Shown: positions 1 to 64,000 of the stretch, piece after piece
Numbering within the stretch: position 1 is the first letter of the stretch
How the letters are laid out: each line of letters starts with the position of its first letter
Virus record (IMG/VR): IMGVR_UViG_3300025630_000012
Reading direction: 5' to 3' (one strand)
Source of the DNA: an uncultured virus (IMG/VR IMGVR_UViG_3300025630_000012)
Taxonomy: Duplodnaviria; Heunggongvirae; Uroviricota; Caudoviricetes
Length of the DNA: 64,000 nt
Program-made: the position numbers and the translations under genes
Notes under the pieces: generated by a model
What the model saw: only the letters and a program-made list of their open reading frames with translations
Database searches by the model: none
Told to the model about the DNA's origin: nothing

Positions 1-26
1 TTTTTAGGGCTTAAATAGCCTAAAAG

Positions 27-182
27 ATGAGAAGAAAAACATACAAAAAGCAATCAGGGGATTCCATCACCCAAACGGCAGGGTTTAAGACAACCAAGGC
101 GATGGTTGGCGGAGCAATCATAATATGGGGTCTCTTATCCCTTTTCAAGTGGGCTAACGCGCCTGAAAACGTGCGTAGTTAA
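27..182 (+). CDS. small membrane protein (51 aa) carrying the YKKQSG motif
   Basis: Manually translated (below the ORF track cutoff): MRRKTYKKQSG...MVGGAIIIWGLLSLFKW...; followed by a terminator. Confidence 0.7.
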   Translation: MRRKTYKKQSGDSITQTAGFKTTKAMVGGAIIIWGLLSLFKWANAPENVRS

Positions 183-201
183 ACACAAACCGAAACCGAT
201 G

Positions 202-234
202 AAAGGGGAGCGACATTCAGTTGCTCCCTTTTTT
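202..234 (+). terminator. rho-independent terminator
   Basis: GGGAGCGAC-attca-GTTGCTCCC hairpin followed by a T-run. Confidence 0.8.
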
Positions 235-238
235 ATTT

Positions 239-317
239 CCGCGTGTATCCCCTCATGCTTATACCATGTCGAAAGGGTAGTTGGTTCACGCAGGTTCAAT
301 CCCTGCCACGCGGACAA
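239..317 (+). tRNA. non-canonical tRNA-like RNA, anticodon TAT (Ile), no normal D-arm
   Basis: Acceptor CCGCGTG/CACGCGG + A + CAA; T-arm GCAGG-TTCAATC-CCTGC; CATG-CTTATAC-CATG anticodon hairpin. Confidence 0.65.
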
Positions 318-346
318 AAAAAAGCCCCCTATCGTTGAGGGGGCTT
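316..346 (-). terminator. terminator of the minus-strand early gene (possibly bidirectional)
   Basis: AAGCCCCCT/AGGGGGCTT stem with an A8 run (U-tract on the minus strand). Confidence 0.7.
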
Positions 347-368
347 CGTTGGAGAGGGGGTGTTAAAC

Positions 369-755
369 TCACATCTGCAAAAGCATATCTGCAAGTTCCT
401 CACCAATGTTTGTCTTCTTGCACCCCTTGCGAAGTTCGGCTTCCCAAACCTCACGCATGGATTCGTTTTTTTCCGTCTTGTAAGCGTTGTAGCGTGAGAG
501 AATTTTGGAGGCATCGTTTTCGGATACGTCCCACGCCTCTGAAACATTTCGGAGCAAGACACTCTCGATGTTCATGATTTGAGCCAATGCCACGACCTTG
601 TTGTCGTCGTTGTCAGAAATGACACGCTTGTAGGCTTCGATATTGTCCTCTCGAAGACCGCCAAGGAAGTGAGTCAGACCATTGTGTGTCCACTCCGCGT
701 ATTCGGGCATTGTACGCACTTTGGGTGCGGTGGGTTGTTCATTCGTGATGTTCAT
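369..755 (-). CDS. hypothetical protein (128 aa)
   Basis: ORF with protein-like composition, followed by a terminator. Confidence 0.75.
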   Translation of the reverse strand: MNITNEQPTAPKVRTMPEYAEWTHNGLTHFLGGLREDNIEAYKRVISDNDDNKVVALAQIMNIESVLLRNVSEAWDVSENDASKILSRYNAYKTEKNESMREVWEAELRKGCKKTNIGEELADMLLQM

Positions 756-897
756 GAGAATGGGGGTTGGGGGGTTCGCTCATTTAGGATGAGGGCAAAA
801 GGTATTAAGGGTTTATAGTTAGTCCCACTTGACAATGCTGTATCGTTTGAACCAATATCTGCTCATAATGTTGGGGGTTTGGGGTTTAACTCTGATG

Positions 898-905
898 CTA
901 ATGTA
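898..905 (-). promoter_or_regulatory. possible Bacteroidota-type -7 promoter element (TACATTAG)
   Basis: Variant of TAnnTTTG with TTTG upstream on the minus strand; the same octamer occurs at 4466-4473 (+). Confidence 0.4.
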
Positions 906-948
906 AAGCGAACTTTACAAAAATCCAAACGTCAAAATAAAAAAAATG

Positions 949-1019
949 TTGTCCCGCAAGGATTCGAACCTTGAATGACTGAACCAAAATCAGTAGTGTT
1001 GCCGTTACACCACGGGACA
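949..1019 (-). tRNA. tRNA-Gln (anticodon TTG)
   Basis: Reverse complement TGTCCCGTGGTGTAACGGCAACACTACTGA-TTTTGGT-TCAGTCATTCAAGGTTCGAATCCTTGCGGGACAA folds as a canonical cloverleaf. Confidence 0.93.
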
Positions 1020-1119
1020 AAGAAAGAGGCTCTTGACGTTTCAAAAGCCTCTCCAAACAAATTTCATTTACTCTTCAATTCGTCTTTTGATGAGTGGGGC
1101 AAGTATAGGTTGGTTGCTT

Positions 1120-1305
1120 CTAAAAGTCAACCCCATCCTCTATTGTTTTTTGAAGTGACTTTCTATACTCTGATAAGAAGGATGATACTATCATTTTTGC
1201 CGTCTCTTTCTCTTTCCATGTAATGAGTTTGTAGTCCTCCAATGCGTCAGCAATTTTTGTGGAAGCCTCATCTATCGTAATCGCCCGTCTATTTTTTGAT
1301 TCCAT
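1120..1305 (-). CDS. hypothetical protein (61 aa)
   Basis: ORF overlapping the stop of the upstream methyltransferase. Confidence 0.5.
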   Translation of the reverse strand: MESKNRRAITIDEASTKIADALEDYKLITWKEKETAKMIVSSFLSEYRKSLQKTIEDGVDF

Positions 1306-1828
1306 AAAACTGAATGTCTTTGTGGTCTAAATCTAATGAAATTTGATATTCACTAAAAGCAGAATTTGGGTCAAGCGCGTGAATGAAATCACCTTGGTTC
1401 AGATTGCGGTAATAGTTAGCCCATTCAGGCACTTGTGTAGTAAAGGGGCTATCCGTATTCTTCGTTTTTGCCGTTCCATGTTCGGGTCTACCCGTAGTTG
1501 CACAAGTGACGACCATCAAACCTCCTTTTCGGACGAGGTGAAGCATATTTCGGAGGCTCTCTACCCAATACATATCGTGTTCGAGCATTTCGGTGCTAAT
1601 AACGACATCGGCCTTTTTTCTTGGCTTGAACTCGTGTGCTTTGCTGACGACATCCACGTTCTTACCTTCGCCAATGTCCACACCCGTATATTGTGCGCCT
1701 TCAAAATGAACTTTGTTATTCCCGTTAATGTCTAACGAACCAAAATCGTAGACGACCACATTTTCAAAAAAATGAGGAAACTTGTTTTTAACCGATTCAA
1801 CGTATTCGAATTGTGCCTTGTGTGCCAT
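1289..1828 (-). CDS. class I SAM-dependent methyltransferase
   Basis: Motif I VYDFGSLDING, YTGVD, DVVISTEMLEHD, and LVRKGGLMVVT. Confidence 0.85.
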   Translation of the reverse strand: MAHKAQFEYVESVKNKFPHFFENVVVYDFGSLDINGNNKVHFEGAQYTGVDIGEGKNVDVVSKAHEFKPRKKADVVISTEMLEHDMYWVESLRNMLHLVRKGGLMVVTCATTGRPEHGTAKTKNTDSPFTTQVPEWANYYRNLNQGDFIHALDPNSAFSEYQISLDLDHKDIQFYGIKK

Positions 1829-1849
1829 AGCTTAAAAAAATGATTTGAG

Positions 1850-2689
1850 ATGCAAGTTTACGACGCAGAAAGATGCGAATGGGGAAATGAATTGGTAAGA
1901 GTTGTTCCATTTATTTATCACGAACATTTGAACGGAAAGGATGTTGCGGTGGAAACCACCCGTGGTATGCGCTCCTTCTATTATTTTTTACCGAATGATA
2001 GAATAATTGAAAAGCACCGACATCGCTATAATTTACAGGGATTAAAAAAAACGGATATACCGCCCCAAAATCTCTACGCTGACGAACTCAATTACGAAAG
2101 GTGGACACCACCTCCGTACAAAAAAGATTTTTCAAACAAGCCACTTAAAATGCCGTTAAAGGGCTTTTCAAAAAGACGAGGTACAATTATTGTCAGCAAT
2201 AAACACAACAAAGAGTGGTTGTGGGAGGGGTTAAACACAATTCCGCTTGAAGTTTTGGATGAGATTTTTACACGGCTGACACCTAAATGGAATGTCATCT
2301 ACAATCGGCTCATGCCTCAATTCATTGTTGGAGACGATGACACCCTACAACATGATGAATTTGATGACGAGAGTATTTTGGTAAAGCACCCATCAGTCAT
2401 TGACATCAATAAGTTGTATTTGGACAATGCGCCTATGGATATTGGGGATTTTCAGTTGCGATTGTTCAGTAAGGCTGATAGGTTCATCAATGTACAGGGC
2501 GGTCTTGGTCATTTTGCTTCATTCTTTGGTGGCAGACAACTTTTTTACTTGGAGCGCAATGGGCACAAGCATATTGAACATCACAGGCTTAAAAACCTTC
2601 AAGAATGGCATTCGAGGTTAGGTGGCGCAGAAATTCAGGTAGCTACACGCTCTGACATCCTTGAAAAACTTGACTTTGTGGCTATTTGA
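1850..2689 (+). CDS. hypothetical protein, possibly glycosyltransferase-like (GT-B)
   Basis: 279-aa ORF; C-terminal ADRFINVQGGLGHFASFFG resembles a GT9-like signature; function uncertain. Confidence 0.5.
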   Translation: MQVYDAERCEWGNELVRVVPFIYHEHLNGKDVAVETTRGMRSFYYFLPNDRIIEKHRHRYNLQGLKKTDIPPQNLYADELNYERWTPPPYKKDFSNKPLKMPLKGFSKRRGTIIVSNKHNKEWLWEGLNTIPLEVLDEIFTRLTPKWNVIYNRLMPQFIVGDDDTLQHDEFDDESILVKHPSVIDINKLYLDNAPMDIGDFQLRLFSKADRFINVQGGLGHFASFFGGRQLFYLERNGHKHIEHHRLKNLQEWHSRLGGAEIQVATRSDILEKLDFVAI

Positions 2690-2784
2690 ACAAACAAGTG
2701 TTGAAAAACACCCAAATATATTCTTGGCAATACAGGTGGCGCGGTTTTACTTCGCAGTAATTGATAACCCCAAAACGAGTAGCT

Positions 2785-2970
2785 ATGACAATTCAAGAAA
2801 ACAACCGATTGATGCAAGAGCAGTTGTTGACACAGGCGAAGAAGTGCCGTACCAAGTACGAAAGCCTTTGCCGAAACCGCGATGTGATGCTCAAATCAGA
2901 ATTGAAAACGGAGTTGTTAACACGAGCCATGATTTTTGAGCGTGTTGCTCATAACTTGCTCATCGTCTGA
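2785..2970 (+). CDS. hypothetical protein
   Basis: Short helical ORF; ATG start chosen. Confidence 0.5.
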   Translation: MTIQENNRLMQEQLLTQAKKCRTKYESLCRNRDVMLKSELKTELLTRAMIFERVAHNLLIV

Positions 2971-3023
2971 CAAAATATCTTTCTACATTGTGCGTGAGTA
3001 GAGAAAGCAAAACAACAAATCAG

Positions 3024-3203
3024 ATGAATCGGTTAGAGCAACACATCTTGCGCCAAATTGAAATGGAATGGGCGCACATTGAAAGGATGAACAAGCATCG
3101 GGAGCGCATGAAGCACATTAGCTTCGCGTTGGCATATAGCAAGAGCGTAGAGGCGTTTCCTTTGCGTACTTTCGGAGAAGTAGTATTCGTGAGTATGAAC
3201 TGA
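3024..3203 (+). CDS. hypothetical protein
   Basis: A-rich leader; stop overlaps the next start (TGATG). Confidence 0.6.
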   Translation: MNRLEQHILRQIEMEWAHIERMNKHRERMKHISFALAYSKSVEAFPLRTFGEVVFVSMN

Positions 3204-3391
3204 TGGAACGTGATGAGGATAGAATCAAGGCTATCAAATGGTGGAAATCACTATCCTATGAAGAGAGAAAAAGAATCGCACACAATGAATCGAAGCAAAC
3301 GAGCGTAAGCCACTTTTTCAAAAGCATAATGCTGATTACCCGTGCTTATCGAAAGCACTTGCTGAAATCTCTTAAAAAACCAATCAAATGA
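3203..3391 (+). CDS. hypothetical protein
   Basis: Translationally coupled small ORF (WWKSLSYEERK). Confidence 0.65.
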   Translation: MERDEDRIKAIKWWKSLSYEERKRIAHNESKQTSVSHFFKSIMLITRAYRKHLLKSLKKPIK

Positions 3392-3702
3392 GTAATCCGT
3401 TAGAGGATACGTTGAAAGAGTTCAAGACGAACTACTACAATTTGCTTCAAGATTCCATGAATCTATTAGGTTTTGTCGCTAATGCAAGCAACGACTTCAA
3501 ACATGGGTTTGTCAATGAAGCGAAGTTGGAAAAGACGCTTCGGAAGTTCGAAGACGACTTTGATAGGCTGACAACCAAAGCCATCGAGGTAAAAGCTGAT
3601 TTTCAGATGTACAAATGGGAAAGGGAGAGGGCAGAAAATCACGGCAAGTCGGTAGAGGAAATCTTCAAAAACCATATCAATGGAAAATCTAATGTGGAGT
3701 AA
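3388..3702 (+). CDS. hypothetical coiled-coil protein
   Basis: ATGA overlap with the upstream gene. Confidence 0.7.
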   Translation: MSNPLEDTLKEFKTNYYNLLQDSMNLLGFVANASNDFKHGFVNEAKLEKTLRKFEDDFDRLTTKAIEVKADFQMYKWERERAENHGKSVEEIFKNHINGKSNVE

Positions 3703-3889
3703 GAACTTTTATGAAGATGCCGTTTTGCAATGCAATGGAGCACTATTACGCGACGCAAAGCATTTCGAAGTTCACGGACGCGCCTTCTCTACGGATAATG
3801 CCAAATATATGCTTGTGCTTTTTGGGACGCAGTTTGGCTACGAATCGACTTTGCAAGACAATTTTATCAACCTTAAAAAATTAAGCTAA
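3680..3889 (+). CDS. hypothetical protein
   Basis: Packed operon ORF. Confidence 0.6.
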   Translation: MENLMWSKNFYEDAVLQCNGALLRDAKHFEVHGRAFSTDNAKYMLVLFGTQFGYESTLQDNFINLKKLS

Positions 3890-3890
3890 C

Positions 3891-4127
3891 ATGACACCAC
3901 AAAAAGGTGAAAAAGCTATCGTACATGGCATCATGGACGACTACGGAACATTGGAATTTGTAAGCGAAAAGGCTTACCTGATTTCTCTTCCACACAATAG
4001 AAACGAAGGTTTTTGGATTCCAAAAAGCCAATGTGATTTTCGCGTGAGTGATACAGGATGGGAAGCAGAGGCTTCTGATTGGTTTGCGGAGAAAGTGGAA
4101 ACTAAATCCTTGAAGCAGGAGGCATGA
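3891..4127 (+). CDS. hypothetical phage protein
   Basis: SEKAYLI...WIPKSQ motif typical of small phage proteins. Confidence 0.7.
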   Translation: MTPQKGEKAIVHGIMDDYGTLEFVSEKAYLISLPHNRNEGFWIPKSQCDFRVSDTGWEAEASDWFAEKVETKSLKQEA

Positions 4128-4405
4128 GTTACCGAGCAAAACACGAGCGTGGCGACGGCATCGAAACTGCGCGTGGATACATTCATGTGTGTTTGACGTT
4201 CGAGGTTCGGGGGACTGCCGACCAACCCGAAGAGATTCGTGACAATGTGATAAACTACATTGACGAAGCCATATCAAAGGTTCAATATCCCTATTCAGAA
4301 ATGAGTTTGGAACACGTAGAAGTGGAGGGCGATGAGTTGGACTACCAAGATTGGGGTTATGAGGACTATGTGAACCATTTGGAAAACACAAGAGATGACC
4401 GCTAA
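4124..4405 (+). CDS. hypothetical acidic protein
   Basis: ATGA coupling. Confidence 0.65.
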   Translation: MSYRAKHERGDGIETARGYIHVCLTFEVRGTADQPEEIRDNVINYIDEAISKVQYPYSEMSLEHVEVEGDELDYQDWGYEDYVNHLENTRDDR

Positions 4406-4474
4406 CGTGTTGGAAAGAATTGATAAGTTCGCGTGTGAGGCATAATTAAAAAAGGTCGGGCATCTTACATTAGG

Positions 4475-4867
4475 ATGCTCGATTTTTTTTCAATGGATAT
4501 TCCTTTACCCGAAATACACAAAGTAATCTTAATCAAAATTGAAGACACTTCGTATGAATGTGATGTTCTGATAAGCGCAATCCCCCTTTTCAGCTATTAT
4601 GCACTCGTGTTGAGTTATGAAATGGAGCGAAAATTCTTCAAAGATTATGAGTTAGAAGACGTCTACCTGAATCAATTCTTTCCCGTAGAGAATCGCAAAT
4701 CTGCATTAAGTAACCTCAAAGCAGTTCAGACAAACGACGATTGGGTCGTAGAGCAAGCTAAAAAGGCATTTGCAGAGGCCGAGTTCACATTTAAGGGAGA
4801 AGATGACGATGATGACTATGATGACGATGATGACCCCTTAAAAGACCTGCAAATTCTATTTGATTGA
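4475..4867 (+). CDS. hypothetical protein with acidic tail
   Basis: ORF with a poly-Asp C-terminus. Confidence 0.7.
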   Translation: MLDFFSMDIPLPEIHKVILIKIEDTSYECDVLISAIPLFSYYALVLSYEMERKFFKDYELEDVYLNQFFPVENRKSALSNLKAVQTNDDWVVEQAKKAFAEAEFTFKGEDDDDDYDDDDDPLKDLQILFD

Positions 4868-5688
4868 TGTCAAAATGCGGATACATACAGGATTTCGAGA
4901 ACAAATTGGAGTCGCTGAAAAAATCAGGGGTAAGTTTCCGCGTTGAAATATCAGGTATGACAAGGGTCATACACTTTCTTGATGCCTTTGGAAACACGAC
5001 GAACAAGGACGTTTACTTCGGTTTTAAGGGAATTAAAAGAATGGACGGGTTGGAGTTGGTTACAGGGGTAAGGCACGAGATTCGAAAGCGTATCAAAGAA
5101 GGCGAGAAACCACCCAAGTTTACGATTGGCACAAAAGTGCTTCTTTTCCACAAGCCCAACTTACAGGCGGTAGCAGAAGAGGAGGTAGACATCGCTGAAA
5201 TTGACCTCAATGCTTGTTATTGGACAACGGCATATCAACTTGGCTTTATCAGCGATAAGTTGTTTGCGAAAGGTTGGGCAAAGAGGCGACAAGCCAAGAT
5301 TGGACTCCTTACGGCTATCGGTAGTTTGAATAAAGGGACGTATATTGAAAACTATGAATTTGGAAAAGGCCGTGGAATAGAAAAAACAAATAAGGACGAT
5401 GAATTGCGTCCGTATTATTGGGCGGTGATTAACAAGGTTCATGAATTGATGAACGAAGCCGTAAATAGCATTCCCGAAAAAGATTTCTGTATGTGGTTAA
5501 CGGATTGCATCTATTTAAGAAGGGAATCCGCTGAAAGCATTAAAGAATTTTTTGATATTAAGGGGTATGACTATAAAGAATGCAAGAGTAGAATACTGAA
5601 AGTTGAGGACAGGAAGGTGCATTGGGTCAACAAAAAAACAGGTGAAACCAAATATGTTTTTTTCTCCGAAAGCGTGAGAATAAAATAA
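4867..5688 (+). CDS. minimal family-B DNA polymerase-like palm protein
   Basis: Ordered motifs EIDLNACYW (A), KIGLLTAIGSL (B), MWLTDCIY (C); no exonuclease domain. Confidence 0.55.
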   Translation: MSKCGYIQDFENKLESLKKSGVSFRVEISGMTRVIHFLDAFGNTTNKDVYFGFKGIKRMDGLELVTGVRHEIRKRIKEGEKPPKFTIGTKVLLFHKPNLQAVAEEEVDIAEIDLNACYWTTAYQLGFISDKLFAKGWAKRRQAKIGLLTAIGSLNKGTYIENYEFGKGRGIEKTNKDDELRPYYWAVINKVHELMNEAVNSIPEKDFCMWLTDCIYLRRESAESIKEFFDIKGYDYKECKSRILKVEDRKVHWVNKKTGETKYVFFSESVRIK

Positions 5689-5694
5689 GATGCC

Positions 5695-6531
5695 ATGAAT
5701 TACGAACTGACATTATTTTCGGTGATAGACAAGGAGAAGTATGAAAAATTCGTGCTTCCCTTCATTTACTTTCCGTTGGCGACCAATATGGATGTCAAAG
5801 TCGAAGTTGCAGTCAAGAACTACGCGGAGTTCATCAAGCAAAATGCCGATGCGATTGACCTCCTTGAAATGTGGTTTCCGAAACAATTCGACATACACCC
5901 CATAGAGAGTGAGTATTGGAACGTCCTGCCGTGCGGTTCTACGGCTCGGTTCTACACGAGGCCGACATCGTTTCAGACCTATTACACCAAGATTTCGGAT
6001 ATAGACATCATGCACATTGATAAGCATATCGTGAGGCACTTTCTGAACCTTGATATGTACATCGAGCAGTTGTCAGAGCGTCCGTACTTGGCTTTGAAGC
6101 GTGAGGGTGCAAGCAAGTTAAGCGGAACGATGTGCGTCCGAACGGATGATTTCTACACGAAAGAGTGGGAGGAGCACGTAGCCAAGTATATGGAGGATGT
6201 GTGGGAGTTTAGCAAGTTCTCGAACAAGCTACCGCCATTTGACCAACCACACTACTACTATGATGAGTATGTGAATTGGGATTTGGTCGTTCCTGTTCAC
6301 GGCAAGCCAAAAAATGATGGTATCGACGAGAGTGTAATAAGACCTATACAGGGCATTCATATAAGCCCAAATCGCCCTGCCTACGCCCCAAAGTGGCAAC
6401 CCGACTTCCCCGATTGGGGTATAACAGAAGAGCGTAGGGAGCGGATGGATGAGATTCGCAAAACGAGGCAATATCAAATCATCAGCATGATGTTCACGCA
6501 GGAGATGAGGGATTTGCTCGCCCAAATTTGA
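5695..6531 (+). CDS. putative GT-A glycosyltransferase-like protein
   Basis: DxD motif (ISDIDIMH) after a beta strand; later YYDEY and IH motifs. Confidence 0.5.
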   Translation: MNYELTLFSVIDKEKYEKFVLPFIYFPLATNMDVKVEVAVKNYAEFIKQNADAIDLLEMWFPKQFDIHPIESEYWNVLPCGSTARFYTRPTSFQTYYTKISDIDIMHIDKHIVRHFLNLDMYIEQLSERPYLALKREGASKLSGTMCVRTDDFYTKEWEEHVAKYMEDVWEFSKFSNKLPPFDQPHYYYDEYVNWDLVVPVHGKPKNDGIDESVIRPIQGIHISPNRPAYAPKWQPDFPDWGITEERRERMDEIRKTRQYQIISMMFTQEMRDLLAQI

Positions 6532-6623
6532 ACATCGGCTCGGTGGAAATATCGACAATAGGGTGTTGATAACGGGTTGGCGCAAAAAGCTGAAAAGTTT
6601 ATTCAGAAATATAAATTGCGCCC

Positions 6624-6941
6624 ATGCCGTACATACCAAAAGCAAAAAAGAAATCTGACGCAGAGATTGCCTTACTTCGCGTCAAGTACGCCAAGCATCA
6701 GTTTGAGATTAAAGAGGGTCTATTCTTGACAATCGACATCTACAATGAGTTGGCAGAGGCTTTCAACAAAGCCGTTCAAAAGGGCAAAGAGTCGTTTAAG
6801 TTTAAGGGACACGTTCTCACTACGGATTACGCGGCCTTCTGCTTGCACCGCTACGACAATATCGACCCTTCTTTTGACGAAGAAGCGATTGCGTGGATGG
6901 CAAAACAAATCGAAAATGCCAAAGGAACATCGCAATCTTAA
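6624..6941 (+). CDS. hypothetical protein
   Basis: ORF with a basic N-terminus. Confidence 0.7.
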   Translation: MPYIPKAKKKSDAEIALLRVKYAKHQFEIKEGLFLTIDIYNELAEAFNKAVQKGKESFKFKGHVLTTDYAAFCLHRYDNIDPSFDEEAIAWMAKQIENAKGTSQS

Positions 6942-7185
6942 CCCTCTCTTGTATGAGATTTTAGCCGACAACCAAGCCATGATAGCGGATGGTTGGGCAA
7001 GGGCTATAATCGGTCATACTTGCGGTACGAATGTCCGCGCAGTTTATGATGTCCAAACCATGTTAGACATCCTGACTGAAACAATGAGCGAGGACGAGGC
7101 GTGGGAACACCTTGAATTTAATGTGTTTGGAAACCACGATGAGAAAGAACCAATTTTCGTATATCAGTTAAGAAATGGCAAGTAA
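6916..7185 (+). CDS. hypothetical phage protein
   Basis: ADGW..AIIG...AVYD...MSEDEAWEHLEFNV pattern common in aquatic phages; internal ATG chosen. Confidence 0.7.
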   Translation: MPKEHRNLNPLLYEILADNQAMIADGWARAIIGHTCGTNVRAVYDVQTMLDILTETMSEDEAWEHLEFNVFGNHDEKEPIFVYQLRNGK

Positions 7186-7540
7186 GAAGAAAACCAAACT
7201 CTACAAAATTTTGCATGAGCGCGAAATGTCCGTGAAGGATTTAGAACGCGCCCTTGAATCGGTAGGTGAAAAGATTGAATACTACCAACTGACGGAGTTT
7301 AGAAGCGGTGTTCGCACCAATTACACAACCGAAACACTTTACAAGTTGTGCAAGGCACTTGAATGCACCCCAAACGACATCGTAGATTGGTCAGAGAAGC
7401 CACAACCTAAATCCAAAAGAGGTCGTGCCAAGAGCGAGCAGGAAATGAAGGTGATGGATAATCTTGATGAGCGAGAAGACGATTTGATTGAAGAAGTTGA
7501 GGCATCCGAAGAGGAGGAAATGGACGATTGGGGATTCTAA
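7175..7540 (+). CDS. XRE/Cro-like HTH transcription regulator
   Basis: LYKILHEREMSVKDL...TLYKLCKALECTPNDIV. Confidence 0.85.
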   Translation: MASKKKTKLYKILHEREMSVKDLERALESVGEKIEYYQLTEFRSGVRTNYTTETLYKLCKALECTPNDIVDWSEKPQPKSKRGRAKSEQEMKVMDNLDEREDDLIEEVEASEEEEMDDWGF

Positions 7541-8283
7541 TGCCACCATCTTTTTGGAAATATCTTGTGTCACTCCGTGGGGGTGAAAAATTCATTTTGA
7601 TGTGGGCTTGGATAGCTTCGCAAATGGATGAAGAGCGCATTGAATTTTCCTTCAAGAACCTCGCGCACCGCTTTGATATTCCACGTAGTTCATTCGCTCG
7701 CCACTTGGCAGAAGTGAGACAACTTTGGGACAAAAGTGAGACAAACTTGGGACAATTTTGGGTCAGGGGCGGGATTGGCTTTCAAAGAGTTACGCCAAAT
7801 GTTGGGACAACTTTGAGACAAACTTGGGACAAACCTGAGACAAACTTGGGACAAGTTGAGAAGCAAAAAGCCCCCGAAACCAACAAGGCAAAGGCAACGT
7901 CAGAAGACGCAGACGCTCCCTTCATCGAAGAGGTGATTGCCTACCTCAATGAGAAAACGGGCAAACGATACAGAGCGTCAAATCAACAGGCATCAAAACT
8001 CATCAAGGGTCGAATTAAAGAAGGATACGACCTTGACGATTTCAAAAAAGTTATAGACAATAAATACGAGGCTTGGGTGGGCAGTCAGCAGGAGATGTAT
8101 CTTCGTCCTGTAACGCTATTCGGAAACAAATTCGATAGCTACTTAAACGAAAGTCCTGACAATCGAAAGGCGCACACCTTCCATAGCAAAATCAGTAACC
8201 ATGCTACAAAAGAGCGAAAATGGGAATCAGCAATTAGCGATGCAGAAGAAATCAGCTATTCTGAATTTGTTGACCCTACCTAA
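7540..8283 (+). CDS. phage replication initiator (N-terminal HTH, conserved phage C-terminal domain)
   Basis: VIAYLNEKTGKRY...YLRPVTLFGNKFDSYLNE (Phg_2220_C-like); internal iterons. Confidence 0.85.
   Translation: MPPSFWKYLVSLRGGEKFILMWAWIASQMDEERIEFSFKNLAHRFDIPRSSFARHLAEVRQLWDKSETNLGQFWVRGGIGFQRVTPNVGTTLRQTWDKPETNLGQVEKQKAPETNKAKATSEDADAPFIEEVIAYLNEKTGKRYRASNQQASKLIKGRIKEGYDLDDFKKVIDNKYEAWVGSQQEMYLRPVTLFGNKFDSYLNESPDNRKAHTFHSKISNHATKERKWESAISDAEEISYSEFVDPT
7715..7856 (+). repeat. 11-bp iteron arrays, probable replication origin
   Basis: TG(A/G)GACAA-nnn x4 (7715-7758) and x5 (7803-7856); the arrays are in phase (88 bp = 8x11). Confidence 0.8.
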
Positions 8284-9115
8284 AGAAACTAAAACCATAG
8301 TGAACGCATCATTTCAAACCAAGATTAAGGAGATGACGGAAGATGGATTCCGCCAAATTCATATTATCCTCTTGAAGTGGGGTAAGTTCCTTGGAATAAA
8401 GGATATGCCCAATGCGGAGGAAATCAAAATGATTGTCTTCTTTATCAAGCAGAACTTTGGGGATTTGACGCTCGATGAAATTACGAATGCGTTCAATCTT
8501 GCCATAGCAAGAAAGTTGTCGGTAGACCCCAACCACTACCAAAATTTTAGCGCACTATACATAGGAGGCATTTTGGATGCCTACAAGGAGTACAAAATCA
8601 GCCACATCCAATTGTTCCGTCAAAAGGAAATGGAGGAGCAGGAGCGTGTGTTAGCTGAAAAGAATAAGCCCTCCAAAGAGGAGTTGAAGGAAATGCGACT
8701 CAACTCACTCCTGACGATTTGGGATAACTACAAGGCGGGCGAAGAGGAGGAGGTTGAATGGCAAGTCACCGCATACTACGACATTCTTACTGACGCGGGG
8801 CTTATTACGCTTTCAAACGATGAAAAGAAAGACATCGCAGAAAGGGCAAAGGCCATTTGCTTGGATGAGGTTCAAAATTCGAAGAAAAACCCATTCCAAA
8901 TTCAGCGATTTGTCAAGGAAATTACAGGACATTCACCTAAAACCCCTTCACAAAAGGTAGTTACGCGGTGTAAGCTGTTGGCTACGCAGATGTATTTCGA
9001 TAATTTAATTCGTGATGGTGTAGATTTAAGAGAACAATTAAATCTCACGGAAGATGATAGATTTACGCCTACCGCAGAACGAGGAGGAGAGAGTCAGGTT
9101 GTGGAAGAAGTTTGA
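8201..9115 (+). CDS. putative replication accessory / helicase-loader-like protein
   Basis: Follows the initiator; LTLDEITNAF...FSALYIGGILDAY pattern; function inferred from position. Confidence 0.5.
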   Translation: MLQKSENGNQQLAMQKKSAILNLLTLPKETKTIVNASFQTKIKEMTEDGFRQIHIILLKWGKFLGIKDMPNAEEIKMIVFFIKQNFGDLTLDEITNAFNLAIARKLSVDPNHYQNFSALYIGGILDAYKEYKISHIQLFRQKEMEEQERVLAEKNKPSKEELKEMRLNSLLTIWDNYKAGEEEEVEWQVTAYYDILTDAGLITLSNDEKKDIAERAKAICLDEVQNSKKNPFQIQRFVKEITGHSPKTPSQKVVTRCKLLATQMYFDNLIRDGVDLREQLNLTEDDRFTPTAERGGESQVVEEV

Positions 9116-9392
9116 AGAGATTGCTGATGACTACCCTGAAATTTGGAATGCCTTGGAGGTTGTCTTTGCTTGCCCCAAGGATGTTAAATGCGAAATGTGT
9201 TTTCTCATTGAGAAAGTCGCGCCAATTCTTTTGCAGGGTAGCAAGGCAGATGTCAAATACTCAATGGAGGAAGCCGAAGCCGTCAGTAGCATATTGTATG
9301 GCGCACTTCCGAGAACCCACAATTGTGATTGCGGTCTGAAACAGGCTCTAAATGAAATTAGTGGGGCACATAGAAAGCGTCTACCCGATTAA
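9054..9392 (+). CDS. hypothetical protein, possible zinc binder
   Basis: C..CEMC and HNCDC. Confidence 0.6.
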   Translation: MIDLRLPQNEEERVRLWKKFEEIADDYPEIWNALEVVFACPKDVKCEMCFLIEKVAPILLQGSKADVKYSMEEAEAVSSILYGALPRTHNCDCGLKQALNEISGAHRKRLPD

Positions 9393-9645
9393 GGATGGCA
9401 TAAGCACACTTGTGGTAAGCAAGAAGTGGAAGAATCAGCCACGCGAAGAAATTGCCTTCACCCTTTTTGGTGATTGGGATGAAAAGTTACAAGAGTTTGA
9501 TTTGGGAGACCAAGTGGAGGTGACTTTTCAGATAAAGACCAAATTCGTGGGCGACAGGTATTATACTGACTTGATTTGCAGGAAGATACGCATGATTCAT
9601 AAAACAAGTAAGGGACAAAGTTCATTAGATTTCGGAAAGCAATGA
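9352..9645 (+). CDS. DUF3127-like OB-fold (SSB-like) protein
   Basis: IAFTLFGD...GDQVEVTFQIK..RYYTDL. Confidence 0.7.
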   Translation: MKLVGHIESVYPIKDGISTLVVSKKWKNQPREEIAFTLFGDWDEKLQEFDLGDQVEVTFQIKTKFVGDRYYTDLICRKIRMIHKTSKGQSSLDFGKQ

Positions 9646-10175
9646 AGCAAGTAGACACCATCCTGCCCAAGAACAAGACGAAAACCTTTCTCAAAAGAGG
9701 CTACGATAAGTATTGCGATACGGCATTGAGCATCGTAGAAGACGTATTTGAGTGTCAAGCGGTATCTTCGAGCAGAGCCAAGTTTGAAAAGGCTTGGATT
9801 GATGCGGTTTTAGTCAGAGAGGGAGAGGTTAAGGCTTGTGTGGATGTCAAGAGCCGAAACATGGATTTTGAGAGGCTTAAAGGCTTGGGTTCGTTGCTCG
9901 TTAGCTTTGACAAAATCAACAAGGGAACGATGATAGCATCGAAGGGGTTTGAAGCCCCATTTTTCATCTTCGCAGTTCTGATTCCCGACCAACGCATTTT
10001 CTTTTGGAAAGTGAGCGACGAAAAAGGCAACTTTTTGATGCCCATGAAGGTCGAATCACGCAAAACACCATTCAATTGTGCAGGTGGCGAGAAGATAGAT
10101 AACGTCATTCACCTCCCTATTGACAAAATGAGAGAGGTCTACTTCAACAAAGAAGATTATTTTTTGTCCCTGTAA
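9642..10175 (+). CDS. PD-(D/E)xK nuclease-like protein
   Basis: WIDAV...CVDVKSR catalytic pattern. Confidence 0.65.
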   Translation: MKQVDTILPKNKTKTFLKRGYDKYCDTALSIVEDVFECQAVSSSRAKFEKAWIDAVLVREGEVKACVDVKSRNMDFERLKGLGSLLVSFDKINKGTMIASKGFEAPFFIFAVLIPDQRIFFWKVSDEKGNFLMPMKVESRKTPFNCAGGEKIDNVIHLPIDKMREVYFNKEDYFLSL

Positions 10176-10204
10176 GGGGTATTATGGGCAATAACGGGCT
10201 TATT

Positions 10205-10414
10205 TTAAGAAACGCTCGTTGACTCCATATTCAGGCGTTCAAGGCGGGAAACGCGCTCTTCCAAATCCGAATGATTTTCAAGGTTTTTAATGAACTTTGA
10301 ATAGAAATATATTTGGTAAATTAGCACGAAAGTTGTGAGCGCGAAAAGCCCCACGCCAAGCGTCGATGCCTTACCACTCTTGTCGAGGTATTGTGATGGG
10401 ATTTGAGCCGCCAT
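10205..10414 (-). CDS. small membrane protein
   Basis: One TM helix followed by a coiled coil; ATG at 10414. Confidence 0.65.
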   Translation of the reverse strand: MAAQIPSQYLDKSGKASTLGVGLFALTTFVLIYQIYFYSKFIKNLENHSDLEERVSRLERLNMESTSVS

Positions 10415-10441
10415 GATTTTGGTTTTGAACAAAAATACAAA

Positions 10442-10777
10442 ATGAGCAAGCGTTATCGCGGAGAACTCCTGAAAGGCCCAAGCCACAAAGAAGGCGGAAT
10501 ACCCGTCGAAGTTGCCGATTCTCACATGGTTGAGATGGAAGGTGGCGAAGGTGTGGTAAACAAACGTAGTATGTCGTCAAAGAAGACCTACAACTTTGAG
10601 GGTGAAGAAGCTACGACCTGCGAAATAGTGAGCGAACTGAATCAAAAAGAAGGCGATGGTGTTGCTTTTGATTGCGATTCAGTAGAGGGCAAAAAATATA
10701 GATTCTCAAAAGGAGGGGTAATTAAAGGAATGTGGTTTATCCCCGACATTAAATACCACATCTTTCAACTTTACTGA
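10442..10777 (+). CDS. conserved phage protein (GPSHxxGGI...EMEGGE domain)
   Basis: Motif seen in phage virion/internal proteins; FSKGG near the C-terminus. Confidence 0.7.
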   Translation: MSKRYRGELLKGPSHKEGGIPVEVADSHMVEMEGGEGVVNKRSMSSKKTYNFEGEEATTCEIVSELNQKEGDGVAFDCDSVEGKKYRFSKGGVIKGMWFIPDIKYHIFQLY

Positions 10778-10779
10778 AA

Positions 10780-12795
10780 ATGGCACAAGAAGCAATTTTT
10801 TCGGGCGACAGGATGATTTCGCTCGTGAAACAACTGATACGATATGACATCCCTTTCCTGTTACTTGGAAAGTCGTCAATAGGTAAGTCGTATTCAATTA
10901 TCGAAATGACCAAAAGGTGGCGTATGCCCAAATCATTGTTGTACATAGGCTCTGAAAAGCCATCCAACATCGAAGGGCTACCTCGTCTCACGGGCACACG
11001 CGCGGGAGGGGATACCTTGGAATTTTACAAGCCCAATTGGTTTCCAAACACCTACCTCATCGAAGCCTACGTGACTAACGGAAAAAAACTCATTGACGAA
11101 TACCTTACGGGTTACTACGATGGGGACAAGGCAGGTTGCCAAAGCGGAAAAAACTTCCCCGAACTCCACAACATTTTTGAAGGATTAGGTGCGTGGGATT
11201 GGGAAAGCAACATTTCGACCAAAGAGGAATTGCAAATTGCGAACGTGTCGTCTCAAAAACTTGCAGATAGTTTCTTGAACAAGAAAGGATTTCCCGTTGA
11301 GCGTCAGCTTTATAGCGATGCAGAGTTGTTCAAATTGCAAAATCAGGCTTACGAGGCGGGCGAAGATGGCATCGTTGTTAGAGACGATATACGCGATATG
11401 TGTCTCTATTTATCTACCTTACTTGGATACGGAAACTATTGGCTTATCCTCGACGAACTTGACAAGGTAGACGAGTCAGAGCAAGACAAGTACGCACCTC
11501 TTCTGCACATCGTAAGGGAGAGAATCATTAAGGAGTATTCAATGCGTACCTTGAATGAAGGAAAGGGCGCGGGAGTTCCGCGTAAGGTTCTTTCGGGTGG
11601 TGATTATAGTGGGGTTAAGGGGGATTTGGATAAGTCGATTGACTTAAAGATGCCCTTGTTAGACACGCGAATTATTGGAATCGCCAACGCTACGGCAGAC
11701 ATAGAAGATGCTTTATTCAGACGTTTCTGCCATCTTATTGTAGAAGAAATCATGTACGTCACGCCACCGAGCAACGAATTGAAGGGTATGCGTGATTGTT
11801 TATCCGAAGTAGCGTCTGATAGCAATGCAGAGGCACTTCTCGAAGGACTTGATTTCAAACTTTTGAACGAAGTCAACCTGCAATGGCAGTTTGGGTTCTT
11901 GCCCACGATGACTAACAAGAATGATGCGTTCAACAACTATATCTACCAAGATTTTATGTTGACGTATGGCAAAGCAGGTCTGCCAACGGGTACACAAAAC
12001 GCGATTATGGCGGGGCAAAAATCGTCGCAGGAAATGCTTTATTCAGAAACAAAATCTTCCGCCCTTTTCAAGATTATCAGAAACAACTTTGGGGTTGATG
12101 ATGATATGACAGGCGGTCAAAGCATGGCTCTTCAAAAAGGGATATACCGATGCTTGGCACAAGCCATGATTGGAGGTAGCGGTGTTGCCTCACAAAGAAC
12201 GGAAGGTGTCGTATCCCAAAAAACCACAGAGGAGGTTGAATTGTCAGCTATTCAACAAAGGATAGCAGACGCTTTGGAGGCATCAGATGGAAATGCGGAA
12301 GACGCAACGACATTCTTGCTTGCCGAGCAACAGGAAAAAATCAAAGATGCCAACCAAAACACCAAGCAGATAGAATGGTTGCGAGAGACCTTTGCTCTTG
12401 TCGAAGCAAGTAAAGAGACATCGCTCTTTGAACCAATGTTGAAGCAGTTCTACCCCATTGTCCTCCTGCACATTGCAACACACGCAAAGAATGAGGACAC
12501 CATGAACAAAAATTTGGTTTTCTTAAATGAGTTCATAGAAGGAATCCAAGACGATGCTGAAATCTATGAGGTGGAAGGTGCTGATAAGGTATCAGATGCA
12601 GTATTGTCCAAGCTAAACATGGTTCGAGCCTTAACCTTCGTGATGGGAGATTGGTCAAATCGACTCGCGCCAACTATCCGTGGTCTTAAAAAAATCGGTG
12701 ATAAAAAGTCCGCGCTTGCAATTTTGTCCTTTATGACTAAAAAACTGCCAAAATTCAAGGATAAATTTGATGCCTTGAAAAGCACTTTGAAATAA
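10780..12795 (+). CDS. MoxR-like AAA+ ATPase
   Basis: Walker A GKSSIGKS, Walker B LILDELDK, sensor-1 IGIAN, Arg finger DALFRRF. Confidence 0.85.
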   Translation: MAQEAIFSGDRMISLVKQLIRYDIPFLLLGKSSIGKSYSIIEMTKRWRMPKSLLYIGSEKPSNIEGLPRLTGTRAGGDTLEFYKPNWFPNTYLIEAYVTNGKKLIDEYLTGYYDGDKAGCQSGKNFPELHNIFEGLGAWDWESNISTKEELQIANVSSQKLADSFLNKKGFPVERQLYSDAELFKLQNQAYEAGEDGIVVRDDIRDMCLYLSTLLGYGNYWLILDELDKVDESEQDKYAPLLHIVRERIIKEYSMRTLNEGKGAGVPRKVLSGGDYSGVKGDLDKSIDLKMPLLDTRIIGIANATADIEDALFRRFCHLIVEEIMYVTPPSNELKGMRDCLSEVASDSNAEALLEGLDFKLLNEVNLQWQFGFLPTMTNKNDAFNNYIYQDFMLTYGKAGLPTGTQNAIMAGQKSSQEMLYSETKSSALFKIIRNNFGVDDDMTGGQSMALQKGIYRCLAQAMIGGSGVASQRTEGVVSQKTTEEVELSAIQQRIADALEASDGNAEDATTFLLAEQQEKIKDANQNTKQIEWLRETFALVEASKETSLFEPMLKQFYPIVLLHIATHAKNEDTMNKNLVFLNEFIEGIQDDAEIYEVEGADKVSDAVLSKLNMVRALTFVMGDWSNRLAPTIRGLKKIGDKKSALAILSFMTKKLPKFKDKFDALKSTLK

Positions 12796-12802
12796 AACGT
12801 AA

Positions 12803-13948
12803 ATGGCTCTCAACGTAAATATGCCTGATGCTCCTTTTGAGGACTTCGACTCATTCTACACGTGGTACTTGGGCGAGGTAGACAAAAACCTACCCGTCAG
12901 TATTCAGGAGGTGTTGGCTTCGGGAAATCCTTCGGGATATTCTATGATGTTGCCTCATTGGAGTGATGAACAAGAGGCAGAGGTATATGATTTCGTGAGT
13001 AAGTTGGTCAGTTTTCCTGACGATGTTTATTTGGAGTATGACCCCGAATGCCATACCATTTATAGCCGTTGGGATACTTCGGATGCTGTTTACAGAATTG
13101 CGCTGAACACACCAATGTATTTCTTCATGGCATACCCTCCCATTTTGAATGCGGGAATGGTGCATGAGTTTGGGCACATCTTCAATGGTGATTGTCTCAA
13201 CCACATTCCGTGTCATGGTCAATGCTCAAACATTTGTTGTGATGTGAGAATCAACGCAGGAATTGAGGAGAGGCTATTGGATGAGTTGTATTCAGCCATT
13301 TTCTACGTTCGCGGTGAATGCCCCTTTACACCAAGTCGTTGGTATCCAAAATATGGATTGCCTGTAAACGAAGCAGGATGGCCTTTTGAAATTGCCCATA
13401 ACGCATACCATCGAAAGCACCCCGAAGACGATTGTACGCCTCCTGAAAATCCACCCACAGGAGGGACACCAACACCAACAGGAGGGGGCGGCACGGAAGG
13501 CGGCACACCAACACCAAGTGGAGGAGGTGGCACGGAAGGTGGCGAAGGGGGCGAAGGTGGGAATACGCCAACCGAAGGCGCGAATAAGGCTAAAAACACG
13601 CCCGTGGGACAAGGTGGCGGAAGCCGTAAGCAACCCGTCAAACCAAAAGGTGGTGAAGGCGGTGAAGGCGGTGAAGGCGGTGAAGGCGGTGAAGGCGGTG
13701 AAGGCGGTGAAGGTGGCGAAGGTGGCGAAGGCGGTGAAGGCGGTGAAGGCGGTACGGAAACCTCACCCGCGCAGAAGAAAATTCAAGAAAAAATTGCCAA
13801 GAATAAAATCAAGGCAAACATTAGAAAGAGCATAGAGGGTCTTGAAGCACTTATCGACACGCAGGGCGTAACCGAAAAGGAGCGTGGTGCTCTAAAAAGA
13901 CGCATCGAGTCCTTTGAAGAATTAGCAAAACAATTAGACGCAGAGTGA
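12803..13948 (+). CDS. HExxH metallopeptidase-like protein (DUF2201 N-terminal-like) with Gly/Glu linker
   Basis: VHEFGH followed by NICCDVRIN; GGE repeats. Confidence 0.75.
   Translation: MALNVNMPDAPFEDFDSFYTWYLGEVDKNLPVSIQEVLASGNPSGYSMMLPHWSDEQEAEVYDFVSKLVSFPDDVYLEYDPECHTIYSRWDTSDAVYRIALNTPMYFFMAYPPILNAGMVHEFGHIFNGDCLNHIPCHGQCSNICCDVRINAGIEERLLDELYSAIFYVRGECPFTPSRWYPKYGLPVNEAGWPFEIAHNAYHRKHPEDDCTPPENPPTGGTPTPTGGGGTEGGTPTPSGGGGTEGGEGGEGGNTPTEGANKAKNTPVGQGGGSRKQPVKPKGGEGGEGGEGGEGGEGGEGGEGGEGGEGGEGGEGGTETSPAQKKIQEKIAKNKIKANIRKSIEGLEALIDTQGVTEKERGALKRRIESFEELAKQLDAE
13649..13753 (+). repeat. 9-bp coding tandem repeat (GGE)n
   Basis: GGYGGYGAA, about 11 copies. Confidence 0.9.
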
Positions 13949-14934
13949 TGACGGCAGAAGAAGCATTAAAGAAGTACAATTCAGTATTGGATAAGGCTCG
14001 TGATGTCGTTAGCCCGATTCTCACGCGCATAGAAAATTCGGAGTCCGCAGTAACGCAAAGCACCCGTGAAGATACGGGTAGTATTTACAAGACGTGCGGA
14101 ACGCTGAAAAAAGTACCTAACTACACCCCCGTAGAGATTGAGAAGGCGATAAAAAAACAAGAAGACATCATTCAGCAGGTAGAGGAAAATCCGTTTGATT
14201 TTCCCGAAGCCTCAAAGATGAGAGAGGCCAACAATCCCGGCACAGGTACGGGAGATAAGAGGGAAAATAGAGAGCTTCCACAAATAGGAAAGCCCAAATG
14301 GTTGCGCGAGTTAACAAACATCGTAAAAGGCTTTGGAAAGCCCATTAGAAAGCGTTCCAAGGACTACTACGATATTGAAAGCCTCGTAAGAAACGTGCCC
14401 GAAAAGCAACCCGAAAAGAAGAAGCGTAGGGGCGACCTTGTGTTCACGATTGTAGACACTTCGGGTTCTATGATGCAAGCGTCATCAACAGGTTTGTCTT
14501 TCATGGAGGAGATGGCAAAGTATGTCGCACCCATCGTGAAGGACTACGATGGATATGTCTATGTGATTGATACCGAAATCAAAGACATCTTCAAGAATAG
14601 CGATGTCCGTAAGGCAATGGCAAATGCAAAAAGGAATGCCCTCACGCTTTCAGGGGGCGGAGGGACGGATTTCGACGTAGCATATCAGGACATCATTCGT
14701 CGGAAAAGGGCAGAGAAGTTCGAGTGTTTGGTTATCGTTCTTACCGATGGCGGTGTGTTTATAGACCCTGCGATGGTTCAAGAACTCGATAGTTCCATCT
14801 TCGTTATGCCCGATAGCGAATTGCAATTATTTGAGAGGATGAATCCCAACATCTTGCCTATGGTGGCGAGCGACAAATACCCCGCAGTACAAATCGTGGC
14901 GGTGGACTTCAAGTTAGAAAAACTACAAGGATGA
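13948..14934 (+). CDS. VWA (MIDAS) domain protein
   Basis: VDTSGSM, GGGGTDF, VLTDG. Confidence 0.88.
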   Translation: MTAEEALKKYNSVLDKARDVVSPILTRIENSESAVTQSTREDTGSIYKTCGTLKKVPNYTPVEIEKAIKKQEDIIQQVEENPFDFPEASKMREANNPGTGTGDKRENRELPQIGKPKWLRELTNIVKGFGKPIRKRSKDYYDIESLVRNVPEKQPEKKKRRGDLVFTIVDTSGSMMQASSTGLSFMEEMAKYVAPIVKDYDGYVYVIDTEIKDIFKNSDVRKAMANAKRNALTLSGGGGTDFDVAYQDIIRRKRAEKFECLVIVLTDGGVFIDPAMVQELDSSIFVMPDSELQLFERMNPNILPMVASDKYPAVQIVAVDFKLEKLQG

Positions 14935-15641
14935 CTGAAAGAGAAAAAATAAATAGAAGCATAGAGTCGGCTATCTTGAATAAGCCAAACAACTATGTCT
15001 ATACCACATCTGACCTCATCTTCTTTCAGAAGTATGACAAGTGCGAAGACGCGGGTCTCGACGAGGCTATGGTCTTTGGTAAGTTGTGGGATGAGGCTTT
15101 TGATATGATTGACGGAAACAAAGCGGAAAATCGTTTTGACGGAAAGGTCTTGGTAACTCACGGAGGCGGTGGCAAGGCTATCACTTCCGCTCCACAAGGG
15201 GCTTCGTTTCACGTCTTTAACAACGACTATTTCTGCCACGTCATCACAAAGGCTCTCACGAGCGGGCGTATGCGCGAGAACTACATGAATTACGACTTCG
15301 GTAGCATCGCTGAATACTTCTACTTGGGCAATACCGATGGGTTGCCTCAATACGATTTGGTCATCACACATCCACCAAAACAATGTGGCCTTGCAGAACT
15401 TGATTATGATGAATCAATGTCGGAAGTGGCACAGGATAATGCCCGCGTCTACTTTGCGGTTCGTGGCTTCTCCTTTGTCAAACAAGGCGGAGCGATGATG
15501 GTAATTGTGCCCCGTGAAGAATATGTGGAGGTACACGAAAAAATAACAAACAAGTTGGTAGAAATGGAAGGTTTGTCCTTCGATTTTGAAGTGCCTACTA
15601 CGACAGGCGACGACTTCATCTTAAAGTACACGAGAATATGA
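14931..15641 (+). CDS. degenerate N6-adenine methyltransferase-like protein
   Basis: VLVTHGGGG (motif I-like), YDLVITHPPK (NPPY replaced), FVKQGGAMMVIVP. Confidence 0.6.
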   Translation: MTEREKINRSIESAILNKPNNYVYTTSDLIFFQKYDKCEDAGLDEAMVFGKLWDEAFDMIDGNKAENRFDGKVLVTHGGGGKAITSAPQGASFHVFNNDYFCHVITKALTSGRMRENYMNYDFGSIAEYFYLGNTDGLPQYDLVITHPPKQCGLAELDYDESMSEVAQDNARVYFAVRGFSFVKQGGAMMVIVPREEYVEVHEKITNKLVEMEGLSFDFEVPTTTGDDFILKYTRI

Positions 15642-15892
15642 GACCACTACCGAAATCATATATGTTGAGAAGCCCTCAACAAAGGCTTGCGATGCACGAG
15701 GAGATAGCGCAGACGTTGGATGACGTAAGTAGCACCTCTTTGCAAAACATCTACCGACAACTGCAAGATGTCAATGCAAAAAGAACTCTGATAAGAGAGA
15801 TTTTGATAAGCATGGATAAGGGCATGACGTTGGATGCCATTCTCGCGCAGATTGATACAACGATTCAGAACGACGCCTTATTTGAAGAATAA
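15638..15892 (+). CDS. hypothetical helical protein
   Basis: Coupled on both sides. Confidence 0.7.
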   Translation: MRPLPKSYMLRSPQQRLAMHEEIAQTLDDVSSTSLQNIYRQLQDVNAKRTLIREILISMDKGMTLDAILAQIDTTIQNDALFEE

Positions 15893-18800
15893 TGGATATT
15901 AGACAGATACAAAACGAGTTGAAGGCTTTGGAGTTACTCAATGACTCCGAAGCGGTAATCAACGATATTATGACCGCTACGGAGGGCGTAGAGCCTATGA
16001 ACGAGCGCGATAGAAAGGCTTGGATTCAAGACCACGCAATGCAGGGTCGTTTGAGATTGCTTGGCGACGCGGAGTATGAACTTATCTTCTGCGAAGAAAT
16101 TTCTAATGAAACATTGAAGTTACCACCCAATGCTTACGGCATTCGTGACGATGATTCAGGGCTTGGTGCTTTCTTGTTGAAGAAGTATAGCATCAATAAA
16201 ATCGTGGTTTCTTGCACCCTATACATGGCTTACAACGGGAAAGAAACTAATGCGGTGTTGTATCACGGAGCATACCCAATTTTGAGGCAAACGCCTAAAA
16301 AATTAGACGAAGTAACGGAACGTCAAGGGGGCAACGAATCAAAGTTTTGGAGAGAGGCATCAGCAAGTGTGTCGGTACAAAAAATTGGCCCGAACGATGT
16401 CATGGTGGCTAACTCTTGGCAAGATGAATTTATCAGGTATGAGAGCACGTCCGAACAAATTCGAAAAGACGCGCCTCCAAGCAATCTAATCCAAGAGGGT
16501 AAAGATTTATCAGAGCGTATCACCAACCTTCATTCGCTCAAACAAGAACTACCCCTTGCCGTATTCACCCTCTCCGAACAACAAAGAAAAGACCTTTCGA
16601 AATTTGCGGGCGAAGGCAGAAGCGTAAAAGTCGATGATGCTGATTTTGCGCAAGCCGTATTGAAATCCATTCCGACTTCGGATGGAGTGAGCATAGATAA
16701 ATGGGATTTGTTCGAATACAATTACCCAAATAATAAGGGAGGCGATGTATGGGCGGAAATTAGGCAGAAAAATACCCTTCTCAATCCCGTTAAGCTGATT
16801 GTAGATGGCAAATCATTTTTCTTTCCCGCACAAGCCATCAAACTCTTTTTGAATACCGCAGTAGGCTTGGAGTCAAGTCAGGAATTTCGTATTTGGAAAT
16901 CAGACAATGGAATCATTCTCGATGCAAGCGCGGTTTCGTTTAGAAAAATGACCATTCCTATTGATGGGGAATTAAGGGAGGTTAGTATCCCTGAAATTTC
17001 TCCTATCGCTTTGGAGATAAAGGACTACAACGTCTACCCTTCAACGTATGTGACGATTGACCTTGCGAACTTCTACGCCAAGCCTATGACCGCAGAAGAG
17101 TTTGAACTTACGCAGGTCGAGGTTCTTACACTTCCTAATGCCGTCCTTGCACGTCAGATGAGAGTGCCTCATGGGGACAAGCGTCTGCCAATGAGTGCAG
17201 TTTCACTTGATAAGTGGTCGAAAAGTACGCAGTCGTATAGTGACGCGGTAGAATTGATGAACGAGCACCTTGGATACTACACCAAGTTGAACGAGGTCGA
17301 GGTAAGGGTCAATAACAACGCTATCTATGAACAAACCCGTACTGCCGTAGCGAACAGGATGACCAAAAATGGGAAAGTGAATGAAGCCCGCTTTCGTGAG
17401 ATTATGTCAAAATATGCCTACACGATAGAGGAAACATTTTTCAACTTAAATCCTGATTTTTCTGACCCTGAAAAGTTGTTGGGGTATTTTTTGGGTATGG
17501 GGGTAAAGCCCAATGCTTTGTATCAAAACGATGTCAGTCCATACCGCCTGTTGTGTGCTCGTCTGCTTGGTATCGACTATGCAGTAAACTACTTGGCATT
17601 ATGCAAGCGCAGTTGTGTCAAGGGGCATTTGTTTATTGACGAATTTGATAAGGACGACAAACCCGTCTTTACATCCGCTGATACGTGGTTGGACAAGAAC
17701 ATTTTCCTGCGTGAATACACGCTGAAAGATTCGGAGTTCTTGGACAATTTGAATAAATTCTTTGGCGACGATGCGGCAGAGGTATTGGAGCATCATGAAA
17801 ACCTTCTCAAAGAGTTTTCGCCCAAGTTTATGAAGCTATATCATGGTACGCGACTTGATTACGAAAAGTTGGTTCGAAACAAGGGTGTTGGAAAAGCATA
17901 TCTGCCCGTTGTAAAGTCAAAAATCGACATTGAAGAAGAAGAGGGTCAAGAGGTCGCTACTACCGAAGCACAACCTTTCGATATGTCGCAAGAGGTGACG
18001 CGAATCACCACGACCAATGGCATATTTACCGATGAATTTGTCAGTGAATTATATAAGGAATTACTTCAATCAGGACATGGAAAACCATCGAGTGAATTCT
18101 TGGAAAGGTCGAGAGAAAAATTCATGGAAGAATTTGGTGTAAATAGATATGATAAGCCCGCTCGGTTGCAAGATGCGTCATATAATTACATGAGCAAAAC
18201 GGGCAATGACCTATATGGTAGAGCAAGCGACAAATTGCGCTACAATGCTCTTGACAAGTCAGAGTCGATACGATTTTTTTACGAAGAACCCGACGCGCCC
18301 AACGAAGGGCCGTGGCGTATCCTTGCCAACGGCATTACGATAACCAACAAAGAGTTGGGTGACAACGATGATGAGCGTAAGACCTTAATCATCAGACACT
18401 CGCGTAGTGACGACGCAATCAAAAGAGGAGGGTGGTCGAAAGTGAATAGCGAAAATATGCGGGATGTCTTATGGGGCTACGTACAGGACATACGCGACTT
18501 GGGCTACGAGGATGGTGATAGGCGGGCATTGGCAAAAATTATCGCAGATAGGGCTATTGGTCTTTACCGCGAAATTAAGTCCCAAGCTATGGTCGATGGT
18601 GCAGAGTTGCATAGCCTTGGTATAGCCCTTGCTTTGCCCGAAAATGAGGTGGGTGCATACGAGAAGATATTCAATCTTAAATACAACAATTTCTCATTGC
18701 CTCCTGTAAGCCGAGTACCTATATTCTTGGAAAATATGAGGCACTTCGGTGATTTGAGCAAGTTTGTAAGCGACTCATACCAAGAGGATGGACGCTTGGC

Positions 18801-21800
18801 GGGTTTCAGCCTTCGTGAAGCACAAAAGGAAGGTTTGAGGTTCTTGGCGGCAAAAGGCAATAGCGGTCTTCTCGCTCACGAGGTGGGCTTTGGTAAGACC
18901 ACATCTTCGATAGCCAAGGTAAGTGACCTTTTCCTTCGTGGTGACGCTAAAAGGGTGCTTATCAGCGTCCCTAACCCTGTTTATGGTTCGGGCAATTGGG
19001 AAGCCGAAATTCGTGGGGCGCGTAACGAAGACGGACGTAAGAAGAGCAACGGGTTGCTTCCGTCAAACATCAACCTTGTGAAGTTGGGTAGCTTAAAGTA
19101 TTCAGACCTCTTGGGAAATAAGATTACGCCCGACAACCCTGAATATGCAGAGAAGAGCGAGGGTACGGGTTACGATGGGCCGATGTTGTACTCGGAAAGT
19201 GACATGAAACTCATCGACACCATCAATAAGTCGTCAGAAAAACTCATAGATATTGTAGGCGGTGCAGTTGGTCGGTATGGAGAAGATGACAATTCAGCTA
19301 TCACGCCACGACTCATCAAGTACGGCCTTGGTAGAGAATATGATTGGCGATACATAGAGCGAAACCCCTTCTTCAAGAAGTACGAAGATGCCGACAAAGC
19401 CAATTTGGTGCGCCTCAACGGAGTTCCTCGCCAAGAATTGACGGGCACGACAACTATCAAGTCGGGCGATTTTGACTTTTGGGATATAGGAACTTCGACC
19501 TACATGGAGTTAGGTCAGGTAGCCGACATCACCGATGGGTCAGTAGCGAATGAAAATTCTCTTATCAAGTCCGTCTACTCCGTGATGAAAGAGATAGTGC
19601 CTGACTTGGAGGTGGATGATGTAGGCGGTGATTTGGAAGTTCTCTTTGGCAAGTTGCAAAGCATCCACGACAAGTACAAAAGAGGCTACGACGAGTTGTC
19701 GCAGGACGGCACAATGAAAATTCAGAAACGCTCTGCGCCAATGTTAGGAGGCGAGATGTTTCCGCGTGGAGGCAAGAAATTTAAGGATAGGGGTGGCAAT
19801 GACATTCGTGAACTTGATTGGAATGGTAAGGAGGCCATCGGAATTAAGAAAGAAGCGACGGCATTGGTTATTGCAGATGAACTTTTTGAGGTTCACAAAA
19901 ACAACAAAGACCCCAAGAAGAAGGTGTACTATTGGCCTTTCTTGATGACGCGCTCGTACTACGAAAAAATCGTCGTTCCGTGGGCGATGGAAAAGATTGA
20001 TGGGGGCATAAGCAGAGATGGGTTACGAGATGCCCTTCTTCAAGAATTTACCTTCTTCGATTACAACAATAAGAAAAGTGGCAGACAGCCTGACGAGATG
20101 AAAGCCATAGCGTTGGGTCAGATAAAGACGGCTTTGGAGTTGCAGATGACAGAAGAGATAGCTTTCTTCTTCAAGATTCTAAAAGAACAACTGCCTTTCT
20201 ACTTGGGTAAATTTAAGGGGTGGGCCTCACGCGACAACACCATATTGTTGTGTAGCCACTTGGCGATACCCAAGATTAGCGTAAGCGAAAAGTTTGCTGA
20301 AAGAAGCATAGGCTTTATGATGGGTATCTATGACAAGGCACAACCCCGACAACGCCTTCATTTCAAAGATGGAGTCAATGTCGCAGAAGGCGATGGCAAT
20401 GCAATGGCGAGACCTCTTGATTCGGGCATTATGAGCAAGACGCAAAAAGAAAAATTGTTCCTTTCTCAATATCGTGGTCTTGACGTGCGTAGGCTTAATA
20501 CCGACGCTCTTGTAGTCGATGAGGTTCACAACTTCAATCGCGCTTTCAAGGTCGTCAAAAAAGGTTCTAAATCCTCATACTCATACGGCATACGCGCACA
20601 CATGAAAGGCAAATTGGGCAGAAAAGATGCCCAATGGGTGTATGACACGTTTGCCAACTACGACATACGCGGTGAGGTGCAGAACTTCATTGCTCTATGT
20701 ATGTATTACCAAGACCGCGCCAACTACATCAGCGAAGGATTGAAGAGAAAGATTCAAAACACCATCTTCCTTTCAGCAACTCCCTTCACCGATGACAACT
20801 TCCAAATGTTGTCTCTCTTTGGTGCGTTGAGCACGGAAAAGCTGATGCAAGCCAATGTCTTTAATACGTTCGACTTCTTCCAATTGTATGCGAATGAGTT
20901 GTGGCAGAAAGACATCGACTATCAGAATAAATACTCGCTCTTCCCAAAGATTGCGAGTTACAAAAACGTATATGCTCTTTCGCAGATGATTCGGTCGTTT
21001 ACGAACTTCAAAATCAGCGATGCGGAGATTGAAGCCGATAGACCACAAAAGGTCGTGGTGGGTACTGACGCACCACAACTCAAAGGCGTTCAAGACGATG
21101 CGTTGTCGAAGGTTTTGAGCCAAGTTCCGTACAACGATGTTCAGCAGAAGATGAACGATGACTTGGAAAAGTACATCACGTTGCAAAGTGAGTCAGAACT
21201 GACATACAAGAAAGAAGACATCGAAAAGGCGGAAAAAATCTTTGAAAAACTAAACAAGAAAAAAGGCAAGGCCACCCCTGCCGACCCTCTTGTCAAGGAG
21301 TTGAAGACGCTACTTGATGTTAAAACCAAAAAGGTAAAAAAGAAGACAATCATCGTTGATGTGGCCTATGAATTGGAGGACTACGACAGGATTGAAGAAC
21401 TTTTGGATGAGATTTTGGAAATCGACGAAGAGAACCAATTTGCCAAGGATGTCAGACGCTTTATGGACTCGTCCTTCTCCGAGGGCGCAGAGGGCGAAGA
21501 TGTCGATGCCGACGACGACGACGACGACGACGACGATACGGAAGAATCCGTCAATGCAGGTTCGGTAAAGAACGCATCACTTTCGCAAGCGCAACAAATC
21601 GCGCAAAGGGCATTGGAGGCTTCGCGGACTCAACAACTTGTTTTGATTTCGCCATACTACTTGACGATTAACAACGACAAGAAACTTATGAATCCATACT
21701 TGCCTACGCTCGATGGTACGATGAGTGAAAACGCCAAGAATGTGGTCGAAAATAGCCCGAAGCTACTTTACGCTTGTAAGGCTATCGCAAAGGTTCTGAA

Positions 21801-23601
21801 TCACGCTATCAATGAAAAAAAGCAGGTGTTGGCAGATAGCAGAAACCCCATCTTGGGTCAGGTCGTCTACGCCAACAACTATAAGTTTAGATACCACGGA
21901 CAGGACTTCTTCTTGTTCGACCTGATGACGCAATACATCATCGACAACAACAAAGATTTGTTGAAGCAAACGGGAAAAACGTCAGACGAAGAATTGCGGT
22001 CTCTCTTTGCATCAATTGATGGACGGACAAAGAAAATCAAAGACCCCGAAACGGGAGTTACGATTGACGAGAAGTCATACATCACGGAGCAGTTCAACGC
22101 AGGAAACATCTTGGTGTTGTTTGGAACGGAAACGATTCGTGAGGGTATTAACCTTCAAAAGAATTGCCCGCTCATGTACATCTTGCAGGTGGGCTTCGTA
22201 CCCGTAACATATATGCAGTTACACGGACGTATTTGGAGGCAGAAAAACCCATACAAATACGCCTTCCTTGTCAATGTGTTGACGCAGAATAGCATCGACG
22301 CATTCGTGTACTCGAAACTTGACCAAAAGATTCAGAGTGTACGTGAGATGTTGGAGGGTGATGTCTACGATGGAAATACGACGCAGTTCGACGTGAACGT
22401 CAGCGAAATCAAAACCAAGCTGATTAACGACCCCGTAAAACTTGCCGATATGCAATGGGAAGATTTACGTGATGAGTTGAGCAGACAAAAGGATAGGTTC
22501 TCGCAAGAGTTGACCGCGTTGCAGGGATTGGAGTCAAGCTACCCACGTGCCGTGGAAGCATACAAGGAAAATTCACAAAAAATCAACGGAATTACAAAAC
22601 TGATTCACGATTGTGAACTTTACTTCACGGGCAAGTTGTTTGCCAACATGACGAATAGAAAGCGTCAGGACGCGGAGATAGACAAATTGGTGGCAACGCA
22701 ATACCCCGCGCAGTTTGGTGGCGATGAGCAACTCATGCAAGATTTTGAAAAAGAAATCAATTCGGGAATGGGCTTGAAAAAGAAGTTTTTGAATAAGGAC
22801 GGCTCTGCCAAATACAAGACGCGCAAAGAAATCGCTGATGACGTAAGACCAAACGTGAGCATTACCGAGATGACAATTGATGAGGCAATGGAAGAGGTCA
22901 AGCGAGCAAACGCTTCCGATGAGGTGACGCAATCGCAGTTCCGATTGTCCATCATTGAGCCTACCTACTTTGAAGAAACGACGTCTTTGAGTTCATTTGT
23001 GACGGACTGCCAAAACATCGACGACGACGTGATTTCAAGTCGCGCCAAGCAGAACAAGGAGATGGTTGGAAAAGAGCGAACCGAATGGGAAAATGGAGTG
23101 CTTGAACCCGCGCAGAAAATAGTTGAGGCTTCGGCTATTGGTGAAGATGCGGTTCGTGAAATCATCGACACTTTCAGCATGAACCAAACGTCAACGAACG
23201 TGAGAAAGGTGCGTTTGATATTTGCTTTGGCATCCGTGATGCAAGCGGGCATCGTTGACAGGCCACAGGATTGGGGTACGCTTCCTTTCTACGGCCTCTA
23301 CAACAAGTTCAAGTCGGGCGAGGAGGCAGAAAGCATTTCAGCGTTTAACGACATTGTAGCCTCTCAAAAGGTGGGCGAGAAGTCCGCTACGCTTGAAGAT
23401 ATTCCGAAACTCATCGAGGAAAAGACAAAGGCAGAAGCCAATTTCGAAAGTCGTCTGAACAACGAGTCAGCCGAGAAAGACAAATTGGTGAAGTATTTTG
23501 AAGAAAAAATCAATCAAAAGAAGGGCGAAAAGATTCCGTCAGTAGAGGATAGGGTCAACGACTTGGAAGCCCTCTTCCCTTACTTAATCAGAACGAGATA
23601 A
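15892..23601 (+). CDS. giant DarB-like SF2 (SNF2-type) helicase/ATPase, 2569 aa
   Basis: LAHEVGFGKT, VVDEVHNF, FLSATP, IREGINLQ, QLHGRIWRQKN. Confidence 0.85.
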   Translation: MDIRQIQNELKALELLNDSEAVINDIMTATEGVEPMNERDRKAWIQDHAMQGRLRLLGDAEYELIFCEEISNETLKLPPNAYGIRDDDSGLGAFLLKKYSINKIVVSCTLYMAYNGKETNAVLYHGAYPILRQTPKKLDEVTERQGGNESKFWREASASVSVQKIGPNDVMVANSWQDEFIRYESTSEQIRKDAPPSNLIQEGKDLSERITNLHSLKQELPLAVFTLSEQQRKDLSKFAGEGRSVKVDDADFAQAVLKSIPTSDGVSIDKWDLFEYNYPNNKGGDVWAEIRQKNTLLNPVKLIVDGKSFFFPAQAIKLFLNTAVGLESSQEFRIWKSDNGIILDASAVSFRKMTIPIDGELREVSIPEISPIALEIKDYNVYPSTYVTIDLANFYAKPMTAEEFELTQVEVLTLPNAVLARQMRVPHGDKRLPMSAVSLDKWSKSTQSYSDAVELMNEHLGYYTKLNEVEVRVNNNAIYEQTRTAVANRMTKNGKVNEARFREIMSKYAYTIEETFFNLNPDFSDPEKLLGYFLGMGVKPNALYQNDVSPYRLLCARLLGIDYAVNYLALCKRSCVKGHLFIDEFDKDDKPVFTSADTWLDKNIFLREYTLKDSEFLDNLNKFFGDDAAEVLEHHENLLKEFSPKFMKLYHGTRLDYEKLVRNKGVGKAYLPVVKSKIDIEEEEGQEVATTEAQPFDMSQEVTRITTTNGIFTDEFVSELYKELLQSGHGKPSSEFLERSREKFMEEFGVNRYDKPARLQDASYNYMSKTGNDLYGRASDKLRYNALDKSESIRFFYEEPDAPNEGPWRILANGITITNKELGDNDDERKTLIIRHSRSDDAIKRGGWSKVNSENMRDVLWGYVQDIRDLGYEDGDRRALAKIIADRAIGLYREIKSQAMVDGAELHSLGIALALPENEVGAYEKIFNLKYNNFSLPPVSRVPIFLENMRHFGDLSKFVSDSYQEDGRLAGFSLREAQKEGLRFLAAKGNSGLLAHEVGFGKTTSSIAKVSDLFLRGDAKRVLISVPNPVYGSGNWEAEIRGARNEDGRKKSNGLLPSNINLVKLGSLKYSDLLGNKITPDNPEYAEKSEGTGYDGPMLYSESDMKLIDTINKSSEKLIDIVGGAVGRYGEDDNSAITPRLIKYGLGREYDWRYIERNPFFKKYEDADKANLVRLNGVPRQELTGTTTIKSGDFDFWDIGTSTYMELGQVADITDGSVANENSLIKSVYSVMKEIVPDLEVDDVGGDLEVLFGKLQSIHDKYKRGYDELSQDGTMKIQKRSAPMLGGEMFPRGGKKFKDRGGNDIRELDWNGKEAIGIKKEATALVIADELFEVHKNNKDPKKKVYYWPFLMTRSYYEKIVVPWAMEKIDGGISRDGLRDALLQEFTFFDYNNKKSGRQPDEMKAIALGQIKTALELQMTEEIAFFFKILKEQLPFYLGKFKGWASRDNTILLCSHLAIPKISVSEKFAERSIGFMMGIYDKAQPRQRLHFKDGVNVAEGDGNAMARPLDSGIMSKTQKEKLFLSQYRGLDVRRLNTDALVVDEVHNFNRAFKVVKKGSKSSYSYGIRAHMKGKLGRKDAQWVYDTFANYDIRGEVQNFIALCMYYQDRANYISEGLKRKIQNTIFLSATPFTDDNFQMLSLFGALSTEKLMQANVFNTFDFFQLYANELWQKDIDYQNKYSLFPKIASYKNVYALSQMIRSFTNFKISDAEIEADRPQKVVVGTDAPQLKGVQDDALSKVLSQVPYNDVQQKMNDDLEKYITLQSESELTYKKEDIEKAEKIFEKLNKKKGKATPADPLVKELKTLLDVKTKKVKKKTIIVDVAYELEDYDRIEELLDEILEIDEENQFAKDVRRFMDSSFSEGAEGEDVDADDDDDDDDDTEESVNAGSVKNASLSQAQQIAQRALEASRTQQLVLISPYYLTINNDKKLMNPYLPTLDGTMSENAKNVVENSPKLLYACKAIAKVLNHAINEKKQVLADSRNPILGQVVYANNYKFRYHGQDFFLFDLMTQYIIDNNKDLLKQTGKTSDEELRSLFASIDGRTKKIKDPETGVTIDEKSYITEQFNAGNILVLFGTETIREGINLQKNCPLMYILQVGFVPVTYMQLHGRIWRQKNPYKYAFLVNVLTQNSIDAFVYSKLDQKIQSVREMLEGDVYDGNTTQFDVNVSEIKTKLINDPVKLADMQWEDLRDELSRQKDRFSQELTALQGLESSYPRAVEAYKENSQKINGITKLIHDCELYFTGKLFANMTNRKRQDAEIDKLVATQYPAQFGGDEQLMQDFEKEINSGMGLKKKFLNKDGSAKYKTRKEIADDVRPNVSITEMTIDEAMEEVKRANASDEVTQSQFRLSIIEPTYFEETTSLSSFVTDCQNIDDDVISSRAKQNKEMVGKERTEWENGVLEPAQKIVEASAIGEDAVREIIDTFSMNQTSTNVRKVRLIFALASVMQAGIVDRPQDWGTLPFYGLYNKFKSGEEAESISAFNDIVASQKVGEKSATLEDIPKLIEEKTKAEANFESRLNNESAEKDKLVKYFEEKINQKKGEKIPSVEDRVNDLEALFPYLIRTR

Positions 23602-23611
23602 ACAACGAGCA

Positions 23612-26215
23612 ATGTTGAATACGGAGAAACTATTGAACCAATATGGTCTCACGCTTGAAGAGGCGGAGCAATTGCTTCAAACCGACATCATAACCAAACT
23701 CATGTCGGTACGAGACATGGAGGGGACGGCTATCACACAACAACTTCCCTTGATTGATTCAAGCGTAGTCGATTACTTGAATAGCAACGAAGTAAAAGCT
23801 GTTTTGGAAGCGAATGCCAAAGAACCAATACAAGATGAGGACTTGGGGGGATTCGAAGACATCGAAATTGATACTACGTTTGATATAGACGATGTGGATG
23901 TGGGCGACCTTGACCTTCGAGTAACCGACTTTGATATACAAGATTTAGGTGGACTCGAAGACGTGGAGGACGAAACTGAAATTGAAGTTTCGATGCCCGA
24001 AAAAAAGGACGAAGCCCCTGCCGTTATTGGTGGCACGAAAGAGAAAAAGAAAGAGCCTGAAACCATCGAGGCTTACAAAATCAGCGGTGTTGATGTTGCA
24101 GAGTTCCTTTTGATGCTCGGAGCGAACGAAGTACCGCAAGTTGATAGCGATGGTTCACTTGTCGTAAAAGCCAACGGCATACTCATGAAGGCAACGTTTG
24201 TCGATGACTTCGGTATGTTAAGTACGATGCCACTCAATAGTGAGAAAGTGGATGTTCTATTTGTAACCAACAACAAAGAGGTTGACTTTGAGGGGGCAAG
24301 GCTTGGCGGTAAAGAGGGTGAGTTTGTCGTAGTCGATGCGTCTGAATTGAGTCCTTCGTTGGAGGAGGTAAATAGCGTCTTTGACACACAACAATACTCG
24401 GTGGACAATACCGAAGCGACCATCTCTTTTGATGCCGTTTCTACGATGCTTTCAAGCATTGAAAAATTTGATGCAGAATTTTCATCAAAGATGGTGTTGC
24501 CTCTCGGTGTCGCAATAGATTCCGATATGACGTTTGCGAGTCAATTTTTCATTGACCCTGCAACGTTGTACGAACTTGCGAACTGCGACACCTTCTTTCA
24601 GGCATCCGTAGCTACGAGAAACTACATTACAAACTACTGCGAAGCCAACGACTTGGAACACCTTCGCATCTTCGAGTTGGGAGGCGAGCACCTCAACGTC
24701 CCTTTGGCGCGTTTCATTGGCACTTCGATTTCAGACCAAGTAATTGAAAACACCGCTTTCTCGGAGCGCGTAAACAAAATGGTAACGCCTTCGGTGCAGT
24801 CGAATCAAAAGCTGAAAGAGGTCGGTTTCGTGCCCGCTACACCCAAAGGGATAGCCTACAATCGCGTAGATAGCTTGTCAGAATTGGCGGGCTTTATGGT
24901 TTACGTGGGGGAGGATGCTTCGGAGATAGTGTACATACCAAGCGTAGTGGTCAACTACTTTGAAAAATACTACGGCAAATTGCAGTTGAATATCGGCAGT
25001 ATCAAGGCGGGAGATTACCGCGTGGTGATGTTCATGTCTGCGGACTCCGATGTGATGCAGGGATTCTATTTGGTGGATGCCGACAAGGTGAAGCCCGCGA
25101 AGCCCGCTCGCTTGTTGCCCACCAACCCTCTTGCCACCCAAGCAAAAGTGAGAGGAGAGCACTCCGATGCGTTCACGAACAAAATCGACCTTGCTCAATA
25201 CCTCGATTTAGAAATTTTGTACTTGGGAGACGTAAGGGAGCAACCCGAAATCGAAGTTAGCCCGTTAGATATGGACATTGCCACCACTCCATCGGAGCAG
25301 GAGGAGGGCGGTGATGCCATTGCGGATTTACGCAATCAAGTTGCGCTGAACCAAGAGGCAATTTCTATTATGACGATTGGCGAAGATGACGAACTTATAT
25401 CCGAACTTCAAGATGAAATCGACTTTTTGGAAAGCATGATTTCTGATTTAGGTGGAGGCACGTCAGACGACGAAATTTTGGAAGTCCAAATAGAAGAGTC
25501 GTTTGATGAAGGTGATTTGGAGTTGGGTGAAATGAAAGTTGGAAACGACCAAGAAATTCTGCCCACACCTTCGGCTGATGACCCCGTTGTAGAGGACATT
25601 ACCGACCTTGAAGTAGACGCAATAGAGAATGACGACTACGACTTTGAAGTTGAACTTGCAGACGAGCCTTCAATGGAAGCAGACGACGATGATGAGGATA
25701 TTGAGATTGAGATGATGGACGGGGATGATTTTGAATTTGAAGATGAAGACCTCGTAACTCCCGAACCCGAAGGTGACATCGACATAGACCTCTCACCCGA
25801 AATGGAAAGTGAGAGCCTAATAAACTATGAAGATTTGTTGATTGAAAAGTTGTCTGAAACCCGCGACGACATGGATACATACACCATTTATGAGGCAGAA
25901 GATGGATGGGCGTGGGAAGATTTTCAGTACGACGAAGAGGGAAGGGGCTTTGCTACGCAATCAGAGGCGATGCAGGACTTTCTCGAATACTTGAATGACA
26001 ACTTCGCCAAAGGAGGCAAGACCCAAAGCATCTCTGAACAAGTTAAAGACATGACTGATGAAGAAGTTGCGCGAAAGCTGACGGACTTGATGTATGAATC
26101 CCTCGAATCCTTTGAGTACGATATGACCGAAGGAGAAGCCTATGAATACGCCTTGTCGAACATTCAAGATGCGCGGAACTATTTGATTGATATGATGGAG
26201 GGTATGGAGGCTTAA
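23612..26215 (+). CDS. large acidic protein
   Basis: 867-aa D/E-rich ORF; FAKGG near the C-terminus. Confidence 0.8.
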   Translation: MLNTEKLLNQYGLTLEEAEQLLQTDIITKLMSVRDMEGTAITQQLPLIDSSVVDYLNSNEVKAVLEANAKEPIQDEDLGGFEDIEIDTTFDIDDVDVGDLDLRVTDFDIQDLGGLEDVEDETEIEVSMPEKKDEAPAVIGGTKEKKKEPETIEAYKISGVDVAEFLLMLGANEVPQVDSDGSLVVKANGILMKATFVDDFGMLSTMPLNSEKVDVLFVTNNKEVDFEGARLGGKEGEFVVVDASELSPSLEEVNSVFDTQQYSVDNTEATISFDAVSTMLSSIEKFDAEFSSKMVLPLGVAIDSDMTFASQFFIDPATLYELANCDTFFQASVATRNYITNYCEANDLEHLRIFELGGEHLNVPLARFIGTSISDQVIENTAFSERVNKMVTPSVQSNQKLKEVGFVPATPKGIAYNRVDSLSELAGFMVYVGEDASEIVYIPSVVVNYFEKYYGKLQLNIGSIKAGDYRVVMFMSADSDVMQGFYLVDADKVKPAKPARLLPTNPLATQAKVRGEHSDAFTNKIDLAQYLDLEILYLGDVREQPEIEVSPLDMDIATTPSEQEEGGDAIADLRNQVALNQEAISIMTIGEDDELISELQDEIDFLESMISDLGGGTSDDEILEVQIEESFDEGDLELGEMKVGNDQEILPTPSADDPVVEDITDLEVDAIENDDYDFEVELADEPSMEADDDDEDIEIEMMDGDDFEFEDEDLVTPEPEGDIDIDLSPEMESESLINYEDLLIEKLSETRDDMDTYTIYEAEDGWAWEDFQYDEEGRGFATQSEAMQDFLEYLNDNFAKGGKTQSISEQVKDMTDEEVARKLTDLMYESLESFEYDMTEGEAYEYALSNIQDARNYLIDMMEGMEA

Positions 26216-26231
26216 ACGAACTGACAAGGAT

Positions 26232-26741
26232 ATGTATAAAGTAAAAACACGCTACACAACGTACTACAACGGCAATGACCCCGAAGAGGCGTACCAAATC
26301 TATGCAACGCTTAAACAAGGGGGGGTAGCGGGCGTTAAGATGACCCCTGACCTAACTACCCGTGGTTTTCGTGGTGACTTCAAGGTCGATGGGAACACAA
26401 TGATATTCAGTAATGACTATGCGGTAGAGGTGGTTCACTCGTTTCTTGTGCAGAAAAGTGCTCCCGTTGAAAAAAACGGCAAGAAAATCGTAATTAAAAA
26501 CGAAAAGTTTGCACCAAAAATTGTATATTTAACTCAAAATTTCCTCGCAAATGCTTCAAAGGTTTCGGATATTGCCCGAAATAAACTTGGTATCACAAAT
26601 GAGTTAAAAAAATGGCTCATTAGTTTGGAGGGAGGCAACAAAATGGAGATATTTGCCTTCTCACAAGAAAACGCAAGAGCAGAAGCAAAGGCGAAAACGG
26701 ATAACAAAATACTGAACATCAAAGAGTTAAGCAATGGCTGA
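26232..26741 (+). CDS. hypothetical protein
   Basis: Operon-packed ORF. Confidence 0.75.
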   Translation: MYKVKTRYTTYYNGNDPEEAYQIYATLKQGGVAGVKMTPDLTTRGFRGDFKVDGNTMIFSNDYAVEVVHSFLVQKSAPVEKNGKKIVIKNEKFAPKIVYLTQNFLANASKVSDIARNKLGITNELKKWLISLEGGNKMEIFAFSQENARAEAKAKTDNKILNIKELSNG

Positions 26742-27954
26742 TATTACCAAGTTGCGGGGAGACCTTGCAAAAGCAGAAAACATTTACGGCAAGATGCCCG
26801 ATGGCGCAGGAAAAAGTGTGGTCGAAAAGAAGATTGCCTTATTGAAGTCGCAAATAGCTGATTTAGAGGCAGAAGCACCGAAGGCAGAGCCAAAAAAGAA
26901 GAGCGCACCTGCGCCTAAAAAAAAGAGCGGTAAGGAAACGCGCCACGTCTTTGTGAAGCAAGTGGATGGAGGGAAAGAGGTGAAGGTCGTAATGGCGAAG
27001 AGCCGTGAAGAGGCAGAAGAAGCCATGAGTGGTCAGGGATTCGAGTACGACAAGGAAATCACACGGGGACGCTCTCCAAAAGAAGGTTTTATCGCTGATG
27101 TTGAGAAGGGCAATAGAGGTCGTAAAAAGGCAGAGAAAGCACCCGCTAAACGCGCGTCCAAGTCAGAGCGAGAATCATTAGCACAAAGTGCGGGAATGAC
27201 CTCGGAACGCGCTGAAAAAGAGTCAGAGCGCGTCACAGGCGCGAAAAAGCGTGGGCGCAAGCCAATGGACAAGACGGGATACCTCTACGAGATGCCTTTG
27301 AAAACGCAAGCGGGGAAGGTGAAGCGTAAAGTAATTAAGGCGACGAGCAAAGCGTCAGCAGATGTCAAGGCGGGTAAAAACTATACGTTTGTCCGTGAGT
27401 TGTCTGCGGGCGAAAGCCCAAAGGTGGGTGTTCAGCCCGTCGAGGGCTACGTCAAGCCCGAACCAAAGAAGCGTGGACGTAAGCCAAAGGCAACATCGGC
27501 AGTTGCTGAAAAAGTAACGAAAAAGGCCGAGGCTATTGGTGAAGGAATTGCGATTGCGGATAAAGCAAAGACGGGCAACCTTGAAGGAGTAATAGAGGCG
27601 TTGGACACCTTGAACGCAGAAATCGGTAAGATGCAAAGAGAAGTTGCCCGCATTCAAGGCGAGGTTACAAAGGTGATGAGTGGCAAAAAGATGGCTCGCG
27701 GAGGTCAAACACCTTACGAGTTAAGAGGAATAGCAAGAGAGGAACATGAAAAAGCATCACAGGAAATGTATGACCATCTTGATAAGGTGGGCATGAGGCT
27801 TGGTGATTTGGGTGGGCCGTTTCGTAATATGAATAATAAGTATAGTTGGAGTGATTTCGAGGCAGGTGTGGACTCAAAAGACCAATTTCTCTTTGAATCA
27901 GATGCTATCGAGGATTTCACGAGATACTTGAAAAAAACATATCCCGCTAACTGA
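26734..27954 (+). CDS. Lys-rich putative DNA-binding/condensing protein
   Basis: KKRGRKP twice, RGRKK, RGRSP; MARGG. Confidence 0.65.
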   Translation: MADITKLRGDLAKAENIYGKMPDGAGKSVVEKKIALLKSQIADLEAEAPKAEPKKKSAPAPKKKSGKETRHVFVKQVDGGKEVKVVMAKSREEAEEAMSGQGFEYDKEITRGRSPKEGFIADVEKGNRGRKKAEKAPAKRASKSERESLAQSAGMTSERAEKESERVTGAKKRGRKPMDKTGYLYEMPLKTQAGKVKRKVIKATSKASADVKAGKNYTFVRELSAGESPKVGVQPVEGYVKPEPKKRGRKPKATSAVAEKVTKKAEAIGEGIAIADKAKTGNLEGVIEALDTLNAEIGKMQREVARIQGEVTKVMSGKKMARGGQTPYELRGIAREEHEKASQEMYDHLDKVGMRLGDLGGPFRNMNNKYSWSDFEAGVDSKDQFLFESDAIEDFTRYLKKTYPAN

Positions 27955-27962
27955 ATGATTTA

Positions 27963-28178
27963 ATGGCACGAAGTAAAAAACAAAGAGGAGCGATAGCCTC
28001 GGCAGTAACCTTTGGGTTCTTTATGACCGAGGCTATCATCCACTACAATATGGGTCAAAAGTCCGCCAAAGAAGAACATCAATGGGGGCTACCGCCTTTC
28101 GAGGAGTTGGTAAAAATTGCCCTTATTGTAGGTGCGTTTAGTGTAGCGAGTGGCGCAGTAATTGGCGCGTTAGATTGA
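27963..28178 (+). CDS. small two-helix membrane protein
   Basis: TFGFFMTEAIIHYNMG...KIALIVGAFSVASG. Confidence 0.7.
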   Translation: MARSKKQRGAIASAVTFGFFMTEAIIHYNMGQKSAKEEHQWGLPPFEELVKIALIVGAFSVASGAVIGALD

Positions 28179-28242
28179 TGTTGATAAATGGTTTTGCTTT
28201 CTTTTTGTAAGGAAGTATATTTACGACCATAAAATCACATCA

Positions 28243-28605
28243 ATGGCTACGTTTCCACACGATTACACGATGAAAAAATACGGGCTTGTCGAAAGCGACT
28301 TGTCCGACGATGCCTCTGACGCATTAGAGGAGTTTGAGTCCTACTTGGCGCAACTTTCTAATCTTAAAAAGAAAGGTGGTGAGGGGTGGATTATGACAAA
28401 AGAGCAACAAAAGAAAATCAATCGACTTTCTCGTGCGGTATGTACGGAGATAGAGTTAATGATTGAAGATGCTCCCGAAGAAGAATCGGAGGCCAAGAAC
28501 AAGCCTGAACCCAAGCGAGTCCCCCGTCCTGAACCTGTTTCGCAAGAAGAAAGCGAAGAAGACGAGGAGCAAGACGATAGCATCTTCAACTTTTTCGGAT
28601 TGTAA
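28243..28605 (+). CDS. hypothetical protein
   Basis: ORF after an AT-rich intergenic region. Confidence 0.7.
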   Translation: MATFPHDYTMKKYGLVESDLSDDASDALEEFESYLAQLSNLKKKGGEGWIMTKEQQKKINRLSRAVCTEIELMIEDAPEEESEAKNKPEPKRVPRPEPVSQEESEEDEEQDDSIFNFFGL

Positions 28606-29282
28606 TGACTAACGGGTCTATCATATCCATCAATCAGCTTGTCTATGGTCAGCCGACTATTGAGCAAAAGATGATGATGGCTAATGGCACGGCATTCTCT
28701 AAACACACCAAAGTGTTTATGAATGAGCCTTATCCAAAGAATGATACGGGTAATGCCAAGCAGGAGGTTTATGACGTAGTAGCCAAATTGGAAAAGTTGA
28801 GCGATGACGAGTGGCGTAATCGTTGCTTTTTCATTGACAAACAACTTGGTAAATACCTGAACGGATATGCTCAAAAGGCGGGTCTGCGTAGCTTCAAGCA
28901 AATTTTTGACCAAGTGAATGAGTTGTATCTCCACGCCTTGGTCTATGAGTTGAAATATCACTACAACCGCGTTAGACCCGCTGAATTAGCTTACTATCTG
29001 CGTATTGGACTCAACCCTGCCACAACAATGACGGGACATACCCCGTCGTACCCTTCGGGTCACACGCTTCAAGCGCACTTTTTCAGTAAGTTGATAAGCG
29101 ATGTCATGGGTGTGCCGTGGAGCGATGAGCCAACCAAAGAAGTCGCGGCTTCGCGTATGTCTATGGGCATACACTTTAAGTCAGACAACGATTTCGGAGT
29201 AAAAATTTCGAACTATCTTGTAAACACCGAAGAATATCAGGAATTGGTATCTGAAATTCAAAGACAATTGGGAAATGTTTGA
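28605..29282 (+). CDS. PAP2 / vanadium haloperoxidase-like phosphatase
   Basis: KYHYNRVRP, PSYPSGH, SRMSMGIHFKSD (all three PAP2 motifs). Confidence 0.88.
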   Translation: MTNGSIISINQLVYGQPTIEQKMMMANGTAFSKHTKVFMNEPYPKNDTGNAKQEVYDVVAKLEKLSDDEWRNRCFFIDKQLGKYLNGYAQKAGLRSFKQIFDQVNELYLHALVYELKYHYNRVRPAELAYYLRIGLNPATTMTGHTPSYPSGHTLQAHFFSKLISDVMGVPWSDEPTKEVAASRMSMGIHFKSDNDFGVKISNYLVNTEEYQELVSEIQRQLGNV

Positions 29283-29445
29283 GACCTACGGAGAAAAACC
29301 TGAATACACGCCACAAGAGCGAATGGCGATATGTAAGAAGTGCCCCCTTTATGACGCTATGTTCGGAAGGTGTCGGGATTGTGGATGCTTCTTGCGAGCA
29401 AAGGTTCAGCTTGCAGGAGAAGAATGCCCACAAGGGAAATGGTGA
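29275..29445 (+). CDS. small Cys-rich zinc-binding protein (56 aa)
   Basis: Manually translated: RMAICKKCP...RCRDCGCFLRAK...CPQGKW; absent from the ORF track. Confidence 0.8.
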   Translation: MFETYGEKPEYTPQERMAICKKCPLYDAMFGRCRDCGCFLRAKVQLAGEECPQGKW

Positions 29446-29447
29446 AT

Positions 29448-29558
29448 ATGAAGACGGCAGGACAACTCCTATTGTTAGGATTAGGCATGGCTTTGCTCAC
29501 CACCGCAGTCGTCGTAATAGCGAGACCTACGGAGGTTTTAGCCGTAGCCGATAGGTAA
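29448..29558 (+). CDS. small membrane peptide (36 aa)
   Basis: MKTAGQLLLLGLGMALLTTAVVVIAR. Confidence 0.55.
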   Translation: MKTAGQLLLLGLGMALLTTAVVVIARPTEVLAVADR

Positions 29559-29939
29559 GTGGAGTTTGTCTTGGATACCACGGGGATGCCTACACCGCGT
29601 CCTCGATTCAATGGCAAGTTTGCTTATATGCCCAAGTCGTACAACGACTACCAAAAGAGGCTTGTGGCGTTGTTATTGGAACTTGGTGTGCCAAAAGCAT
29701 CATACAAGCGTATATCCCTCGTTTTTCATTTCAGCTACCCCAAAAGCACCCCAAAATACAAGCGATTAGAAGGCGTACCTTTGCTGAATAAATTTGACTG
29801 CGACAATCTTGCCAAAGGAGTCATGGATGCGCTCGAAAAAGCGGGCGTTGTCGAAGACGATAGACAATTTTATTCAATTAAAGTAGAAAAATTCCGAACT
29901 TTGGGGGAGGATAAAATATATGTTAGGTTATGGGAGTGA
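29559..29939 (+). CDS. rusA: RusA-family Holliday junction resolvase
   Basis: PRPR...DCDNLAKGVMDAL...DDRQ. Confidence 0.88.
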   Translation: MEFVLDTTGMPTPRPRFNGKFAYMPKSYNDYQKRLVALLLELGVPKASYKRISLVFHFSYPKSTPKYKRLEGVPLLNKFDCDNLAKGVMDALEKAGVVEDDRQFYSIKVEKFRTLGEDKIYVRLWE

Positions 29940-30241
29940 TAGACCCCGACGATATTCATGGGTTCATAAATAGGATAATCGAAGAGATTTGTCAACACTT
30001 CGGTATTCATAGGGAACTTGTGTTTATTTCTCGTAGTAAAGACGAGAGGCGCATGAACGCCCTAATTACAATCGTTTACTACCTAAAAAAGCATACAATC
30101 CTTTCTCATCGAGAAATTGCAAACATTGTTCAAAAAGATGTGTCATCTATTTCCAAATACTACAAATTCTGCATAGATTTGGATGATAAAATTCCCCAAC
30201 ATCGGAGAATTTTAGAAGCGATAGACACACTTAAAATATGA
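29930..30241 (+). CDS. DnaA C-terminal-like HTH DNA-binding protein
   Basis: IIEEICQHFGI...SR...LSHREIANIVQKDVSSI. Confidence 0.65.
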   Translation: MGVIDPDDIHGFINRIIEEICQHFGIHRELVFISRSKDERRMNALITIVYYLKKHTILSHREIANIVQKDVSSISKYYKFCIDLDDKIPQHRRILEAIDTLKI

Positions 30242-31107
30242 GCGACGCACAAACTCTTGACGACATCGTAGTTGACGACACAATCGAAACCAATTATAGC
30301 GATGTGGTCAATTACAACCCGCTTGGGGATAACGTAGAAGAAAAGGACTACCAAAAAGCCAACCTACAAGGCGCAGGTAGGCTTCCCGACCTTGAAGAGC
30401 CAACTTTTGAGCCTCCCACCCTTGAAGACATCCGTCCCGAAATGTTCGGAGGCGATACGGGTGAGGACGAAGACGAAATTTTCGGACGTGAGCGACTGAA
30501 CGATATGCCCAAGGGCGATAAGAAGAAGGCCGCCCAACAAATGACCGAAATGATTTTGGAGGGCTATTCGAGCATTTGTTCGTTTGGCGGAAACCTCGCT
30601 TCAATGAAGGAGGGAAAGTTGATGGAGATGCAAGCAGAAGGCAAAATAGACCTTCGTATGCCTATCCCCGTAAGCCCGACTGAAAGAGTTGGCGTTCTCG
30701 ATTTCGTCCAAAGCTACAACGCGCAGATTGATGAGGCGATGGAGGTGTCGGATGAGTTCAAAGAAGCCGTCCGCCCACCCATGACTCGTATCCTTGAAAA
30801 GAAGGGTGTGGGCATGACCGACGAGCAGTTCTTGCTTGTCATGTTCGGTAAAGATATTATTACGAAATCAGCAACTACGATTGCGCTTAAAAGGCAGTTG
30901 ACACGAACGTTGGAGTTGGTCTATGACCAATATCAAAATTCAGGTCAACCTATGCCTCCTCCTCCTCCCCCTGTAACGCCTCCTCCCGCACCGCAACCTA
31001 CGCAACAACAAAGCGCAGAAGAAAGTGCATCAGAATCACGCAGGGAGCGCAGAGCCAAAGGGCGTAAGAAGGGTAACAAAGCGAAAATCGTAGCACCAAA
31101 TGATTAA
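30238..31107 (+). CDS. hypothetical protein (acidic N-terminus, Pro-rich/basic C-terminus)
   Basis: 289-aa ORF. Confidence 0.75.
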   Translation: MSDAQTLDDIVVDDTIETNYSDVVNYNPLGDNVEEKDYQKANLQGAGRLPDLEEPTFEPPTLEDIRPEMFGGDTGEDEDEIFGRERLNDMPKGDKKKAAQQMTEMILEGYSSICSFGGNLASMKEGKLMEMQAEGKIDLRMPIPVSPTERVGVLDFVQSYNAQIDEAMEVSDEFKEAVRPPMTRILEKKGVGMTDEQFLLVMFGKDIITKSATTIALKRQLTRTLELVYDQYQNSGQPMPPPPPPVTPPPAPQPTQQQSAEESASESRRERRAKGRKKGNKAKIVAPND

Positions 31108-31825
31108 GGCGGTAGTCAACATCAACATCGGTTGCTACGAAGAAATTTTTCAGCCCTCCTACGAGAACTCAACATGGGACTTTTACACCATAACGGATTT
31201 AGAGCAACGTAACCATAGGGCGTGTAGCAACGAATACTTTTTCGAACCAATCGTTCACGATGACGAGAGTTTAGATGGATTGAGTTCAAAAAGAAAGGCA
31301 AGTTTTTACAAGGCGAAGGCTTTAACCCTTCTCGAACAACTTACGAGCATTGATTACGACGTTGTTATTGTGCTTGATAGCAATGTTGAGGTTGTTGGGA
31401 ATCTCGACGAGTTCATTGACCAATACCACGGCAATAACGACATTTCTATGCCACCGCATCCCGATTGTGATAGCTATATCCAAGAGGTCGAGAAAATTCG
31501 CCAAATCCGTAAGGAGTGCGGTAAGGAAATTGAATCCGAAGAGAATATGGAGGAGACCATAGAAAAGATGATGTTGCGCGGATTCAAGTTTGACAACGGC
31601 TACCACGAAACGACATTAAGCATCCGCTCTAATACGAAGAGGACAAAGGCTTTTGAAAAAGCATGGGCGAAGAACTATCTCAACCTTCCGACAAAAAGAG
31701 ACCAAGCGTCTTTGGCTTTGACGCGATTTGAAAAGAAGACAACGCAGTTTAACACACTTGAAAATCCGTTGAATCACACTTGGACAACGCCATTTTTAAG
31801 ACATCCTCATAAGTACAATGCGTAA
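31100..31825 (+). CDS. DUF616-like glycosyltransferase
   Basis: WDFYTITD, VLDSN, HPDCD, KRDQASL. Confidence 0.72.
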   Translation: MIKAVVNINIGCYEEIFQPSYENSTWDFYTITDLEQRNHRACSNEYFFEPIVHDDESLDGLSSKRKASFYKAKALTLLEQLTSIDYDVVIVLDSNVEVVGNLDEFIDQYHGNNDISMPPHPDCDSYIQEVEKIRQIRKECGKEIESEENMEETIEKMMLRGFKFDNGYHETTLSIRSNTKRTKAFEKAWAKNYLNLPTKRDQASLALTRFEKKTTQFNTLENPLNHTWTTPFLRHPHKYNA

Positions 31826-32501
31826 GGCCGTAGTAACATACAATTTTGGCGACTACGATAGAGTTGCCCCGATTTTGTGGAAGAGTAGCGATTGGGACTA
31901 CTACTTGTTTACGGACAATCACGAGGCCAACGCGGAGGGATACAAGCGGGTTGTGTTGGACAAATCGTTTTTTCATAGCGAAGACCCCAAGCGGAGGGCA
32001 AACCAAATCAAATACACGCCTTTTAAGACGCTTGAAGAGCAGTTAGGCGAGCATTATGACTTGGCAATTGTGATGGATGCAAACTTGGCAATAGAAGGCC
32101 CGCTTGATGACTTCGTGGACATTTACATGATGAGCAGTTCAGATGGAGTGTTTATTACCCACCCGAATTGCGATAGCGTCTACGATGACTTGGACTTATG
32201 CAATGAATTTAAGAAAGACGACCCGCTCGTTCTTCTTGACACGCACCGATACTTCAAAGAAGAGGGATACCCCGATAAAGTCGAACATTACTTCCAAACG
32301 ACATTAAGCATTCGTAGAAATTCAGGCGGGTGGTCAATTGTAGAAAAAGTGTTCTACGATGAGTATGCAAAATGGTCAAAGAGAGACCAACCAATGATGA
32401 ATTTTGTCCATTGGAAGTACCCCGTGTTAGACCTTAACGTAATCGACATTAAGCATATCGGGGAGTACATTAAGTATGAAAAACACCACTTTGAAAAGTA
32501 A
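31818..32501 (+). CDS. DUF616-like glycosyltransferase (paralog)
   Basis: NFGDYD, WDYYLFTD, VMDAN, HPNCD, KRDQPMM. Confidence 0.75.
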   Translation: MRKAVVTYNFGDYDRVAPILWKSSDWDYYLFTDNHEANAEGYKRVVLDKSFFHSEDPKRRANQIKYTPFKTLEEQLGEHYDLAIVMDANLAIEGPLDDFVDIYMMSSSDGVFITHPNCDSVYDDLDLCNEFKKDDPLVLLDTHRYFKEEGYPDKVEHYFQTTLSIRRNSGGWSIVEKVFYDEYAKWSKRDQPMMNFVHWKYPVLDLNVIDIKHIGEYIKYEKHHFEK

Positions 32502-32503
32502 TC

Positions 32504-33238
32504 ATGGCTTGGAAACCACCCAAAATTCTTCTTGGTGGCCCAACTGCCATTGTAAAGCAGTATTGCGCTGACGATTGGATAGAAAATATCCGAAAAATCG
32601 TGTATCCCGCTGAAATAGATATTTTGCTCGCAGACAATTCAGAGGACGAGAGCAATGTGGAGTTTTGGAAGAGCAGAGGGGTAGAGTGTGAGAGGGTCAG
32701 ATTCAGCAAGGCAGAGCCTATCATCAGTCGCATAACAAAAAGCCACAACCTTTTAAGAGAGAGGGTTTTGGAAGGTGGATATGACTTCCTTTTTCATGTT
32801 GAAACGGACGTCTTTCCCGAACCCGACGTACTTATCCGCTTGTTAAGCCATCGTAAGGCAGTAGTGAGCGTGAGTTACGACATCTTTGATATGCACGATA
32901 GAGAACCTGTGATGTTGCAAATTGAAGATGAGTACGATGGCGAGGCCCATGCCGCGATTAAAAGAGGAAAATATATCCATACGGAATATGATGGAACGTT
33001 AAAGCAAGCGTGGGCAAATGGAATCGGTTGCATCCTATTGCATCGTAGTGTCTTGGACAAGTTTGAATTTCGATATGACCGCGACCGCGATGGCTTTTGC
33101 GATAGTTGGCTTGCGTATGATTTGAGGGCTATGGGCATCCCTATTCATGTGGATACGTCTATGTATGCCTACCACAAAAACAAGGATTGGAGAAATTTCG
33201 GAGACGACTTCGTTTCGAAAGTCCACACAAACTTTTAA
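32504..33238 (+). CDS. GT2-like glycosyltransferase
   Basis: LADNS, HVETDV, GIGCILLHRSVL, IHVDTS. Confidence 0.75.
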   Translation: MAWKPPKILLGGPTAIVKQYCADDWIENIRKIVYPAEIDILLADNSEDESNVEFWKSRGVECERVRFSKAEPIISRITKSHNLLRERVLEGGYDFLFHVETDVFPEPDVLIRLLSHRKAVVSVSYDIFDMHDREPVMLQIEDEYDGEAHAAIKRGKYIHTEYDGTLKQAWANGIGCILLHRSVLDKFEFRYDRDRDGFCDSWLAYDLRAMGIPIHVDTSMYAYHKNKDWRNFGDDFVSKVHTNF

Positions 33239-33240
33239 TT

Positions 33241-33546
33241 ATGGGGAAAACAAAAGAACTTTTGATGAAAGAGTTGTCGAAAGACAAAGAGACGAACCAA
33301 CAAAAATTCGCGGTATTTCAAAATCGTATCTTCAAAAAAGAGGGGTATGTAAGCGCACTTGAAAATTTGCTGAAAGTTTCGAAGGCACAAGCCGATAAAG
33401 CCGAAACTACGGAGATTGAAAGAGCGCGGTTGTGGGTACAAATCTTCGAAGTCGAAGACAAACTAAATGCCCAACGTCAAGTTCTTTCTCAACATAGATT
33501 GTATTTGAACGAACTGAAAAGGTTGGACAATGAGCAGAATTTGTAA
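33241..33546 (+). CDS. coiled-coil hypothetical protein
   Basis: ATG at 33241. Confidence 0.7.
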   Translation: MGKTKELLMKELSKDKETNQQKFAVFQNRIFKKEGYVSALENLLKVSKAQADKAETTEIERARLWVQIFEVEDKLNAQRQVLSQHRLYLNELKRLDNEQNL

Positions 33547-34339
33547 GTTAGGAGTTGCCGTAGGAAAAAAGGGTATTGGTAAGACCTACCAAACGACCCA
33601 AATGATGAAGGAGTATGCCCGTGGTGGAAACGGCATAAAGGCTCGACGTGTTCTCATCCTTGATGTGAATGATGAGTTTGAGGAGTTCAGGGCGATGAAG
33701 ATTAAGGACATCGAGTTGTTCAGCATCCACCCCAAGATTGAAATACGTCGCATCAGACCCTTTAAGGACGATGGTACACGTATGACACTTCGTGACATCG
33801 CAGATACACTCTATCTCATTCTTGAAAAGTATCGTGGCGGTCTTCTTCTGATTGAGGACATCAACAAATACATATCAGACCACCTGCCTAACGACTTGGT
33901 TGGCGCAATATGTACAAATAGACACACCAATACCGACATTATCATGCACTTCCAAAGCATCGGAAGGATAACGTCTAAAATTTGGCAAAACCTGAATTGG
34001 ATACGATTCCACAAAAATTCAGATTCGGTAGAGAGGCATAAGAATAAGTTCCCCGACAAGATTGACCTTTTCAGCATCGTGGAAAGCATGGTCAACAAAA
34101 GATACTACGATGGTGACGTTCGATTCTTTTTGTACGTCGATGTTGATGAAGAGAAGATTTACGGCAATTACGACGAAGAACTCTTCATGTATGCGGTGGA
34201 CGAGTATTGCTCGATGAACCATCGGCACGTAGTCAAGCCCTACATCAACAAAAGGAATGAAAAAGGGAAGAAAATGTTTACTCCCGAACAAGCAATACAG
34301 GCCGCGAAGGAGTTATTCAAGAAAAACTACTACCGATAA
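33530..34339 (+). CDS. FtsK/HerA-superfamily (A32/P9-type) putative genome packaging ATPase
   Basis: Walker A GKKGIGKT, ILD, Walker B LLLIED, and NRH...HFQS motif. Confidence 0.75.
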   Translation: MSRICKLGVAVGKKGIGKTYQTTQMMKEYARGGNGIKARRVLILDVNDEFEEFRAMKIKDIELFSIHPKIEIRRIRPFKDDGTRMTLRDIADTLYLILEKYRGGLLLIEDINKYISDHLPNDLVGAICTNRHTNTDIIMHFQSIGRITSKIWQNLNWIRFHKNSDSVERHKNKFPDKIDLFSIVESMVNKRYYDGDVRFFLYVDVDEEKIYGNYDEELFMYAVDEYCSMNHRHVVKPYINKRNEKGKKMFTPEQAIQAAKELFKKNYYR

Positions 34340-34427
34340 TTCACAAAAATTCATCTCGTGTATTCTGACTTTTGAGAATTAAGAGTGAAAAAAATTAGGT
34401 TACGAATTTATTCATAAGTTTAACTAT

Positions 34428-34435
34428 TATATTTG
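34428..34435 (+). promoter_or_regulatory. Bacteroidota -7 promoter element (TATATTTG)
   Basis: Exact TAnnTTTG in an AT-rich gap before the structural operon. Confidence 0.6.
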
Positions 34436-34455
34436 CAACGAAAATCTTTGGTAAG

Positions 34456-34557
34456 ATGGACAAAAAGGAAATCAGTAAGGTGGCGTTGACCATCGTGTTT
34501 ACGGCACTTGGCGTAGCGGGCGGTATGCTCCTCTACGACCGCGTTCTTCGTAAGTAA
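34456..34557 (+). CDS. tiny single-TM protein (33 aa) preceding the capsid candidate
   Basis: Manually translated: MDKKEISKVALTIVFTALGVAGGMLLYDRVLRK. Confidence 0.75.
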   Translation: MDKKEISKVALTIVFTALGVAGGMLLYDRVLRK

Positions 34558-34671
34558 TTCGAAGCGATATAAGTTCCCCTTCGTTGGTGCGGAGATAGTG
34601 AACTTGCTTTGATGACCGAGCGACAATTTTAATTTTTCGTTTTCATTTAATCATTTAAGAAAAAAATCATC

Positions 34672-35394
34672 ATGGACTACAAGAAGTATTTCGCCCAAGC
34701 CGAGGAACAAGCCAACGAGCAGTACCTCAACTATGGTGGATACCCTGCCGTTGATGCCGATTTCGACGATTACGTGGAAGCCGCAGGTGGTTCTTACATG
34801 AACCAAACGGGTGCGATGAATGGCGGAGGTGCTCCAACCTCACAACCCTACATCATCACCATTTCTAACTCGACTACCAACGCTGTTACTTCTAACATCA
34901 TTGGTAAGGCGTTCGCTAACATTACCGCATCAGGTAACGGCATCAACACAGGTGTCACCTACACGATGGGTATTAGCGGAACAACCTACGTCGAGTTCCT
35001 TTACCAACAATTGAACAAGCCATTTATCGTAGGTTTAACCTACGTTGATGCTTCTTCACAGGCGCAAGCCTTGAAGACGTTGCAGTTGAAAGTACGGGAC
35101 ACTAATGGTAATGTTCAGGAAAGAACCATCGTTCCAACGGTAGACCCCTACCAGCAGCAGACGGACATCCTTGCAATCCGCCAATCTTGGCGTTGGGATG
35201 GCTTTACGTCTATTGCAGTTGACCTGAACGCATCAGCGTCTGCGACCTTCTACTTCTACCCATCCGAAAACGTCAACCTTACTCGTGGACTCGCGGGTCA
35301 GTCCGTGGCTCGTGGCTACGGCAACCCTAACGTCGTTCGTCAGGATAAGGTTGTACTCGGTGAAGGTGTCGCACAGGCATTGGCACAGGGCTAA
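34672..35394 (+). CDS. putative major capsid protein (beta-rich, jelly-roll candidate) with N-terminal extension
   Basis: Position after the ATPase and small TM gene; upstream promoter and own terminator; alternating beta-strand patterns; no Cys; fold inferred only. Confidence 0.55.
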   Translation: MDYKKYFAQAEEQANEQYLNYGGYPAVDADFDDYVEAAGGSYMNQTGAMNGGGAPTSQPYIITISNSTTNAVTSNIIGKAFANITASGNGINTGVTYTMGISGTTYVEFLYQQLNKPFIVGLTYVDASSQAQALKTLQLKVRDTNGNVQERTIVPTVDPYQQQTDILAIRQSWRWDGFTSIAVDLNASASATFYFYPSENVNLTRGLAGQSVARGYGNPNVVRQDKVVLGEGVAQALAQG

Positions 35395-35414
35395 TATCCT
35401 AACCAATAACACAT

Positions 35415-35457
35415 GGAGAAGGTGGCGGAAATTTTTTCGCCACCTTTTCTTATTTTT
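35415..35457 (+). terminator. rho-independent terminator after the capsid candidate
   Basis: AAGGTGGCGGAA/TTTCGCCACCTT stem with a T-rich tail. Confidence 0.85.
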
Positions 35458-35476
35458 ATAGCAAATTTTTCACGAA

Positions 35477-36055
35477 ATGAATCTTTACTCATATATCGCC
35501 TCCATGAATCCCCGCAAGGCTAATGTTCTTTTAAGGAACAACGGCTTTGGTGAGGGAAAAACAACATCTGAAATTGAGGCGCGATTAAAGCAGTATGTTA
35601 GAGAGGAGCGCGAGGAGGCAATGAGGGAGGTTGCGAAGATTCACCCCGACAAAGAACTTTTAATTGGAGATGGCGTCAACTCGGAGTTATTGAACTACAC
35701 GGGAAGAGAGCGTCACCGCAACTTCAACGGACAGGAATTTCTTCAAGACCTCGACACTACGACTTACTATGGGCCAAACGCAAATCAAAACCCATACCGC
35801 CCTATCGCACCTGACTTTTTCAATAATGCCATTGGCGTAAGTCAGCAACAATTCCCAATGAATAAATCAGCAGACGCGGGAATCACAAAAGATGACTTGA
35901 AAGAAGCCGTTAAAACTGCCGTCACCGAAGCCAAGGCAACGGAAATGTCCTCTGAACCAAAGACGGCAAGCGTATTGTCTTTCAGTCAACAAGAAGTCGT
36001 CATGATGTTGGGCTTTGCATTTTTGGGATACCTCATCGCTAAAAAAGGATTATGA
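35477..36055 (+). CDS. C-terminally anchored membrane protein
   Basis: C-terminal TM + KK; LLNYTG and HRNFNG motifs. Confidence 0.75.
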   Translation: MNLYSYIASMNPRKANVLLRNNGFGEGKTTSEIEARLKQYVREEREEAMREVAKIHPDKELLIGDGVNSELLNYTGRERHRNFNGQEFLQDLDTTTYYGPNANQNPYRPIAPDFFNNAIGVSQQQFPMNKSADAGITKDDLKEAVKTAVTEAKATEMSSEPKTASVLSFSQQEVVMMLGFAFLGYLIAKKGL

Positions 36056-36672
36056 AGAACAAAAGAGAGGCCGCGAAAGTATTGGCAAGCGTAATTGATG
36101 ACCGCACAACGGAGGTGCGCGATGCGCTATTTGATTCGGGCGTAAAAATCAGCCCAAATGCCGATAAAGATGAAATTGTTTATGCCATCCTTGAAAACCT
36201 TGGGACAAATCGTAGGCTACAAAAAAAAGTCGGAAAGTTGGCTTTGGAGGTTAGCCCTCAGTCCTTTCCCGATTTAAGAGCGCGTAGAACGAGCAGAAGA
36301 CCACAACTCGACCAAACAGGATTTTTTAATCAGTCGGGCGACGACAAGTTTTTTCAGTCCGAGGCGGGGCAACAAACCCTCGATGCCGCAGGTCAACTTG
36401 CGGGGACTCTTTTGGGCAATTTTCTTGCCAATAGACAAGCTGAAAAGCAAGCGCAGTTAGATGCGGAAACGGCAGAAAGCCAAGCACGTCTTTTACAGGC
36501 AAATGCGGAGTTGGTTAAGGCAAACCTTGCGCTTGAAAATATCAAGGCTCAACAAGCATCTATGATGACACCGACGGGCAAGATGCTGATGGGAGTCATC
36601 CTTGTCGGTGCGTTGCTTGCAGGGTTCTACTTTTACAACCAATCAAAGGGCGGTGCTACGGCAACAAACTGA
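36052..36672 (+). CDS. C-terminally anchored coiled-coil membrane protein
   Basis: FFNQSG, Gly-rich helix, coiled coil, TM. Confidence 0.75.
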   Translation: MKNKREAAKVLASVIDDRTTEVRDALFDSGVKISPNADKDEIVYAILENLGTNRRLQKKVGKLALEVSPQSFPDLRARRTSRRPQLDQTGFFNQSGDDKFFQSEAGQQTLDAAGQLAGTLLGNFLANRQAEKQAQLDAETAESQARLLQANAELVKANLALENIKAQQASMMTPTGKMLMGVILVGALLAGFYFYNQSKGGATATN

Positions 36673-36677
36673 TTCGG

Positions 36678-36962
36678 ATGGAGCAAGTAGAGGACGTAGA
36701 ATTTGAAGAGGTACAAGAGGTAGATGAGGTAGCGGAAGAGTACGATAAACTACCCAAAGAGACAAAAGAGAGCATAGCCCGCATACAAGGCAAAAAAAGG
36801 GTCTATGAGTCATCTGAAACAAGCACCTATTTATTGGGCGCGGCTTTGGGTGGCGGATATGCAGTTTACAAGCGGAAAAAAGTGCTTTTGGGAGTCGGTT
36901 TTGGCATTCTGATGGCATATTTTTATCTTGAATTTTTAGATAAACCAACAAAAGAATCATAA
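36678..36962 (+). CDS. small membrane protein
   Basis: Two short hydrophobic helices flanking KRKK. Confidence 0.72.
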   Translation: MEQVEDVEFEEVQEVDEVAEEYDKLPKETKESIARIQGKKRVYESSETSTYLLGAALGGGYAVYKRKKVLLGVGFGILMAYFYLEFLDKPTKES

Positions 36963-36966
36963 TCGA

Positions 36967-37395
36967 ATGTTGTCCGCAAATCAGTTGCATAAGCAGAGCC
37001 AATTACAAATGGATTTTCAGGATTTCCTTTCAAAGATGAAGGAAGCCTTTGGGGAAAATTTCATGGAAAAGGTGAACGAGGGTAAGGTTGCCCTTCAAGA
37101 GATTCAGTCCGCGTTAGGATTGATGGTTACACCCAAAAGTAGTGAGCAGGAAAAGCCCCAAGCACCCGTTCAGAGGCGTAGAACGGCTAATCCAACGAAG
37201 AATGTAGAACCAAAAGTTCAAGTCAAGAAAGTCACGAAGTCAGCGACGGGCGATGCAGGATTCAAACCCAAGTGTAGCAGTTGTGAGAAGAACAAAAAGA
37301 ATGCTACGGGGAAAAAGAGCAATACGATGCGTAACGTCTTGATTTTTGCAGGTATCGGGGCAGTCCTGTTTTGGGCAGTCAAAAATAGACGTTAA
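36967..37395 (+). CDS. C-terminally anchored membrane protein
   Basis: TKSATG, KKNATG, CSSC, TM + KNRR. Confidence 0.75.
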   Translation: MLSANQLHKQSQLQMDFQDFLSKMKEAFGENFMEKVNEGKVALQEIQSALGLMVTPKSSEQEKPQAPVQRRRTANPTKNVEPKVQVKKVTKSATGDAGFKPKCSSCEKNKKNATGKKSNTMRNVLIFAGIGAVLFWAVKNRR

Positions 37396-38210
37396 TGGAA
37401 GTAGAGGTATATGTAGGCAGTCAGCCCACGACTTTGGTTATCCCTATCGAAACCGCGCAGGAGCATAAAATAGGCATCCGCGTTAAGTCGGTAGAAAACC
37501 CCAACACACTTTACGTTGATAGATACAAGACAATCAACGGGAGAGTAGACATTGAGGTTGGAATGCCCATCGCGCCTGAAAAGGTAATTGTAGAGGTCTA
37601 CAATCAACCTATGGGCATGATAAGCATGAATGGGGGCTATCGTGTAGGGAAGATTATTCAGAAGCCTTTGCAGGATATGCCTCAGTGTATCAATTACTCA
37701 AATCCGAAAATTAAGTCAGCACTACCCTTTTTTACCAAATTCTCCGCGATTGCAGGATTTGCTGATGCGGGCGACAAAGTGTATTACGACAAAACTTTCG
37801 AATTTGTAATTGTCTACAAGGACTCTATTCCCGAAGCGATGGAGACGCCCGCTCGTATCCACGCGCAGAAGGGATTTATTGAAGTGAGTGCCGAATACTT
37901 CCGTCGCTACACCATACCGATGCGTATGGCAGTTTTGCTTCACGAATTTTCACACTTTTGGCTTAACCGAGATATAGATAGCGAAATAGAAGCCGATTTG
38001 AATGGTCTTGCGCTATACCTGTCGTTAGGATACCCTCGAATTTCTGCATTTAATTCTTTCGTAAAAGTATTTATGAATGCACCTACCGCGCAGAACCACG
38101 AGAGAATGGAAATAATAAAGAAATTTATTAGTAATTTTGATTCAGGCAATCCCCCGTCATTTGGGCAACCTTTGGCGGCCTTGACCCCACAATGTCAAAA
38201 TAAAGTTTGA
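37395..38210 (+). CDS. zincin metalloprotease, candidate virion maturation protease
   Basis: AVLLHEFSH followed by EIEAD (third ligand). Confidence 0.75.
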   Translation: MEVEVYVGSQPTTLVIPIETAQEHKIGIRVKSVENPNTLYVDRYKTINGRVDIEVGMPIAPEKVIVEVYNQPMGMISMNGGYRVGKIIQKPLQDMPQCINYSNPKIKSALPFFTKFSAIAGFADAGDKVYYDKTFEFVIVYKDSIPEAMETPARIHAQKGFIEVSAEYFRRYTIPMRMAVLLHEFSHFWLNRDIDSEIEADLNGLALYLSLGYPRISAFNSFVKVFMNAPTAQNHERMEIIKKFISNFDSGNPPSFGQPLAALTPQCQNKV

Positions 38211-39301
38211 TGTCTTTTAAGCACAATACAGGTGATTCTTTTCTACCCTCGGTAGACCCGTTTGGAGGTCGCGGTGAAAGTGGTGGTTTGAATCATGGAG
38301 GTCAGTACGATGTAGAGTACATCGTTGAGAACTTAAACAAGGGAACACGCACACCCAATGCTACGGCACGTCCGACTGCAAATCGCGCAGTAAGAAGAAA
38401 GAGCGCGAAGGCGGGTCAGCGTCCCTTTATGAGAAGTACGCCTCCTGTGGCTACCCCCAAGCCGACGAAGCAAGAAATTGCCCGTATGAAGTCCGCTACG
38501 GGCGTTGATGACGTTAGCGTTGATAACGAGGATTTCGTCAATGTTTCGGGCGCGAAAAAGAAAGAGATTGAACGCGGATTAGCGGACTACACTTGTTGGA
38601 GAGTTTGGGATGGCGGTGGTCAGAATTGCGCCTCACACGCACGATGGGAATTGCAACAAGGACGTTGCAACTCGCCCGTAGTTTCAGTAGCCAAGCAACG
38701 CCTTGAAGCCTGTACGCGAGCGCAGGGGAATCCCGATGACGTAGCCAAGTGTACGAAAGGGCGTGTGAACTACCAAGACAATGCTTTTTCTGACAAGAAA
38801 GGTAGGCGCGAGCACGTTCAAGGAACTGCAAAAAATTGGTTGGCAGACCTTGAAAGTGAGGTCGATGCTTGTTTGTTAAAACAACAAATGGGTGGAAATG
38901 GCGGTGGAAATACCATCTATGGTTGCATGGATGAGGATGCCTTAAACTACGACCCTACCGCAACCTTCAATCGTGGTTGTGAATATGCCGACGAAAGCGA
39001 TGACGTGGATGGCGGTTTCGACGACAATAGTTCTAACATGAACGCCAAATTGGATGAACTTTTTGAGCGATTGGGTAGCCTTGAATTTGGCAACGCTCCA
39101 TCGGGCGGTGGTGTCCCAACGCCTTCTGATAGCTATGCTTATGACTACGACTATGCACAATCGTCGGTTGGAGGTTCAAGCATGAATCCCCTTCTCATTG
39201 GTGGAATTGTCTTGGTTGTGGGGTTGGCTATTTTTATGATTAACCAACCAAAAAAGGTAGCTATGCCACAAGTTGCCCCAAGAGTTGCTCCAACTGCATA
39301 A
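38210..39301 (+). CDS. C-terminally anchored Cys-containing protein
   Basis: MKSATG, FVNVSG, one GCMD..NY..C repeat, TM. Confidence 0.75.
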   Translation: MSFKHNTGDSFLPSVDPFGGRGESGGLNHGGQYDVEYIVENLNKGTRTPNATARPTANRAVRRKSAKAGQRPFMRSTPPVATPKPTKQEIARMKSATGVDDVSVDNEDFVNVSGAKKKEIERGLADYTCWRVWDGGGQNCASHARWELQQGRCNSPVVSVAKQRLEACTRAQGNPDDVAKCTKGRVNYQDNAFSDKKGRREHVQGTAKNWLADLESEVDACLLKQQMGGNGGGNTIYGCMDEDALNYDPTATFNRGCEYADESDDVDGGFDDNSSNMNAKLDELFERLGSLEFGNAPSGGGVPTPSDSYAYDYDYAQSSVGGSSMNPLLIGGIVLVVGLAIFMINQPKKVAMPQVAPRVAPTA

Positions 39302-39302
39302 C

Positions 39303-39965
39303 ATGAGTTTTAACCAAACAATTGACCAAAGCGTATGGGATAGTTTGATGAGTCAAACGGCATCCCAAAAATCTTCGTCACAAACCAATAAGGTAAAGAA
39401 GTTTACGGGCGGAGACGCATACAAAAATGCAGACGGCAATTGGGTTAGAGCCAAATTCAAAGCCCCCATCCGCGATGCGGTAAAGGACATGATTGGTTTT
39501 TGGCAACACAAGGAAGGAAGCGTAAATTGCTCTGCCTTGGATGCCTCAATAAGCAAGGGAAATAGCCTTTTGAGCCTTCATTCATCAGACAAGAATGCTT
39601 TTAATCAAGCCGTGGAAGATGCTTGGACATCGCCCGTTAAAAGGGATGCCAAGATAACCAATCAAAGGGGCAAGTACGCGGCTCAAATGATGGAGCAGTA
39701 CACCGATGAACTCCAAAGAAAGCGGGACTCTCAATGTAGGGTTAGCGGAGATAAAGAGTTGGACTACGCCCAAAAGGATTTGGACTCTTCGTATGGGAAC
39801 TTGGGATATACCCCGCCTAACATGAACTATCAGCCGACACAGGCAGGTTTTGGTGGTGGAAACACCATGATATACTTAACCCTTGGGGCTATTGCCTTGG
39901 CGGGAATTATGATTATCAAAGCCCGCTCACCACAACCAACCCCTACAACTTACGTCAATGGCTAA
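39303..39965 (+). CDS. C-terminally anchored membrane protein
   Basis: VKKFTG, YKNADG, TM. Confidence 0.75.
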   Translation: MSFNQTIDQSVWDSLMSQTASQKSSSQTNKVKKFTGGDAYKNADGNWVRAKFKAPIRDAVKDMIGFWQHKEGSVNCSALDASISKGNSLLSLHSSDKNAFNQAVEDAWTSPVKRDAKITNQRGKYAAQMMEQYTDELQRKRDSQCRVSGDKELDYAQKDLDSSYGNLGYTPPNMNYQPTQAGFGGGNTMIYLTLGAIALAGIMIIKARSPQPTPTTYVNG

Positions 39966-40281
39966 TAGAGATATTTTTGGGTTCGCACCATCATCACATT
40001 CGGGATTCAAGAAGGCCACGGGTTCTAAATGCGATTGCATTTGCAAGGATGGCGTAAAGTACGAGAAGGCTTGCGATTGGGACGAGTGGGCGATGTGCGA
40101 TTGTTGTGTTGGTTTTTGTGCGGGTAAAGACACCGATGTCTTTTCAAGAGCCACGGGAGGCAGAAAATGCCGTTGCCACCCCAACTGCGACAACCTCGCT
40201 TACAACTCGCCCGAATGCGAAAAATGTTGTTACGACAACGAAACAAAAGGTTTCAAAAGTGCTTGTGGTTGCGGGGCATGA
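39958..40281 (+). CDS. Cys-rich small protein (16 Cys) segmented by repeated motifs
   Basis: FKKATG, FSRATG, FKSACG. Confidence 0.75.
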   Translation: MANRDIFGFAPSSHSGFKKATGSKCDCICKDGVKYEKACDWDEWAMCDCCVGFCAGKDTDVFSRATGGRKCRCHPNCDNLAYNSPECEKCCYDNETKGFKSACGCGA

Positions 40282-40415
40282 GTAAAGAACCAAAAATCAC
40301 ACGATGGCAACAGGCAAGGCGATACCTTGTCGATAGAAAACGAATCAATGAGATAAAGGTGAGCAGATTGAAATGGAATCTGCAAAAGATTTTAGACAAG
40401 AGCGGTGAGGGATAA
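40278..40415 (+). CDS. small basic protein
   Basis: ATGA coupling; terminator overlaps the stop. Confidence 0.5.
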   Translation: MSKEPKITRWQQARRYLVDRKRINEIKVSRLKWNLQKILDKSGEG

Positions 40416-40428
40416 CCCACCGCTTTTT
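40399..40428 (+). terminator. rho-independent terminator
   Basis: AGCGGTG/CACCGCT stem + T5. Confidence 0.7.
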
Positions 40429-40532
40429 GCATTGTAAAAAACGCGGAAACACTAAAAATTATTTCCGTATTTTTATTGGCAAATTTGGCATGAAGTATTT
40501 CAGCCGACGATTATCGAAACAACACAAATACA

Positions 40533-40757
40533 ATGGCAAAGAACAACGCAATTTTTGGCTTTAAGAGCGCGAGCGGAAGAGGCGGTTATAGAAACCAAAC
40601 AGGTGGCGGAGATTATTGGTACACCTTGGGAAGACAGGCGGCAGAGGCCGCGTTTGCACAAGGTGGCGTCAATGGTTTGTTGGCATTCCTCGCAGGTTTT
40701 AACGCATCTGATTATAGCTACGGAGGCGCAGGGGACTTATTGGACACCTTGAACTGA
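40533..40757 (+). CDS. small Gly/Ala-rich protein
   Basis: IFGFKSASG, YRNQTG; N-terminus resembles that of 39958. Confidence 0.72.
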   Translation: MAKNNAIFGFKSASGRGGYRNQTGGGDYWYTLGRQAAEAAFAQGGVNGLLAFLAGFNASDYSYGGAGDLLDTLN

Positions 40758-40805
40758 TATTAACGAGAAAAAAATCTCGTTTTATCACCTTTTCACCATT
40801 AAGCA

Positions 40806-41309
40806 ATGTCGCTCCTTTCAAACAACAAAACGCCAAGCTACTCCATAGCGCAACAACAATGCCTTGCTATACCCAATAGAGGTAGTCAGGCAAGTAAGTG
40901 GATGGCGTGGCATCAGAGTTTGAAGGCTTGCTTTGGTAGGTCAGGAGCGAATGCTTTGTGGATGGAGGCTTGGGATAGGTACGGAAGAGGCACATCAGTT
41001 TCTACAAGCACCCAACTTCTAACCTACATGAGAAGCCAAGGGGTTGACATCTCACAAGGAGCGGGAGAGTCGTTAAGTATCTTCGGTAGCGATGTAGCAA
41101 GTTTCTTCGGAGGCTATATCAACTTCTCCAAATACGTCGGAATGGCACTTGCGGGCGGTATCGCAATAGGCTTTTTGATGCTTCTCTACAACATCATTAT
41201 GAACCCTGCAAAGGCGAAACAAAGCCTCGGTGTCATCACCGAAGGGGCTATGATGGCAACGCCACAAGGTCGTGTCGCATCGGTTGCAACAAAATCCATA
41301 GGGCAATGA
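40806..41309 (+). CDS. membrane protein
   Basis: Trp-rich N-domain, TM near the C-terminus. Confidence 0.75.
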   Translation: MSLLSNNKTPSYSIAQQQCLAIPNRGSQASKWMAWHQSLKACFGRSGANALWMEAWDRYGRGTSVSTSTQLLTYMRSQGVDISQGAGESLSIFGSDVASFFGGYINFSKYVGMALAGGIAIGFLMLLYNIIMNPAKAKQSLGVITEGAMMATPQGRVASVATKSIGQ

Positions 41310-41722
41310 ACGAGAAAAGAGTAAGAGGAATCTTGATAGGCTCTGCCCTCGTGTTGGGTGGCGTTGCTATGTATGGCGTTCATCGCAAAAAGAAGTCCGC
41401 ATACATCGCAGTTCAAAACAAAATACGAGGTATAGCCGTTGGCACGGGAGTGGGGTACAACCCTGATTCTTCGACTTTTAACGCACAACAAATCTCCGAA
41501 GCACTTTATGATGCAGGAGAAGGAAGGTGGGGAACTGACGAGCAAGAAATTTTTGCAATTTTAGAGCGAATAGCAGATTCCCAAAATCCGCAAGGTGTAT
41601 GGATTCAGGTTGTCAACGCTTATCAATCGAAGTACAACAGACAACTTGTTGGCGATTTGAGAGATGAGATGTCAGGTAGCGATTTAACTAAACTAACCAC
41701 ATTATTAGCCCGATTGTCGTGA
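41306..41722 (+). CDS. N-anchored annexin-repeat protein
   Basis: ALYDAGEGRWGTDEQEIFAIL...YQSKYNRQLVGDLRDEMSG. Confidence 0.8.
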   Translation: MNEKRVRGILIGSALVLGGVAMYGVHRKKKSAYIAVQNKIRGIAVGTGVGYNPDSSTFNAQQISEALYDAGEGRWGTDEQEIFAILERIADSQNPQGVWIQVVNAYQSKYNRQLVGDLRDEMSGSDLTKLTTLLARLS

Positions 41723-42327
41723 AAGAAGATTTACCACTCATATTAGGAGGATTAGCGGTAGGAGCAGTCGTAGTATGGTATTTGACCAAGCCCGACTCTA
41801 CCAAGTCAAGACCTGTTCCCGAAGGGAGAGAAGAAGATTTGGGTTCAGGAGTTGTGGCATTAGGTGCGCCTACACAAGTCATTCAAGGTCAAGCAGGAAC
41901 TCAACCGAGCGTTCAAACCACAAATACGACGACAACGCAACAACCTGCATCCCCCCCTCCACCTTACGCCTTGGTAAATATCAACCCCGCATTCCAAGGC
42001 ACAACTGCCTACAACGATATGTTTGGCGGGTGTGACTTCCCTCTACTGCCCGATACGGAAAGTGTATGCGTGAAGCGTTTGCAAGATGCCTTTGATGTAA
42101 CCCAAACAGGGGTCTTTGATGAGCCTACGCAAGTGGCACTCGACCAATACATAGAAAAACTTCCCAATAGGACGGATGGGCACTTCGGGGGGTTCACACG
42201 AGAGGGGTGTATTGGATTTGACCCCATCTCGAATAAGACAACTAACGTCTGCGGACTTAACCACGACCAATACCTTGAAATTCTCTTCAAAATGGGGATT
42301 CCATTAACTGAAACTTACGATGCGTAA
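41719..42327 (+). CDS. N-anchored protein with a peptidoglycan-binding-like motif
   Basis: VKRLQDAFDVTQTGVFDEPTQVAL. Confidence 0.6.
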   Translation: MKEDLPLILGGLAVGAVVVWYLTKPDSTKSRPVPEGREEDLGSGVVALGAPTQVIQGQAGTQPSVQTTNTTTTQQPASPPPPYALVNINPAFQGTTAYNDMFGGCDFPLLPDTESVCVKRLQDAFDVTQTGVFDEPTQVALDQYIEKLPNRTDGHFGGFTREGCIGFDPISNKTTNVCGLNHDQYLEILFKMGIPLTETYDA

Positions 42328-42877
42328 AGAGTACAAAAATTTTATGGGAGACCGCTCCTCTATGTCCGTGGACTTGGACTTGGAGAGAACGGATGATTTT
42401 GTGAACCAAGTCGCGTATAACCCTGATGGTTTATTTGACTTTTTGGATGATGAAGACATCAAAATTACCCCATTAGGCACAAGCAATGGCGTTTTAGATA
42501 GTGACGGAGATGGTATTCCCGATATGATTGACATTGACGCGGGTAGTGGTACAGGAAAGCCCACAACGACTCCTTCTGCACCTGCACCGCGAGCCAATAA
42601 AGGCCAAGGTCTTGGCACGTTTGCTTCGGGATTGGCAAAAGGCTTGGGTCTCATCAATAGGGGCGCAACGCCACCACCACCCGTAGGCGATAGTCAGCCC
42701 GTCACCGACACCGCAGGATTCACAAACGAAGGCAGAAATATGGTTATACCATTGTTGGTTGGCGGTATTGCCGTTTTGGTTGTGTTTTTAGCCATAAGTG
42801 GCATGAAAAAATCAGGCGGTTCACCGCAGGTGTCTGTCTCCACTCCTTCACCCTCAAATAGCAACCCTAACGCATGA
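42320..42877 (+). CDS. C-anchored membrane protein with a Ca-binding-like loop
   Basis: YKNFMG; DSDGDGIPDMID; TM. Confidence 0.72.
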   Translation: MRKEYKNFMGDRSSMSVDLDLERTDDFVNQVAYNPDGLFDFLDDEDIKITPLGTSNGVLDSDGDGIPDMIDIDAGSGTGKPTTTPSAPAPRANKGQGLGTFASGLAKGLGLINRGATPPPPVGDSQPVTDTAGFTNEGRNMVIPLLVGGIAVLVVFLAISGMKKSGGSPQVSVSTPSPSNSNPNA

Positions 42878-43386
42878 ACAGAGCGCAGATATTCGCTCTT
42901 GTAGCCCTCGTTGGATTGTCAATAGGGCTATACTCGTATGTCCAAAAGCAAACAAAGCGTTTGTACATGATGGACTACGAATTTGAAAATGTTAGAGTTG
43001 CGGGAATAGGCAAAGAAGCCGTGACACTATCATTTGAGTTGGTTCTTGAAAACACAAGTGACCTCGATGTCAAAATTTACAATGTGGATTTCAAGGTATT
43101 ATGGAACAATACGCAGGTGGGTAAGGTCAATTCTCGCCAAGCCTACATTGTCCCAAAGCGCAGTACAAAGGTCGTCCCGCTTACGCTTACACTCTCTCGA
43201 AATGAGATGAATGAGGCGATTCGTGATGCCTTTTCGAGTTTACAGAGTTTCGTTAGTGGAGTAATCAAAATTCAGGGGTCGATGGATGTCGGTGCTGATG
43301 TCATTAAAATCAGCAATTTTCCCTTTGATTACGAAGTGCCCGCTTCTAATTTAGTCGGAAATTCAATTCAATCCGTAATTCAGTAA
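42874..43386 (+). CDS. LEA_2/WHy-domain membrane protein
   Basis: N-terminal TM; LVLENTSDLDVKI..VDFKVLWN..VG. Confidence 0.75.
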   Translation: MNRAQIFALVALVGLSIGLYSYVQKQTKRLYMMDYEFENVRVAGIGKEAVTLSFELVLENTSDLDVKIYNVDFKVLWNNTQVGKVNSRQAYIVPKRSTKVVPLTLTLSRNEMNEAIRDAFSSLQSFVSGVIKIQGSMDVGADVIKISNFPFDYEVPASNLVGNSIQSVIQ

Positions 43387-43389
43387 GCT

Positions 43390-43803
43390 ATGAACGAAAT
43401 CGTTAAGAACATCGCAATGAGCGAAACCAAGTCGGTCTTCAAAAAGGCACTCGTAAATTTTGCCGACAAGAATGAAATCGACTGCAAAAGCAATCAGCTT
43501 TTAATCCGCTCCAACAAAGAGGGTGAACCATACTACACTTACTGCATTGACTTTGCAGAAAAAAAGCGTATAACCTTCAACGAAGTTCTTGGTGTAAAGG
43601 TCGATTTCAAAAATCGTGAGGCTATCGCAAGCCCATTTATCACAAAGACGATTTCACGTTTGAGCGAAGAGCACAAGTGCGAAAATGACGATGTGAAAAT
43701 CTATGCTTGCACATTTGACGAAAAAGCAAAGGACGTTTTTCTCTTCGGATATATTAAAAATCAAAAAATCGGACAAATAAGTTTCGATTGGTTATTCAGC
43801 TAA
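43390..43803 (+). CDS. hypothetical protein
   Basis: 137-aa ORF. Confidence 0.75.
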   Translation: MNEIVKNIAMSETKSVFKKALVNFADKNEIDCKSNQLLIRSNKEGEPYYTYCIDFAEKKRITFNEVLGVKVDFKNREAIASPFITKTISRLSEEHKCENDDVKIYACTFDEKAKDVFLFGYIKNQKIGQISFDWLFS

Positions 43804-43807
43804 AAAC

Positions 43808-44107
43808 ATGGCGATAGAAATTTTAGGCAACGAGATTTTCACCCAAACACTCACGGGTAGTGGCGGGTCAGAGGTTCTTTCCATCACGGAAGCCGATGGC
43901 GTGGGTATCATAAGTGTGCTTTGTACGAGTGCTACGTCAGGTACAATTTTGGGGAATGCAACAATTGACGGCAAAGCCTCCGAAGCAATTTCTGTCGCAC
44001 AAAACAATTCAATCACAATTTCAGCAACTTCGGGCAAGACACTCGGTACTTTGACCATCACCGCGCCCGATGGTTGTACACTTTTGGTCGTAGCAAATCA
44101 GGGATAA
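43808..44107 (+). CDS. small all-beta protein (penton/vertex candidate)
   Basis: 99 aa, T/S/I/G-rich beta-strand pattern; role inferred. Confidence 0.5.
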   Translation: MAIEILGNEIFTQTLTGSGGSEVLSITEADGVGIISVLCTSATSGTILGNATIDGKASEAISVAQNNSITISATSGKTLGTLTITAPDGCTLLVVANQG

Positions 44108-44436
44108 TGACAAAACAAGCATTGAGAAGCAACTTAATTGGCGTGGTAGCGGTATCGCTATCCTTTGCCCTTGGCATCACGCTATATCAAGCCTTTTTGG
44201 TGGCTGACTTGGCTGATTTAGAGGACTCGACGGAAAGAAAAAGCGCACCCAAGCCCACCCCCAAGCCCGCACCTAAATTTTCGGGAGGTAGCACCCCCGC
44301 ACCAAAGCGTCGTAGCGCGATGAAAGAGTTTAGCGGTCATGGGCAAGCAGTTTCAGACAACGTACCCGACAACGAAAAAGTTAATTCTAACAAGCAACTT
44401 ATCCAAAAGGCGAAATCGTCTGAAATGCTCACTTGA
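44107..44436 (+). CDS. N-anchored membrane protein
   Basis: TM, PKP repeats, MKEFSG. Confidence 0.72.
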   Translation: MTKQALRSNLIGVVAVSLSFALGITLYQAFLVADLADLEDSTERKSAPKPTPKPAPKFSGGSTPAPKRRSAMKEFSGHGQAVSDNVPDNEKVNSNKQLIQKAKSSEMLT

Positions 44437-44438
44437 TT

Positions 44439-47165
44439 ATGAAGGGAAAAAATAAAAAGATTTTAATAGCAACAATCGCGGCTTTGGCTTCGGGGGGCAT
44501 TCTTTATGCCGTTCGTAAAAAGCAATCTGATGGGGAAGATAAATCCCTTGATGGAGATGAGCCGATTGTTCCGCCAATTCCGACTTCTATTTATGACGGA
44601 GAGCCTGTTGATGACGACTTTGGTGGCGGTGGCGTAGGTGATGACGAGGTTGTTGATGACGACTTTGGTGGAGGCGGAGGTGGTGGTAGTATCAATGCAG
44701 TTTTATGCCGTGGATTGGATGAGAATGGAGCGGAGATAGCTGATTTAGTCAATCAAGGCGAAGAGTGTCCTGCCAATACGCCATTTGGCCCTGACGACGA
44801 CATTGCATTCGACGATTACGTGTATGACGCATATCGGTGCTTTGATGTTGACGAAAATAATCAGATTGTCGAAGTAGAAAAAGAATTTACGGAGGTATGC
44901 GGGGTTGATTATCCCGACCACCCATTTAATACATTAAGCGACGCTCTTCTTTATGCAGAAAATCCCTCGGAATTTGAGGGTTGTACGGATGAAACGGCAT
45001 CGAATTATGATTCAGAGGCATTGTTTGACGATGGTTCTTGCGAATATGAAGCAGAACCCGTTTTGGGTTGTACAAACCCCGATGCTCTCAACTATGACGA
45101 CACGGCAACCGAAGATGACGGCACGTGTGAGTTTGATGAAGAGGTGGTAGCGGGTTGCATGAATCCTGATGCTCAAAACTATAACGACCAAGCAACAACG
45201 GACGATGGTACTTGCATTTTTGATGTTACGTGCTTCTATCTTGCAGATGGTGGCGAAGTATTAGAGCAAAATTTTGAATTACAGGCAGGGGAAACCTGTT
45301 GGGAAAGCGTAGATGCGTATATGTCTCCATCGCTCCCGACATTGCGCCTTGGTTACTTCGATACTTTCGAGTCAGCAGAGGCTTACGCCCAAGGAGTCAG
45401 CAGTTGGGATGATGATGTTGTCGTATGCTTGATGGTTGATGAAACGCTCCCATATCCCGAAAGCATCTATGAGGAGACGTTACCTGACCCCGAAACACAA
45501 TCGTGTGTTGATATTGGGGGTTTTGACCCTAACGCAACATCGGATGAGGCTATGGAGTTGGTTGCTACTCAAATGCACAATGAATGGCTTGCGAGCCAAG
45601 AGGTATTGGGATGCACCGACGAAACGGCCACGAACTTTATGCCCGATGCTACGGCAGATGACGGGTCATGTCAATACGCACCTACTACGCAGAATTGTAC
45701 TTGGCATGATGCACAATGCAATCCCGTAAGTGTTCCTAACCTACCTGTTGAAGTAGATGGCGTTGCAGTTACCTGCACGGATTTGGGATATGTTGAATTT
45801 GGCGATGAGCAAACCGCTATCGACTTCTGCGAGGCAAACGTAGCCTTGGCTACGATGTCTTGCTACTCTTATGATAGCGATGGCGTATTTATTTTAGAAG
45901 ATATAGATGCTATTGACCTTAATACAGGTGAGGCAAAGACCTGTACATCTTTGGGGTATTTCGAAATGAACCCTTCGGGTCTTGCTGATGCCACCTCCGC
46001 CTATCAAGCAGAGTTTGCTGATAGCAAGGTTGGATGTACTGACCCAAGCGCAACAAACTATGACCCAACCGCAATTACGGATGACGGCAGTTGTATCCTT
46101 CCCGAAGTGCCTATGCCAAGCGGAATCATTGATGCTGAATACGTCACAACAAATTGGTTTAATGACTGCGCTCAAACCGATGCAACGACTACCGATATTC
46201 TAACTCTACCTATACAATCAGGAGAGTGGGGTAGTGGTTTCTTCATTTCTGATGTGAATAGTATCATCGGATACGAGTGTTACGACGCGCAAGGAGAGCC
46301 TACGGGTACACCACCTCCACTTGTTTACGGGTGTACCGACCCTGATGCCTTGAACTACGATGCTACGGCTAATCAGAATGACGGAACGTGTGAGTATCCT
46401 GTCGCAAATGTCGAGGGTTGTACTGACTCATTGGCAATAAACTACAACCCTGATGCGACCTTGGAAAATGGTGCGTGTGAATATGGCATTGAATTTACAA
46501 GTTCTACGCCCGCAGACCTTACGCAGTTGAGTACCTGTGGTTCAGTTTCCGTGAGCCTTGCAAATCAAATCAATACAAGTGATGGCTCAGTTGGAGCGGT
46601 GAACTATATTTTGGGTCAGGCTTGTTTCGACCCCGCCACAGGCAATAGCGTTTATTACACGCCACCCGCAGAGAATGAAATCACTACGGCTACTGATGCA
46701 CAAAACATTTTGCTTGCGTGTTACGGCGGGACATCATTTGAGCCAAGCGTGGTTTTTGAAATAAATGGATTATCATATCCAATAACTGCGGCTGAATTTA
46801 ATTCAACAATTGGTTGGAATTGTTTAGACCCTGACACAGGCGAGGTGGTTCAAGTTTTAACTGATGGCGGTGGCGATACTAATGCTCTTGCGAGAAACTC
46901 TGACAAGAGCCTTAATACGGGTGACTTTGACACCTCGGAGTTTGACAATGATATTTTAGGTAGTGCAGGTGAACCCCCATCTACGATGGTTGGTGACACT
47001 ACGACTACAACGGAATTAAGTAATCAAAAATCCTTAATTTCGTCTACTGAAAAAACCACAAAAAATTTTGGCGGTAATTCGTCAAGTACGGGCGGGTGTT
47101 TAGACCCCATAGCCCTGAACTTTGATGAAGGCGCAGAATTTGACAACGGGTCTTGCATCTACTGA
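44439..47165 (+). CDS. N-anchored acidic Cys-rich repeat protein
   Basis: 8 GCT/M/L-D/N..N(Y/F)...DG.C repeats. Confidence 0.85.
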   Translation: MKGKNKKILIATIAALASGGILYAVRKKQSDGEDKSLDGDEPIVPPIPTSIYDGEPVDDDFGGGGVGDDEVVDDDFGGGGGGGSINAVLCRGLDENGAEIADLVNQGEECPANTPFGPDDDIAFDDYVYDAYRCFDVDENNQIVEVEKEFTEVCGVDYPDHPFNTLSDALLYAENPSEFEGCTDETASNYDSEALFDDGSCEYEAEPVLGCTNPDALNYDDTATEDDGTCEFDEEVVAGCMNPDAQNYNDQATTDDGTCIFDVTCFYLADGGEVLEQNFELQAGETCWESVDAYMSPSLPTLRLGYFDTFESAEAYAQGVSSWDDDVVVCLMVDETLPYPESIYEETLPDPETQSCVDIGGFDPNATSDEAMELVATQMHNEWLASQEVLGCTDETATNFMPDATADDGSCQYAPTTQNCTWHDAQCNPVSVPNLPVEVDGVAVTCTDLGYVEFGDEQTAIDFCEANVALATMSCYSYDSDGVFILEDIDAIDLNTGEAKTCTSLGYFEMNPSGLADATSAYQAEFADSKVGCTDPSATNYDPTAITDDGSCILPEVPMPSGIIDAEYVTTNWFNDCAQTDATTTDILTLPIQSGEWGSGFFISDVNSIIGYECYDAQGEPTGTPPPLVYGCTDPDALNYDATANQNDGTCEYPVANVEGCTDSLAINYNPDATLENGACEYGIEFTSSTPADLTQLSTCGSVSVSLANQINTSDGSVGAVNYILGQACFDPATGNSVYYTPPAENEITTATDAQNILLACYGGTSFEPSVVFEINGLSYPITAAEFNSTIGWNCLDPDTGEVVQVLTDGGGDTNALARNSDKSLNTGDFDTSEFDNDILGSAGEPPSTMVGDTTTTTELSNQKSLISSTEKTTKNFGGNSSSTGGCLDPIALNFDEGAEFDNGSCIY

Positions 47166-47169
47166 TACA

Positions 47170-50100
47170 ATGGACAAGAACACAAGAAAATTACTTTTAA
47201 TTGGTGGCGCAGTCGCAGTAGCGGGTGCATCGGTCTATTTGATAAATAAGAGACGTAAAGACCTCGAAAAATCTGCCACCCCCGAACCAATTGAACCCTC
47301 TGATATGCCTATTGGCCCTACCGAACCCACGTCAGTCCTCGGATGTACTGACCCAAGCGCATTGAACTACAACCCGAATGCTACGGCAGAAGATGGTTCA
47401 TGTGTATTTGCATCAGCACCCACAACCGAAATTATTTATGGGTGTACCGACCCCGACGCATCGAATTACAATGCGTCCGCAACAAATTCGAACAATTCTT
47501 GCCAATATGCTTCGGGATGCACAAACCCGAATGCGTCGAACTATGACGATACGGCATTTTTGGACGATGGTTCTTGTGTATTTCCTGACCAACAGATTCC
47601 TACTTCCGATGTGGTTTACGGATGTACGGACTCGCTTGCGCTGAACTATGACCCAAGCGCAACAAATAGCAATAATTCTTGCGTATATCAAGAGGGATGT
47701 AAGCAATCAAGCGCATACAACTTTGACGAAAGTGCAATGGTCGATGATGGCTCTTGCATCTTCTCCACCACCCAATTTGCTAATGCAAATGAAGTGATTG
47801 AAGCGATTTCGGAGGTGTGTCCGCAGTATTGGTCTACGAGTATTCTTACACAAGTAAACGCGCAGTCATATCCCATGACAACGGCAGACGTAAACCAATT
47901 TCTTAATGCCGAGTGTTTCACGGATGTAGGGGGTTCTATCATGCCCCAAAGTGAGACGTACATCGCGGGGTGTATGGACTCCGCCTCTGCGAATTACAAT
48001 CCTGATGCCGACTATGATGACGGCTCATGCGTTTACGTCGGAGGGTGCTTGAATCCCCAAGCACAAAACTATGACCCTTCCGCTCAATACGACGATGGAA
48101 CGTGTGATTTTGGAAGTGGGCCTGAATACAACATCGAAAGCGAGCAATACGTGCTCGGTTGTCGTGATGAAGCCGCGAGTAACTTCAACCCAACTGCCGA
48201 CTATGATGACGGAAATCAATGTGTTTACATTGGTGGGTGCATGAACTCTATTGCCGATAACTACAATCCTTCGGCAGTATATGATGATGGCTCTTGTTTG
48301 TTCGAAAACTCTTTGTCTTCCCTTCCAAGTAGTACAACCTACAAACTTGGTTGTATGGACGAGGTGGCGTCTAACTATGACCCCACCGCCACGATGGATA
48401 ACGGAAGTCAATGTCTTTACATAGGCGGATGCCTTGCGTCAAACGCGGACAACTACAATCCTTCGGCACAATATGACGATGGCTCGTGTGTATTTGATGG
48501 CGTAGCCTCGGTAATGCCCCAAAGCGAAACTTATGTGATTGGTTGTATGGATGAAACTGCATCCAACTACAACCCGTCCGCCACGATGGACAACGGAAGT
48601 CAATGTGTCTATATCGGGGGGTGTCTTGCCCAAAACGCGGACAACTTCAATCCTTCGGCACAATATGACGATGGCTCGTGTGTGTTTGATGGTGTAGCTT
48701 CGGTGATGCCATCAAGCGAAACGTATGCGTTAGGATGTACGCACGTCCAAGCCACAAACTATGACCCCTCGGCTAACTACGACGATGGGTCGTGTATATT
48801 TAAGTTTGGGTGTACCGCCTCGCTTGCCGACAACTACGACCCAACCGCAGTTGTCGATAATGGCTCATGTATGTTTGAGGGAGTTCAGAGCGTTATGCCT
48901 GAATCAGAGGCTTATTACATAGCAGGTTGCACCAATATCAATGCAACGAACTATGACCCCATCGCCAACTTTGACGATGGCTCATGCTTGTTCAAGTATG
49001 GTTGTACCAATCCTCTCGCGGATAACTACGATAACGAAAGCGCAGTAGACGACGGCTCTTGCACCTTCGAGGGCAATCAAAGCGTGATGCCGACAGGCGT
49101 AACGTATTCGTTGGGATGTATGGATGCTGACGCATCTAATTACAACCCGAATGCCACAATGGACGACGGAAACCAATGTCTCTACATTGGAGGTTGCATG
49201 AATACAGGGGCGGACAACTTTAACCCCGAAGCGCAATACGACGATGGCACGTGTATGTTCGATGGGGTGATGTCCGTTATGCCCGAAAGCGAGCAATACG
49301 TTCTCGGATGTATGGATGAATCCGCGAGCAACTACAATCCGAACGCCACGATGGACAACGGGTTGCAATGCGTCTACCTCGGAGGGTGTATGTCTCCCAA
49401 TGCAGACAATTTTGACCCAACCGCACAATACGATAATGGCTCGTGTATTTTTGATGGAATTTCTCAATCAATTCCTGAAAGCGAGCAGTACAATTCAGGA
49501 TGTACCAATGTGTACGCCACGAACTATGACCCTTCCGCAGATTTCGACGATGGGTCGTGCGTGTTCAAGTATGGATGTACCAATCCGCTTGCGGACAATT
49601 ACGTGAATGATGCGGTCGTTGATGACGGCTCATGTTTGTTCGAAGGAAATCAGAGCGTTATGCCCGACAGCGAATTTGATTATATCGCAGGGTGTACGAA
49701 TCCAAATGCCACGAACTACAACCCCTCCGCTGATTTTGACGATGGGTCGTGCCTGTTCAAGTATGGATGTACCAACCCGCTTGCAGATAACTTTGACTCT
49801 ACCAATACGATAGACGACGGCTCTTGTACGTTTGAAGGCAATCAAAGCGTGATGCCTGATTCCGATGCGTTCTATATTGCGGGTTGCACGAACAATAGCG
49901 CAACGAACTACAACCCCGAAGCCAACTACGATGATGGGTCATGCTTGTTCAAGTATGGGTGTACGAATCCAAGTGCTGACAACTACGATAGCACAAGCGC
50001 GGTAGACGATGGTTCTTGCACCTTCGAGGGCAACCAAAGTGTCATGCCGACTTCGGAATATGGCACTTACACGTCGGGATGTACGAATTATGATGCCACC

Positions 50101-53100
50101 AACTACAACCCAAGCGCGGTATTTGATGACGGAAGTTGTGAGTATATCTATGGGTGTACCAATATCAACGCTGACAACTACGATGCTACCGCAGTAATTG
50201 ATGATGGTGGATGTACCTTCTTCGGTGTTCAGAGTGTGATGCCTGAAAGCGAAACATACGTTCTCGGATGTATGGATTCTGCGAGCGACAATTACAACCC
50301 CAACGCTACAATAGATACGGGATGTGAATACAACGGAGGTTGTATGAATGTCAACGCTGACAACTACAATCCTGACGCTCAATACGACAATGGCACTTGT
50401 ATGTTTGACGGCATCATGTCCGTTATGCCTGATAGCGTTCAGTACGTCCTCGGATGTATGGACGAGGCCGCGAGTAACTACAATGCCCAAGCTACTTCTG
50501 ACGACGGAAACCAATGTGTTTACATAGGCGGTTGTATGAACTCCCTTGCGGACAACTTCAACCCCGATGCACAATACGACAACGGGTCATGTTCTTTTGA
50601 AGGACAACAAAGTAGCCTCCCATCGTCTGAAACGCAATACTATGCGGGTTGCACGAATAATAGCGCAACGAATTATGACCCGAACGCTGATTACGATGAC
50701 GGCTCATGCTTGTTCAAGTATGGATGTACGAATCCAAGTGCCGACAACTACGATAGCGATAGCGTAGTAGACGATGGTTCTTGCACGTTTGCGGGCAACC
50801 AAAGTGTCATGCCCACTACGGAATATGGCACTTATACTTCGGGATGCACAAACCCTAATGCTTGGAACTACCAACCTTCGGCTCAATTCGATGACGGAAG
50901 TTGCGAGTATGTTTATGGGTGTACAAATATCAACGCAGACAACTACGAGGCTTCTGCGGTAATAGATGATGGTTCTTGTACGTTTATGGGTGTTCAAAGT
51001 GTGATGCCTGAAAGTGAAACATACGTTCTCGGATGTATGGATGCTTCAAGCGACAATTACAACCCCAACGCTACAATAGATACGGGATGTCAATACAATG
51101 GCGGTTGCTTAAACCCCAACGCTGACAACTTTAATCCCGATGCCGACTACGACGACGGCTCATGCCTTTTCAATGGAATTGCTTCGGTGATGCCCGAAAG
51201 CCAAACGTATGTCTTTGGATGTACTGACCCTTCGGCAACCAACTTCAACGCAAATGCCACCGACGATAACGGCTCTTGCGTTTATCAGGGTGGATGCACC
51301 AATATGCTTGCTGACAACTACAACGGGTCAGCAGTTTATGATGATGGCACGTGCATTTTCGGAAGTATGCAGTTTGCCACGGCTATGGAAGCGTACAACG
51401 CAACTCAAGTTGCTTGTCCAAGTGCAGGAATAAGTGTGGCGGATTTACTTTCGCTTTCTTATCCAATAACGAGCACACAATTAAATAATGCTCTTGGAGT
51501 AGCTTGTTTTGATTCAGGTTCAGGACAAGTCGTTCCACAAAGTGAAACATACACGACAGGTTGCCTTGACCCTGCCGCGACGAATTACGATGCGAGCGCG
51601 GACTACGACGACGGAAATCAATGCTTGTATAGAGGTGGGTGCATGAGTCCAAATGCCTTTAATTTTGATTCAGAGGCATTGTACGATGACGGAACGTGCG
51701 ACTTTGGAAATGGCCCAACTTACGCTCTTGAAAGTGCCGAGTATGTCCTCGGATGTATGGACGAGGCCGCGATTAACTACAACCCAACTGCGGACTACGA
51801 CGATGGTCAACAATGTCAGTACGCAGGCGGATGTATGAATGTGCTTGCAGACAACTATGATGCAACGGCACAATATGACAACGGCTCGTGCAATTTTGCA
51901 GGTAATCAGGCAAGCCTTCCAAGTAGCGAACAATACGTCCTCGGATGTATGGACGAGGCCGCGATTAACTACAATGCAAGCGCGGACTACGACGATGGCA
52001 ACCAATGTCAATATGCAGGTGGTTGTACGAATCCATCGGCTATCAACTATGACCCGTCCGCTCAATACGACAATGGGTCGTGTGACTTCGGAGATGGCCC
52101 ATCATACGCCCTTGAAAGCGCACAATACGTCCTCGGATGTATGGATACCTTGGCACTTAACTACAACCCAACTGCGGACTACGACGATGGCAACCAATGT
52201 CAGTACGCAGGTGGATGTACCAAGCCTTCGGCTATCAACTATGACCCGAATGCCCAATACGATAACGGGTCGTGTGACTTCTCTATTCCTGTTTACCAAC
52301 TTGAAAGCGAAGAATACATTGCGGGATGTACCGACGATAGAGCAGACAACTACAACCCTAATGCAGTAATCGACGATGGTTCTTGCACCTTTGCTTCGGT
52401 AATTGGATGCACGAACCCCCAAGCCAATAACTACAATCCAAATGCGATTGCAGATGACGGGTCTTGTCAATTTGGTGAAGCTATCTATCAGCTTGAAAGC
52501 GAACAATACATTTCAGGATGTACTGACGATAGAGCAGACAACTTCAATCCAAACGCCACAATCGACGATGGTTCTTGCACCTTTGCTTCGGTAATTGGAT
52601 GCACGAACCCCCAAGCCAATAACTACAATCCAAATGCGATTGCAGATGATGGGTCTTGTCAATTTGGTGAAGCTATTTATGAAATTCAGGGTGTTAATCC
52701 TGATACCGCCTATGTTGTTGGATGTACGGATGACCGCGCAGACAACTACAATCCAAGTGCGGTAATCGACGATGGCTCTTGCGTATTTGAACAGGTAATT
52801 GGATGTACGAACCCCGAAGCGAGCAACTACAACTCACAAGCGATTGCTGACGATGGCTCGTGCTTGTTCGATGAGGTTATCTACAACATCGAAGGAGTCA
52901 ATCCCGACACCGCATATATCGCAGGATGTATGAACCCCGAAGCCGATAATTACAATTCATCGGCTACAATGGACGACGGCTCTTGCACTTTCGATAGCCA
53001 ATTTGGATGTACGATTCAAGGGGCGCAGAACTACGACCCATCGGCACAAGCCGATGATGGCTCATGCGTATTTGTTCCTACGGCTTTTGAGCCTGAAAAC

Positions 53101-53238
53101 ATTACCTATGGTTGTACATACGCACAGGCTACCAACTATAACCCACAAGCGGAAGTAGACGATGGCTCATGTACGTTCACGGCTGACTCTTGCTCTATGG
53201 ACGGGGGCGGAACTCCTACGAATCCAATAGGGATGTAA
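47170..53238 (+). CDS. giant N-anchored Cys-rich repeat protein (about 2020 aa)
   Basis: About 58 copies (hand count) of GCxxxxAxNYxxxAxxDDGSC. Confidence 0.9.
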   Translation: MDKNTRKLLLIGGAVAVAGASVYLINKRRKDLEKSATPEPIEPSDMPIGPTEPTSVLGCTDPSALNYNPNATAEDGSCVFASAPTTEIIYGCTDPDASNYNASATNSNNSCQYASGCTNPNASNYDDTAFLDDGSCVFPDQQIPTSDVVYGCTDSLALNYDPSATNSNNSCVYQEGCKQSSAYNFDESAMVDDGSCIFSTTQFANANEVIEAISEVCPQYWSTSILTQVNAQSYPMTTADVNQFLNAECFTDVGGSIMPQSETYIAGCMDSASANYNPDADYDDGSCVYVGGCLNPQAQNYDPSAQYDDGTCDFGSGPEYNIESEQYVLGCRDEAASNFNPTADYDDGNQCVYIGGCMNSIADNYNPSAVYDDGSCLFENSLSSLPSSTTYKLGCMDEVASNYDPTATMDNGSQCLYIGGCLASNADNYNPSAQYDDGSCVFDGVASVMPQSETYVIGCMDETASNYNPSATMDNGSQCVYIGGCLAQNADNFNPSAQYDDGSCVFDGVASVMPSSETYALGCTHVQATNYDPSANYDDGSCIFKFGCTASLADNYDPTAVVDNGSCMFEGVQSVMPESEAYYIAGCTNINATNYDPIANFDDGSCLFKYGCTNPLADNYDNESAVDDGSCTFEGNQSVMPTGVTYSLGCMDADASNYNPNATMDDGNQCLYIGGCMNTGADNFNPEAQYDDGTCMFDGVMSVMPESEQYVLGCMDESASNYNPNATMDNGLQCVYLGGCMSPNADNFDPTAQYDNGSCIFDGISQSIPESEQYNSGCTNVYATNYDPSADFDDGSCVFKYGCTNPLADNYVNDAVVDDGSCLFEGNQSVMPDSEFDYIAGCTNPNATNYNPSADFDDGSCLFKYGCTNPLADNFDSTNTIDDGSCTFEGNQSVMPDSDAFYIAGCTNNSATNYNPEANYDDGSCLFKYGCTNPSADNYDSTSAVDDGSCTFEGNQSVMPTSEYGTYTSGCTNYDATNYNPSAVFDDGSCEYIYGCTNINADNYDATAVIDDGGCTFFGVQSVMPESETYVLGCMDSASDNYNPNATIDTGCEYNGGCMNVNADNYNPDAQYDNGTCMFDGIMSVMPDSVQYVLGCMDEAASNYNAQATSDDGNQCVYIGGCMNSLADNFNPDAQYDNGSCSFEGQQSSLPSSETQYYAGCTNNSATNYDPNADYDDGSCLFKYGCTNPSADNYDSDSVVDDGSCTFAGNQSVMPTTEYGTYTSGCTNPNAWNYQPSAQFDDGSCEYVYGCTNINADNYEASAVIDDGSCTFMGVQSVMPESETYVLGCMDASSDNYNPNATIDTGCQYNGGCLNPNADNFNPDADYDDGSCLFNGIASVMPESQTYVFGCTDPSATNFNANATDDNGSCVYQGGCTNMLADNYNGSAVYDDGTCIFGSMQFATAMEAYNATQVACPSAGISVADLLSLSYPITSTQLNNALGVACFDSGSGQVVPQSETYTTGCLDPAATNYDASADYDDGNQCLYRGGCMSPNAFNFDSEALYDDGTCDFGNGPTYALESAEYVLGCMDEAAINYNPTADYDDGQQCQYAGGCMNVLADNYDATAQYDNGSCNFAGNQASLPSSEQYVLGCMDEAAINYNASADYDDGNQCQYAGGCTNPSAINYDPSAQYDNGSCDFGDGPSYALESAQYVLGCMDTLALNYNPTADYDDGNQCQYAGGCTKPSAINYDPNAQYDNGSCDFSIPVYQLESEEYIAGCTDDRADNYNPNAVIDDGSCTFASVIGCTNPQANNYNPNAIADDGSCQFGEAIYQLESEQYISGCTDDRADNFNPNATIDDGSCTFASVIGCTNPQANNYNPNAIADDGSCQFGEAIYEIQGVNPDTAYVVGCTDDRADNYNPSAVIDDGSCVFEQVIGCTNPEASNYNSQAIADDGSCLFDEVIYNIEGVNPDTAYIAGCMNPEADNYNSSATMDDGSCTFDSQFGCTIQGAQNYDPSAQADDGSCVFVPTAFEPENITYGCTYAQATNYNPQAEVDDGSCTFTADSCSMDGGGTPTNPIGM

Positions 53239-53250
53239 TTCTGCTTAAAA

Positions 53251-53781
53251 ATGAATCCTAATTTAGCATCACCATACATTACCGAATCGCCCAAGCGCAC
53301 GGGATTGCTGATTTTTGCAGTCAGCACCCTTGTGATTGGCGCGGGTATGGTCGTATTGTATTTGGTTAGAAATTCGAGAAGAGACGCAGGATACCCCGAA
53401 GCAGATGAATCGCAGTTCAAGGTTATTTCACGAACGATGTTCATTCCAAATCCTGACGCACCGAAAAGAACTGAACCTCTTACAGGCGAAATAGCAGGAT
53501 TACTTGGTGGGTTATTTGATGGAAGTGTCAACGCTTCGAATCAAGGTGACTACTCGGAGGCACTTCAAAACACAGGGAGAATAAGTGCGAATGTTGGTTG
53601 CAACCAAAAGTTCAACAAGCAACAAGACGTGGATGAGTTTAACCCTTCGGTCAATATCAATAAGTGCGGAAAGGGTGTGTGGGAGTTTCAAGATTACTTG
53701 GGTATGACTCCAAATGGCAGATATGACACGCAGACGCTCATAAAGCACAAGGCGTGGCTTTCAAGTGTAAATCAAGGATAA
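53251..53781 (+). CDS. N-anchored protein with a C-terminal peptidoglycan-binding-like motif
   Basis: VWEFQDYLGMTPNGRYDTQT. Confidence 0.6.
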   Translation: MNPNLASPYITESPKRTGLLIFAVSTLVIGAGMVVLYLVRNSRRDAGYPEADESQFKVISRTMFIPNPDAPKRTEPLTGEIAGLLGGLFDGSVNASNQGDYSEALQNTGRISANVGCNQKFNKQQDVDEFNPSVNINKCGKGVWEFQDYLGMTPNGRYDTQTLIKHKAWLSSVNQG

Positions 53782-53782
53782 G

Positions 53783-54247
53783 ATGAGTTTCGCAGACGAC
53801 CAATACGACGTTATGGTTGGGGGGTCTAATGACTTTCCTCAACGTGTTTTGAATGAATCATACGTTCAGCAAGCCCCACTTGCGTTCGCACCGACATCGG
53901 GGCCAAAAAAATCATACAAAAAAGTGTCAGGAAATTCAGAAGAAACGCCTTCAACAAGTGTCGTAAAAGAAATTCAGGAAGAACAACAAAACCTTTCTGA
54001 CCGCCTTGATAAACTTGAAAACGAAGCACCACAAAAGACACGTAGTGCGAAAGAGTTTTGGAAGAAGCACCATAAAAAAATCAAAACGGGTCTTTTGGTA
54101 GGTGTTGCGCTCTATGCGGGCTACCGACTTTTTTTGAAGGATAAGTTCAGCTTCAAGTTTGGCGGAGGAGGTCACACACCAATGGATAGTACCCCACCGC
54201 CTATGTCGATGGAGTCGGGTGGTGAAATCACATCGGGAGATATTTAA
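53783..54247 (+). CDS. membrane protein
   Basis: YKKVSG; TM; FGGGG and MESGG. Confidence 0.72.
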   Translation: MSFADDQYDVMVGGSNDFPQRVLNESYVQQAPLAFAPTSGPKKSYKKVSGNSEETPSTSVVKEIQEEQQNLSDRLDKLENEAPQKTRSAKEFWKKHHKKIKTGLLVGVALYAGYRLFLKDKFSFKFGGGGHTPMDSTPPPMSMESGGEITSGDI

Positions 54248-54249
54248 TC

Positions 54250-54666
54250 ATGACAAGAACCCAAAGAGAGCGTCAGGCAGAAGCCATCATTGAGTCACAA
54301 TTCCCTTTGCCTTCAAACATTGATTGCAAGGGTCTTGTCGATACCAATGCGCTTATGAATGCCGAAAAAACTCTTTTATCCAATGAGGTTCTTGTAAAGA
54401 GGGGTTCGGAGAGAAAGATGGCAGAAGCTAAATTGTCCGCGCTCTCCGCTCAACGAAAGGTTCTCGACGAGATATACATTTTCAAGCGTTGTAGAGAATT
54501 AGAGCAAATAGACATCGAAAAGAAGCAACTCGATGCCATTTCTGCAATAAGGGACGACGATAAATCTTTGGATACGCGCACCTTTGACGACAGGACTTTA
54601 TTTGTGGTGTTTGGTGTGACTGCCGTGGCTCTTGCTATGGCTTACTTTTTAAGAAAGCGTGGATAA
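54250..54666 (+). CDS. C-anchored membrane protein
   Basis: TM + RKRG. Confidence 0.75.
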   Translation: MTRTQRERQAEAIIESQFPLPSNIDCKGLVDTNALMNAEKTLLSNEVLVKRGSERKMAEAKLSALSAQRKVLDEIYIFKRCRELEQIDIEKKQLDAISAIRDDDKSLDTRTFDDRTLFVVFGVTAVALAMAYFLRKRG

Positions 54667-55243
54667 TTCAGTCAAGATATTGGCTGATTTTATCGTTAAG
54701 GACAAGCAGAAAGTTATTCGATTCCTTAATGAAGGTGGCTACGCCTCTCTGCCTCGTTATGCTACGACTATGGAGGTCAACTATGCCGTTTCAGAGCATA
54801 TTTTTGACCAACAATTCCTTGAAGGTATTTCCGAACTTATTTTCAGAAACTACCGCAACCAATCAGGCCCGCCACCGCCTTTGGCAGATGTAGGCGGAGC
54901 AGTTGCTTCGGGAGGAGAAGTAGCGGAGGGCGCAAACCCTTGGACATACGTTATCAAAATTGCCGAAGTCGGTGCTAAACTCTTTGTTCAAGCAAAGCAA
55001 GCCGAGAATCAAAGGGCAGTTTTGACGGCACAAAGTGAACTTTCGGAGCGTCAATTGGAGTATCAAACTGAATTAGCGCGTCAAAAAGCGAAGCAACAAT
55101 TCGCTTTTAACCTCCTACAAGCACAAAAAGATTCGCCCGAAAAAACAACGGAAAAAAACCTTATTTTACTCTTTGGCGTCATCGCATTTTTAGGAATCGC
55201 ATACTATGCAACCAAACAAAGTTCTTCAAGACAAGTTAGCTGA
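54659..55243 (+). CDS. C-anchored coiled-coil membrane protein (architecture as 36052)
   Basis: YRNQSG, coiled coil, TM. Confidence 0.75.
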   Translation: MDNSVKILADFIVKDKQKVIRFLNEGGYASLPRYATTMEVNYAVSEHIFDQQFLEGISELIFRNYRNQSGPPPPLADVGGAVASGGEVAEGANPWTYVIKIAEVGAKLFVQAKQAENQRAVLTAQSELSERQLEYQTELARQKAKQQFAFNLLQAQKDSPEKTTEKNLILLFGVIAFLGIAYYATKQSSSRQVS

Positions 55244-55760
55244 ACTCGTAGCACTACGCATTGTTCATCAGCGCGAAGAACTCGTGCATTTTTTGCGTAC
55301 CCGAACAAATAGGTTAGTGCCCCAAGACATTGACAATGCAGGAATCGCTCATGTGTTGTCTGAAATGATTTACGACGAGAGAGACCAAGACCGCGCTATG
55401 AAAGTGATATTGGGTCAAACGGAGTACCTTAACATCGCGCCATTACTTCTTGTGGGTCTTATTCTTTCGGGCATAGGGGCTACTGCGGGTGTTGTCCAAG
55501 CCGTTCGGGTGAGCCAAGAGGAGCGCGAAAGTGCCATAAGTGGCTTGACACTTCAACAAATCGAATATGACAAGGCGATAGTTGAAAATCGCCAAAAAAT
55601 GTCACAAGAATTTTTGGCAAATGTTCTTGCTAATGAAAGGGACATACAAGTCAAGAAACAAGCTATCGTAGCGCAGGAAGGGCGACAAAAAATAATTTAT
55701 TTGCTTATTTTTATAGCAATTTTAACGACATCTTTCGCACTAATCTTGAATAAGAAGTAA
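55206..55760 (+). CDS. C-anchored coiled-coil protein with an internal hydrophobic peptide
   Basis: EYLN-IAPLLLVGLILSGIGA; TM + NKK. Confidence 0.75.
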   Translation: MQPNKVLQDKLAELVALRIVHQREELVHFLRTRTNRLVPQDIDNAGIAHVLSEMIYDERDQDRAMKVILGQTEYLNIAPLLLVGLILSGIGATAGVVQAVRVSQEERESAISGLTLQQIEYDKAIVENRQKMSQEFLANVLANERDIQVKKQAIVAQEGRQKIIYLLIFIAILTTSFALILNKK

Positions 55761-56725
55761 TGGGTTTCCCCTCAAATAGAACTTGTTGGAGTCAATGTCC
55801 AAATACTACTTCGATTTCAATTTTTTCAACGGGTTGTCCGACGGCATATCCGCTGAATAACAAGCCTAATTGTACGCCTTCCGTTTGTTGGTCTAACTGC
55901 CCTAACACAACTGCGGTAAGTACCTATGGCAATTGCCCAAGCGGGTATCCCAATACGATAAAGCCAACGTGCTTTGAGCCTATATCCGACTTGCTTGATT
56001 GGGAAAATGAGGCCGTTGATGCAGGGGGTTTTGATGACGGCAAGCCTGACAATACCCCAACGATACCATCTTCACCATCGGGTGGGGGTTCGTCTTCGAG
56101 TTCAGATACACCCATTGGAGCAGGAGGCTTTACTACGTCACGAATTTGTTGGTCAGGATGCCCTAATAGTGTTCCTGTAAGCATTTTAGGTAGTTCATGC
56201 CCCGCGACATATCCCTACACCGAGAAACCAAGTTGCGGAGCGTTTGGAAGTTCTGCACCCGACAATAGTGCAGAAATTGATGCGTTGCTTGGCACGATTG
56301 AGGAGCAACAGGCTTTGCTCGACCAACTTATGGTTTTGCAAAGTCAACCTTCCCAAGACAATAGCCAAGAAATCGCGGCTTTGATGGCTCTTATACAAGC
56401 GCAACAGGAGCAACTTTCGCTCGCGCAAAGTTCAAATCAAGGTTCGGCACAAGTGCAAGCACTTGAAAACCAATTGGCACTCTTGCAGGGTCAGTTATTG
56501 AGCGCACAAAGCCAACCACAACAACCCGCGTTGGATAGTGGTGCTTTGCAAGGATTGCAACAACAAATTGCGTTGATGCAACAACAATTTATGGCACAAC
56601 AACAGGCCATGTTTGAATCACAAAAAGCATCGCAAGCAGGAGTCGGTAGCGGTGTGCCTACATGGGCTATTATAGGTGGCGTAGCCGTAGTTGGTCTACT
56701 CACCTTTATTGCAACAAAAAAGTAA
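55760..56725 (+). CDS. C-anchored protein with 3 CWSxCPN repeats and a Gln-rich coiled coil
   Basis: CWSxCPN...CPxxYP...KPxC x3. Confidence 0.8.
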   Translation: MGFPSNRTCWSQCPNTTSISIFSTGCPTAYPLNNKPNCTPSVCWSNCPNTTAVSTYGNCPSGYPNTIKPTCFEPISDLLDWENEAVDAGGFDDGKPDNTPTIPSSPSGGGSSSSSDTPIGAGGFTTSRICWSGCPNSVPVSILGSSCPATYPYTEKPSCGAFGSSAPDNSAEIDALLGTIEEQQALLDQLMVLQSQPSQDNSQEIAALMALIQAQQEQLSLAQSSNQGSAQVQALENQLALLQGQLLSAQSQPQQPALDSGALQGLQQQIALMQQQFMAQQQAMFESQKASQAGVGSGVPTWAIIGGVAVVGLLTFIATKK

Positions 56726-56728
56726 ACT

Positions 56729-57880
56729 ATGTCACTCCCTTATCAATCCCAATTCTGCACATTTGACTCCTTGCCACAAATGGTAAGTGTCAACTCTTCG
56801 GGTACGGCTATTTCGAACGGAGACAAAAGACAAGACGTTCGTGATGGTATTCGCAAGTCAACTTGTTTCAAAGTAAGCGATGCCCCGCAGAATGTTCGTT
56901 CAAAGTGTAGCAACTTCTCTGCACTCAACGCGATTGACAATGGCGATTGTTGTCACCCCGTAGTCAAAAATGCACTTGAAAGCCTCAAAAGAATAGTTGA
57001 CCTCGGAGGCACAGGTAGTGGCATATCTTCATCGAATCTCAATGAGATGATGAATAGGTGTGTCAATAGTTGGAACACCTACGGCAATTTCAGCAACTCC
57101 GAAAAGGAGCGTGTAGGACGTTACTGCCGTCAGATGGCATCGCAATACTACAATGAATTAAGGGGAAAGTACACGACTTGTAAAGCCAACTTCAACCCTG
57201 CAAATTTCAACGAGACGAATACCAACGAGATTTGCGGTTGTATGGACGATGTTGCGGTCAACTACGACCCGTCAGCAACGAATAGCAACGGAATTTGTGG
57301 TATTTGTGAGTATGCTGATGACAGACCCGAAACCGCTTGGGGTACGGATAGTCAAGGCAATGAGGTTGTTTATGTAGGTAGCGGTAACGACGATAAGCCA
57401 CCAATGGGGGGCACTTCGCCCGTTGGCGGAGGTGGTTCAAATTCGTATGGGCCGATTTGTTGGTCGCCATGCCCTAATACAACGTCAGTTCAGTCAGCTA
57501 CAAGCTACTGCCCGCCTTCTTACCCCTATTATTCAAAGCCTACGTGCGATAGACCTTCGAGCAATCTTTCGTTGGATAGCATAACTGACCGAATAGCAGA
57601 ATTGACCGATATTCTCGCCAATAGACCTGCGCCAACTACGGCTACTTCTAATGCCGAAATTGAGGCGTTGCGTAGTGAGATGTCGATGTTGCAAAACCTT
57701 TATATGCAGGGTCAGCAGAGTATGCCTTATGGCGAAGAGCCTAAAACTTCGGGTATGGGCAACATCCCCGCTTGGGCTATCGTAGGCGCAGTAGCCGTCA
57801 TAGGCTTGGTTGTGGTGTTGAACAAGCGCAAAGGAGCAGGAGTATCCATGCCCGCCCCTTCCCCTATGCCCGTAGCTTAA
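56729..57880 (+). CDS. C-anchored Cys-rich protein (C-terminal half paralogous to 55760)
   Basis: GCMD repeat, CWSPCPN repeat, IPAWAIVGAVAVIGL TM. Confidence 0.8.
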   Translation: MSLPYQSQFCTFDSLPQMVSVNSSGTAISNGDKRQDVRDGIRKSTCFKVSDAPQNVRSKCSNFSALNAIDNGDCCHPVVKNALESLKRIVDLGGTGSGISSSNLNEMMNRCVNSWNTYGNFSNSEKERVGRYCRQMASQYYNELRGKYTTCKANFNPANFNETNTNEICGCMDDVAVNYDPSATNSNGICGICEYADDRPETAWGTDSQGNEVVYVGSGNDDKPPMGGTSPVGGGGSNSYGPICWSPCPNTTSVQSATSYCPPSYPYYSKPTCDRPSSNLSLDSITDRIAELTDILANRPAPTTATSNAEIEALRSEMSMLQNLYMQGQQSMPYGEEPKTSGMGNIPAWAIVGAVAVIGLVVVLNKRKGAGVSMPAPSPMPVA

Positions 57881-57899
57881 TGATGCCCAATGAAAGTTG

Positions 57900-58193
57900 A
57901 TGGGATACCGAATCAAGCCATACACGAAAAAGCGAGCCAAAACTCTCGGAGTAGAGGTGAAGCCGTCACGTGTAAAGGGAAAAAAGATAGATGTATTCAA
58001 AAAGGGGGAGAAGGTTGCAAGTGTTGGCGCAATAGGGTACAACGATTATCCGACATGGATGGAGTTGGAGAGCAAGGGCAAAGTGCCAAAGGGGACGGCA
58101 AACAAGCGACGGAGGCTATACAAGATTCGTCACAAAAAAGACAAAGACCAAAAAGGGACTGCGGGTTTTTACGCGGATAAACTTTTGTGGTAA
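57900..58193 (+). CDS. small basic protein, DUF5754-like (recalled from NCLDV/virophage-type viruses)
   Basis: KKIDV...GAIGYNDY...RRRLYKIRH...AGFYADKLLW. Confidence 0.65.
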   Translation: MGYRIKPYTKKRAKTLGVEVKPSRVKGKKIDVFKKGEKVASVGAIGYNDYPTWMELESKGKVPKGTANKRRRLYKIRHKKDKDQKGTAGFYADKLLW

Positions 58194-58223
58194 TTATTTA
58201 TTATTTTAGCAAAAACAATTACG

Positions 58224-58448
58224 ATGAGACAACAAACGAACAGAAGAGCGTCAGCACGTGCTTCAAGAGCACAAGCCGCTCGTCGCCAAGCCCGTAAGAA
58301 GGCAGTCGCCCGCTCTACGGGTGGCATGATGAATGCTACGGGCGCACAAACTCGTTTCAGAACACCCGCAGGAGGCTTCACTAACGCCACAGGAAACGGG
58401 CGTGACAAGGCACGTAAGGCCGCGAATATCTTAACACCCTTCTTGTGA
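58224..58448 (+). CDS. Arg/Ala-rich protamine-like core protein candidate
   Basis: RRASARASRAQAARRQARKK; MMNATG, FTNATG. Confidence 0.7.
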   Translation: MRQQTNRRASARASRAQAARRQARKKAVARSTGGMMNATGAQTRFRTPAGGFTNATGNGRDKARKAANILTPFL

Positions 58449-58567
58449 TGGCAGTACCAAAAAGATTACAACCTTGGATGAATCACTTGAATAAGGTGAG
58501 AAAGGCAAACCCTTCGCTTTCGCTTAAAGACGCGATGAAGAAGGCCAAAAAAACTTACAAAAAATAA
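58448..58567 (+). CDS. tiny basic protein (39 aa)
   Basis: Manually translated: MAVPKRLQPWMNHLNKVRKANPSLSLKDAMKKAKKTYKK. Confidence 0.72.
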   Translation: MAVPKRLQPWMNHLNKVRKANPSLSLKDAMKKAKKTYKK

Positions 58568-58569
58568 TC

Positions 58570-58782
58570 ATGGAAAATATCTATGCTTGGTTCGGAGGCA
58601 GAAAACTCTTTTTTGGGCTTTTGCTCTTCGTTATCTCGACCCTGTTGTTCTTGACGAGTGACAAAACTGATTTTGATGGTTGGTCTACCTTGGTGATGTG
58701 GATTTTCGGAATCTACGCAGTTGGTAACGTAGGCGAACACCTGTCTGATGGCATGAAGTCATCGCCCAAAGCAAAAAATTAA
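58570..58782 (+). CDS. holin-like 2-TM protein
   Basis: GRKLFFGLLLF...IFGIYAVGNVGEH. Confidence 0.55.
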   Translation: MENIYAWFGGRKLFFGLLLFVISTLLFLTSDKTDFDGWSTLVMWIFGIYAVGNVGEHLSDGMKSSPKAKN

Positions 58783-58800
58783 CCCCTTAAAAAGAAGAAG

Positions 58801-58911
58801 ATGAAAGGATTTCTCGACATCAAAGACCCCAACACGTTCTTGGGAGGTCAGAATGTTCACAATCTCTTGATTTTGGGCGCACTCGCGTTCATCATCACGA
58901 AGATTAAGTAA
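58801..58911 (+). CDS. small membrane peptide (36 aa)
   Basis: Manually translated; C-terminal LLILGALAFIITKIK; terminator follows. Confidence 0.6.
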   Translation: MKGFLDIKDPNTFLGGQNVHNLLILGALAFIITKIK

Positions 58912-58930
58912 TATCATAGAACATTTCAAG

Positions 58931-58965
58931 AGAAGCCTCTTCAAGCGAAGGGGTTTCTTTGTTTT
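58931..58965 (+). terminator. rho-independent terminator
   Basis: AGAAGCCTCTTC/GAAGGGGTTTCT stem with a T-rich tail. Confidence 0.7.
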
Positions 58966-58970
58966 AAGTC

Positions 58971-59393
58971 ATGGCGAATAAGAGAGCAGGTCGTAAAGGT
59001 GTAGCGCAGACGCCCGCACCCAAGAAGGAGCGCATACGAGGGAGCAAAAAGAACCCCGTAGGTAGTGCCTCTAAAAGCACGTCCAAACCTATCAATTTTA
59101 GTGAGGCTTTGGTTAAAAAAATTCGCTCATTTCTGAAAGAGTATAACGAAGCCAATCCAAGCAAAAAAATCACCCTTCCTACTGCCAAAAAGGTGGTGCG
59201 AAGAGGTATGGGCGCATATAGCGCAACGCATCGACCTACGATTACAGGCGGAAGACCCAATTCAAGGCAAGCATGGGGTTTAGCGAGGCTTCATGCCTTC
59301 GCTCGCAAAAAGTCGGGTTCTACCACCGCAAAAGGCGTGGTAAGGAGCAAAGCAGTTAAAAAGGCGTACACACAAGACAACGACCTGCTATGA
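58971..59393 (+). CDS. basic protein, DUF5824-like
   Basis: KKVVRRGMGAYSATHRP...QAWGLARLHAF. Confidence 0.6.
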   Translation: MANKRAGRKGVAQTPAPKKERIRGSKKNPVGSASKSTSKPINFSEALVKKIRSFLKEYNEANPSKKITLPTAKKVVRRGMGAYSATHRPTITGGRPNSRQAWGLARLHAFARKKSGSTTAKGVVRSKAVKKAYTQDNDLL

Positions 59394-60058
59394 CAAATCA
59401 AGATAGAGAGAGGTACACCTTCAAAAATATATCTACCGCCCTATGTGTGATTTTGTTTTTTCTCTATGGGACGGAGAAGTTTCAAAGCGCGAAAGAAAAA
59501 GATGAGGCTTTGTCAACGATTATGACCCTACAAGACCAAAAAGAAAACTATGAATTGCAGGTCGATGAGTTGGGTCGCACGACCGCCACGCAAGCCGTCA
59601 TGCTGATTGATGCAAAAAAGGACTATGAAAGCCTACTCTCGGACTTCACTCAACTGAAAAACACCAAAAGTGAGACCAAGGTCTATACCGAGACGCGGGT
59701 AGATAGCGTGTACGTCCCTACGACCATCGTAGACACGATGTTTGTTGATTTGGACACCCTTCCTGTTTACCGCTTTGTCAAAGATGACGAATACTTTTTT
59801 ATTTCGGCAAGGGTGGGGGCAACAGAAACGCTTATTGAAAAGGTTTCATTTAAGAACGACATTACCTTTTCCCATCGGTGGGAGCGCAAAAATTTCTTGT
59901 CAAAAAAGACGTATTTTGTGGAGGTAAATAACACCAACCCATACGTCAGCATTCAAGGGCTTCAAAACTACACGATACAAGAGGATAAGAAGTTTTACGA
60001 GAGGGGTAGATTTTGGTATTTCGTTGGCTTGGGAAGTGGATTTTTATTAGCAAAATAA
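59390..60058 (+). CDS. membrane protein, possible spanin-like lysis accessory
   Basis: N-terminal TM, coiled coil, beta region, C-terminal WYFVGLGSGFLL. Confidence 0.5.
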   Translation: MTNQDRERYTFKNISTALCVILFFLYGTEKFQSAKEKDEALSTIMTLQDQKENYELQVDELGRTTATQAVMLIDAKKDYESLLSDFTQLKNTKSETKVYTETRVDSVYVPTTIVDTMFVDLDTLPVYRFVKDDEYFFISARVGATETLIEKVSFKNDITFSHRWERKNFLSKKTYFVEVNNTNPYVSIQGLQNYTIQEDKKFYERGRFWYFVGLGSGFLLAK

Positions 60059-60678
60059 TGGCAAATCAGAGCAAATCATTTGGTATATTCAGCGGTTCAG
60101 GCGGTGGCGGAGGTGGCGGTAGCATCACCATAAACAACCAAGCCGACACCCGTCTAATTACCTGTACGGGCACGGCAGATACTTTGGATGCGGAATCCAC
60201 TTTGACATTTGACGGGACAACGTTAAATATTGGCGGAGAGATGAGAGCGGAGCAAGTGTATGTGAATATGCGCTTCACAGGCTCACCTGTAAATGGAAAT
60301 TTCCTTGACGGCTCTCGCCTTGCAAGAGGACTTTTTTCTTCGGGGTCAGTTACGGGCGGAACAATTTACTATTTAGGGAGCGCAAGTATGGTAGTGGCTA
60401 ATGCCTCTTCCGTAGCTACGGCATCGGGCTTGTTAGCCGTGGGCACGGATGCGGCTTCACCAACAGAGATGCTTTTAGAGGGTGCGGTTAAAGTGCCTAA
60501 CAATGAGTTTTCTTCCGCCACCAAAGGCGATGTATTGTATCTCTCTGCCACATCAGGGGCGGTCACGGCTACTGCACCATCATCGGCAGGAGAGGTTGTG
60601 AGAGTTGTAGGGTATGTTTTAACTCCTGCGAGCGGTTATATTTATTGGTCTCCCGACAAAACTTGGCTTGAAATATGA
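60058..60678 (+). CDS. putative spike/fiber protein
   Basis: Gly hinge; beta-rich; GDVLYLSATSGAVTATAPS...VRVVGYV. Confidence 0.6.
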   Translation: MANQSKSFGIFSGSGGGGGGGSITINNQADTRLITCTGTADTLDAESTLTFDGTTLNIGGEMRAEQVYVNMRFTGSPVNGNFLDGSRLARGLFSSGSVTGGTIYYLGSASMVVANASSVATASGLLAVGTDAASPTEMLLEGAVKVPNNEFSSATKGDVLYLSATSGAVTATAPSSAGEVVRVVGYVLTPASGYIYWSPDKTWLEI

Positions 60679-61976
60679 GTAGCATAAACGGCATCAATAC
60701 GGCAGATATTGATAACATCAATGGGCTTGGTGTAAATCACGGAGTCCCTGTCGGCACATCGGGAGTCCTGTGGACTAATCCCCTTTTTGTGGCTGAACGA
60801 CCTACAAGTGGATTAAATATAACAGGCCAAACACGAGTCAACTCTTGGCAGTTCAGCACACGAACTGACATCATAGACATTAAGTATAGCCTGTACTCTA
60901 CTTTTGCTTTAAGTTCAGCAAATGTCCTCTATTCCTCCACTTATCCAACTCAAAAGCAAAACATAGGTAGACCAAGTGGTCTGACCGACTCGGAATATGC
61001 GGAGTTGGGGGAGTCGCTTACCAACGTTGCAAAGTTTGCGCCATCTTTCAATGTTTGTTTCGCGGTTAAAACTGACGGCACTTTATGGTGGTGTGGACAA
61101 GGCAATCAATATATTACCACTTCAGGTTCAGGACAAGGAACGACAAATTCTTTTTATGGATGGTTGCAATATGGTACGGATACCGATTGGGTAGACGTTG
61201 TAGGTTTTGCGTCGTATCCTTACACCGTCCTTGCAATAAAAGGTAGCGCAGGTTCACAATATCTTCATGGGGCAGGATATAACGCGAATTACAGGACGGG
61301 TCAAGGAACGACAAGTGGAATAGTATATGACTTTGCTCGCGTAAAAAGTGGTGCAGCCGTCGATTGGTCTGCGAGCATAAGTAAAGTTGCTATGGATTCG
61401 AATGTCGCAATCGCAGTTACGGAATCGGGAGAGTTATACACTTGGGGAGAGGGTCAAAATGGAACTCTCGGTACAGGCACTTTAACTGATTACCTATATC
61501 CCAACCAAATAGGTGTCGATACCGATTGGCAGATACCATTTGCGGAGGCACGAGCATCCTACGTTATCAAAACGGATGGCACTTTATGGGCTTGTCTTCA
61601 AAGTAACACTTACTTTCGTATTATCGGCAATGGAGGAGTCCCCACTCTTACATTTAATCAAGTCGGCACGGATACTGACTACGAATACATCACGACTATG
61701 GGAAGTGTCAGCCCGAACGTTGATAATCGCGGTTTGATATGCGCTAAAAAGAATGGCTCGTGGTATGTCAATGCGGCCTTGAAAGTGGGTGATTGGTCGC
61801 AGACGCTCGTAGACATTTATGATACTTATTCAGGCATTGACACTTGGTATGCTTACAATGATGCGCTTCAAGCCAATGACGTAACTAAATCAATAAACTT
61901 CCTTTCGCCCACCGCTGAACAATTCCAATCGAGCCTTTATGGGCAGGGGATAATAGTAGCCCTCGCCGCGACATGA
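60675..61976 (+). CDS. RCC1/BLIP-II-repeat beta-propeller, putative receptor-binding protein
   Basis: AVKTDGTLWWCG, AVTESGELYTWGEGQNGTLG, VIKTDGTLW; (G)TDTDW/Y repeats. Confidence 0.78.
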   Translation: MSSINGINTADIDNINGLGVNHGVPVGTSGVLWTNPLFVAERPTSGLNITGQTRVNSWQFSTRTDIIDIKYSLYSTFALSSANVLYSSTYPTQKQNIGRPSGLTDSEYAELGESLTNVAKFAPSFNVCFAVKTDGTLWWCGQGNQYITTSGSGQGTTNSFYGWLQYGTDTDWVDVVGFASYPYTVLAIKGSAGSQYLHGAGYNANYRTGQGTTSGIVYDFARVKSGAAVDWSASISKVAMDSNVAIAVTESGELYTWGEGQNGTLGTGTLTDYLYPNQIGVDTDWQIPFAEARASYVIKTDGTLWACLQSNTYFRIIGNGGVPTLTFNQVGTDTDYEYITTMGSVSPNVDNRGLICAKKNGSWYVNAALKVGDWSQTLVDIYDTYSGIDTWYAYNDALQANDVTKSINFLSPTAEQFQSSLYGQGIIVALAAT

Positions 61977-62245
61977 TAGCTGACAACCTATACACTTCAA
62001 TCGTCACGTCCGAGGACGAATTGCATACATTTTGGTACGACCCAAGCCTACCCTCTTATGCCTTTACTTTCATAGAGCAAAGCCTCGATGAATGTATAAA
62101 TAATGAGGACGGAACGTACACCGCCTCGTACTACGCAATCGAGGTTCTTGATGGAGAAAGTTTTTCATATAGTTATATGACCACAACGGGAGTTGTGCGA
62201 GGATTGGTTGGAGCGGGTATTTATGGCATAAAACCTGACGAATGA
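61973..62245 (+). CDS. hypothetical protein
   Basis: Coupled on both sides. Confidence 0.7.
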   Translation: MIADNLYTSIVTSEDELHTFWYDPSLPSYAFTFIEQSLDECINNEDGTYTASYYAIEVLDGESFSYSYMTTTGVVRGLVGAGIYGIKPDE

Positions 62246-63345
62246 CAAATCAAACACTACAATCATTCGGTATTCAGTCGGGTAGCGGTGGTGGTAGTGC
62301 TACGGATGCACAAAGAGTCATCGCAACCGCCAAAAACAAATCGGGCGGTACTTTGTTGAAAGGCACTCCCGTACACGCAATTACACCCATCTCTTCGGGA
62401 CAAATTGTGGAAGTCATCGCGGCACGTGCTGATACGCCTTCCGCGATGCCCGCGACGCTTGTTTTGGATGTAGAATTAGATGATGAGGAGGAGGGTGATG
62501 CCATCATTGTTGGCTTTATACAGGGCGTAGACACGTCAGGATTTACCGCAGGTGATGTTGTCTATGTTGGGACAACGGGGGGATATACCAAAACAAAACC
62601 TGTTTACCCTAACCTTATTCAAAATATCGGAGTAATCGTAAAAGTGAGCGCGTCTGCGGGGTCGGGTATTGTATATGGTTCGGGCAGGTCAAATGACGTT
62701 CCAAATCTTGCCGAAGGCACACTATTTATTGGCTCGTCCACGAACACAACGACAACCCCTTACAGGTTTCCTACATCGTCGCCAAGCGACAATCAGTTCT
62801 TACTTTACGATTCGTCGAGTACCGCATTTCTTGCTTCCGACTTAAAACCCCGTATGTCTTATTTTATGGGTGGCACAATTACGGGGTGGGGAATAGGGGC
62901 AAAATTGGTTATGAATAAAACGCCTAATGGCAGTTTACTCTCATCGTCAGTAGCAAGCCCTGTTTTGAGCACAACGAGCGATTTAACGGAATATACGATA
63001 CCCAACCTTGATGACTCTTTGCAGACAACCATAAGGTTTTCAGGATTTGTAACGTGTGAGGGCACGATAGCTTCGTCCATCACATTTCGGGTAGATATAG
63101 GTCTTTCAACACCCTCGAATGGCGCAACATCAGCCACATTTACGATGACGAATGGCACATCGCAATTTGCAGTATCTACCACATCAGGAGCGATGAACTT
63201 CTTTAACTATACGGCCTCATTTACCTCCGTATCCAACCAACTTATCATAGTATCATTAGCCAATACAAGCGCAATAACTGCAATTACGTCGGGTGATGTA
63301 AAAATCAATGCGCGAGTCGATATTGAGCAAAACTACACTTCATAA
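62242..63345 (+). CDS. putative spike/fiber protein
   Basis: N-terminus shared with 60058; VDTSGFTAGDVVYV; S/T-rich beta C-domain. Confidence 0.62.
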   Translation: MTNQTLQSFGIQSGSGGGSATDAQRVIATAKNKSGGTLLKGTPVHAITPISSGQIVEVIAARADTPSAMPATLVLDVELDDEEEGDAIIVGFIQGVDTSGFTAGDVVYVGTTGGYTKTKPVYPNLIQNIGVIVKVSASAGSGIVYGSGRSNDVPNLAEGTLFIGSSTNTTTTPYRFPTSSPSDNQFLLYDSSSTAFLASDLKPRMSYFMGGTITGWGIGAKLVMNKTPNGSLLSSSVASPVLSTTSDLTEYTIPNLDDSLQTTIRFSGFVTCEGTIASSITFRVDIGLSTPSNGATSATFTMTNGTSQFAVSTTSGAMNFFNYTASFTSVSNQLIIVSLANTSAITAITSGDVKINARVDIEQNYTS

Positions 63346-63512
63346 TGAACGAAGAAAACGCTTCAATGCAGGTATCATATCAGATTCCTGAAAATATGGG
63401 ACAAACCCTCTCGGAAATTTTCGCATGGACATTTTTTCTTATCATGTTAGGCGAAGTTGTATATGGTGAGACGGAAAAAAAGAAGATTCTTGCTTTTTGG
63501 GGTATTAAATAA
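63345..63512 (+). CDS. small hypothetical protein (55 aa)
   Basis: Manually translated; TAATG coupling. Confidence 0.5.
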   Translation: MNEENASMQVSYQIPENMGQTLSEIFAWTFFLIMLGEVVYGETEKKKILAFWGIK

Positions 63513-63570
63513 TAATTTTCAACATAATTCCATTTTTTTGGGTTATATTTTTGCTTGAAATTGAACGAAA

Positions 63571-63786
63571 ATGTTAGAAGCCTTATCAAGCTACGAGTGG
63601 ATAGTGTTGTTGACGGGACTCGTAGGCGTGTATTTTAAGCTAAACAACGATATGTTGAAGGTCAAGAGTCGTGTTATGGTTCTTGAACGTAGCGAAACCG
63701 AGGTGAAGAAGATGCTTCAAAGCCTTCTCGACGCGGTAAACGACATCAAGTTGCTTTTAGCAGAACACGGCATCAAGTCCAAATAA
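63571..63786 (+). CDS. holin-like single-TM coiled-coil protein
   Basis: TM then coiled coil; directly upstream of the endolysin; TATTTTTG at 63546-63553. Confidence 0.6.
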   Translation: MLEALSSYEWIVLLTGLVGVYFKLNNDMLKVKSRVMVLERSETEVKKMLQSLLDAVNDIKLLLAEHGIKSK

Positions 63787-63788
63787 TC

Positions 63789-64000
63789 ATGCGTGAGTTA
63801 AAGAAGATTGTCGTTCATTGTAGCGCAACGCAGGAGGGAAAGGATTATAGCGTTGAGACGATAAGAAAATGGCATACCGACCCCAAACCCAAAGGCAGGG
63901 GGTGGTCGGATGTGGGATACCACTATATCATAAGAAACGATGAACATGGAACGATTGAGTTAGGTCGTGATGTTCAGCGTTCGGGTGCTCACGTCAAAGG
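63789..64000 (+). CDS. N-acetylmuramoyl-L-alanine amidase endolysin (T7 lysozyme-like), truncated by the window end
   Basis: Manually translated: IVVHCSAT...RKWH...GWSDVGYHYII...GR...GAHVK. Confidence 0.9.
   Translation, partial: MRELKKIVVHCSATQEGKDYSVETIRKWHTDPKPKGRGWSDVGYHYIIRNDEHGTIELGRDVQRSGAHVK

Follow-up and report, generated by a model that had tools for sequence, protein, structure and literature searches.

A phage-borne tRNA-Ile(UAU)-like RNA family with the D-loop placed 3' of the anticodon arm

Can a tRNA be built when the D-loop and one strand of the D-stem lie on the far side of the anticodon arm? This question is raised by a short segment in a 64,000-nucleotide stretch of DNA (hereafter the window) from an uncultured virus of the class Caudoviricetes (IMG/VR record IMGVR_UViG_3300025630_000012). 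A model-made reading of the sequence alone had described positions 239-317 as a tRNA-Ile(UAU)-like RNA that carries its D-loop 3' of the anticodon arm, could still build the tRNA elbow and would evade standard tRNA finders, and this description is supported by the sequence comparisons reported here. These comparisons make it likely, in our judgement, that the element is a functional phage elongator tRNA-Ile(UAU), with a block-transposed cloverleaf core, that decodes AUA.

The elements named in the sequence-only reading can all be found in the sequence, and they fit a gene of 76 nt on the plus strand (239-314; all parts described below are on the same strand). The acceptor stem is formed by CCGCGTG (239-245, tRNA positions 1-7) and CACGCGG (307-313), all seven pairs being Watson-Crick, and is followed by U8-A9 (T246-A247). 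The tRNA form of the proposed feature thus stands, but its 3' end does not: the discriminator is A314, so the gene ends at 314, not at 317, with CCA not encoded and CAAAAAAAA coming next. The T-arm (290-306) is canonical, consisting of GCAGG (290-294), the loop UUCAAUC (295-301) and CCTGC (302-306), and the anticodon arm (254-268) has a CATG/CATG stem (254-257/265-268) and the seven-nucleotide loop CUUAUAC (258-264), in which U33 (259), the anticodon UAU (260-262) and A37 (263) are readily recognized. The anticodon stem begins just 6 nt (248-253) after A9, much as had been estimated, and there is no D-arm in between.

Counterparts of the missing arm are found elsewhere in the molecule. The trinucleotide CCC (249-251, read as positions 23-25) is the 5' strand of a long-range helix, its partner GGG (275-277, read as positions 10-12) lying beyond the anticodon arm on its 3' side; together they make up a D-stem analogue. 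Under a block-transposition model, U248 is read as position 22 and would face U278 (position 13) in a U-U that closes this helix. C252 is read as position 26 and U253 as position 27, the latter opposite U269 of a connector, UCGAAA (269-274; U-N-G-R-A-A), whose G271 may pair with C252 as an analogue of the 26-44 pair and whose AAA may serve as the link to the D-stem strand. GGG is followed by the D-loop analogue UAGUUGGUUCA (278-288), with U278 (13), A279 (14), G280 (15), G283-G284 (18 and 19), U285 (20) and A288 (21), and then by C289, which is taken as Y48 and would form the Levitt pair with G280. The first eight nucleotides of this segment (TAGTTGGT, 278-285) had already been pointed out as D-loop-like, an identity now backed by conservation in the family and by covariation of positions 15 and 48.

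Support for this architecture is comparative, not thermodynamic, because folding energy does not set the lone 76-mer apart from its shuffles (z -1.7, 9 of 200 shuffles being as good); the reverse strand of the element folds better than the plus strand (z -3.4). A check for homologues and covariation with a covariance model had been suggested, and a large family was indeed found in which all helices covary. Three IUPAC pattern scans of viral contigs each returned at least 117-118 loci, and at least 166 distinct family sequences, mostly phage-borne, were collected. The family measures 76-77 nt and has a 7/5 acceptor/T split. In 150 aligned sequences, 97.8% of the cells are paired, compared with 65.8% after shuffling and at most 48% in slid controls; all four helices covary, with two-sided changes in 19 of the 20 pairs. 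Compensatory changes affect all seven pairs of the acceptor stem (97.9% of cells paired), all three of the long-range helix (99.8%), all four of the anticodon stem and four of the five T-stem pairs, the fifth T-stem pair and the GTTC motif being invariant. RNAalifold, run unguided, arrived at the identical consensus structure, including the 249-251/275-277 helix. The fold so established is a three-way junction, in which position 9 leads to the anticodon arm without an intervening D stem-loop.

Covariation also settles the register of the long-range helix. The sequence-only reading had correctly foreseen pairing beyond the anticodon stem but placed it one base off, as CCCT (250-253) with AGGG (274-277), which is what a single-sequence fold gives. 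This register is rejected by family members with CTCC/AGAG, ACCC/AGGT and CGGC/ACCG, which pair only as 249-251/275-277; the core of the helix occurs as CCC/GGG (69 sequences), CTC/GAG (25), ACC/GGT (12), CGG/CCG (5) and others.

Conservation outside the helices is equally telling at positions that the retrieval patterns left free. TAT occupies columns 8-10 in 88 of 88 distinct sequences for which these columns were free, U248 being invariant where its column was left open; column 14 (C252), free in one retrieval pattern, is C in 150 of 150 sequences, and column 15 (U253) is T in 86 of the 88 in which it was free. In the anticodon loop, column 21 (U33) is T in at least 90% and column 25 (A37) is A in 150 of 150. 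Connector columns 31, 33, 35 and 36 show little or no variation, and where the connector was free (88 distinct sequences) it reads TAGAA in 70 cases, TTGAA in nine, TCGAA in five and otherwise in four. In the D-loop analogue TA and GG are invariant, and the family-wide invariant set comprises U8, A9, A14, G18, G19, the C-A preceding position 48 and the T-loop GTTC. The nucleotides engaged in tertiary contacts in ordinary tRNAs (U8, A14, R15-Y48, G18, G19 and A21) are all there, on a relocated segment.

Positions 15 and 48 combine, in the 166 distinct sequences among the matches listed, as G-C (95), A-U (48), G-G (18), G-U (4) and U-G (1), with A-C absent. Position 15 thus behaves like one partner of a Levitt pair, and the stretch, judged by this pattern, like a real D-loop. 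When relatedness is allowed for, six independent pairs on supported branches remain, of which four to five change in the same way and none in the opposite way, a contrast that is not significant (p ~0.06) and is drawn from a weak 75-column tree.

These data bear directly on the possibility that the element is a functionless relic, be it a tRNA gene in decay or what is left of a phage attachment site. Fragments of tRNA genes are common at phage attachment sites in general, and tRNA finders make no call at the element. The decayed-tRNA reading is contradicted by the covariation: every helix has been kept by compensatory changes in 166 distinct sequences among the matches listed, from diverse phages, both acceptor strands are present, and the core does not vary even in those columns that the retrieval patterns did not constrain. 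We therefore regard decay as extremely improbable.

The failure of tRNA finders to see the element, anticipated in the sequence-only reading, extends to the whole family. In the window both ARAGORN and the Rfam tRNA model (RF00005) find a single tRNA, a canonical tRNA-Gln(UUG) on the minus strand (948-1019); the element at 239-314 is left uncalled by ARAGORN and has no RF00005 match at the gathering score, nor one with E<=10 within positions 150-420. ARAGORN misses 120 of 121 family elements, and in its mitochondrial mode it overlaps six of the 121, one of these calls having a tat anticodon. A covariance model built for the family (R1) assigns 92.5 bits (E 7e-26) to the window element, far above chance, the window sequence having been part of the seed alignment, and recognizes it as the sole family-level match in the 64 kb, with tRNA-Gln (here 949-1019) reaching 12.2 bits. 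Elsewhere R1 gives 78-93 bits to full members, 39-50 to divergent ones (e.g. 49.8 bits for an 83-nt member, L531:7567-7649) and at most 27 to canonical tRNAs.

The order of segments affects recognition of the family by ARAGORN. With the native order, ARAGORN calls none of 159 elements; when columns 37-51 are moved in silico to follow column 9, it calls all 159, 156 of them with the expected anticodon. Control moves of blocks with nearby boundaries restored between 111 and 159 of the 159 calls, so the exact edges of the block are not fixed by this test. Positions 10-21, which comprise the D-loop and the D-stem strand 5' of it, would accordingly be located between the variable region and position 48 instead of after A9, and the chain would therefore run in the order [1-9][22-47][10-21][48-73].

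Is such a molecule a substrate for translation? The anticodons provide the first clue. A variable anticodon had been considered a potential argument against the proposal, and the anticodon does vary, yet not in a damaging way: it is TAT in 129, GAT in 34 and an Arg anticodon in three of the 166 distinct sequences among the matches listed, each kind being accompanied by matching identity nucleotides. Among these matches, members with an Ile anticodon have A73 in 163 of 163 cases and U or C at position 20 likewise in 163 of 163 (U20 in 161), and the Arg members combine G73 with A20 in three of three. When loci were then sought prospectively by demanding A20 with any anticodon, ten were obtained, all with Arg anticodons (ACG 5, CCT 4, TCT 1), so that members with A20 have an Arg anticodon in 13 of 13 cases overall. 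As described in PMC9976931, A20 is the main determinant for bacterial ArgRS, and the bacterial Ile identity set includes A73, U20, A35, U36 and A37 (Table 1 therein). The element in the window possesses this Ile set, with A314 (A73), the anticodon UAU, A263 (A37) and U285 (U20). The minor determinants of E. coli tRNA-Ile (C4-G69, U12-A23 and C29-G41) vary freely among family members, which counts against the tRNA-Ile reading; the window element has C4-G69, along with G12-C23 and A29-U41.

The identity logic established by these counts has consequences for the idea that the element is a tRNA mimic acting outside decoding, a decoy or sponge to which host defence nucleases that target tRNA, modification enzymes or other tRNA-binding factors would attach, with its anticodon arm and tRNA shape kept only for being bound. 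A decoy needs no joint switching of the discriminator and position 20 with the anticodon, yet all 163 Ile members and all 13 Arg members show it. At the same time, an odd core could alter which enzymes recognize the RNA, and tRNA-cleaving defence is widespread, with phage tRNAs evolving to escape it (PMC13056530, citing van den Berg 2023).

The genomic setting, surveyed for 60 distinct elements with 4 kb on either side, adds further evidence. A canonical tRNA gene is located within 4 kb of 53 of the 60 elements and within 300 nt of 35, and the canonical tRNAs in these surroundings are on the same strand as the element in 434 cases and on the opposite strand in one. In all 12 cases in which a canonical tRNA-Ile is nearby, it bears the other Ile anticodon, a complementation that a decoy does not call for. 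No widespread partner gene is shared by the loci: in an all-against-all blastp comparison of 750 ORFs around the 60 elements the best cluster covers seven loci, which speaks against a decoy, and the neighbours that do recur belong to the usual phage repertoire (ThyX, dUTPase, HNH, WhiB). We know of no Ile-specific tRNA-cleaving defence system. In the literature examined (PMC13056530), likewise, the tRNA-cleaving systems described include none specific for Ile. The case of phage Coruscant is more favourable to a decoy, since it carries canonical tRNA-Ile(tat) and tRNA-Ile(gat) genes besides its non-canonical GAU copy, and the element is redundant there. No result obtained here specifically favours a decoy, and altogether we consider this interpretation improbable. 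That the element is the sole source of tRNA-Ile holds for Magritte, which has 26 canonical tRNAs and none for Ile, and does not hold for Coruscant and Peregrin.

The location within tRNA arrays, between genes, could also suit a tRNA-shaped processing signal ("punctuation"), with the acceptor/T-arm minihelix recruiting RNase P and RNase Z and the rest of the molecule being incidental. Such a signal would have no need of an invariant U33/A37 loop limited to Ile and Arg anticodons, nor of a conserved D-loop, covarying positions 15 and 48 or identity nucleotides, and we find it less credible still than the decoy. The reading as an elongator tRNA remains the one that we favour.

The distribution of the family, itself established, is broad. 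Homologues of the element reside in unannotated gaps within the tRNA arrays of the actinophages Peregrin, Magritte and Coruscant, and members come from phages of Actinomycetota hosts, crAss-like phages and many uncultured phages; nine deposited phage records carry the element, with a tRNA annotated at the site in none of them. A search of 185,579 species genomes gave 15 pattern matches, including four by chance and one truncated at a contig end, and the three real members whose surroundings were examined lie inside tRNA arrays of 14-38 genes. Identical or related copies occur in aquatic metagenomes (four DNA-contig runs). No match was obtained when positions 1-3000 of the window were compared with deposited phages by megablast, or when viral contigs were searched for an exact 39-mer. 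Neither Rfam nor our searches of open-access papers and bioRxiv yielded a description of the fold. We see a slightly better than even chance that phages of many bacterial phyla have natural Ile (more rarely Arg) elongator tRNAs with a transposed D-strand and D-loop, which are L-shaped, charged and used by host ribosomes.

How would the RNA be made and put to work? In the window, a hairpin read from the sequence, GGGAGCGAC/GTTGCTCCC followed by TTTTTTATTT (206-236, plus strand), ends 2 nt 5' of the gene and looks like either the terminator of an upstream small ORF or a part of the 5' leader; it is absent from the terminator-scan listing of the window. Another hairpin that resembles a terminator lies 7 nt past the gene (321-347, minus strand), flanked on either side by T-runs; it closes off ORF 369-755 of the minus strand, and perhaps the tRNA transcript as well. 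No sigma-70-like promoter was found upstream of the gene on the plus strand, which, like the hairpin just 5' of the gene, counts against the reading that we favour. PHROGs put names to few of the 31 large ORFs of the window (a replication initiator, methyltransferases and an HNH endonuclease). ATA codons number 227 in the window, i.e. 21.5% of its Ile codons or 11.8 per 1000. After a predicted transcription, RNase P and 3' processing would release the RNA from the transcript, CCA would be added, the host IleRS would charge it by way of A35-U36 of the anticodon, A37, A73 and U20, and EF-Tu would carry it through the normal 7/5 acceptor/T branch, thereby supplying the phage with AUA decoding. 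AUA would be read without lysidine and therefore without TilS acting on the tRNA.

An L-shape is suggested by the conserved nucleotides, and would be built on a three-way junction of the acceptor stem, a long hairpin and the T-arm. In the long hairpin, the D-stem analogue of 3 bp (249-251/275-277) would stack upon the anticodon stem, the single-stranded D-loop would come after the hairpin, and the stack from the elbow to the anticodon loop would comprise about ten layers (4 bp of the anticodon stem, U-U, C-G, 3 bp and U-U). The three-dimensional contacts of ordinary tRNAs, i.e. U8-A14, R15-Y48 and G18/G19 with the T-loop, are expected to form. Performance in a given cell is a separate matter: a tRNA-Ile with a UAU anticodon was reported in PMC3575796 to be poorly charged by E. 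coli IleRS and unable to distinguish AUA from AUG on E. coli ribosomes, and the function of the element would for this reason hinge on the host.

A refinement of this explanation, not an alternative to decoding, is that the core of a functional tRNA serves some purpose beyond Ile, such as keeping U34 unmodified or wobble restricted, escaping host enzymes or favouring phage messages. In a B. subtilis strain lacking tilS, a working UAU suppressor, whose U34 carries no modification, shows weak binding to AUG, according to PMC3919564, and decoders of rare codons (UAU, CCU, UCU, CCG) are over-represented in the family among the matches listed. The GAU and ACG members have the same core, so the fold is not specific to anticodons with U34, and any such purpose is a conjecture to which we would assign a low probability. 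The re-ordered core may have been selected for escaping host enzymes that read the ordinary D-arm, including defence tRNases and modification enzymes.

Comparison with known systems helps to delimit what is new. The element shares with canonical bacterial and phage tRNA-Ile, including Mycoplasma mobile tRNA-Ile2(UAU) (PMC3575796) and the B. subtilis G34U suppressor of tRNA-Ile1 (PMC3919564), the 7-bp acceptor stem, the 5-bp T-stem, the UUCRANY T-loop, the seven-nucleotide anticodon loop with U33 and A37, A73, as well as U8, A14, R15, G18, G19, A21 and Y48; with the UAU forms it further shares an anticodon suited to reading AUA free of TilS. Unlike them, it passes from A9 to the anticodon arm without a D stem-loop, its 5' D-strand and D-loop following the variable region, and its junction is therefore three-way, not four-way. 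Mitochondrial tRNAs without a D-arm are not known to make the G18G19/T-loop contact and need adapted partner proteins. The mammalian mt-tRNA-Ser(AGY) and nematode mt-tRNA-Ser, as characterized in PMC4013460, PMC7609411 and PMC9427863, likewise have a short connector between the acceptor and the anticodon arm and no D hairpin. These are organellar, degenerate and flexible, whereas the family described here is phage-borne with a canonical T-arm, and it keeps a complete D-loop (GG, covarying 15/48) and a D-stem analogue, both relocated.

Departure from the textbook order of tRNA segments is also exemplified by the circularly permuted tRNA genes of the red alga Cyanidioschyzon. These start with the 3' half, the 5' half coming second, and a tRNA of normal order is regained by processing through a circular intermediate. 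In our element, by contrast, the acceptor strands are at both ends of the gene and only an internal block has moved, and we know of no pathway that would restore the normal order of its segments. The allo-tRNAs and 8/4 tRNA-Ser/His of Mukai et al. (PMC5389517) are non-standard too, were mined from metagenomes and in some cases belong to phage tRNA clusters, UAU being a frequent anticodon among the allo-tRNAs. As presented in that paper, however, they have an 8/4 or 9/3 acceptor/T split within the cloverleaf order and a usual D-arm, whereas the element has a 7/5 split and reordered core segments.

If the interpretation proposed here is true, natural translation systems can arrive at the L-shape through another chain connectivity, and a non-cloverleaf tRNA fold exists outside organelles, unseen by current tRNA finders and phage annotations, so that inventories of phage tRNAs would be systematically incomplete. 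Three cultured phage-host pairs, namely Streptomyces with Coruscant and its relatives, Microbacterium with Magritte and Rhodococcus with Peregrin, offer test systems that could reveal which parts of a tRNA are read by RNase P, the CCA-adding enzyme, IleRS and ArgRS, EF-Tu, modification enzymes, defence tRNases and the ribosome. The fold would also represent a natural scaffold for the design of orthogonal tRNAs in synthetic biology.

All features listed in the sequence-only reading were found in the window sequence, and the element spans 239–314 (+), stopping short of the 3' end at 317 assigned there. The 5' acceptor strand CCGCGUG (239–245, +) is followed on the same strand by U246-A247, UCCCCU (248–253), an anticodon stem of CAUG (254–257) and CAUG (265–268) enclosing the loop CUUAUAC (258–264) with the anticodon UAU (260–262), then UCGAAA (269–274), GGG (275–277), UAGUUGGUUCAC (278–289), the T-arm GCAGG/UUCAAUC/CCUGC (290–306), the 3' acceptor strand CACGCGG (307–313) and the discriminator A314. 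The guess that standard scanners miss the element was borne out: the only tRNA called in the window by ARAGORN, and by Rfam 15 at gathering score, is tRNA-Gln(UUG) at 948–1019 (−), and a permissive Rfam scan of 150–420 (E<=10) gave no match to the tRNA model among its 15 hits, all of them weak and unrelated. The 76-mer on its own folds at −23.5 kcal/mol (z −1.7), no better than shuffled sequence (9/200 shuffles were equally good), and its reverse strand folds better than the plus strand. The case for the element thus rests on comparison.

A sensitive blastn search of 50,697 deposited phage genomes found matches to the odd core (241–303) at 76–82% identity in seven records (H1–H7), which come from Rhodococcus phage Peregrin, Microbacterium phage Magritte and the Streptomyces phages Coruscant, LilMartin, MulchMansion and Angela. 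The anticodon of these matches is UAU or GAU, and their anticodon stems include the compensatory variants CAUG/CAUG, CAUU/GAUG, CUCG/CGAG and CUCC/GGAG. More queries added the crAss-like phage cr130_1 and one rodent-gut phage, and none of the nine deposited records has a tRNA annotated at the element site. Magritte carries the match within its tRNA array, in a gap without annotation; in Coruscant the match is directly 3' of the final annotated tRNA of the array, and in Peregrin it occupies an unannotated gap flanked by protein-coding genes, ~5.5 kb past the last ARAGORN-called tRNA. A nucleotidyltransferase gene ends 13 nt upstream of the Coruscant element (73025–73101; L003:1497-1573), and an annotated FtsK-like CDS begins inside it, at 73077, so the start codon of that CDS may be annotated too far upstream. 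Three IUPAC patterns, which differed in the part of the molecule left unconstrained, were run against the viral contigs of IMG/VR and gave at least 117–118 loci each, and all sources combined yielded at least 166 distinct sequences with at least 6/7 acceptor pairs and a T-loop, which answers the call of the sequence-only reading for homologues. Among 185,579 prokaryote species, each represented by a single genome, the first pattern matched only 15 places, four of them by chance (4–5 acceptor pairs, no T-loop) and one in a contig-end-truncated element; the three real cases whose surroundings were examined belong to tRNA arrays of 14, 36 and 38 genes.

With a covariance model of the family (R1), full members score 78–93 bits (the window element 92.5) and ordinary tRNAs no more than 27 bits; the scores of two divergent members fall between these ranges. 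One of these, immediately 5' of the Ile(GAU) element of Magritte (73446–73522; L371:18447-18523) and scoring 39 bits, has the anticodon UCU (Arg), A20 after GG, the helix CGG/UCG and a shorter connector; the Magritte genome encodes a canonical tRNA-Arg(tct) too. The other (L531:7567-7649, −; 49.8 bits), from a tRNA array of a Clostridia MAG, has 83 nt, the anticodon UAU, a connector of 13 nt instead of 6, the helix CUC/GAG and an A15/U48 pair, and shares the array with a standard 76-nt GAU member. On a chromosome contig of an Achromobacter anxifer isolate (L529, 12600–32500), ARAGORN lists 38 genes in ~14 kb (37 tRNA genes, two of undetermined type, and one tmRNA-like gene), and an Arg(CCG) family member with encoded CCA occurs there together with an 86-nt canonical-looking tRNA-Arg(ccg). 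One viral contig carries tandem GAU-anticodon members (L250:91-167 and 184-259, −) with different D-stem analogues, UCC/GAA (one mismatch) and CCU/AGG.

The structure tested on the family alignment consists of the acceptor stem (columns 1–7/70–76), a long-range helix (11–13/37–39), the anticodon stem (16–19/27–30) and the T-stem (53–57/65–69). The covariation proposed earlier as a check is present: 98.3% of cells are paired among 117 distinct sequences and 97.8% among 150, versus about 65% after shuffling, and 18 of the 19 secondary-structure pairs change on both sides. Sliding the structure by 1–3 columns leaves at most 50% paired, and RNAalifold finds the identical structure from the alignment alone. 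Recurrent U-U mismatches occur in the alignment (A2) at the second T-stem pair (columns 54/68, 17/150) and at acceptor pair 6-67 (columns 6/71, 10/150). The long-range pairing noticed from the window sequence is real and covaries, but it joins 249–251 to 275–277; the register first given, 250–253 with 274–277, is the minimum-energy choice for the window sequence alone and was rejected because the helix variants of the homologues cannot pair in it. Where the pattern left them unconstrained, these variants are CCC/GGG (69), CUC/GAG (25), ACC/GGU (12), CGG/CCG (5) and CAC/GUG (2), with four more paired types and an imperfect helix in 2/119 matches. C252 and A274 do not vary in the family despite having been unconstrained in retrieval.

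U8-A9-U is present in 88/88 distinct sequences in which the pattern left the site free, and the stretch 3' of the helix reads U-A-R-N-N-G-G throughout, with a single exception bearing U at R. When R (G or A) is read as position 15 of tRNA numbering and the base directly 5' of the T-stem as position 48, the combinations among the matches listed are G-C (95), A-U (48), G-G (18), G-U (4) and U-G (1), and never A-C. This is the pattern of the Levitt pair, and the stretch after the long-range helix behaves as a D-loop. The two positions change ~20 times each on a tree of weak resolution, whose supported branches offer only six independent contrasts, 4–5 going the same way and none the opposite (p about 0.06). 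Most of the 18 G15-G48 members have a mismatch at pair 7-66 too.

Among the matches listed, 163 have an Ile anticodon (UAU 129, GAU 34); all of them carry discriminator A, and the base after G18-G19 is U (161) or C (2). All three Arg-anticodon members have discriminator G and A after G18-G19. A prospective pattern requiring A at position 20, with the anticodon loop unconstrained, retrieved 10 loci, every one with an Arg anticodon (ACG 5, CCU 4, UCU 1), discriminator G being present in seven and an encoded CCA in seven. PMC9976931 gives A20 as the main determinant of bacterial ArgRS, with C35, U/G36 and A/G73, and includes A73, U20, A35, U36, A37 and A38 in the bacterial Ile set; the minor E. 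coli Ile determinants C4-G69, U12-A23 and C29-G41 show no conservation in the family alignment. Directly 3' of the discriminator, most of 85 distinct sequences have C, with full CCA in only six. Such coupling between anticodon and identity nucleotides, as read from the sequences, would not be expected of a simple decoy, and we consider a non-decoding mimic or decoy unlikely; it would not be expected of a processing signal either, an explanation that seems still less probable, nor of a decayed gene, and a decayed gene or att remnant is hardly credible. The element is probably a functional tRNA-Ile(UAU) with a block-transposed core, reading AUA, and the original proposal of a rearranged tRNA-Ile(UAU) with a D-loop-like sequence 3' of the anticodon arm is supported by the covariation, the 15/48 pattern and the identity coupling.

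One simple model that the data fit has the segment order [1-9][22-47][10-21][48-73]. Under it, U248 would be read as position 22, C249–C251 as 23–25, C252 as 26, U253...U269 as 27...43, C270–A274 as a variable-loop analogue and linker, G275–G277 as 10–12, U278 as 13, A279 as 14, G280 as 15, G283-G284 as 18-19, U285 as 20, A288 as 21 and C289 as 48. When alignment columns 37–51 of 159 distinct sequences were moved in silico behind column 9, ARAGORN called 159/159 (156 with the expected anticodon), versus 0/159 in the native order. Control moves with nearby boundaries restored 111–159 calls and wrong insertion points 20–155; the transposition is thus supported, its exact edges not. We infer that the anticodon-to-elbow stack would match that of a normal tRNA at 10 layers (5 + 1 + 4), counting U253-U269, C252-G271 and U248-U278 as stacked pairs, standard or non-standard, and that the three-dimensional contacts would be the ordinary tRNA ones.

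ARAGORN called one of 121 elements, wrongly as Ser, and 123 ordinary tRNAs in their 300-nt flanks. In a survey of 4 kb on each side of 60 distinct elements, a canonical tRNA was found within 4 kb of 53 and within 300 nt of 35, with 434 canonical tRNAs on the same strand and one on the opposite strand; no consistent neighbouring protein family was found, the best occurring at 7/60 loci. Where a canonical tRNA-Ile lies nearby (12 loci), its anticodon is invariably the Ile anticodon that the element lacks: gat near eight UAU elements and tat near four GAU elements. Magritte has a GAU element and 26 canonical tRNAs, none for Ile, Met or His; Peregrin has a UAU element and a canonical Ile(gat), and Coruscant a GAU element plus both canonical Ile tRNAs.

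The element agrees with tRNAs in general on most criteria and would work like one. Since the defining four-arm order is absent, it falls outside the canonical family that Rfam and ARAGORN model; nor is it a mitochondrial-type D-armless tRNA, since a D-loop and a D-stem analogue are kept, a circularly permuted gene, since both acceptor strands are terminal, or an allo-tRNA of the 8/4 and 9/3 types described in PMC5389517. Rfam 15 has no family for it, and we did not find this fold described in the open-access literature; a 2024 abstract holds all known bacterial tRNAs to be cloverleafs (PMC11551756). The observation is confirmed and its reading supported: the element would represent a variant structure within a known class of molecule, one not found described in that literature.

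The window resembles a portion of an uncultured phage, 59 of its 63 long ORFs being on the same strand and PHROG matches being few (a replication initiator, methyltransferases and an HNH endonuclease). DNA of the window also turns up in metagenomes from freshwater, salt marsh, estuary and seawater. Two ORFs are giant: 15892–23601 (+; 2569 aa), with weak PHROG matches only (a family of unknown function and a DNA methyltransferase stretch), and 47122–53238 (+; 2038 aa), with no PHROG match. A hairpin with a T-run ends 2 nt 5' of the element, a terminator-like hairpin lies 3' of it (321–347), and the plus strand upstream showed no sigma-70-like promoter. ATA is used 227 times in the window (21.5% of Ile codons, 11.8 per 1000), and CAA, cognate to the canonical tRNA-Gln(UUG), the only other tRNA of the window, accounts for 73% of Gln codons across the 63 long ORFs; each of the two tRNA genes thus matches a heavily used codon.

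The element RNA would be processed and CCA-tailed, charged by the host IleRS and then used to read AUA. Bacteria can use a UAU tRNA-Ile in the absence of TilS, as reported for a B. subtilis suppressor (PMC3919564) and M. mobile (PMC3575796). Such a tRNA is a poor substrate for the IleRS of E. coli and is able to read AUG on E. coli ribosomes (PMC3575796), so the function of the element would depend on the host. The unusual core might have an extra purpose, such as escape from defence tRNases or modification enzymes, or control of wobble at U34, although the fold is not tied to U34, as GAU and ACG members exist. The use of ATA and CAA, as counted in the codons of the phage, would fit codon supplementation.

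What the first reader, a model, noticed from the sequence alone, without database searches (positions are those of the whole stretch)
34672..58448. A shared six-residue motif in about 15 unrelated virion-region proteins: candidate proteolytic maturation or sorting code
Seen: consensus [F/Y/M]-x-[N/S/K/R]-[A/Q/F/V/Y]-[T/S/D/N]-G. Instances: capsid candidate YLNYGG and YMNQTG (both in the N-terminal extension); 35477 LLNYTG, HRNFNG; 36052 FFNQSG; 36967 TKSATG, KKNATG; 38210 MKSATG, FVNVSG; 39303 VKKFTG, YKNADG; 39958 FKKATG, FSRATG, FKSACG; 40533 FKSASG, YRNQTG; 42320 YKNFMG; 44107 MKEFSG; 44439 TKNFGG; 53783 YKKVSG; 54659 YRNQSG; 58224 MMNATG, FTNATG; and ORF 27..182 YKKQSG. Most sit at boundaries between low-complexity leaders and folded or hydrophobic segments. 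Known: adenovirus, poxvirus and ASFV mature by cleaving many structural proteins at a short Gly-containing consensus; PRD1/PM2-type bacterial viruses are not known for this. Inference: one virus-encoded enzyme recognises this motif, most plausibly the HExxH protease inside the operon.
Basis: partly seen in the sequence, partly recalled or inferred. Interest (0 to 1): 0.9.

Follow-up and report, generated by a model that had tools for sequence, protein, structure and literature searches.

The report
Shared short motif in virion proteins
A six-residue motif really does recur, and is conserved, in about ten unrelated structural proteins of an uncultured ~100 kb membrane-rich bacterial virus, most likely marking sites read by one viral factor, perhaps a conserved zinc protease encoded among them.

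Summary
All 24 listed instances are present. Codons differ between instances, so it is a protein motif. In 69 related virus loci (capsid 31-43% identical) the same consensus scores 161 vs 25 downstream of the capsid gene, 81 vs 4 in capsids and 13 vs 21 upstream. An unbiased pattern search there recovers [FY]-x-N-[AF]-x-G as the top signal. In 45-65% identical orthologs, 11 of 16 testable instances persist through poorly conserved flanks and 4 do not.

The function is not shown. The HExxH protein is conserved across the group, has invariant catalytic residues and an M48-like zincin fold, and is the only conserved protease candidate. Cleavage at the motif is my best reading (0.45). A docking or incorporation motif (0.27) is not excluded. 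N-glycosylation sequon, sortase signal and DNA repeat are rejected. The complex predictor was unavailable. No cultured relative was found.

The parts
34672..35394 (+). Capsid candidate, 240 aa: N-terminal helix (3-18), disordered arm (15-56) with two motif copies at nt 34723-34740 and 34795-34812, then a jelly-roll core (about 57-200)
   Evidence: 323 homologs. G23 is invariant in 34 sequences, and motif 2 is kept in most, a few residues before invariant S57-I61. Model pLDDT 67.6 with the arm below 50. Best fold matches are viral jelly-roll capsid proteins, Z 6.6 to 5.0, all below 8.
35477..36055 (+).
   Evidence: Homologs in 56 of 69 loci. The two listed motifs are retained in 10 of 10 orthologs; the third is seen conserved in the alignment.
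36052..36672 (+). 206-aa tail-anchored carrier (membrane segment 175-195), motif at nt 36322-36339
   Evidence: Motif kept in 10 of 11 orthologs while the flanks are only 21% identical; membrane segment.
36967..37395 (+). 142-aa tail-anchored carrier; motif at nt 37294-37311 lies 7 residues before the membrane segment (122-140); the listed instance at 37234-37251 is not conserved
   Evidence: 13 of 13 versus 0 of 13 orthologs; membrane segment.
37395..38210 (+). Candidate reader or enzyme: 271-aa protein with an N-terminal GOLD/CBM-like beta-sandwich (1-93) and a zincin domain (about 107-251) carrying HExxH at 183-187
   Evidence: It carries no copy of the motif itself.
38207..39301 (+). 364-aa tail-anchored carrier (membrane segment 324-348), motifs at nt 38486-38503 and 38534-38551
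   Evidence: First motif kept in 9 of 9 orthologs. For the second, the Gly is kept in 78% but a motif match in only 3 of 9.
39273..39965 (+). 230-aa tail-anchored carrier (membrane segment 198-217); conserved motif at nt 39420-39437; the listed instance at 39393-39410 is not conserved
   Evidence: 7 of 8 versus 0 of 8 orthologs.
39958..40281 (+). 107-aa Cys-rich soluble carrier, motifs at nt 40006-40023, 40141-40158 and 40252-40269
   Evidence: Only 2 orthologs were fetched. By reading the alignment, the second and third motifs are kept in both and the first in neither.
40533..40757 (+). 74-aa soluble carrier; conserved motif at nt 40587-40604; the instance at 40560-40577 is not conserved
   Evidence: 7 of 7 versus 0 of 7 orthologs, with flanks 33% identical.
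42320..42877 (+). 185-aa tail-anchored carrier (membrane segment 138-163), motif at residues 5-10 (nt 42332-42349)
   Evidence: 5 of 5 orthologs, with flanks 32% identical.
44074..44436 (+). 120-aa carrier with an N-terminal membrane segment (19-43), motif at nt 44320-44337
   Evidence: 3 of 3 orthologs.
44433..47165 (+). 910-aa protein; the listed instance at nt 47058-47075 is weak and poorly conserved
   Evidence: 2 of 5 orthologs.
53783..54247 (+). 154-aa carrier, motif at nt 53915-53932
   Evidence: Fits the strict consensus. Lies beyond the reach of the fetched loci, so conservation was not tested.
54659..55243 (+). 194-aa tail-anchored carrier (membrane segment 165-185), motif at nt 54851-54868
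   Evidence: Strict consensus; membrane segment; conservation not tested.
58224..58448 (+). 74-aa Arg-rich protein with two motifs 11 residues apart (nt 58326-58343 and 58377-58394); a possible DNA-condensing core protein
   Evidence: Translation; both fit the strict consensus; conservation not tested.
27..182 (+). 51-aa membrane protein outside the block, motif at nt 42-59
   Evidence: The only strict-consensus hit in the 1-34.4 kb proteins; membrane segment 24-41.
33530..34339 (+). P-loop ATPase next to the capsid gene: Walker A at residues 12-19 and a hydrophobic run ending in Glu-Asp at 105-110; a putative packaging ATPase
   Evidence: Translation. Weak DUF87/HerA hit, E 0.0021, 18.6 bits against a 23.2 cut-off. 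The best-conserved gene of the group: 68 of 69 loci, median 56% identity.

Best explanation
The motif, best written [FY]-x-[N>K,S]-[A,F,Q]-x-G, is a short linear recognition site. It sits in flexible segments of many otherwise unrelated virion-module proteins of an uncultured, membrane-protein-rich bacterial virus with a genome of about 100 kb. Carriers include the N-terminal arm of the jelly-roll capsid protein, the capsid-facing parts of tail-anchored membrane proteins, and an Arg-rich candidate core protein. I propose that it is the cleavage site of the virus's own zinc metallopeptidase (37395..38210), which processes these proteins during particle assembly, in the way adenovirus or phiKZ-type phages process many virion proteins at one consensus.

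Shown here: the motif is real, protein-level, specific to the structural module and conserved through divergent flanks; the zincin gene is conserved with an intact catalytic signature.

Inferred: that the zincin reads the motif, and that reading means cutting. If it does cut, zincins generally select a hydrophobic P1' residue (general knowledge, recalled), so I predict the scissile bond lies between position -3 and position -2 (Asn | Ala/Phe). That would make the site a compact P3-P3' unit with the aromatic at P3 and the Gly at P3'.
For: Enrichment and module specificity. Unbiased discovery: with membrane segments masked, the four highest-ranked gapped three-residue patterns are all pieces of the motif (z 22-28; maximum 4.9 in 6 shuffles; not enriched upstream). 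Conservation through flanks only 21-33% identical. Family level: 10 of 34 unrelated downstream families carry the loose motif in at least half of their members, against 3 of 35 upstream; strict motif 3 of 34 against 0 of 35. Tandem copies 6-30 residues apart: 57 observed vs 29.2 expected (maximum 42 in 300 random placements), as reported for cut-repeatedly propeptides in SPN3US (passages) and contiguous sites in adenovirus (passages). The two capsid motifs lie in the disordered arm, the second a few residues before the invariant start of the jelly roll; shorter capsid paralogs in a complete relative begin at that boundary without any arm. Enzyme candidate. No other protease family in 53 window proteins. 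In 135 ORFs of complete relative G001 the only other hits are sub-threshold NlpC/P60 and PPPDE/LRAT, and cell-wall enzymes (two SLT domains) are encoded separately, so the zincin is not needed as a lysin.
Against: There is no direct evidence of cleavage and none that the zincin contacts the motif. Zincin and capsid gene always co-occur, so phyletic patterns cannot test the link. The zincin reaches no curated Pfam cut-off and its structural matches are modest (Z 6.9 and 6.4). The motif is mid-protein and under-represented in the first 30 residues in relatives (10% vs 23%), unlike the mostly N-terminal propeptides of phage precedents. Some instances lie in well-conserved, possibly folded segments (35819-35836; 39420-39437 directly precedes a conserved stretch). 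One instance is followed by a proline run (54851-54868). Motif density differs between lineages: a complete relative has only 7 strict hits genome-wide. A weight matrix trained on relatives transferred poorly to the window (15 vs 9.3 at threshold 7).
Confidence: 0.45

Rival explanations
1. Docking or incorporation motif. The motif is a peptide handle bound without cleavage by one conserved virion component: the jelly-roll shell, the beta-sandwich domain of the zincin protein, or another core protein such as 43390 or 30238. It would tether the membrane proteome and core proteins to the assembling shell, as cargo-loading peptides do in encapsulins or capsid-targeting sequences do in T4.
For: All the enrichment and conservation data fit equally well. 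In tail-anchored carriers the motif always lies on the N-terminal side, which is predicted to be cytoplasmic and capsid-facing. Tandem copies would give avidity for an oligomeric receptor. The mid-protein position and instances next to conserved segments suit a retained handle. The zincin protein has a GOLD/CBM-like sandwich, a fold class used for binding (Z 8.4-8.1).
Against: The capsid protein itself carries two copies, which is odd for a shell-docking tag unless they mediate inter-subunit contacts. No receptor is identified. An Arg-rich core-like protein with two copies resembles cleaved adenovirus core precursors more than docked cargo. A conserved, catalytically intact protease in the module would then lack an obvious substrate.
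Confidence: 0.27
2. Post-translational modification site. The motif marks a residue (Asn at -3 or Ser/Thr at -1) that virus- or host-encoded enzymes glycosylate or otherwise modify.
For: Many window instances read N-x-S/T, and 20 of the 24 have Ser/Thr at -1. The window encodes a glycosyltransferase-like protein (31818..32501). Relative G001 carries a large glycan-synthesis set: PglD_N/hexapeptide transferase, DegT aminotransferase, three GT2, one GT1, RgpF and a sulfotransferase.
Against: Asn at -3 is replaced by Lys, Ser, Gly or Arg within orthologous positions and is only 66% even among seeded instances in relatives. Ser/Thr at -1 totals 27% there, with Asp the commonest residue. The constant positions are the aromatic and the Gly, which are not acceptor residues.
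Confidence: 0.1
3. No common reader. The pattern is a convergent structural or biophysical element, for example an aromatic-anchored turn favoured in membrane-proximal linkers. It would recur because these proteins share an environment, not a partner.
For: 22 of 33 structural-region proteins have membrane-like segments against 5 of 45 in 1-34.4 kb, so the carriers share an unusual context. The consensus is loose and differs in flavour between lineages: basic flanks in the window, acidic in relatives.
Against: Enrichment survives local-composition shuffles. Specific columns are held through indel-rich flanks. Soluble proteins without membrane segments carry it too (capsid protein, 39958, 40533, 58224). 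Upstream families with membrane segments in the relatives do not show it.
Confidence: 0.12
4. Chance or artefact. The list is a post hoc pattern in low-complexity sequence, or the reflection of a DNA repeat.
For: The consensus was fitted by eye. 10 of the 24 instances break it, and 4 of 16 testable instances are not conserved.
Against: Independent replication in both directions, unbiased recovery, local shuffles, and codon variation at the instances.
Confidence: 0.02

Closest known systems
Adenovirus maturation by the viral protease AVP (adenain)
   Same: One virus-encoded protease cuts many capsid and core precursors at a short Gly-containing consensus. Sites can be contiguous and tolerate departures from the consensus, and basic core proteins are among the substrates (review PMC4246237, passages read). 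The virus belongs to the jelly-roll capsid lineage.
   Different: AVP is a cysteine protease; the candidate here is a zincin. The adenovirus consensus (hydrophobic residue at P4, Gly at P2 and/or P1'; recalled) differs from [FY]-x-N-[AF]-x-G. The adenovirus major capsid protein is not a substrate, whereas here the capsid candidate carries two copies. Cleavage here is not shown.
Prohead-protease maturation in giant phages (SPN3US gp245, phiKZ type) and T4 gp21
   Same: A bacterial-virus precedent for many virion proteins sharing one cleavage motif: 14 sites in 9 SPN3US head proteins, several motif copies per propeptide, and propeptides that also act as targeting signals in T4 (PMC10052503, passages read).
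   Different: Those are tailed HK97-fold phages with serine-type prohead proteases and Glu at P1 (recalled). No such protease family was found here. 13 of the 14 SPN3US sites remove N-terminal propeptides, whereas this motif is mostly mid-protein.
Peptidase family M48 / minimal gluzincins (BepA, HtpX, Ste24 type)
   Same: HExxH on a helix followed by a conserved acidic motif. The only catalytic-domain structural matches are BepA (Z 6.9, rmsd 4.4, 120 residues aligned, 16% identity) and 3c37 (Z 6.4, 114 aligned, 18% identity). Language-model neighbours mostly carry PF01435 (16 of 30 hits). M48 enzymes typically act on membrane or envelope proteins (recalled).
   Different: No member reaches the Pfam cut-off: 3 of 32 give sub-threshold M48 hits, and more give SprT-like (8) or PhageMetallopep (6) hits. 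There is an extra N-terminal beta-sandwich and no membrane segment.
Encapsulin cargo-loading peptides
   Same: A short conserved peptide shared by unrelated proteins that directs them to a virus-like protein shell (search listing and abstracts only).
   Different: Those peptides are terminal, bind an HK97-fold shell and are not carried by the shell protein itself. Binding was not tested here.
Membrane-containing tailless phages (PRD1, PM2 and relatives)
   Same: A jelly-roll capsid candidate beside a small P-loop ATPase; a block of small membrane proteins; lytic transglycosylase domains in a relative.
   Different: Genomes are about 100 kb (three relatives at CheckV 100%) against 10-20 kb (recalled). 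There are several single jelly-roll paralogs plus a tandem one. The review of the field has no occurrence of proteoly*, cleav* or protease in its main text (PMC6356626), so maturation cleavage is not part of the known picture for these phages.

Membership tests
Virion maturation-cleavage code (adenovirus / phiKZ type, as a functional class) | The same short consensus recurs in several unrelated structural proteins more often than chance | tested here: met
Virion maturation-cleavage code (adenovirus / phiKZ type, as a functional class) | The sites are conserved in relatives while the flanks diverge | tested here: met
   11 of 16 testable instances kept; flank identity 0.21-0.78 (alignments).
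Virion maturation-cleavage code (adenovirus / phiKZ type, as a functional class) | A virus-encoded protease is co-conserved with the substrates | tested here: inconclusive
   The zincin candidate is present in 64 of 69 loci with invariant HExxH, but protease activity and virion association are unknown.
Virion maturation-cleavage code (adenovirus / phiKZ type, as a functional class) | Demonstrated cleavage at the consensus | not testable with these tools
   Needs proteomics or co-expression; the complex predictor was unavailable.
Adenain (peptidase C5) or phage prohead proteases (S78/U35, S49, S80, S21) | Presence of a member of these protease families | tested here: not met
   No such Pfam hit in 53 window proteins at E<=0.01 or in 135 ORFs of complete relative G001 at E<=0.001. 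32 of the 85 window ORFs, mostly the small ones, were not scanned.
Peptidase M48 (PF01435) | HExxH zinc site with a downstream acidic ligand | tested here: met
   H183, E184, H187, E197 and D201 are invariant in 32 sequences. That E197 is the third ligand is inferred.
Peptidase M48 (PF01435) | Score above the curated family cut-off | tested here: not met
   3 of 32 members hit PF01435, best E 0.015, none above the cut-off.
Peptidase M48 (PF01435) | Fold of the catalytic domain | tested here: inconclusive
   BepA Z 6.9 and 3c37 Z 6.4 are the only catalytic-domain rows in the top 50, but both are below Z 8. Foldseek matched only the sandwich domain.
N-glycosylation sequon N-x-S/T | Invariant Asn with Ser/Thr two residues on | tested here: not met
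   Asn is replaced by Lys/Ser/Gly/Arg at orthologous positions. In relatives Ser+Thr at -1 total 27%.
Sortase / exosortase-type C-terminal sorting signal | Motif immediately followed by a C-terminal membrane helix and a basic tail | tested here: not met
   True only for 37294-37311 (7 residues before the helix). Other carriers have the motif about 80 to 210 residues before the helix or have no helix at all.
EF-hand-like calcium loop | Asp at loop position 1 and an acidic residue at position 12 (consensus recalled) | tested here: not met
   Position 1 is Phe/Tyr in all seeded instances. No conserved acidic residue six positions after the Gly (profile, which reaches +8).
PRD1/PM2-type (jelly-roll, internal-membrane) virus | Jelly-roll major capsid protein | tested here: inconclusive
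   Best matches are viral capsid jelly rolls (Z 6.6 nepovirus, 6.1 PR772, 5.5 PBCV-1, 5.0 FLiP), all below 8. Foldseek found nothing at E<=0.001.
PRD1/PM2-type (jelly-roll, internal-membrane) virus | FtsK/HerA-type packaging ATPase | tested here: inconclusive
   DUF87 hit E 0.0021, below the cut-off. Walker motifs are present. No hits in the PDB sequence search or NCBIfam.
PRD1/PM2-type (jelly-roll, internal-membrane) virus | Lipid membrane inside the particle | not testable with these tools
   Inferred only from 22 of 33 module proteins having membrane-like segments and a conserved PAP2 lipid phosphatase.

The most novel reading that the evidence does not exclude
The motif is a universal address tag of a new family of ~100 kb internal-membrane bacterial viruses. 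The capsid protein's own arm, the capsid-facing tails of the membrane proteome and the DNA-condensing core protein would all plug the same aromatic-x-N-A-x-G peptide into one receptor site on the shell or on the zincin's beta-sandwich. The tag would then be cut by that zincin: a combined dock-then-cut assembly code with no described counterpart in membrane-containing prokaryotic viruses.
Probability: 0.2. Interest if true: 0.85.

Novelty: new variant of a known kind. Interest (0 to 1): 0.66.

Why it matters
Short linear motifs shared across a virion proteome are the signature of a global assembly or maturation step. Such steps are known for adenoviruses, poxviruses, ASFV and some tailed phages, but not for membrane-containing tailless phages. 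Here the motif gives a concrete, cheap experiment (zincin plus a 74-residue substrate in E. coli) for a widespread virus group that has no cultured member. That group has 323 capsid homolog clusters, 73 IMG/VR loci, and no hit for the capsid candidate or the zincin in 50,697 phage records. Nearly all its proteins are unannotated. The motif also offers a sequence-only way to flag candidate virion proteins in related contigs.

Tried and rejected
DNA-level repeat: rejected, because codons vary at the instances.

N-glycosylation sequon, sortase-type signal and EF-hand loop: rejected on position-specific grounds.

Asn-dependent autocleavage as in noda- and tetraviruses (recalled): considered because Asn-Ala/Phe is in the motif. 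Set aside because Asn is replaceable and the sites lie in disordered linkers of many different proteins.

Iterated weight matrix from relatives: drifted to Gly/Ser low-complexity sequence and transferred poorly (15 vs 9.25 at threshold 7; 7 vs 4.2 at threshold 9).

Exact k-mer enrichment: dominated by conserved orthologous blocks. The first pattern enumeration was dominated by membrane-helix composition until those segments were masked.

Paralogy among carriers: my idea that 35477, 36052, 54659 and 55206 share an N-terminal domain was tested only for the pair 35477/36052 by direct comparison, which found no similarity (E 0.99). The all-against-all BLASTP of the 15 carriers also found no link among 35477, 36052 and 54659; 55206 was not in that set.

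Phyletic test of the zincin-motif link: the zincin occurs only in the same virus group (67 loci, the same contigs plus 4 new ones), so it is uninformative.

N-terminal bias: not found.

No result from: sequence searches of capsid, zincin and ATPase against PDB chains, NCBIfam and GenBank phages; the Atlas search for the capsid protein (scores 0.84); the search for a held whole genome; earlier notes of this scan (none).

Literature searches listed no paper on this motif or virus group. I saw listings and abstract starts only.

Full report
GENE SET AND SCOPE. The window has no N and nearly all long ORFs lie on the + strand. I used a simple caller: + strand only, ORFs of at least 40 aa, longest first, at most 60 nt of overlap. 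It gave 85 ORFs. It is not a gene predictor. Pfam on 53 of the 85 proteins and PHROGs on the same 53 left almost everything unnamed.

THE OBSERVATION. All 24 instances are present in the stated genes. That consensus gives 13 hits in the 33 proteins of 34.4-59 kb against 1.34 expected (0 of 2000 shuffles reach 13). It gives 1 vs 1.01 in the 45 proteins of 1-34.4 kb (that one hit is ORF 27..182) and 0 vs 0.27 in the 7 proteins beyond 59 kb. Shuffling within 20-residue windows, which keeps local composition, changes nothing (13 vs 1.4, 0 of 500). Codons at the instances differ freely: three Ser codons, two Thr codons, all four Gly codons. The signal is therefore in the protein, not the DNA.

INDEPENDENT REPLICATION. 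The consensus was fitted to the window, so I tested it elsewhere. The capsid candidate has 323 homolog clusters. A profile of 34 of them (A1) retrieved 73 IMG/VR loci, each with up to 10 kb of flank, and 69 of these contain a recognisable capsid ORF. It occurs 81 times in the 69 capsids (4.0 expected) and 13 times in 1159 upstream proteins (21.3 expected).

I then enumerated every gapped three-residue pattern spanning up to six residues, scoring only recurrence in more than one protein of the same locus, so that a conserved ortholog counts once. Raw, the list is led by the composition of membrane helices. With hydrophobic segments masked, the four highest-ranked patterns are NA.G, Y..A.G, Y.N..G and F.N..G, with F..A.G sixth and NF.G seventh. 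Their z scores run from 20 to 28 against a maximum of 4.9 in six shuffles, and upstream counts are 1-18. These relatives-derived patterns are in turn enriched in the window's 34.4-59 kb proteins: [FY].N..G 11 vs 4.0 and [FY].N[AF].G 4 vs 0.53, each reached by 3 of 1000 shuffles. They are not enriched elsewhere in the window.

The loci include near-duplicates, so I also collapsed them into homologous families. 10 of 34 downstream families present in at least 8 loci carry the loose motif in at least half of their members, against 3 of 35 upstream families. For the strict motif the counts are 3 of 34 against 0 of 35.

RESULTS THAT WEAKEN THE PICTURE. An iterated weight matrix drifted to Gly/Ser-rich sequence and transferred poorly. 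One complete relative, G001, has only 7 strict hits in 102 kb, 5 of them in its membrane-protein block. Motif use therefore varies by lineage and is heaviest in the window's lineage.

CONSERVATION. A metagenome scan with the HExxH protein returned a 100% identical stretch (L074, on a 102,007-base contig) and relatives 75-87% identical over that protein. Orthologs of the carriers there are 45-65% identical. Of 16 reader instances with at least three distinct orthologs:
- 11 keep a motif in most orthologs: 8 of 9 and 8 of 9 (capsid), 10 of 10 twice (35477), 10 of 11 (36052), 13 of 13 (36967, second instance), 9 of 9 (38207, first instance), 7 of 8 (39273, second), 7 of 7 (40533, second), 5 of 5 (42320), 3 of 3 (44074).
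- 1 keeps its Gly in 78% but a motif match in only 3 of 9.
- 4 are not kept: 0 of 13, 0 of 8, 0 of 7 and 2 of 5.
Flank identity around several kept instances is only 0.21-0.33, and the alignments show them surviving indels. Within orthologous positions Asn at -3 changes to Lys, Gly, Arg or Ser, and Ser/Thr at -1 changes to Asp, Ala, Met, Asn or Phe, while the aromatic at -5 and the Gly persist. In the distant relatives the profile is acidic at -7, Phe/Tyr at -5, Asn at -3 (66%), Ala/Phe at -2 (72%), Asp/Ser/Ala at -1, Gly at 0 and often Phe at +1 (the seeds fix -5 and 0). The 15 carriers are otherwise unrelated, apart from one module shared by 38207 and 44433.

ANATOMY. 22 of 33 proteins in the block have membrane-like segments, against 5 of 45 in 1-34.4 kb. 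Most carriers are tail-anchored, and the motif always lies N-terminal of the anchor. Four carriers have no such segment (capsid protein, 39958, 40533, 58224). Copies cluster: 57 adjacent pairs lie 6-30 residues apart, against 29.2 expected if the same number of motifs per protein is placed at random (sd 4.4, maximum 42 in 300). The median locus has 5 of 21 downstream proteins with the loose motif, against 2 after shuffling. The motif is not N-terminally biased in relatives (10% within the first 30 residues vs 23% expected) and is depleted in the last fifth of proteins.

In the capsid candidate both copies lie in a segment modelled as disordered (residues 15-56, pLDDT below 50), between a conserved N-terminal helix and the jelly roll. 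G23 is invariant across 34 sequences. The second copy is present in most sequences, but is lost in one subgroup (P0028, P0029, P0032, P0034), in P0065 and P0075, and degraded in a few others. In G001 only the main capsid protein has such an arm; the 174- and 154-residue paralogs start at the first strand of the jelly roll.

WHAT THE REPLICON IS. No whole genome is held for the window. Three relatives are about 100 kb and rated 100% complete by CheckV. G001's gene content is that of a bacterial virus: crAss001_48-like, Acb2/Tad1 hairpin, RecT, NUMOD4/HNH endonucleases, Cro/C1 HTH, two SLT domains, PAP2 and LEA_2. Among the 135 ORFs scanned there is no terminase, portal, HK97 capsid or tail family. 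The window's genes lack Shine-Dalgarno signals (7 of 85 vs 11.0 expected), have A-rich leaders and often overlap by 4 bases. Five relatives lie in MAG bins labelled Flavobacteriales, Sediminibacterium, Ignavibacteria, Gammaproteobacteria and Opitutia. A Bacteroidota-type host is my inference from these two points; bins can be wrong.

The capsid candidate's core resembles viral jelly rolls, but every Z is below 8. The neighbouring P-loop ATPase has only a sub-threshold HerA-type hit. 'Internal-membrane, tailless, jelly-roll virus' is therefore a reasonable reading, not a demonstrated one. The capsid candidate, the zincin and the ATPase have no match in 50,697 GenBank phage records.

THE CANDIDATE ENZYME. 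37395..38210 has homologs in 64 of 69 loci and nowhere outside this virus group in IMG/VR. H183, E184, H187, N191, E197, A200 and D201 are invariant in 32 sequences. The model is confident (pLDDT 88.2, pTM 0.89). Residues 1-93 form a GOLD/CBM-like sandwich (Z up to 8.4). The only rows in the top 50 that cover residues 107-251 are two M48-type zinc peptidases (Z 6.9 and 6.4). Sub-threshold Pfam hits in members fall on zincin families: SprT-like 8, PhageMetallopep 6, M48 3 and M56 3 of 32. Language-model neighbours mostly carry PF01435. The PDB sequence search found nothing. I therefore call it a divergent zincin with M48-like features, not a member of M48.

MECHANISM. A motif under selection in a dozen unrelated proteins of one module implies a common reader encoded by the conserved core or by the host. 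The known precedents for such a pattern in virions are protease sites (adenovirus, passages; SPN3US, passages; poxvirus, ASFV and T4, recalled). The module holds exactly one conserved, catalytically intact protease-like gene, and cell-wall enzymes are encoded separately in a relative. The tandem copies, the copies at the arm/jelly-roll boundary of the capsid protein, and the two copies in an Arg-rich core-like protein all have counterparts in those systems. That gives cleavage by the zincin the highest weight (0.45).

The data fit a non-cleaved docking motif almost as well (0.27). A modification site (0.10) is weakened by the replaceable acceptor residues. A reader-less structural element (0.12) is weakened by column-specific conservation and by the soluble carriers. 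Chance is excluded for the core set of instances.

NOVELTY AND LIMITS. Four literature searches (listings and abstract starts only) showed no paper on this motif or virus group. The review of membrane-containing phages does not mention proteolysis. If cleavage is confirmed, this is a new variant of a known kind: global virion maturation, here with a zincin and a new consensus, in a virus type where none is known.

Limits:
- There is no experimental or structural test of the enzyme-motif link, because the complex predictor was unavailable.
- 53783, 54659, 58224 and ORF 27..182 could not be tested for conservation, because the fetched loci did not reach them.
- The counts in relatives include related genomes, which is why I give the family-level figures as well.

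Noticed in passing
G001 (L160:6650-7174, L160:14648-15112, L160:17225-18418, L165:2286-2750; main copy L163:2233-2928): A complete 102 kb relative has six matches to the capsid profile. One ORF (397 aa by my caller; open frame 406 aa) has two tandem jelly-roll matches, i.e. a possible double jelly-roll protein made by duplication. The window's 64 kb holds no such paralog, though about 38 kb of its 102 kb contig lies outside the window.
   Followed up: partly
window 55760-56725 and 56729-57880: Seen by eye in the translations: a Cys-rich unit of about 32 residues (four Cys, Trp-Ser after the first) occurs three times in the first protein and once in the second. Both proteins end in Gln-rich coiled-coil-like sequence and a C-terminal anchor.
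   Followed up: no
window 38207-39301 (residues 237-260) and 44433-47165 (residues 631-655): A shared 25-residue Cys-containing module (68% identical, E 1e-5). By eye, a similar stretch is in 56729-57880.
   Followed up: partly
window 57897-58193, 58224-58448, 58445-58567, 58971-59393: A cluster of small, very basic proteins. 57897 gives a sub-threshold DUF5754 hit and is 62% identical (median) in 40 related loci, where it lies upstream of the capsid gene. 58971 gives a sub-threshold DUF5824 hit. These are possible genome-condensing proteins.
   Followed up: no
window 28605-29282: A PAP2-family lipid phosphatase (E 1.1e-7, above the cut-off) conserved in 62 of 69 related loci and in G001. This is a virus-encoded lipid-modifying enzyme next to the membrane-protein module.
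   Followed up: no
window 41306-41722 and 42874-43386: An annexin-repeat hit (29.4 bits against a cut-off of 25) in a protein with an N-terminal membrane segment. Also a LEA_2 hit (25.0 against 25.4) that recurs above the cut-off in G001 (31.8 bits).
   Followed up: no
window 15892-23601: A 2569-aa protein with SNF2-related and helicase C-terminal domains and PHROG matches to very large phage proteins. G001 has polyvalent-protein domains (ART-PolyVal, LPD11, DUF2958) in its large ORFs.
   Followed up: no
window 948-1019 (- strand): tRNA-Gln (anticodon TTG), the only tRNA found, on the strand opposite to the genes.
   Followed up: no
G001, L160:3947-16388 and L164:15361-18071: Large sets of sugar- and sulfate-metabolism genes in the relative: three GT2, one GT1, RgpF, DegT aminotransferase, PglD-like acetyltransferase, methyltransferase, sulfotransferase, APS kinase and cytidylyltransferase. 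G001 also has an Acb2/Tad1 hairpin-domain protein and a Cas12f1-like TNB fragment.
   Followed up: no
window, all gene starts: No Shine-Dalgarno-like signal (7 of 85 vs 11.0 expected), A-rich leaders, and 21 junctions with a 4-base overlap.
   Followed up: partly

Follow-up and report, generated by a model that had tools for sequence, protein, structure and literature searches.

A membrane-anchored single annexin repeat encoded in an apparent particle-membrane gene block of an uncultured phage

The stretch of DNA analysed here, which we call the window, comprises 64,000 nucleotides of an uncultured virus (IMG/VR IMGVR_UViG_3300025630_000012) and covers 64 kb of a 102,007-bp contig. It includes a small gene that an initial annotation, made from the sequence alone, had described as a single annexin repeat behind an N-terminal transmembrane segment (Table 1). 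The reading frame is as described there, with an ATG at 41306, a stop codon that ends at 41722 and a product of 138 aa, and the peptides quoted for it, A70-G-E-G-R-W-G-T-D-E79 and D117-L-R-D-E121-M-S-G124, occur in its translation. The ATG overlaps the stop codon of the upstream gene (ATGA), and the stop codon in turn shares bases with the GTG of the next gene (GTGA). About 15 genes for single-helix membrane proteins lie around the annexin gene in a conserved row. Gene order in this row is preserved in five metagenome loci (L002-L006), where the annexin gene keeps its place in every case (5/5) and is flanked throughout by the same genes directly 5′ and 3′.

Table 1. Features of the annexin locus: feature, position in the window, strand and basis of the assignment.
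Membrane-anchored single-repeat annexin gene, 138 aa	41306..41722	+	ORF listing, sequence
Hydrophobic anchor helix, residues 8-26	41327..41383	+	Kyte-Doolittle mean 1.64 over 19 residues
Basic cluster R27-K-K-K30, then linker to residue 57	41384..41476	+	Charge count, low pLDDT
Annexin repeat, residues 58-138, five predicted helices	41477..41719	+	Pfam, PDB sequence matches, AlphaFold2, Foldseek, VIA-align
A-B loop of the type II calcium site, G71-E-G-R-W-G-T-D-E79, including Trp75	41516..41542	+	Alignment to annexin VI repeat 3
Codon for E121, acidic cap (D-E-M-S-G)	41666..41668	+	Alignment with the E of E-L-S/T-G in annexin structures
Same-strand gene row, mostly one-hydrophobic-helix proteins, includes the annexin gene	35477..53238	+	Hydropathy scan
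5′ neighbour (167 aa) with a single hydrophobic helix, residues 109-133	40806..41309	+	Hydropathy
Downstream neighbour (202 aa) with a helix at the N terminus, a low-complexity linker and a 4-Cys C-terminal domain	41719..42327	+	
Anchored LEA_2-like protein, 170 aa	42874..43386	+	Pfam LEA_2 E 2.7e-5, 25.0 bits, just below the 25.4 cut-off
Conserved HExxH protein, 271 aa, within the row	37395..38210	+	H-E-F-S-H motif; weak PhageMetallopep match, E 0.006
P-loop ATPase, 269 aa, candidate genome-packaging ATPase	33530..34339	+	Walker A G-K-K-G-I-G-K-T, L-L-L-I-E-D motif
Jelly-roll-like protein, 240 aa, candidate major capsid protein	34672..35394	+	Conservation, model, weak structural match
16-pair hairpin and T-run just 3′ of the capsid-candidate gene	35415..35450	+	Terminator-like scan

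A HMMER comparison with the annexin profile PF00191 scored 29.4 bits (cut-off 25; E 8.3e-7) over residues 67-125, and when the PDB sequences were searched with phmmer all 46 matches were annexins, the top one being annexin VI (E 1.1e-17). AlphaFold2 predicted five helices (residues 60-72, 79-90, 95-110, 114-121 and 124-137), with a block pLDDT of 71-89 over residues 61-138. When this model was searched against the PDB with Foldseek, the best 24 of the 47 rows listed were solved annexins and the remainder were annexins or annexin-A2 fusion constructs; all rows carried a probability of 1.00, with none reaching an E-value of 0.001. Alignment of the model with annexins by VIA-align gave Z scores of 11-12 and an rmsd of 1.5-2.2 Å over 72-77 residues (for the top example, 7zvn_A, Z 11.8 and 1.5 Å over 72 residues), and the isolated domain 1 of annexin I (1bo9) was covered over 73 of its 73 residues (Z 9.9, rmsd 1.8 Å). 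In a fold search of BFVD, the best row was no better than E 0.23. Judged by sequence matches and predicted fold together, the protein carries one complete and genuine annexin repeat, with a match that lies far beyond chance. The four-repeat disc of classical annexins is absent from this 138-aa protein, which holds a single repeat only, and an annexin profile search found no second repeat among the ORFs of the window.

Annexins are textbook calcium-dependent lipid binders of eukaryotes and are best known from animal cells. The window protein shares the five-helix repeat fold with them in its model, especially with repeat 3 of A5, A6 and A7 (Z 11-12), and its A-G-E-x-(K/R)-W-G-T-D-E loop lines up, position by position, with annexin VI repeat 3 (A-G-E-L-K-W-G-T-D-E in the PDB sequence alignment) and with annexin A7. 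In both the eukaryotic annexins and the window protein the acidic cap lies within E-(L/M)-S-G. The window protein differs in that it has one repeat in place of a four-repeat disc, carries a membrane anchor and has an insertion of about six residues (S-Q-N-P-Q-G) between helices B and C. The GxGTDE loop and distal acidic cap named in the initial annotation are both there, as G73-R-W-G76-T77-D78-E79 and E121, and at the level of sequence the calcium-site residues align with their counterparts in annexins VI and A7. From these alignments we conclude that a type II calcium site, made up of the G-x-W-G-T-D-E loop and the cap E121, is retained. The loop tryptophan of plant and some bacterial annexins is thought to touch the bilayer, and a loop tryptophan (Trp75) is kept in the window protein.

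The calcium loop and the cap are also the best-conserved columns of the viral family. Among 33 non-redundant viral relatives, G76 and T77 are each kept in 27, D78 in 25 and E79 in 22, while position 121 is acidic in 32 of the 33 (E in 26 and D in six), with E121 invariant in a six-sequence alignment (A1). Position 75 is tryptophan in 10 of the 33 and is otherwise mostly another hydrophobic residue. In L003, which carries an allele 86% identical to the window gene, the A-B loop is unchanged. Over residues 49-138 this allele differs by 20 non-synonymous and 5 synonymous changes (omega 1.17), as compared with 7 non-synonymous and 26 synonymous changes in four neighbouring genes pooled (Fisher p 1.3e-5 versus the annexin gene), and none of 19 replacements falls in residues 67-79 or 116-124. 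The substitution pattern is consistent with a module constrained mainly where it contacts lipid and calcium; relaxed constraint on a dispensable gene could also give an omega close to 1.

These data bear on whether the annexin fold has instead been reused as a calcium-independent protein-binding or spacer domain, in which case the conservation of the motif would be inherited and not functional. The loop does vary, reading E-G-T-T-D-E in one relative (P0049) and Y-T-W-G-T-D-K in another (L024), and Kodavali et al. (PMC3894181) describe bacterial annexins as conserving the cap glutamate less well. A protein-binding surface whose metal site had decayed should, however, show the opposite of the pattern seen here, where loop and cap are the most conserved elements and the rest is free to vary, and we regard such reuse as very unlikely.

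The survey of Kodavali et al. 2014 (PMC3894181), in the portions available, found about thirty bacterial annexin homologues and none in viruses, and it reports that some bacterial annexins have predicted transmembrane regions, an added membrane-anchor domain that eukaryotic annexins lack. The single- or few-repeat annexins of Cytophaga hutchinsonii, Flavobacteriia and other bacteria described there resemble the window protein in having a stand-alone repeat with a GxGTD loop, and several share with it the tryptophan of G-W-G-T-D. By single-domain score, the closest repeats from outside the viral family carry E-G-W-G-T-D-E ... L-R-D-E-M-S-G-S-(D/E)-L, again like the window protein. Unlike the bacterial annexins, the window protein is virus-encoded within a conserved block beside a capsid candidate, and it consists of just 138 aa without another domain. 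Full-text literature searches gave no paper on viral or phage annexins among the hits listed.

The N-terminal transmembrane segment proposed in the initial annotation corresponds to hydrophobic residues 8-26, followed by R-K-K-K. A segment with a hydropathy score of at least 1.5 occurs at the same place in 29 of the 33 viral family members, and G12, L15 and G24 of the helix are invariant in alignment A1. A linker of about 30 residues separates the basic cluster from the annexin repeat, and AlphaFold2 assigned residues 1-56 a pLDDT below 50. The C-terminal side of the anchor is flanked by six basic and no acidic residues, versus three basic and one acidic on the N-terminal side. This charge bias would put the annexin domain of the window protein on the cytoplasmic face; across the 33 relatives the C-side flank is more basic in 14, tied in 14 and less basic in five, so the family as a whole gives no clear topology.

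The genes next to the annexin gene are less readily named. For the upstream protein, Pfam and PHROGs gave no family match. The gene that follows the annexin gene at the equivalent position in L017 and L023 encodes a PG_binding_1 protein (28.7 and 23.6 bits, respectively). On account of its position and domain layout we considered the downstream neighbour as a peptidoglycan binder, but rejected the idea, as neither Pfam nor a custom profile matches it and the analogy is one of position only; the custom wall-binding profile was itself set aside after iteration, when it matched 68 ORFs, probably via the anchor region. The initial annotation had also pointed to a DxDGDG calcium-binding-like loop in the nearby protein at 42320, for which Pfam yields no family. 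Its D-S-D-G-D-G-I-P-D-M-I-D does fit D-x-D-x-D-G-x-x-D-x-x-D, but the motif is lost in all except near-identical relatives, and for that reason the remark adds little. The structural core of the initial reading stands: one annexin repeat preceded by an N-terminal anchor, its calcium loop and acidic cap intact. Further along the row, the LEA_2 family recurs in the equivalent row of G001, L017, L023, L043 and L074, and the HExxH protein is 82% identical in L006 and 36% identical in G001. A PAP2 lipid phosphatase gene lies 5′ of the block (28605-29282) and is conserved, G001 included.

The candidate genome-packaging ATPase is 91% identical in L006 and 50% identical in G001. Among the Atlas clusters related to it, DUF87 is found in 17-20% of members and Zot in 13-14%, and when its profile was compared with solved PDB structures the P-loop was the sole matching part. 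The capsid candidate has at least 323 homologues and is 92% identical in L006, a degree of conservation seen between viruses with annexins just 36% identical to each other. Its model contains a beta core (a sandwich) at residues 60-197 with a block pLDDT of 79-95. The top structural matches of this model are viral jelly rolls, including chains of PR772, FLiP, PM2 and PRD1, at Z 4.3-6.2, the best of which is below the value of about 8 recommended by the structure-comparison tool. No Foldseek row for the candidate reached E 0.001 or better, nothing was matched in Pfam, PHROGs, or PDB sequences and profiles, and its score by Atlas features was only 0.84. The order of ATPase, capsid candidate and single-helix row is preserved in L006, and G001 keeps its outline.

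Searches with Pfam and PHROGs detected no terminase, portal, HK97-type capsid or tail family among the ORFs of the scanned window, and Pfam detected no tailed-phage structural families in a 102,228-bp relative rated 100% complete. The annexin gene stands in a row with small membrane proteins beside capsid- and ATPase-candidate genes, as in PRD1/PM2-type phages, where small single-helix protein genes likewise lie beside capsid and ATPase genes. Gene content and, weakly, the capsid model make it plausible, if only indirectly, that the annexin gene belongs to a phage with a virion membrane, apparently tailless. No sequence similarity to internal-membrane phages was detected, SSIP-1 having been compared directly by hmmsearch, blastp and hhalign, and the genome of the window virus is about 100 kb versus 43.8 kb for SSIP-1, a cultured membrane phage. 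The capsid-candidate gene is covered by contigs from four salt-marsh metatranscriptome runs, which end at 35385-35478, and a 281-nt RNA-library contig (depth 3.3) extends over 41126-41406 and with it the opening 100 bases of the annexin gene. We do not read these contigs as proof of expression, because strand and level are not shown and DNA may be present in the libraries; stretches lacking coverage are uninformative.

Full-length relatives of the annexin protein are 96% (P0001), 86% (P0002), 49% (P0004), 38% (P0049) and 35% (P0091) identical to it, and the block is shared by related virus records of 100-102 kb. Related loci were reached through the capsid candidate and not through the annexin pattern. 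Counting only IMG/VR loci with at least 8 kb downstream, 17 of 59 hold a small anchored annexin ORF, on the same strand and 2.4-8.7 kb downstream of the capsid candidate. A family profile detects the anchored annexin gene in 32 of 73 related loci, in several instances adjacent to a gene for an anchored peptidoglycan binder, and the Pfam annexin profile scores above its cut-off in L017, in L023 and twice in L072. The gene is missing or unrecognisable in 41 of the 73 loci and in the complete relative G001, and the lineage can therefore do without it. In some relatives holin genes (Phage_holin_4_1 in L072 and L032) also stand later in this row, and L032 encodes a glucosaminidase with a C-terminal anchor and without a signal peptide. 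Outside these loci, direct annexin pattern scans of IMG/VR gave no match, nor did tblastn of the annexin, capsid candidate, ATPase and a 671-aa protein against 50,697 phage records, or megablast of window positions 30000-50000 against phage records, and no cultured relative came to light; cluster annotations of the viral families read "hypothetical protein" only. A scan of a genome collection for annexins returned a single match, an unrelated annexin of a Myxococcales MAG, which offers no clue to the host.

Entry of PM2 is reported to be calcium-dependent. In the available portions of PMC6356626 and PMC13552765, the membrane of internal-membrane phages is described as a DNA-delivery device, with a membrane tube in PRD1 and fusion with the outer membrane in PM2 (PMC6356626), and those portions do not name an annexin domain for PRD1/PM2-type phages. 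Relatives of the window virus, like internal-membrane phages, appear to tether wall-binding and wall-cutting activities to the membrane. We propose, with a probability of roughly 0.4, that the annexin protein is a component of the virion membrane that binds anionic lipids when it meets external calcium, and in this way aids docking or fusion with the host envelope. A single N-terminal helix would hold the protein in the lipid membrane that apparently lines this large, seemingly tailless phage, with one annexin repeat displayed on a flexible tether of about 30 residues. During particle building in the host cytoplasm the domain would be off, because calcium is scarce there. Upon exposure to millimolar calcium, whether in fresh, estuarine or marsh water or in the periplasm of the next host, it would bind anionic phospholipid head groups; with its anchor in the viral membrane, the bound protein would connect that membrane to one of the host. 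Such a connection would assist docking and fusion as the DNA is delivered, or penetration through a membrane tube, and the annexin would act beside the anchored peptidoglycan-binding and -cleaving proteins for which related viruses carry genes in the equivalent row. A broader claim, that annexins are a recurrent working part of phage membranes and that a calcium-switched, tethered annexin lets the viral membrane of a widespread, tailless-type phage lineage of about 100 kb seize host membranes and merge with them, is one we consider doubtful.

The gene context would serve equally well for a protein that acts in cis at assembly, anchored in the inner membrane of the host or in a viral membrane still forming, with the domain folding onto its own bilayer, where it would gather anionic lipids and bend or stiffen the future patch of viral membrane. 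Membrane bending at assembly was among the roles suggested in the initial annotation. A tether of about 30 residues is short and favours reaching the membrane in which the protein is anchored, and the conserved PAP2 lipid phosphatase gene hints at manipulation of lipids by the virus. Assembly, however, is a cytoplasmic step, at which free calcium is very low, and for this reason a calcium site under such strict conservation would then find little use. Rapid evolution of the surface speaks against tight packing on the highly conserved capsid candidate, and many relatives are without a recognisable annexin gene. An assembly role is possible, though we hold it with little conviction.

Inner-membrane spanin subunits likewise consist of an N-terminal anchor followed by a soluble domain. 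The likeness raises the prospect of a host-envelope factor outside the virion, which might link inner and outer membranes in a spanin-like way after the wall is cut, or seal the host membrane as an exclusion or repair factor. The holin and glucosaminidase genes in the same row of relatives would suit such a factor, and annexins have been described as bridging and repairing membranes. In the window, however, the endolysin-type gene (63789-63998) is 22 kb from the annexin gene, Pfam and PHROGs detect no holin or lysis family among the flanking genes, and the annexin gene travels with the capsid-candidate block and not with the endolysin. A tether of this length falls well short of the periplasm's width, and the charge bias of the window protein would place the domain on the cytoplasmic face. 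A function of this kind is, in our view, unlikely.

How the membrane of tailless membrane phages comes to engage the host envelope has been worked out in very few model systems, and the annexin gene provides a concrete candidate with a putative calcium switch; if calcium-dependent docking or fusion is indeed its role, no virus would have furnished an annexin-based entry factor before. An abundant, uncultured lineage of phages conserves a gene for this minimal annexin, which consists of one repeat and an anchor, and the gene lies in an apparent particle-membrane block. For protein biochemistry, it offers a natural minimal system for the behaviour of a single annexin repeat on a bilayer.

The finding also adds viruses to the question of annexin-repeat origins. 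Should the broader claim hold true, phages would become plausible carriers of annexin repeats from one bacterium to another, and perhaps further afield. A quick tree of 103 annexin domains leaves both the single origin of the viral repeats and their sister group unsettled: as drawn, the viral label needs six changes, and the well-supported branches alone allow a single origin.

Translation of the ORF listing confirmed the annexin gene, called in the initial annotation, as one reading frame, and the N-terminal transmembrane segment proposed there is borne out by hydropathy (see table). At its 5' end the gene overlaps the stop codon of its upstream neighbor (ATGA), and at its 3' end it shares GTGA with the GTG start of the next gene, suggesting one operon with translational coupling. 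The charges flanking the hydrophobic helix favor the cytoplasmic face of the membrane (6 basic and 0 acidic residues versus 3 basic and 1 acidic); the same bias is present in only 14 of 33 viral relatives, with ties in 14. Were the particle internally membraned, that face would end up on the outside of the viral membrane, toward the capsid. The protein could act in cis, shaping the nascent viral membrane or sorting its lipids, which we consider possible but on balance unlikely.

Features of the annexin gene and protein, with other loci discussed in the text (residues numbered as in the window protein; conservation counted over 33 non-redundant viral family members)
Feature	Location	Strand	Detail
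Annexin gene	ATG at 41306, stop ends 41722	+	138 aa, one ORF
Hydrophobic helix	residues 8-26		Kyte-Doolittle mean 1.64
Basic cluster R-K-K-K	between hydrophobic helix and linker
Linker			unstructured or extended in AlphaFold2 model; pLDDT <50 across residues 1-56
Five-helix domain	~residue 58 to C-terminus
AlphaFold2 helices	residues 60-72, 79-90, 95-110, 114-121, 124-137
G76			conserved 27/33
T77			conserved 27/33
D78			conserved 25/33
E79			conserved 22/33
L114			conserved 31/33
E121			E in 26/33, D in 6
Local hot spot of amino-acid change	window 41306-41719; L003 1587-2000		annexin domain; flanking genes 98-100% identical
Three anchored single-repeat annexin genes	L072 13319-15118		two adjoin, third beyond one other gene
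Giant 'polyvalent'-type protein	window 15892-23601		2569 aa, SNF2/helicase; methyltransferase-family PHROG match
'Polyvalent'-type large-gene run	G001 19419-45526		Zeta_toxin, ART-PolyVal, LPD11, DUF2958 domains
PAP2-family lipid phosphatase gene	window 28605-29282; G001 52896-53543		conserved few genes upstream of ATPase/capsid-candidate block
33-aa ORF	window 34456-34557		one hydrophobic helix; in 332-base ATPase/capsid-candidate gap
Terminator-like hairpin	35415-35450		16 pairs and T-run
Cysteine-framed module, many copies	window 38207-39301, 44433-47165, 47122-53238; L006 7598-8767
Start of amidase-type endolysin gene	window 63789-63998		far end, truncated at window edge; phrog_822, E 3e-24

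Pfam PF00191, the HMMER comparison that the initial annotation had proposed, matches residues 67-125 with 29.4 bits (E 8.3e-7), above the curated cut-off of 25. A phmmer search against all PDB sequences gave 46 matches, every one an annexin, with annexin VI at the top at E 1.1e-17, a value that sums over its repeats (one repeat alone scores 15-20 bits). The loop A-G-E-G-R-W-G-T-D-E aligned with A-G-E-L-K-W-G-T-D-E of annexin VI repeat 3 and D-E-M-S-G with the E-L-S-G cap motif of PDB annexins, in agreement with the loop and acidic cap first read from the sequence. Structure prediction, also proposed at the outset, gave an annexin fold: the AlphaFold2 model, built from only 6 input sequences, has a mean pLDDT of 64.5, with averages of 71-89 in the 10-residue blocks between residue 61 and the C-terminus. 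A Foldseek search of the PDB ranks annexins in its best 24 rows, and the other listed rows (47 in all) are annexins or annexin-A2 fusion constructs; the probability is 1.00 throughout, with E-values of only 7e-3 and weaker, as is usual for a domain of 80 residues. VIA-align gave Z 11-12 against solved annexins (7zvn_A: Z 11.8, rmsd 1.5 Å, 72 residues) and Z 9.9 with an rmsd of 1.8 Å against isolated annexin I domain 1 (1bo9), aligning 73/73 of its residues. An annexin profile search found no second repeat among the window's ORFs. By each sequence and fold criterion tested, the domain belongs to the annexin family; classical annexins have four repeats, and the window protein, with one, falls outside the classical class.

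Among the viral family members, G76, T77, D78, E79 and E121 are among the most conserved columns, so it is the calcium-site signature that selection maintains. Position 75 is Trp in 10/33 and mostly another hydrophobic residue in the others. Judged by sequence, the protein carries one annexin repeat on a membrane anchor, its calcium-site signature intact and selectively conserved. That it serves as a calcium-independent scaffold strikes us as very improbable.

The annexin gene lies within a conserved block of genes for small membrane proteins beside the capsid candidate, a 240-aa protein encoded at 34672-35394 (+). We hypothesize, with a probability of roughly 40%, that calcium triggers lipid binding at entry. 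The block would code for the protein components of a lipid membrane in the virus, and the annexin domain would be off during assembly in the calcium-poor cytoplasm. Outside the cell, in the water, or in the periplasm of the next host, lipid binding would then be switched on, and the viral membrane would thereby be tied to host phospholipid, beside tethered wall-binding and wall-cutting domains. Near-identical DNA comes from runs labeled as freshwater, estuary, salt marsh and aquatic metagenomes, settings where calcium is far above that of the cytoplasm. Passages in the literature describe two routes of membrane-phage entry, the membrane tube of PRD1 and the fusion of PM2 with the outer membrane, and the title of a cited work gives PM2 entry as calcium-dependent (PMC6356626, PMC13552765). 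The proposed mechanism would fit both routes. Anchored bacterial annexins are known, and the relevant passages of a 2014 survey of annexins report none in viruses (PMC3894181). None of the papers listed by full-text literature searches dealt with annexins of viruses or phages, and a phage annexin is apparently not in print.

Genes of the window lie nearly all on one strand and include phage-type genes (Phg_2220_C/replication initiation, HTH, PDDEXK nuclease, SSB, RusA, methyltransferase and tRNA-Gln). Pfam and PHROGs scans of the window found no terminase, portal, HK97-type capsid or tail families, and Pfam found none of these in the 108 ORFs of G001, a 102,228-bp relative rated 100% complete; relatives of 100-102 kb are likewise rated complete. 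The core common to the window and G001 comprises the PAP2 phosphatase, the ATPase (50%), the capsid candidate (39%), small membrane proteins, an HExxH protein (36%) and an anchored LEA_2-like protein. At least 323 homologues of the capsid candidate exist, none with a name or Pfam family. It models as a beta sandwich (block pLDDT 79-95, residues 61-200) whose best structural neighbors are jelly rolls, many viral capsid proteins among them; chains of PR772, phiCjT23, FLiP, PBCV-1, Faustovirus, PM2 and PRD1 are included, with only Z 4.3-6.2, under the level that the alignment tool calls reliable, and Foldseek with this model gave no row at E 0.001. The ATPase has Walker A and B motifs, DUF87 or Zot occurs in 13-20% of members of its related Atlas clusters, and its profile matches solved structures only in the P-loop. 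The cultured membrane phage SSIP-1 showed no detectable similarity, and tblastn of the annexin, capsid candidate and ATPase against 50,697 phage records found no cultured relative. The putative tailless, membrane-lined virion type is read from weak fold matches and from the missing tailed-phage families. The virus looks unusual: its genome is ~100 kb and encodes a P-loop ATPase, ~15 single-helix proteins and a small jelly-roll-like protein (window 33530-53238; G001). Four salt-marsh RNA libraries yielded contigs of ~1 kb that span the capsid-candidate gene (region 34600-35478) and end at 35385-35478, at the hairpin directly 3' of that gene; contigs and hairpin together are hints of its expression.

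A search of 1.84 billion representatives with the annexin protein gave 409 proteins at E <=0.001. The 150 matches listed are mostly long multi-repeat annexins, and four of them are full-length look-alikes of ~140 aa (P0001 96%, P0004 49%, P0049 38%, P0091 35%). A metagenome scan placed the window at bases 3194-67193 of a 102,007-bp contig and gave five related loci, all five with the annexin gene between the same two neighbors. Relative to one of them, L006, identity is 92% for the capsid candidate, 49-62% for the annexin's flanking genes and only 36% for the annexin itself, which thus ranks among the fastest-evolving in the block. In the comparison with L003, which carries an 86%-identical allele, residues 49-138 have 20 non-synonymous changes against 5 synonymous (omega 1.17, not significantly >1, p 0.5), residues 1-48 have 0 and 1, and four neighboring genes pooled have 7 and 26 (Fisher p 1.3e-5 versus the annexin domain). 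None of 19 replacements falls in residues 67-79 or 116-124, and 9 alter charge (net -6). Against L002, another of the five, omega is 0.33 and the contrast to the neighbors is not significant (p 0.08).

We also fetched 73 IMG/VR loci via the capsid candidate (31-43% identity; contigs 7-102 kb) and searched them with a profile of the annexin domain drawn from both cellular and viral repeats. An anchored small annexin ORF was present in 17 of the 59 loci reaching >=8 kb downstream of the capsid candidate, each with an N-terminal hydrophobic helix and on the same strand, 2.4-8.7 kb 3' of that gene. A viral-family profile, which takes in the anchor region, matches 32/73; Pfam annexin independently exceeds its cut-off in L017, L023 and 2 of the 3 tandem copies in L072. 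The gene is not universal in the lineage, the viral-family profile finding none in 41/73 loci or in the complete G001. In another phage-like contig, of 113 kb, sigma-factor-like and ligase-like genes lie near a gene (L011 9329-10771) for a 480-aa protein that has a single annexin-type loop, E-G-W-G-T-D-E-D, and lacks an N-terminal anchor.

In L017 and L023 an anchored PG_binding_1 protein is encoded directly 3' of the annexin gene (28.7 and 23.6 bits, cut-off 23). The glucosaminidase of L032 (97 bits) is anchored at its C-terminus and lacks a signal peptide, and the PG_binding_1 match in L032 just 5' of an annexin-like gene is weak (20.5 bits, cut-off 23). These wall-binding proteins are built like the annexin, with a short basic N-terminus, helix, basic cluster, linker and domain. 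The window protein in the matching position (41719-42327) has the same build and four cysteines; Pfam and our own wall-binding profile detected no PG_binding_1 similarity in it. LEA_2 recurs a few genes past the annexin gene in relatives, and in L072 and L032 the row has holin genes close to its end. Holins in the same row would suit a spanin-like or protective annexin at the envelope of the infected cell, but the endolysin gene is 22 kb from the annexin gene and the annexin tether is short, and we regard such a role as quite unlikely.

Elsewhere in the row we saw by eye a ~25-residue cysteine-framed module, G-C-T-D-x-x-A-x-N-Y-x-x-x-A-x-x-D-D-G-S-C-x-Y, for which no family was found; its carriers are anchored proteins of 910 and 2038 aa (36 and 121 cysteines) and smaller row proteins. 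The DxDGDG loop reported initially in a nearby protein (42320-42877) is present at residues 60-71 as D-S-D-G-D-G-I-P-D-M-I-D, but is kept only in the related loci L001-L003. It matches D-x-D-x-D-G-x-x-D-x-x-D, which we take to be the calcium-binding pattern of thrombospondin type 3 repeats. In L033, L034, L036, L041 and L066 the same pattern occurs in a different protein of 378-381 aa, encoded upstream of the capsid candidate.
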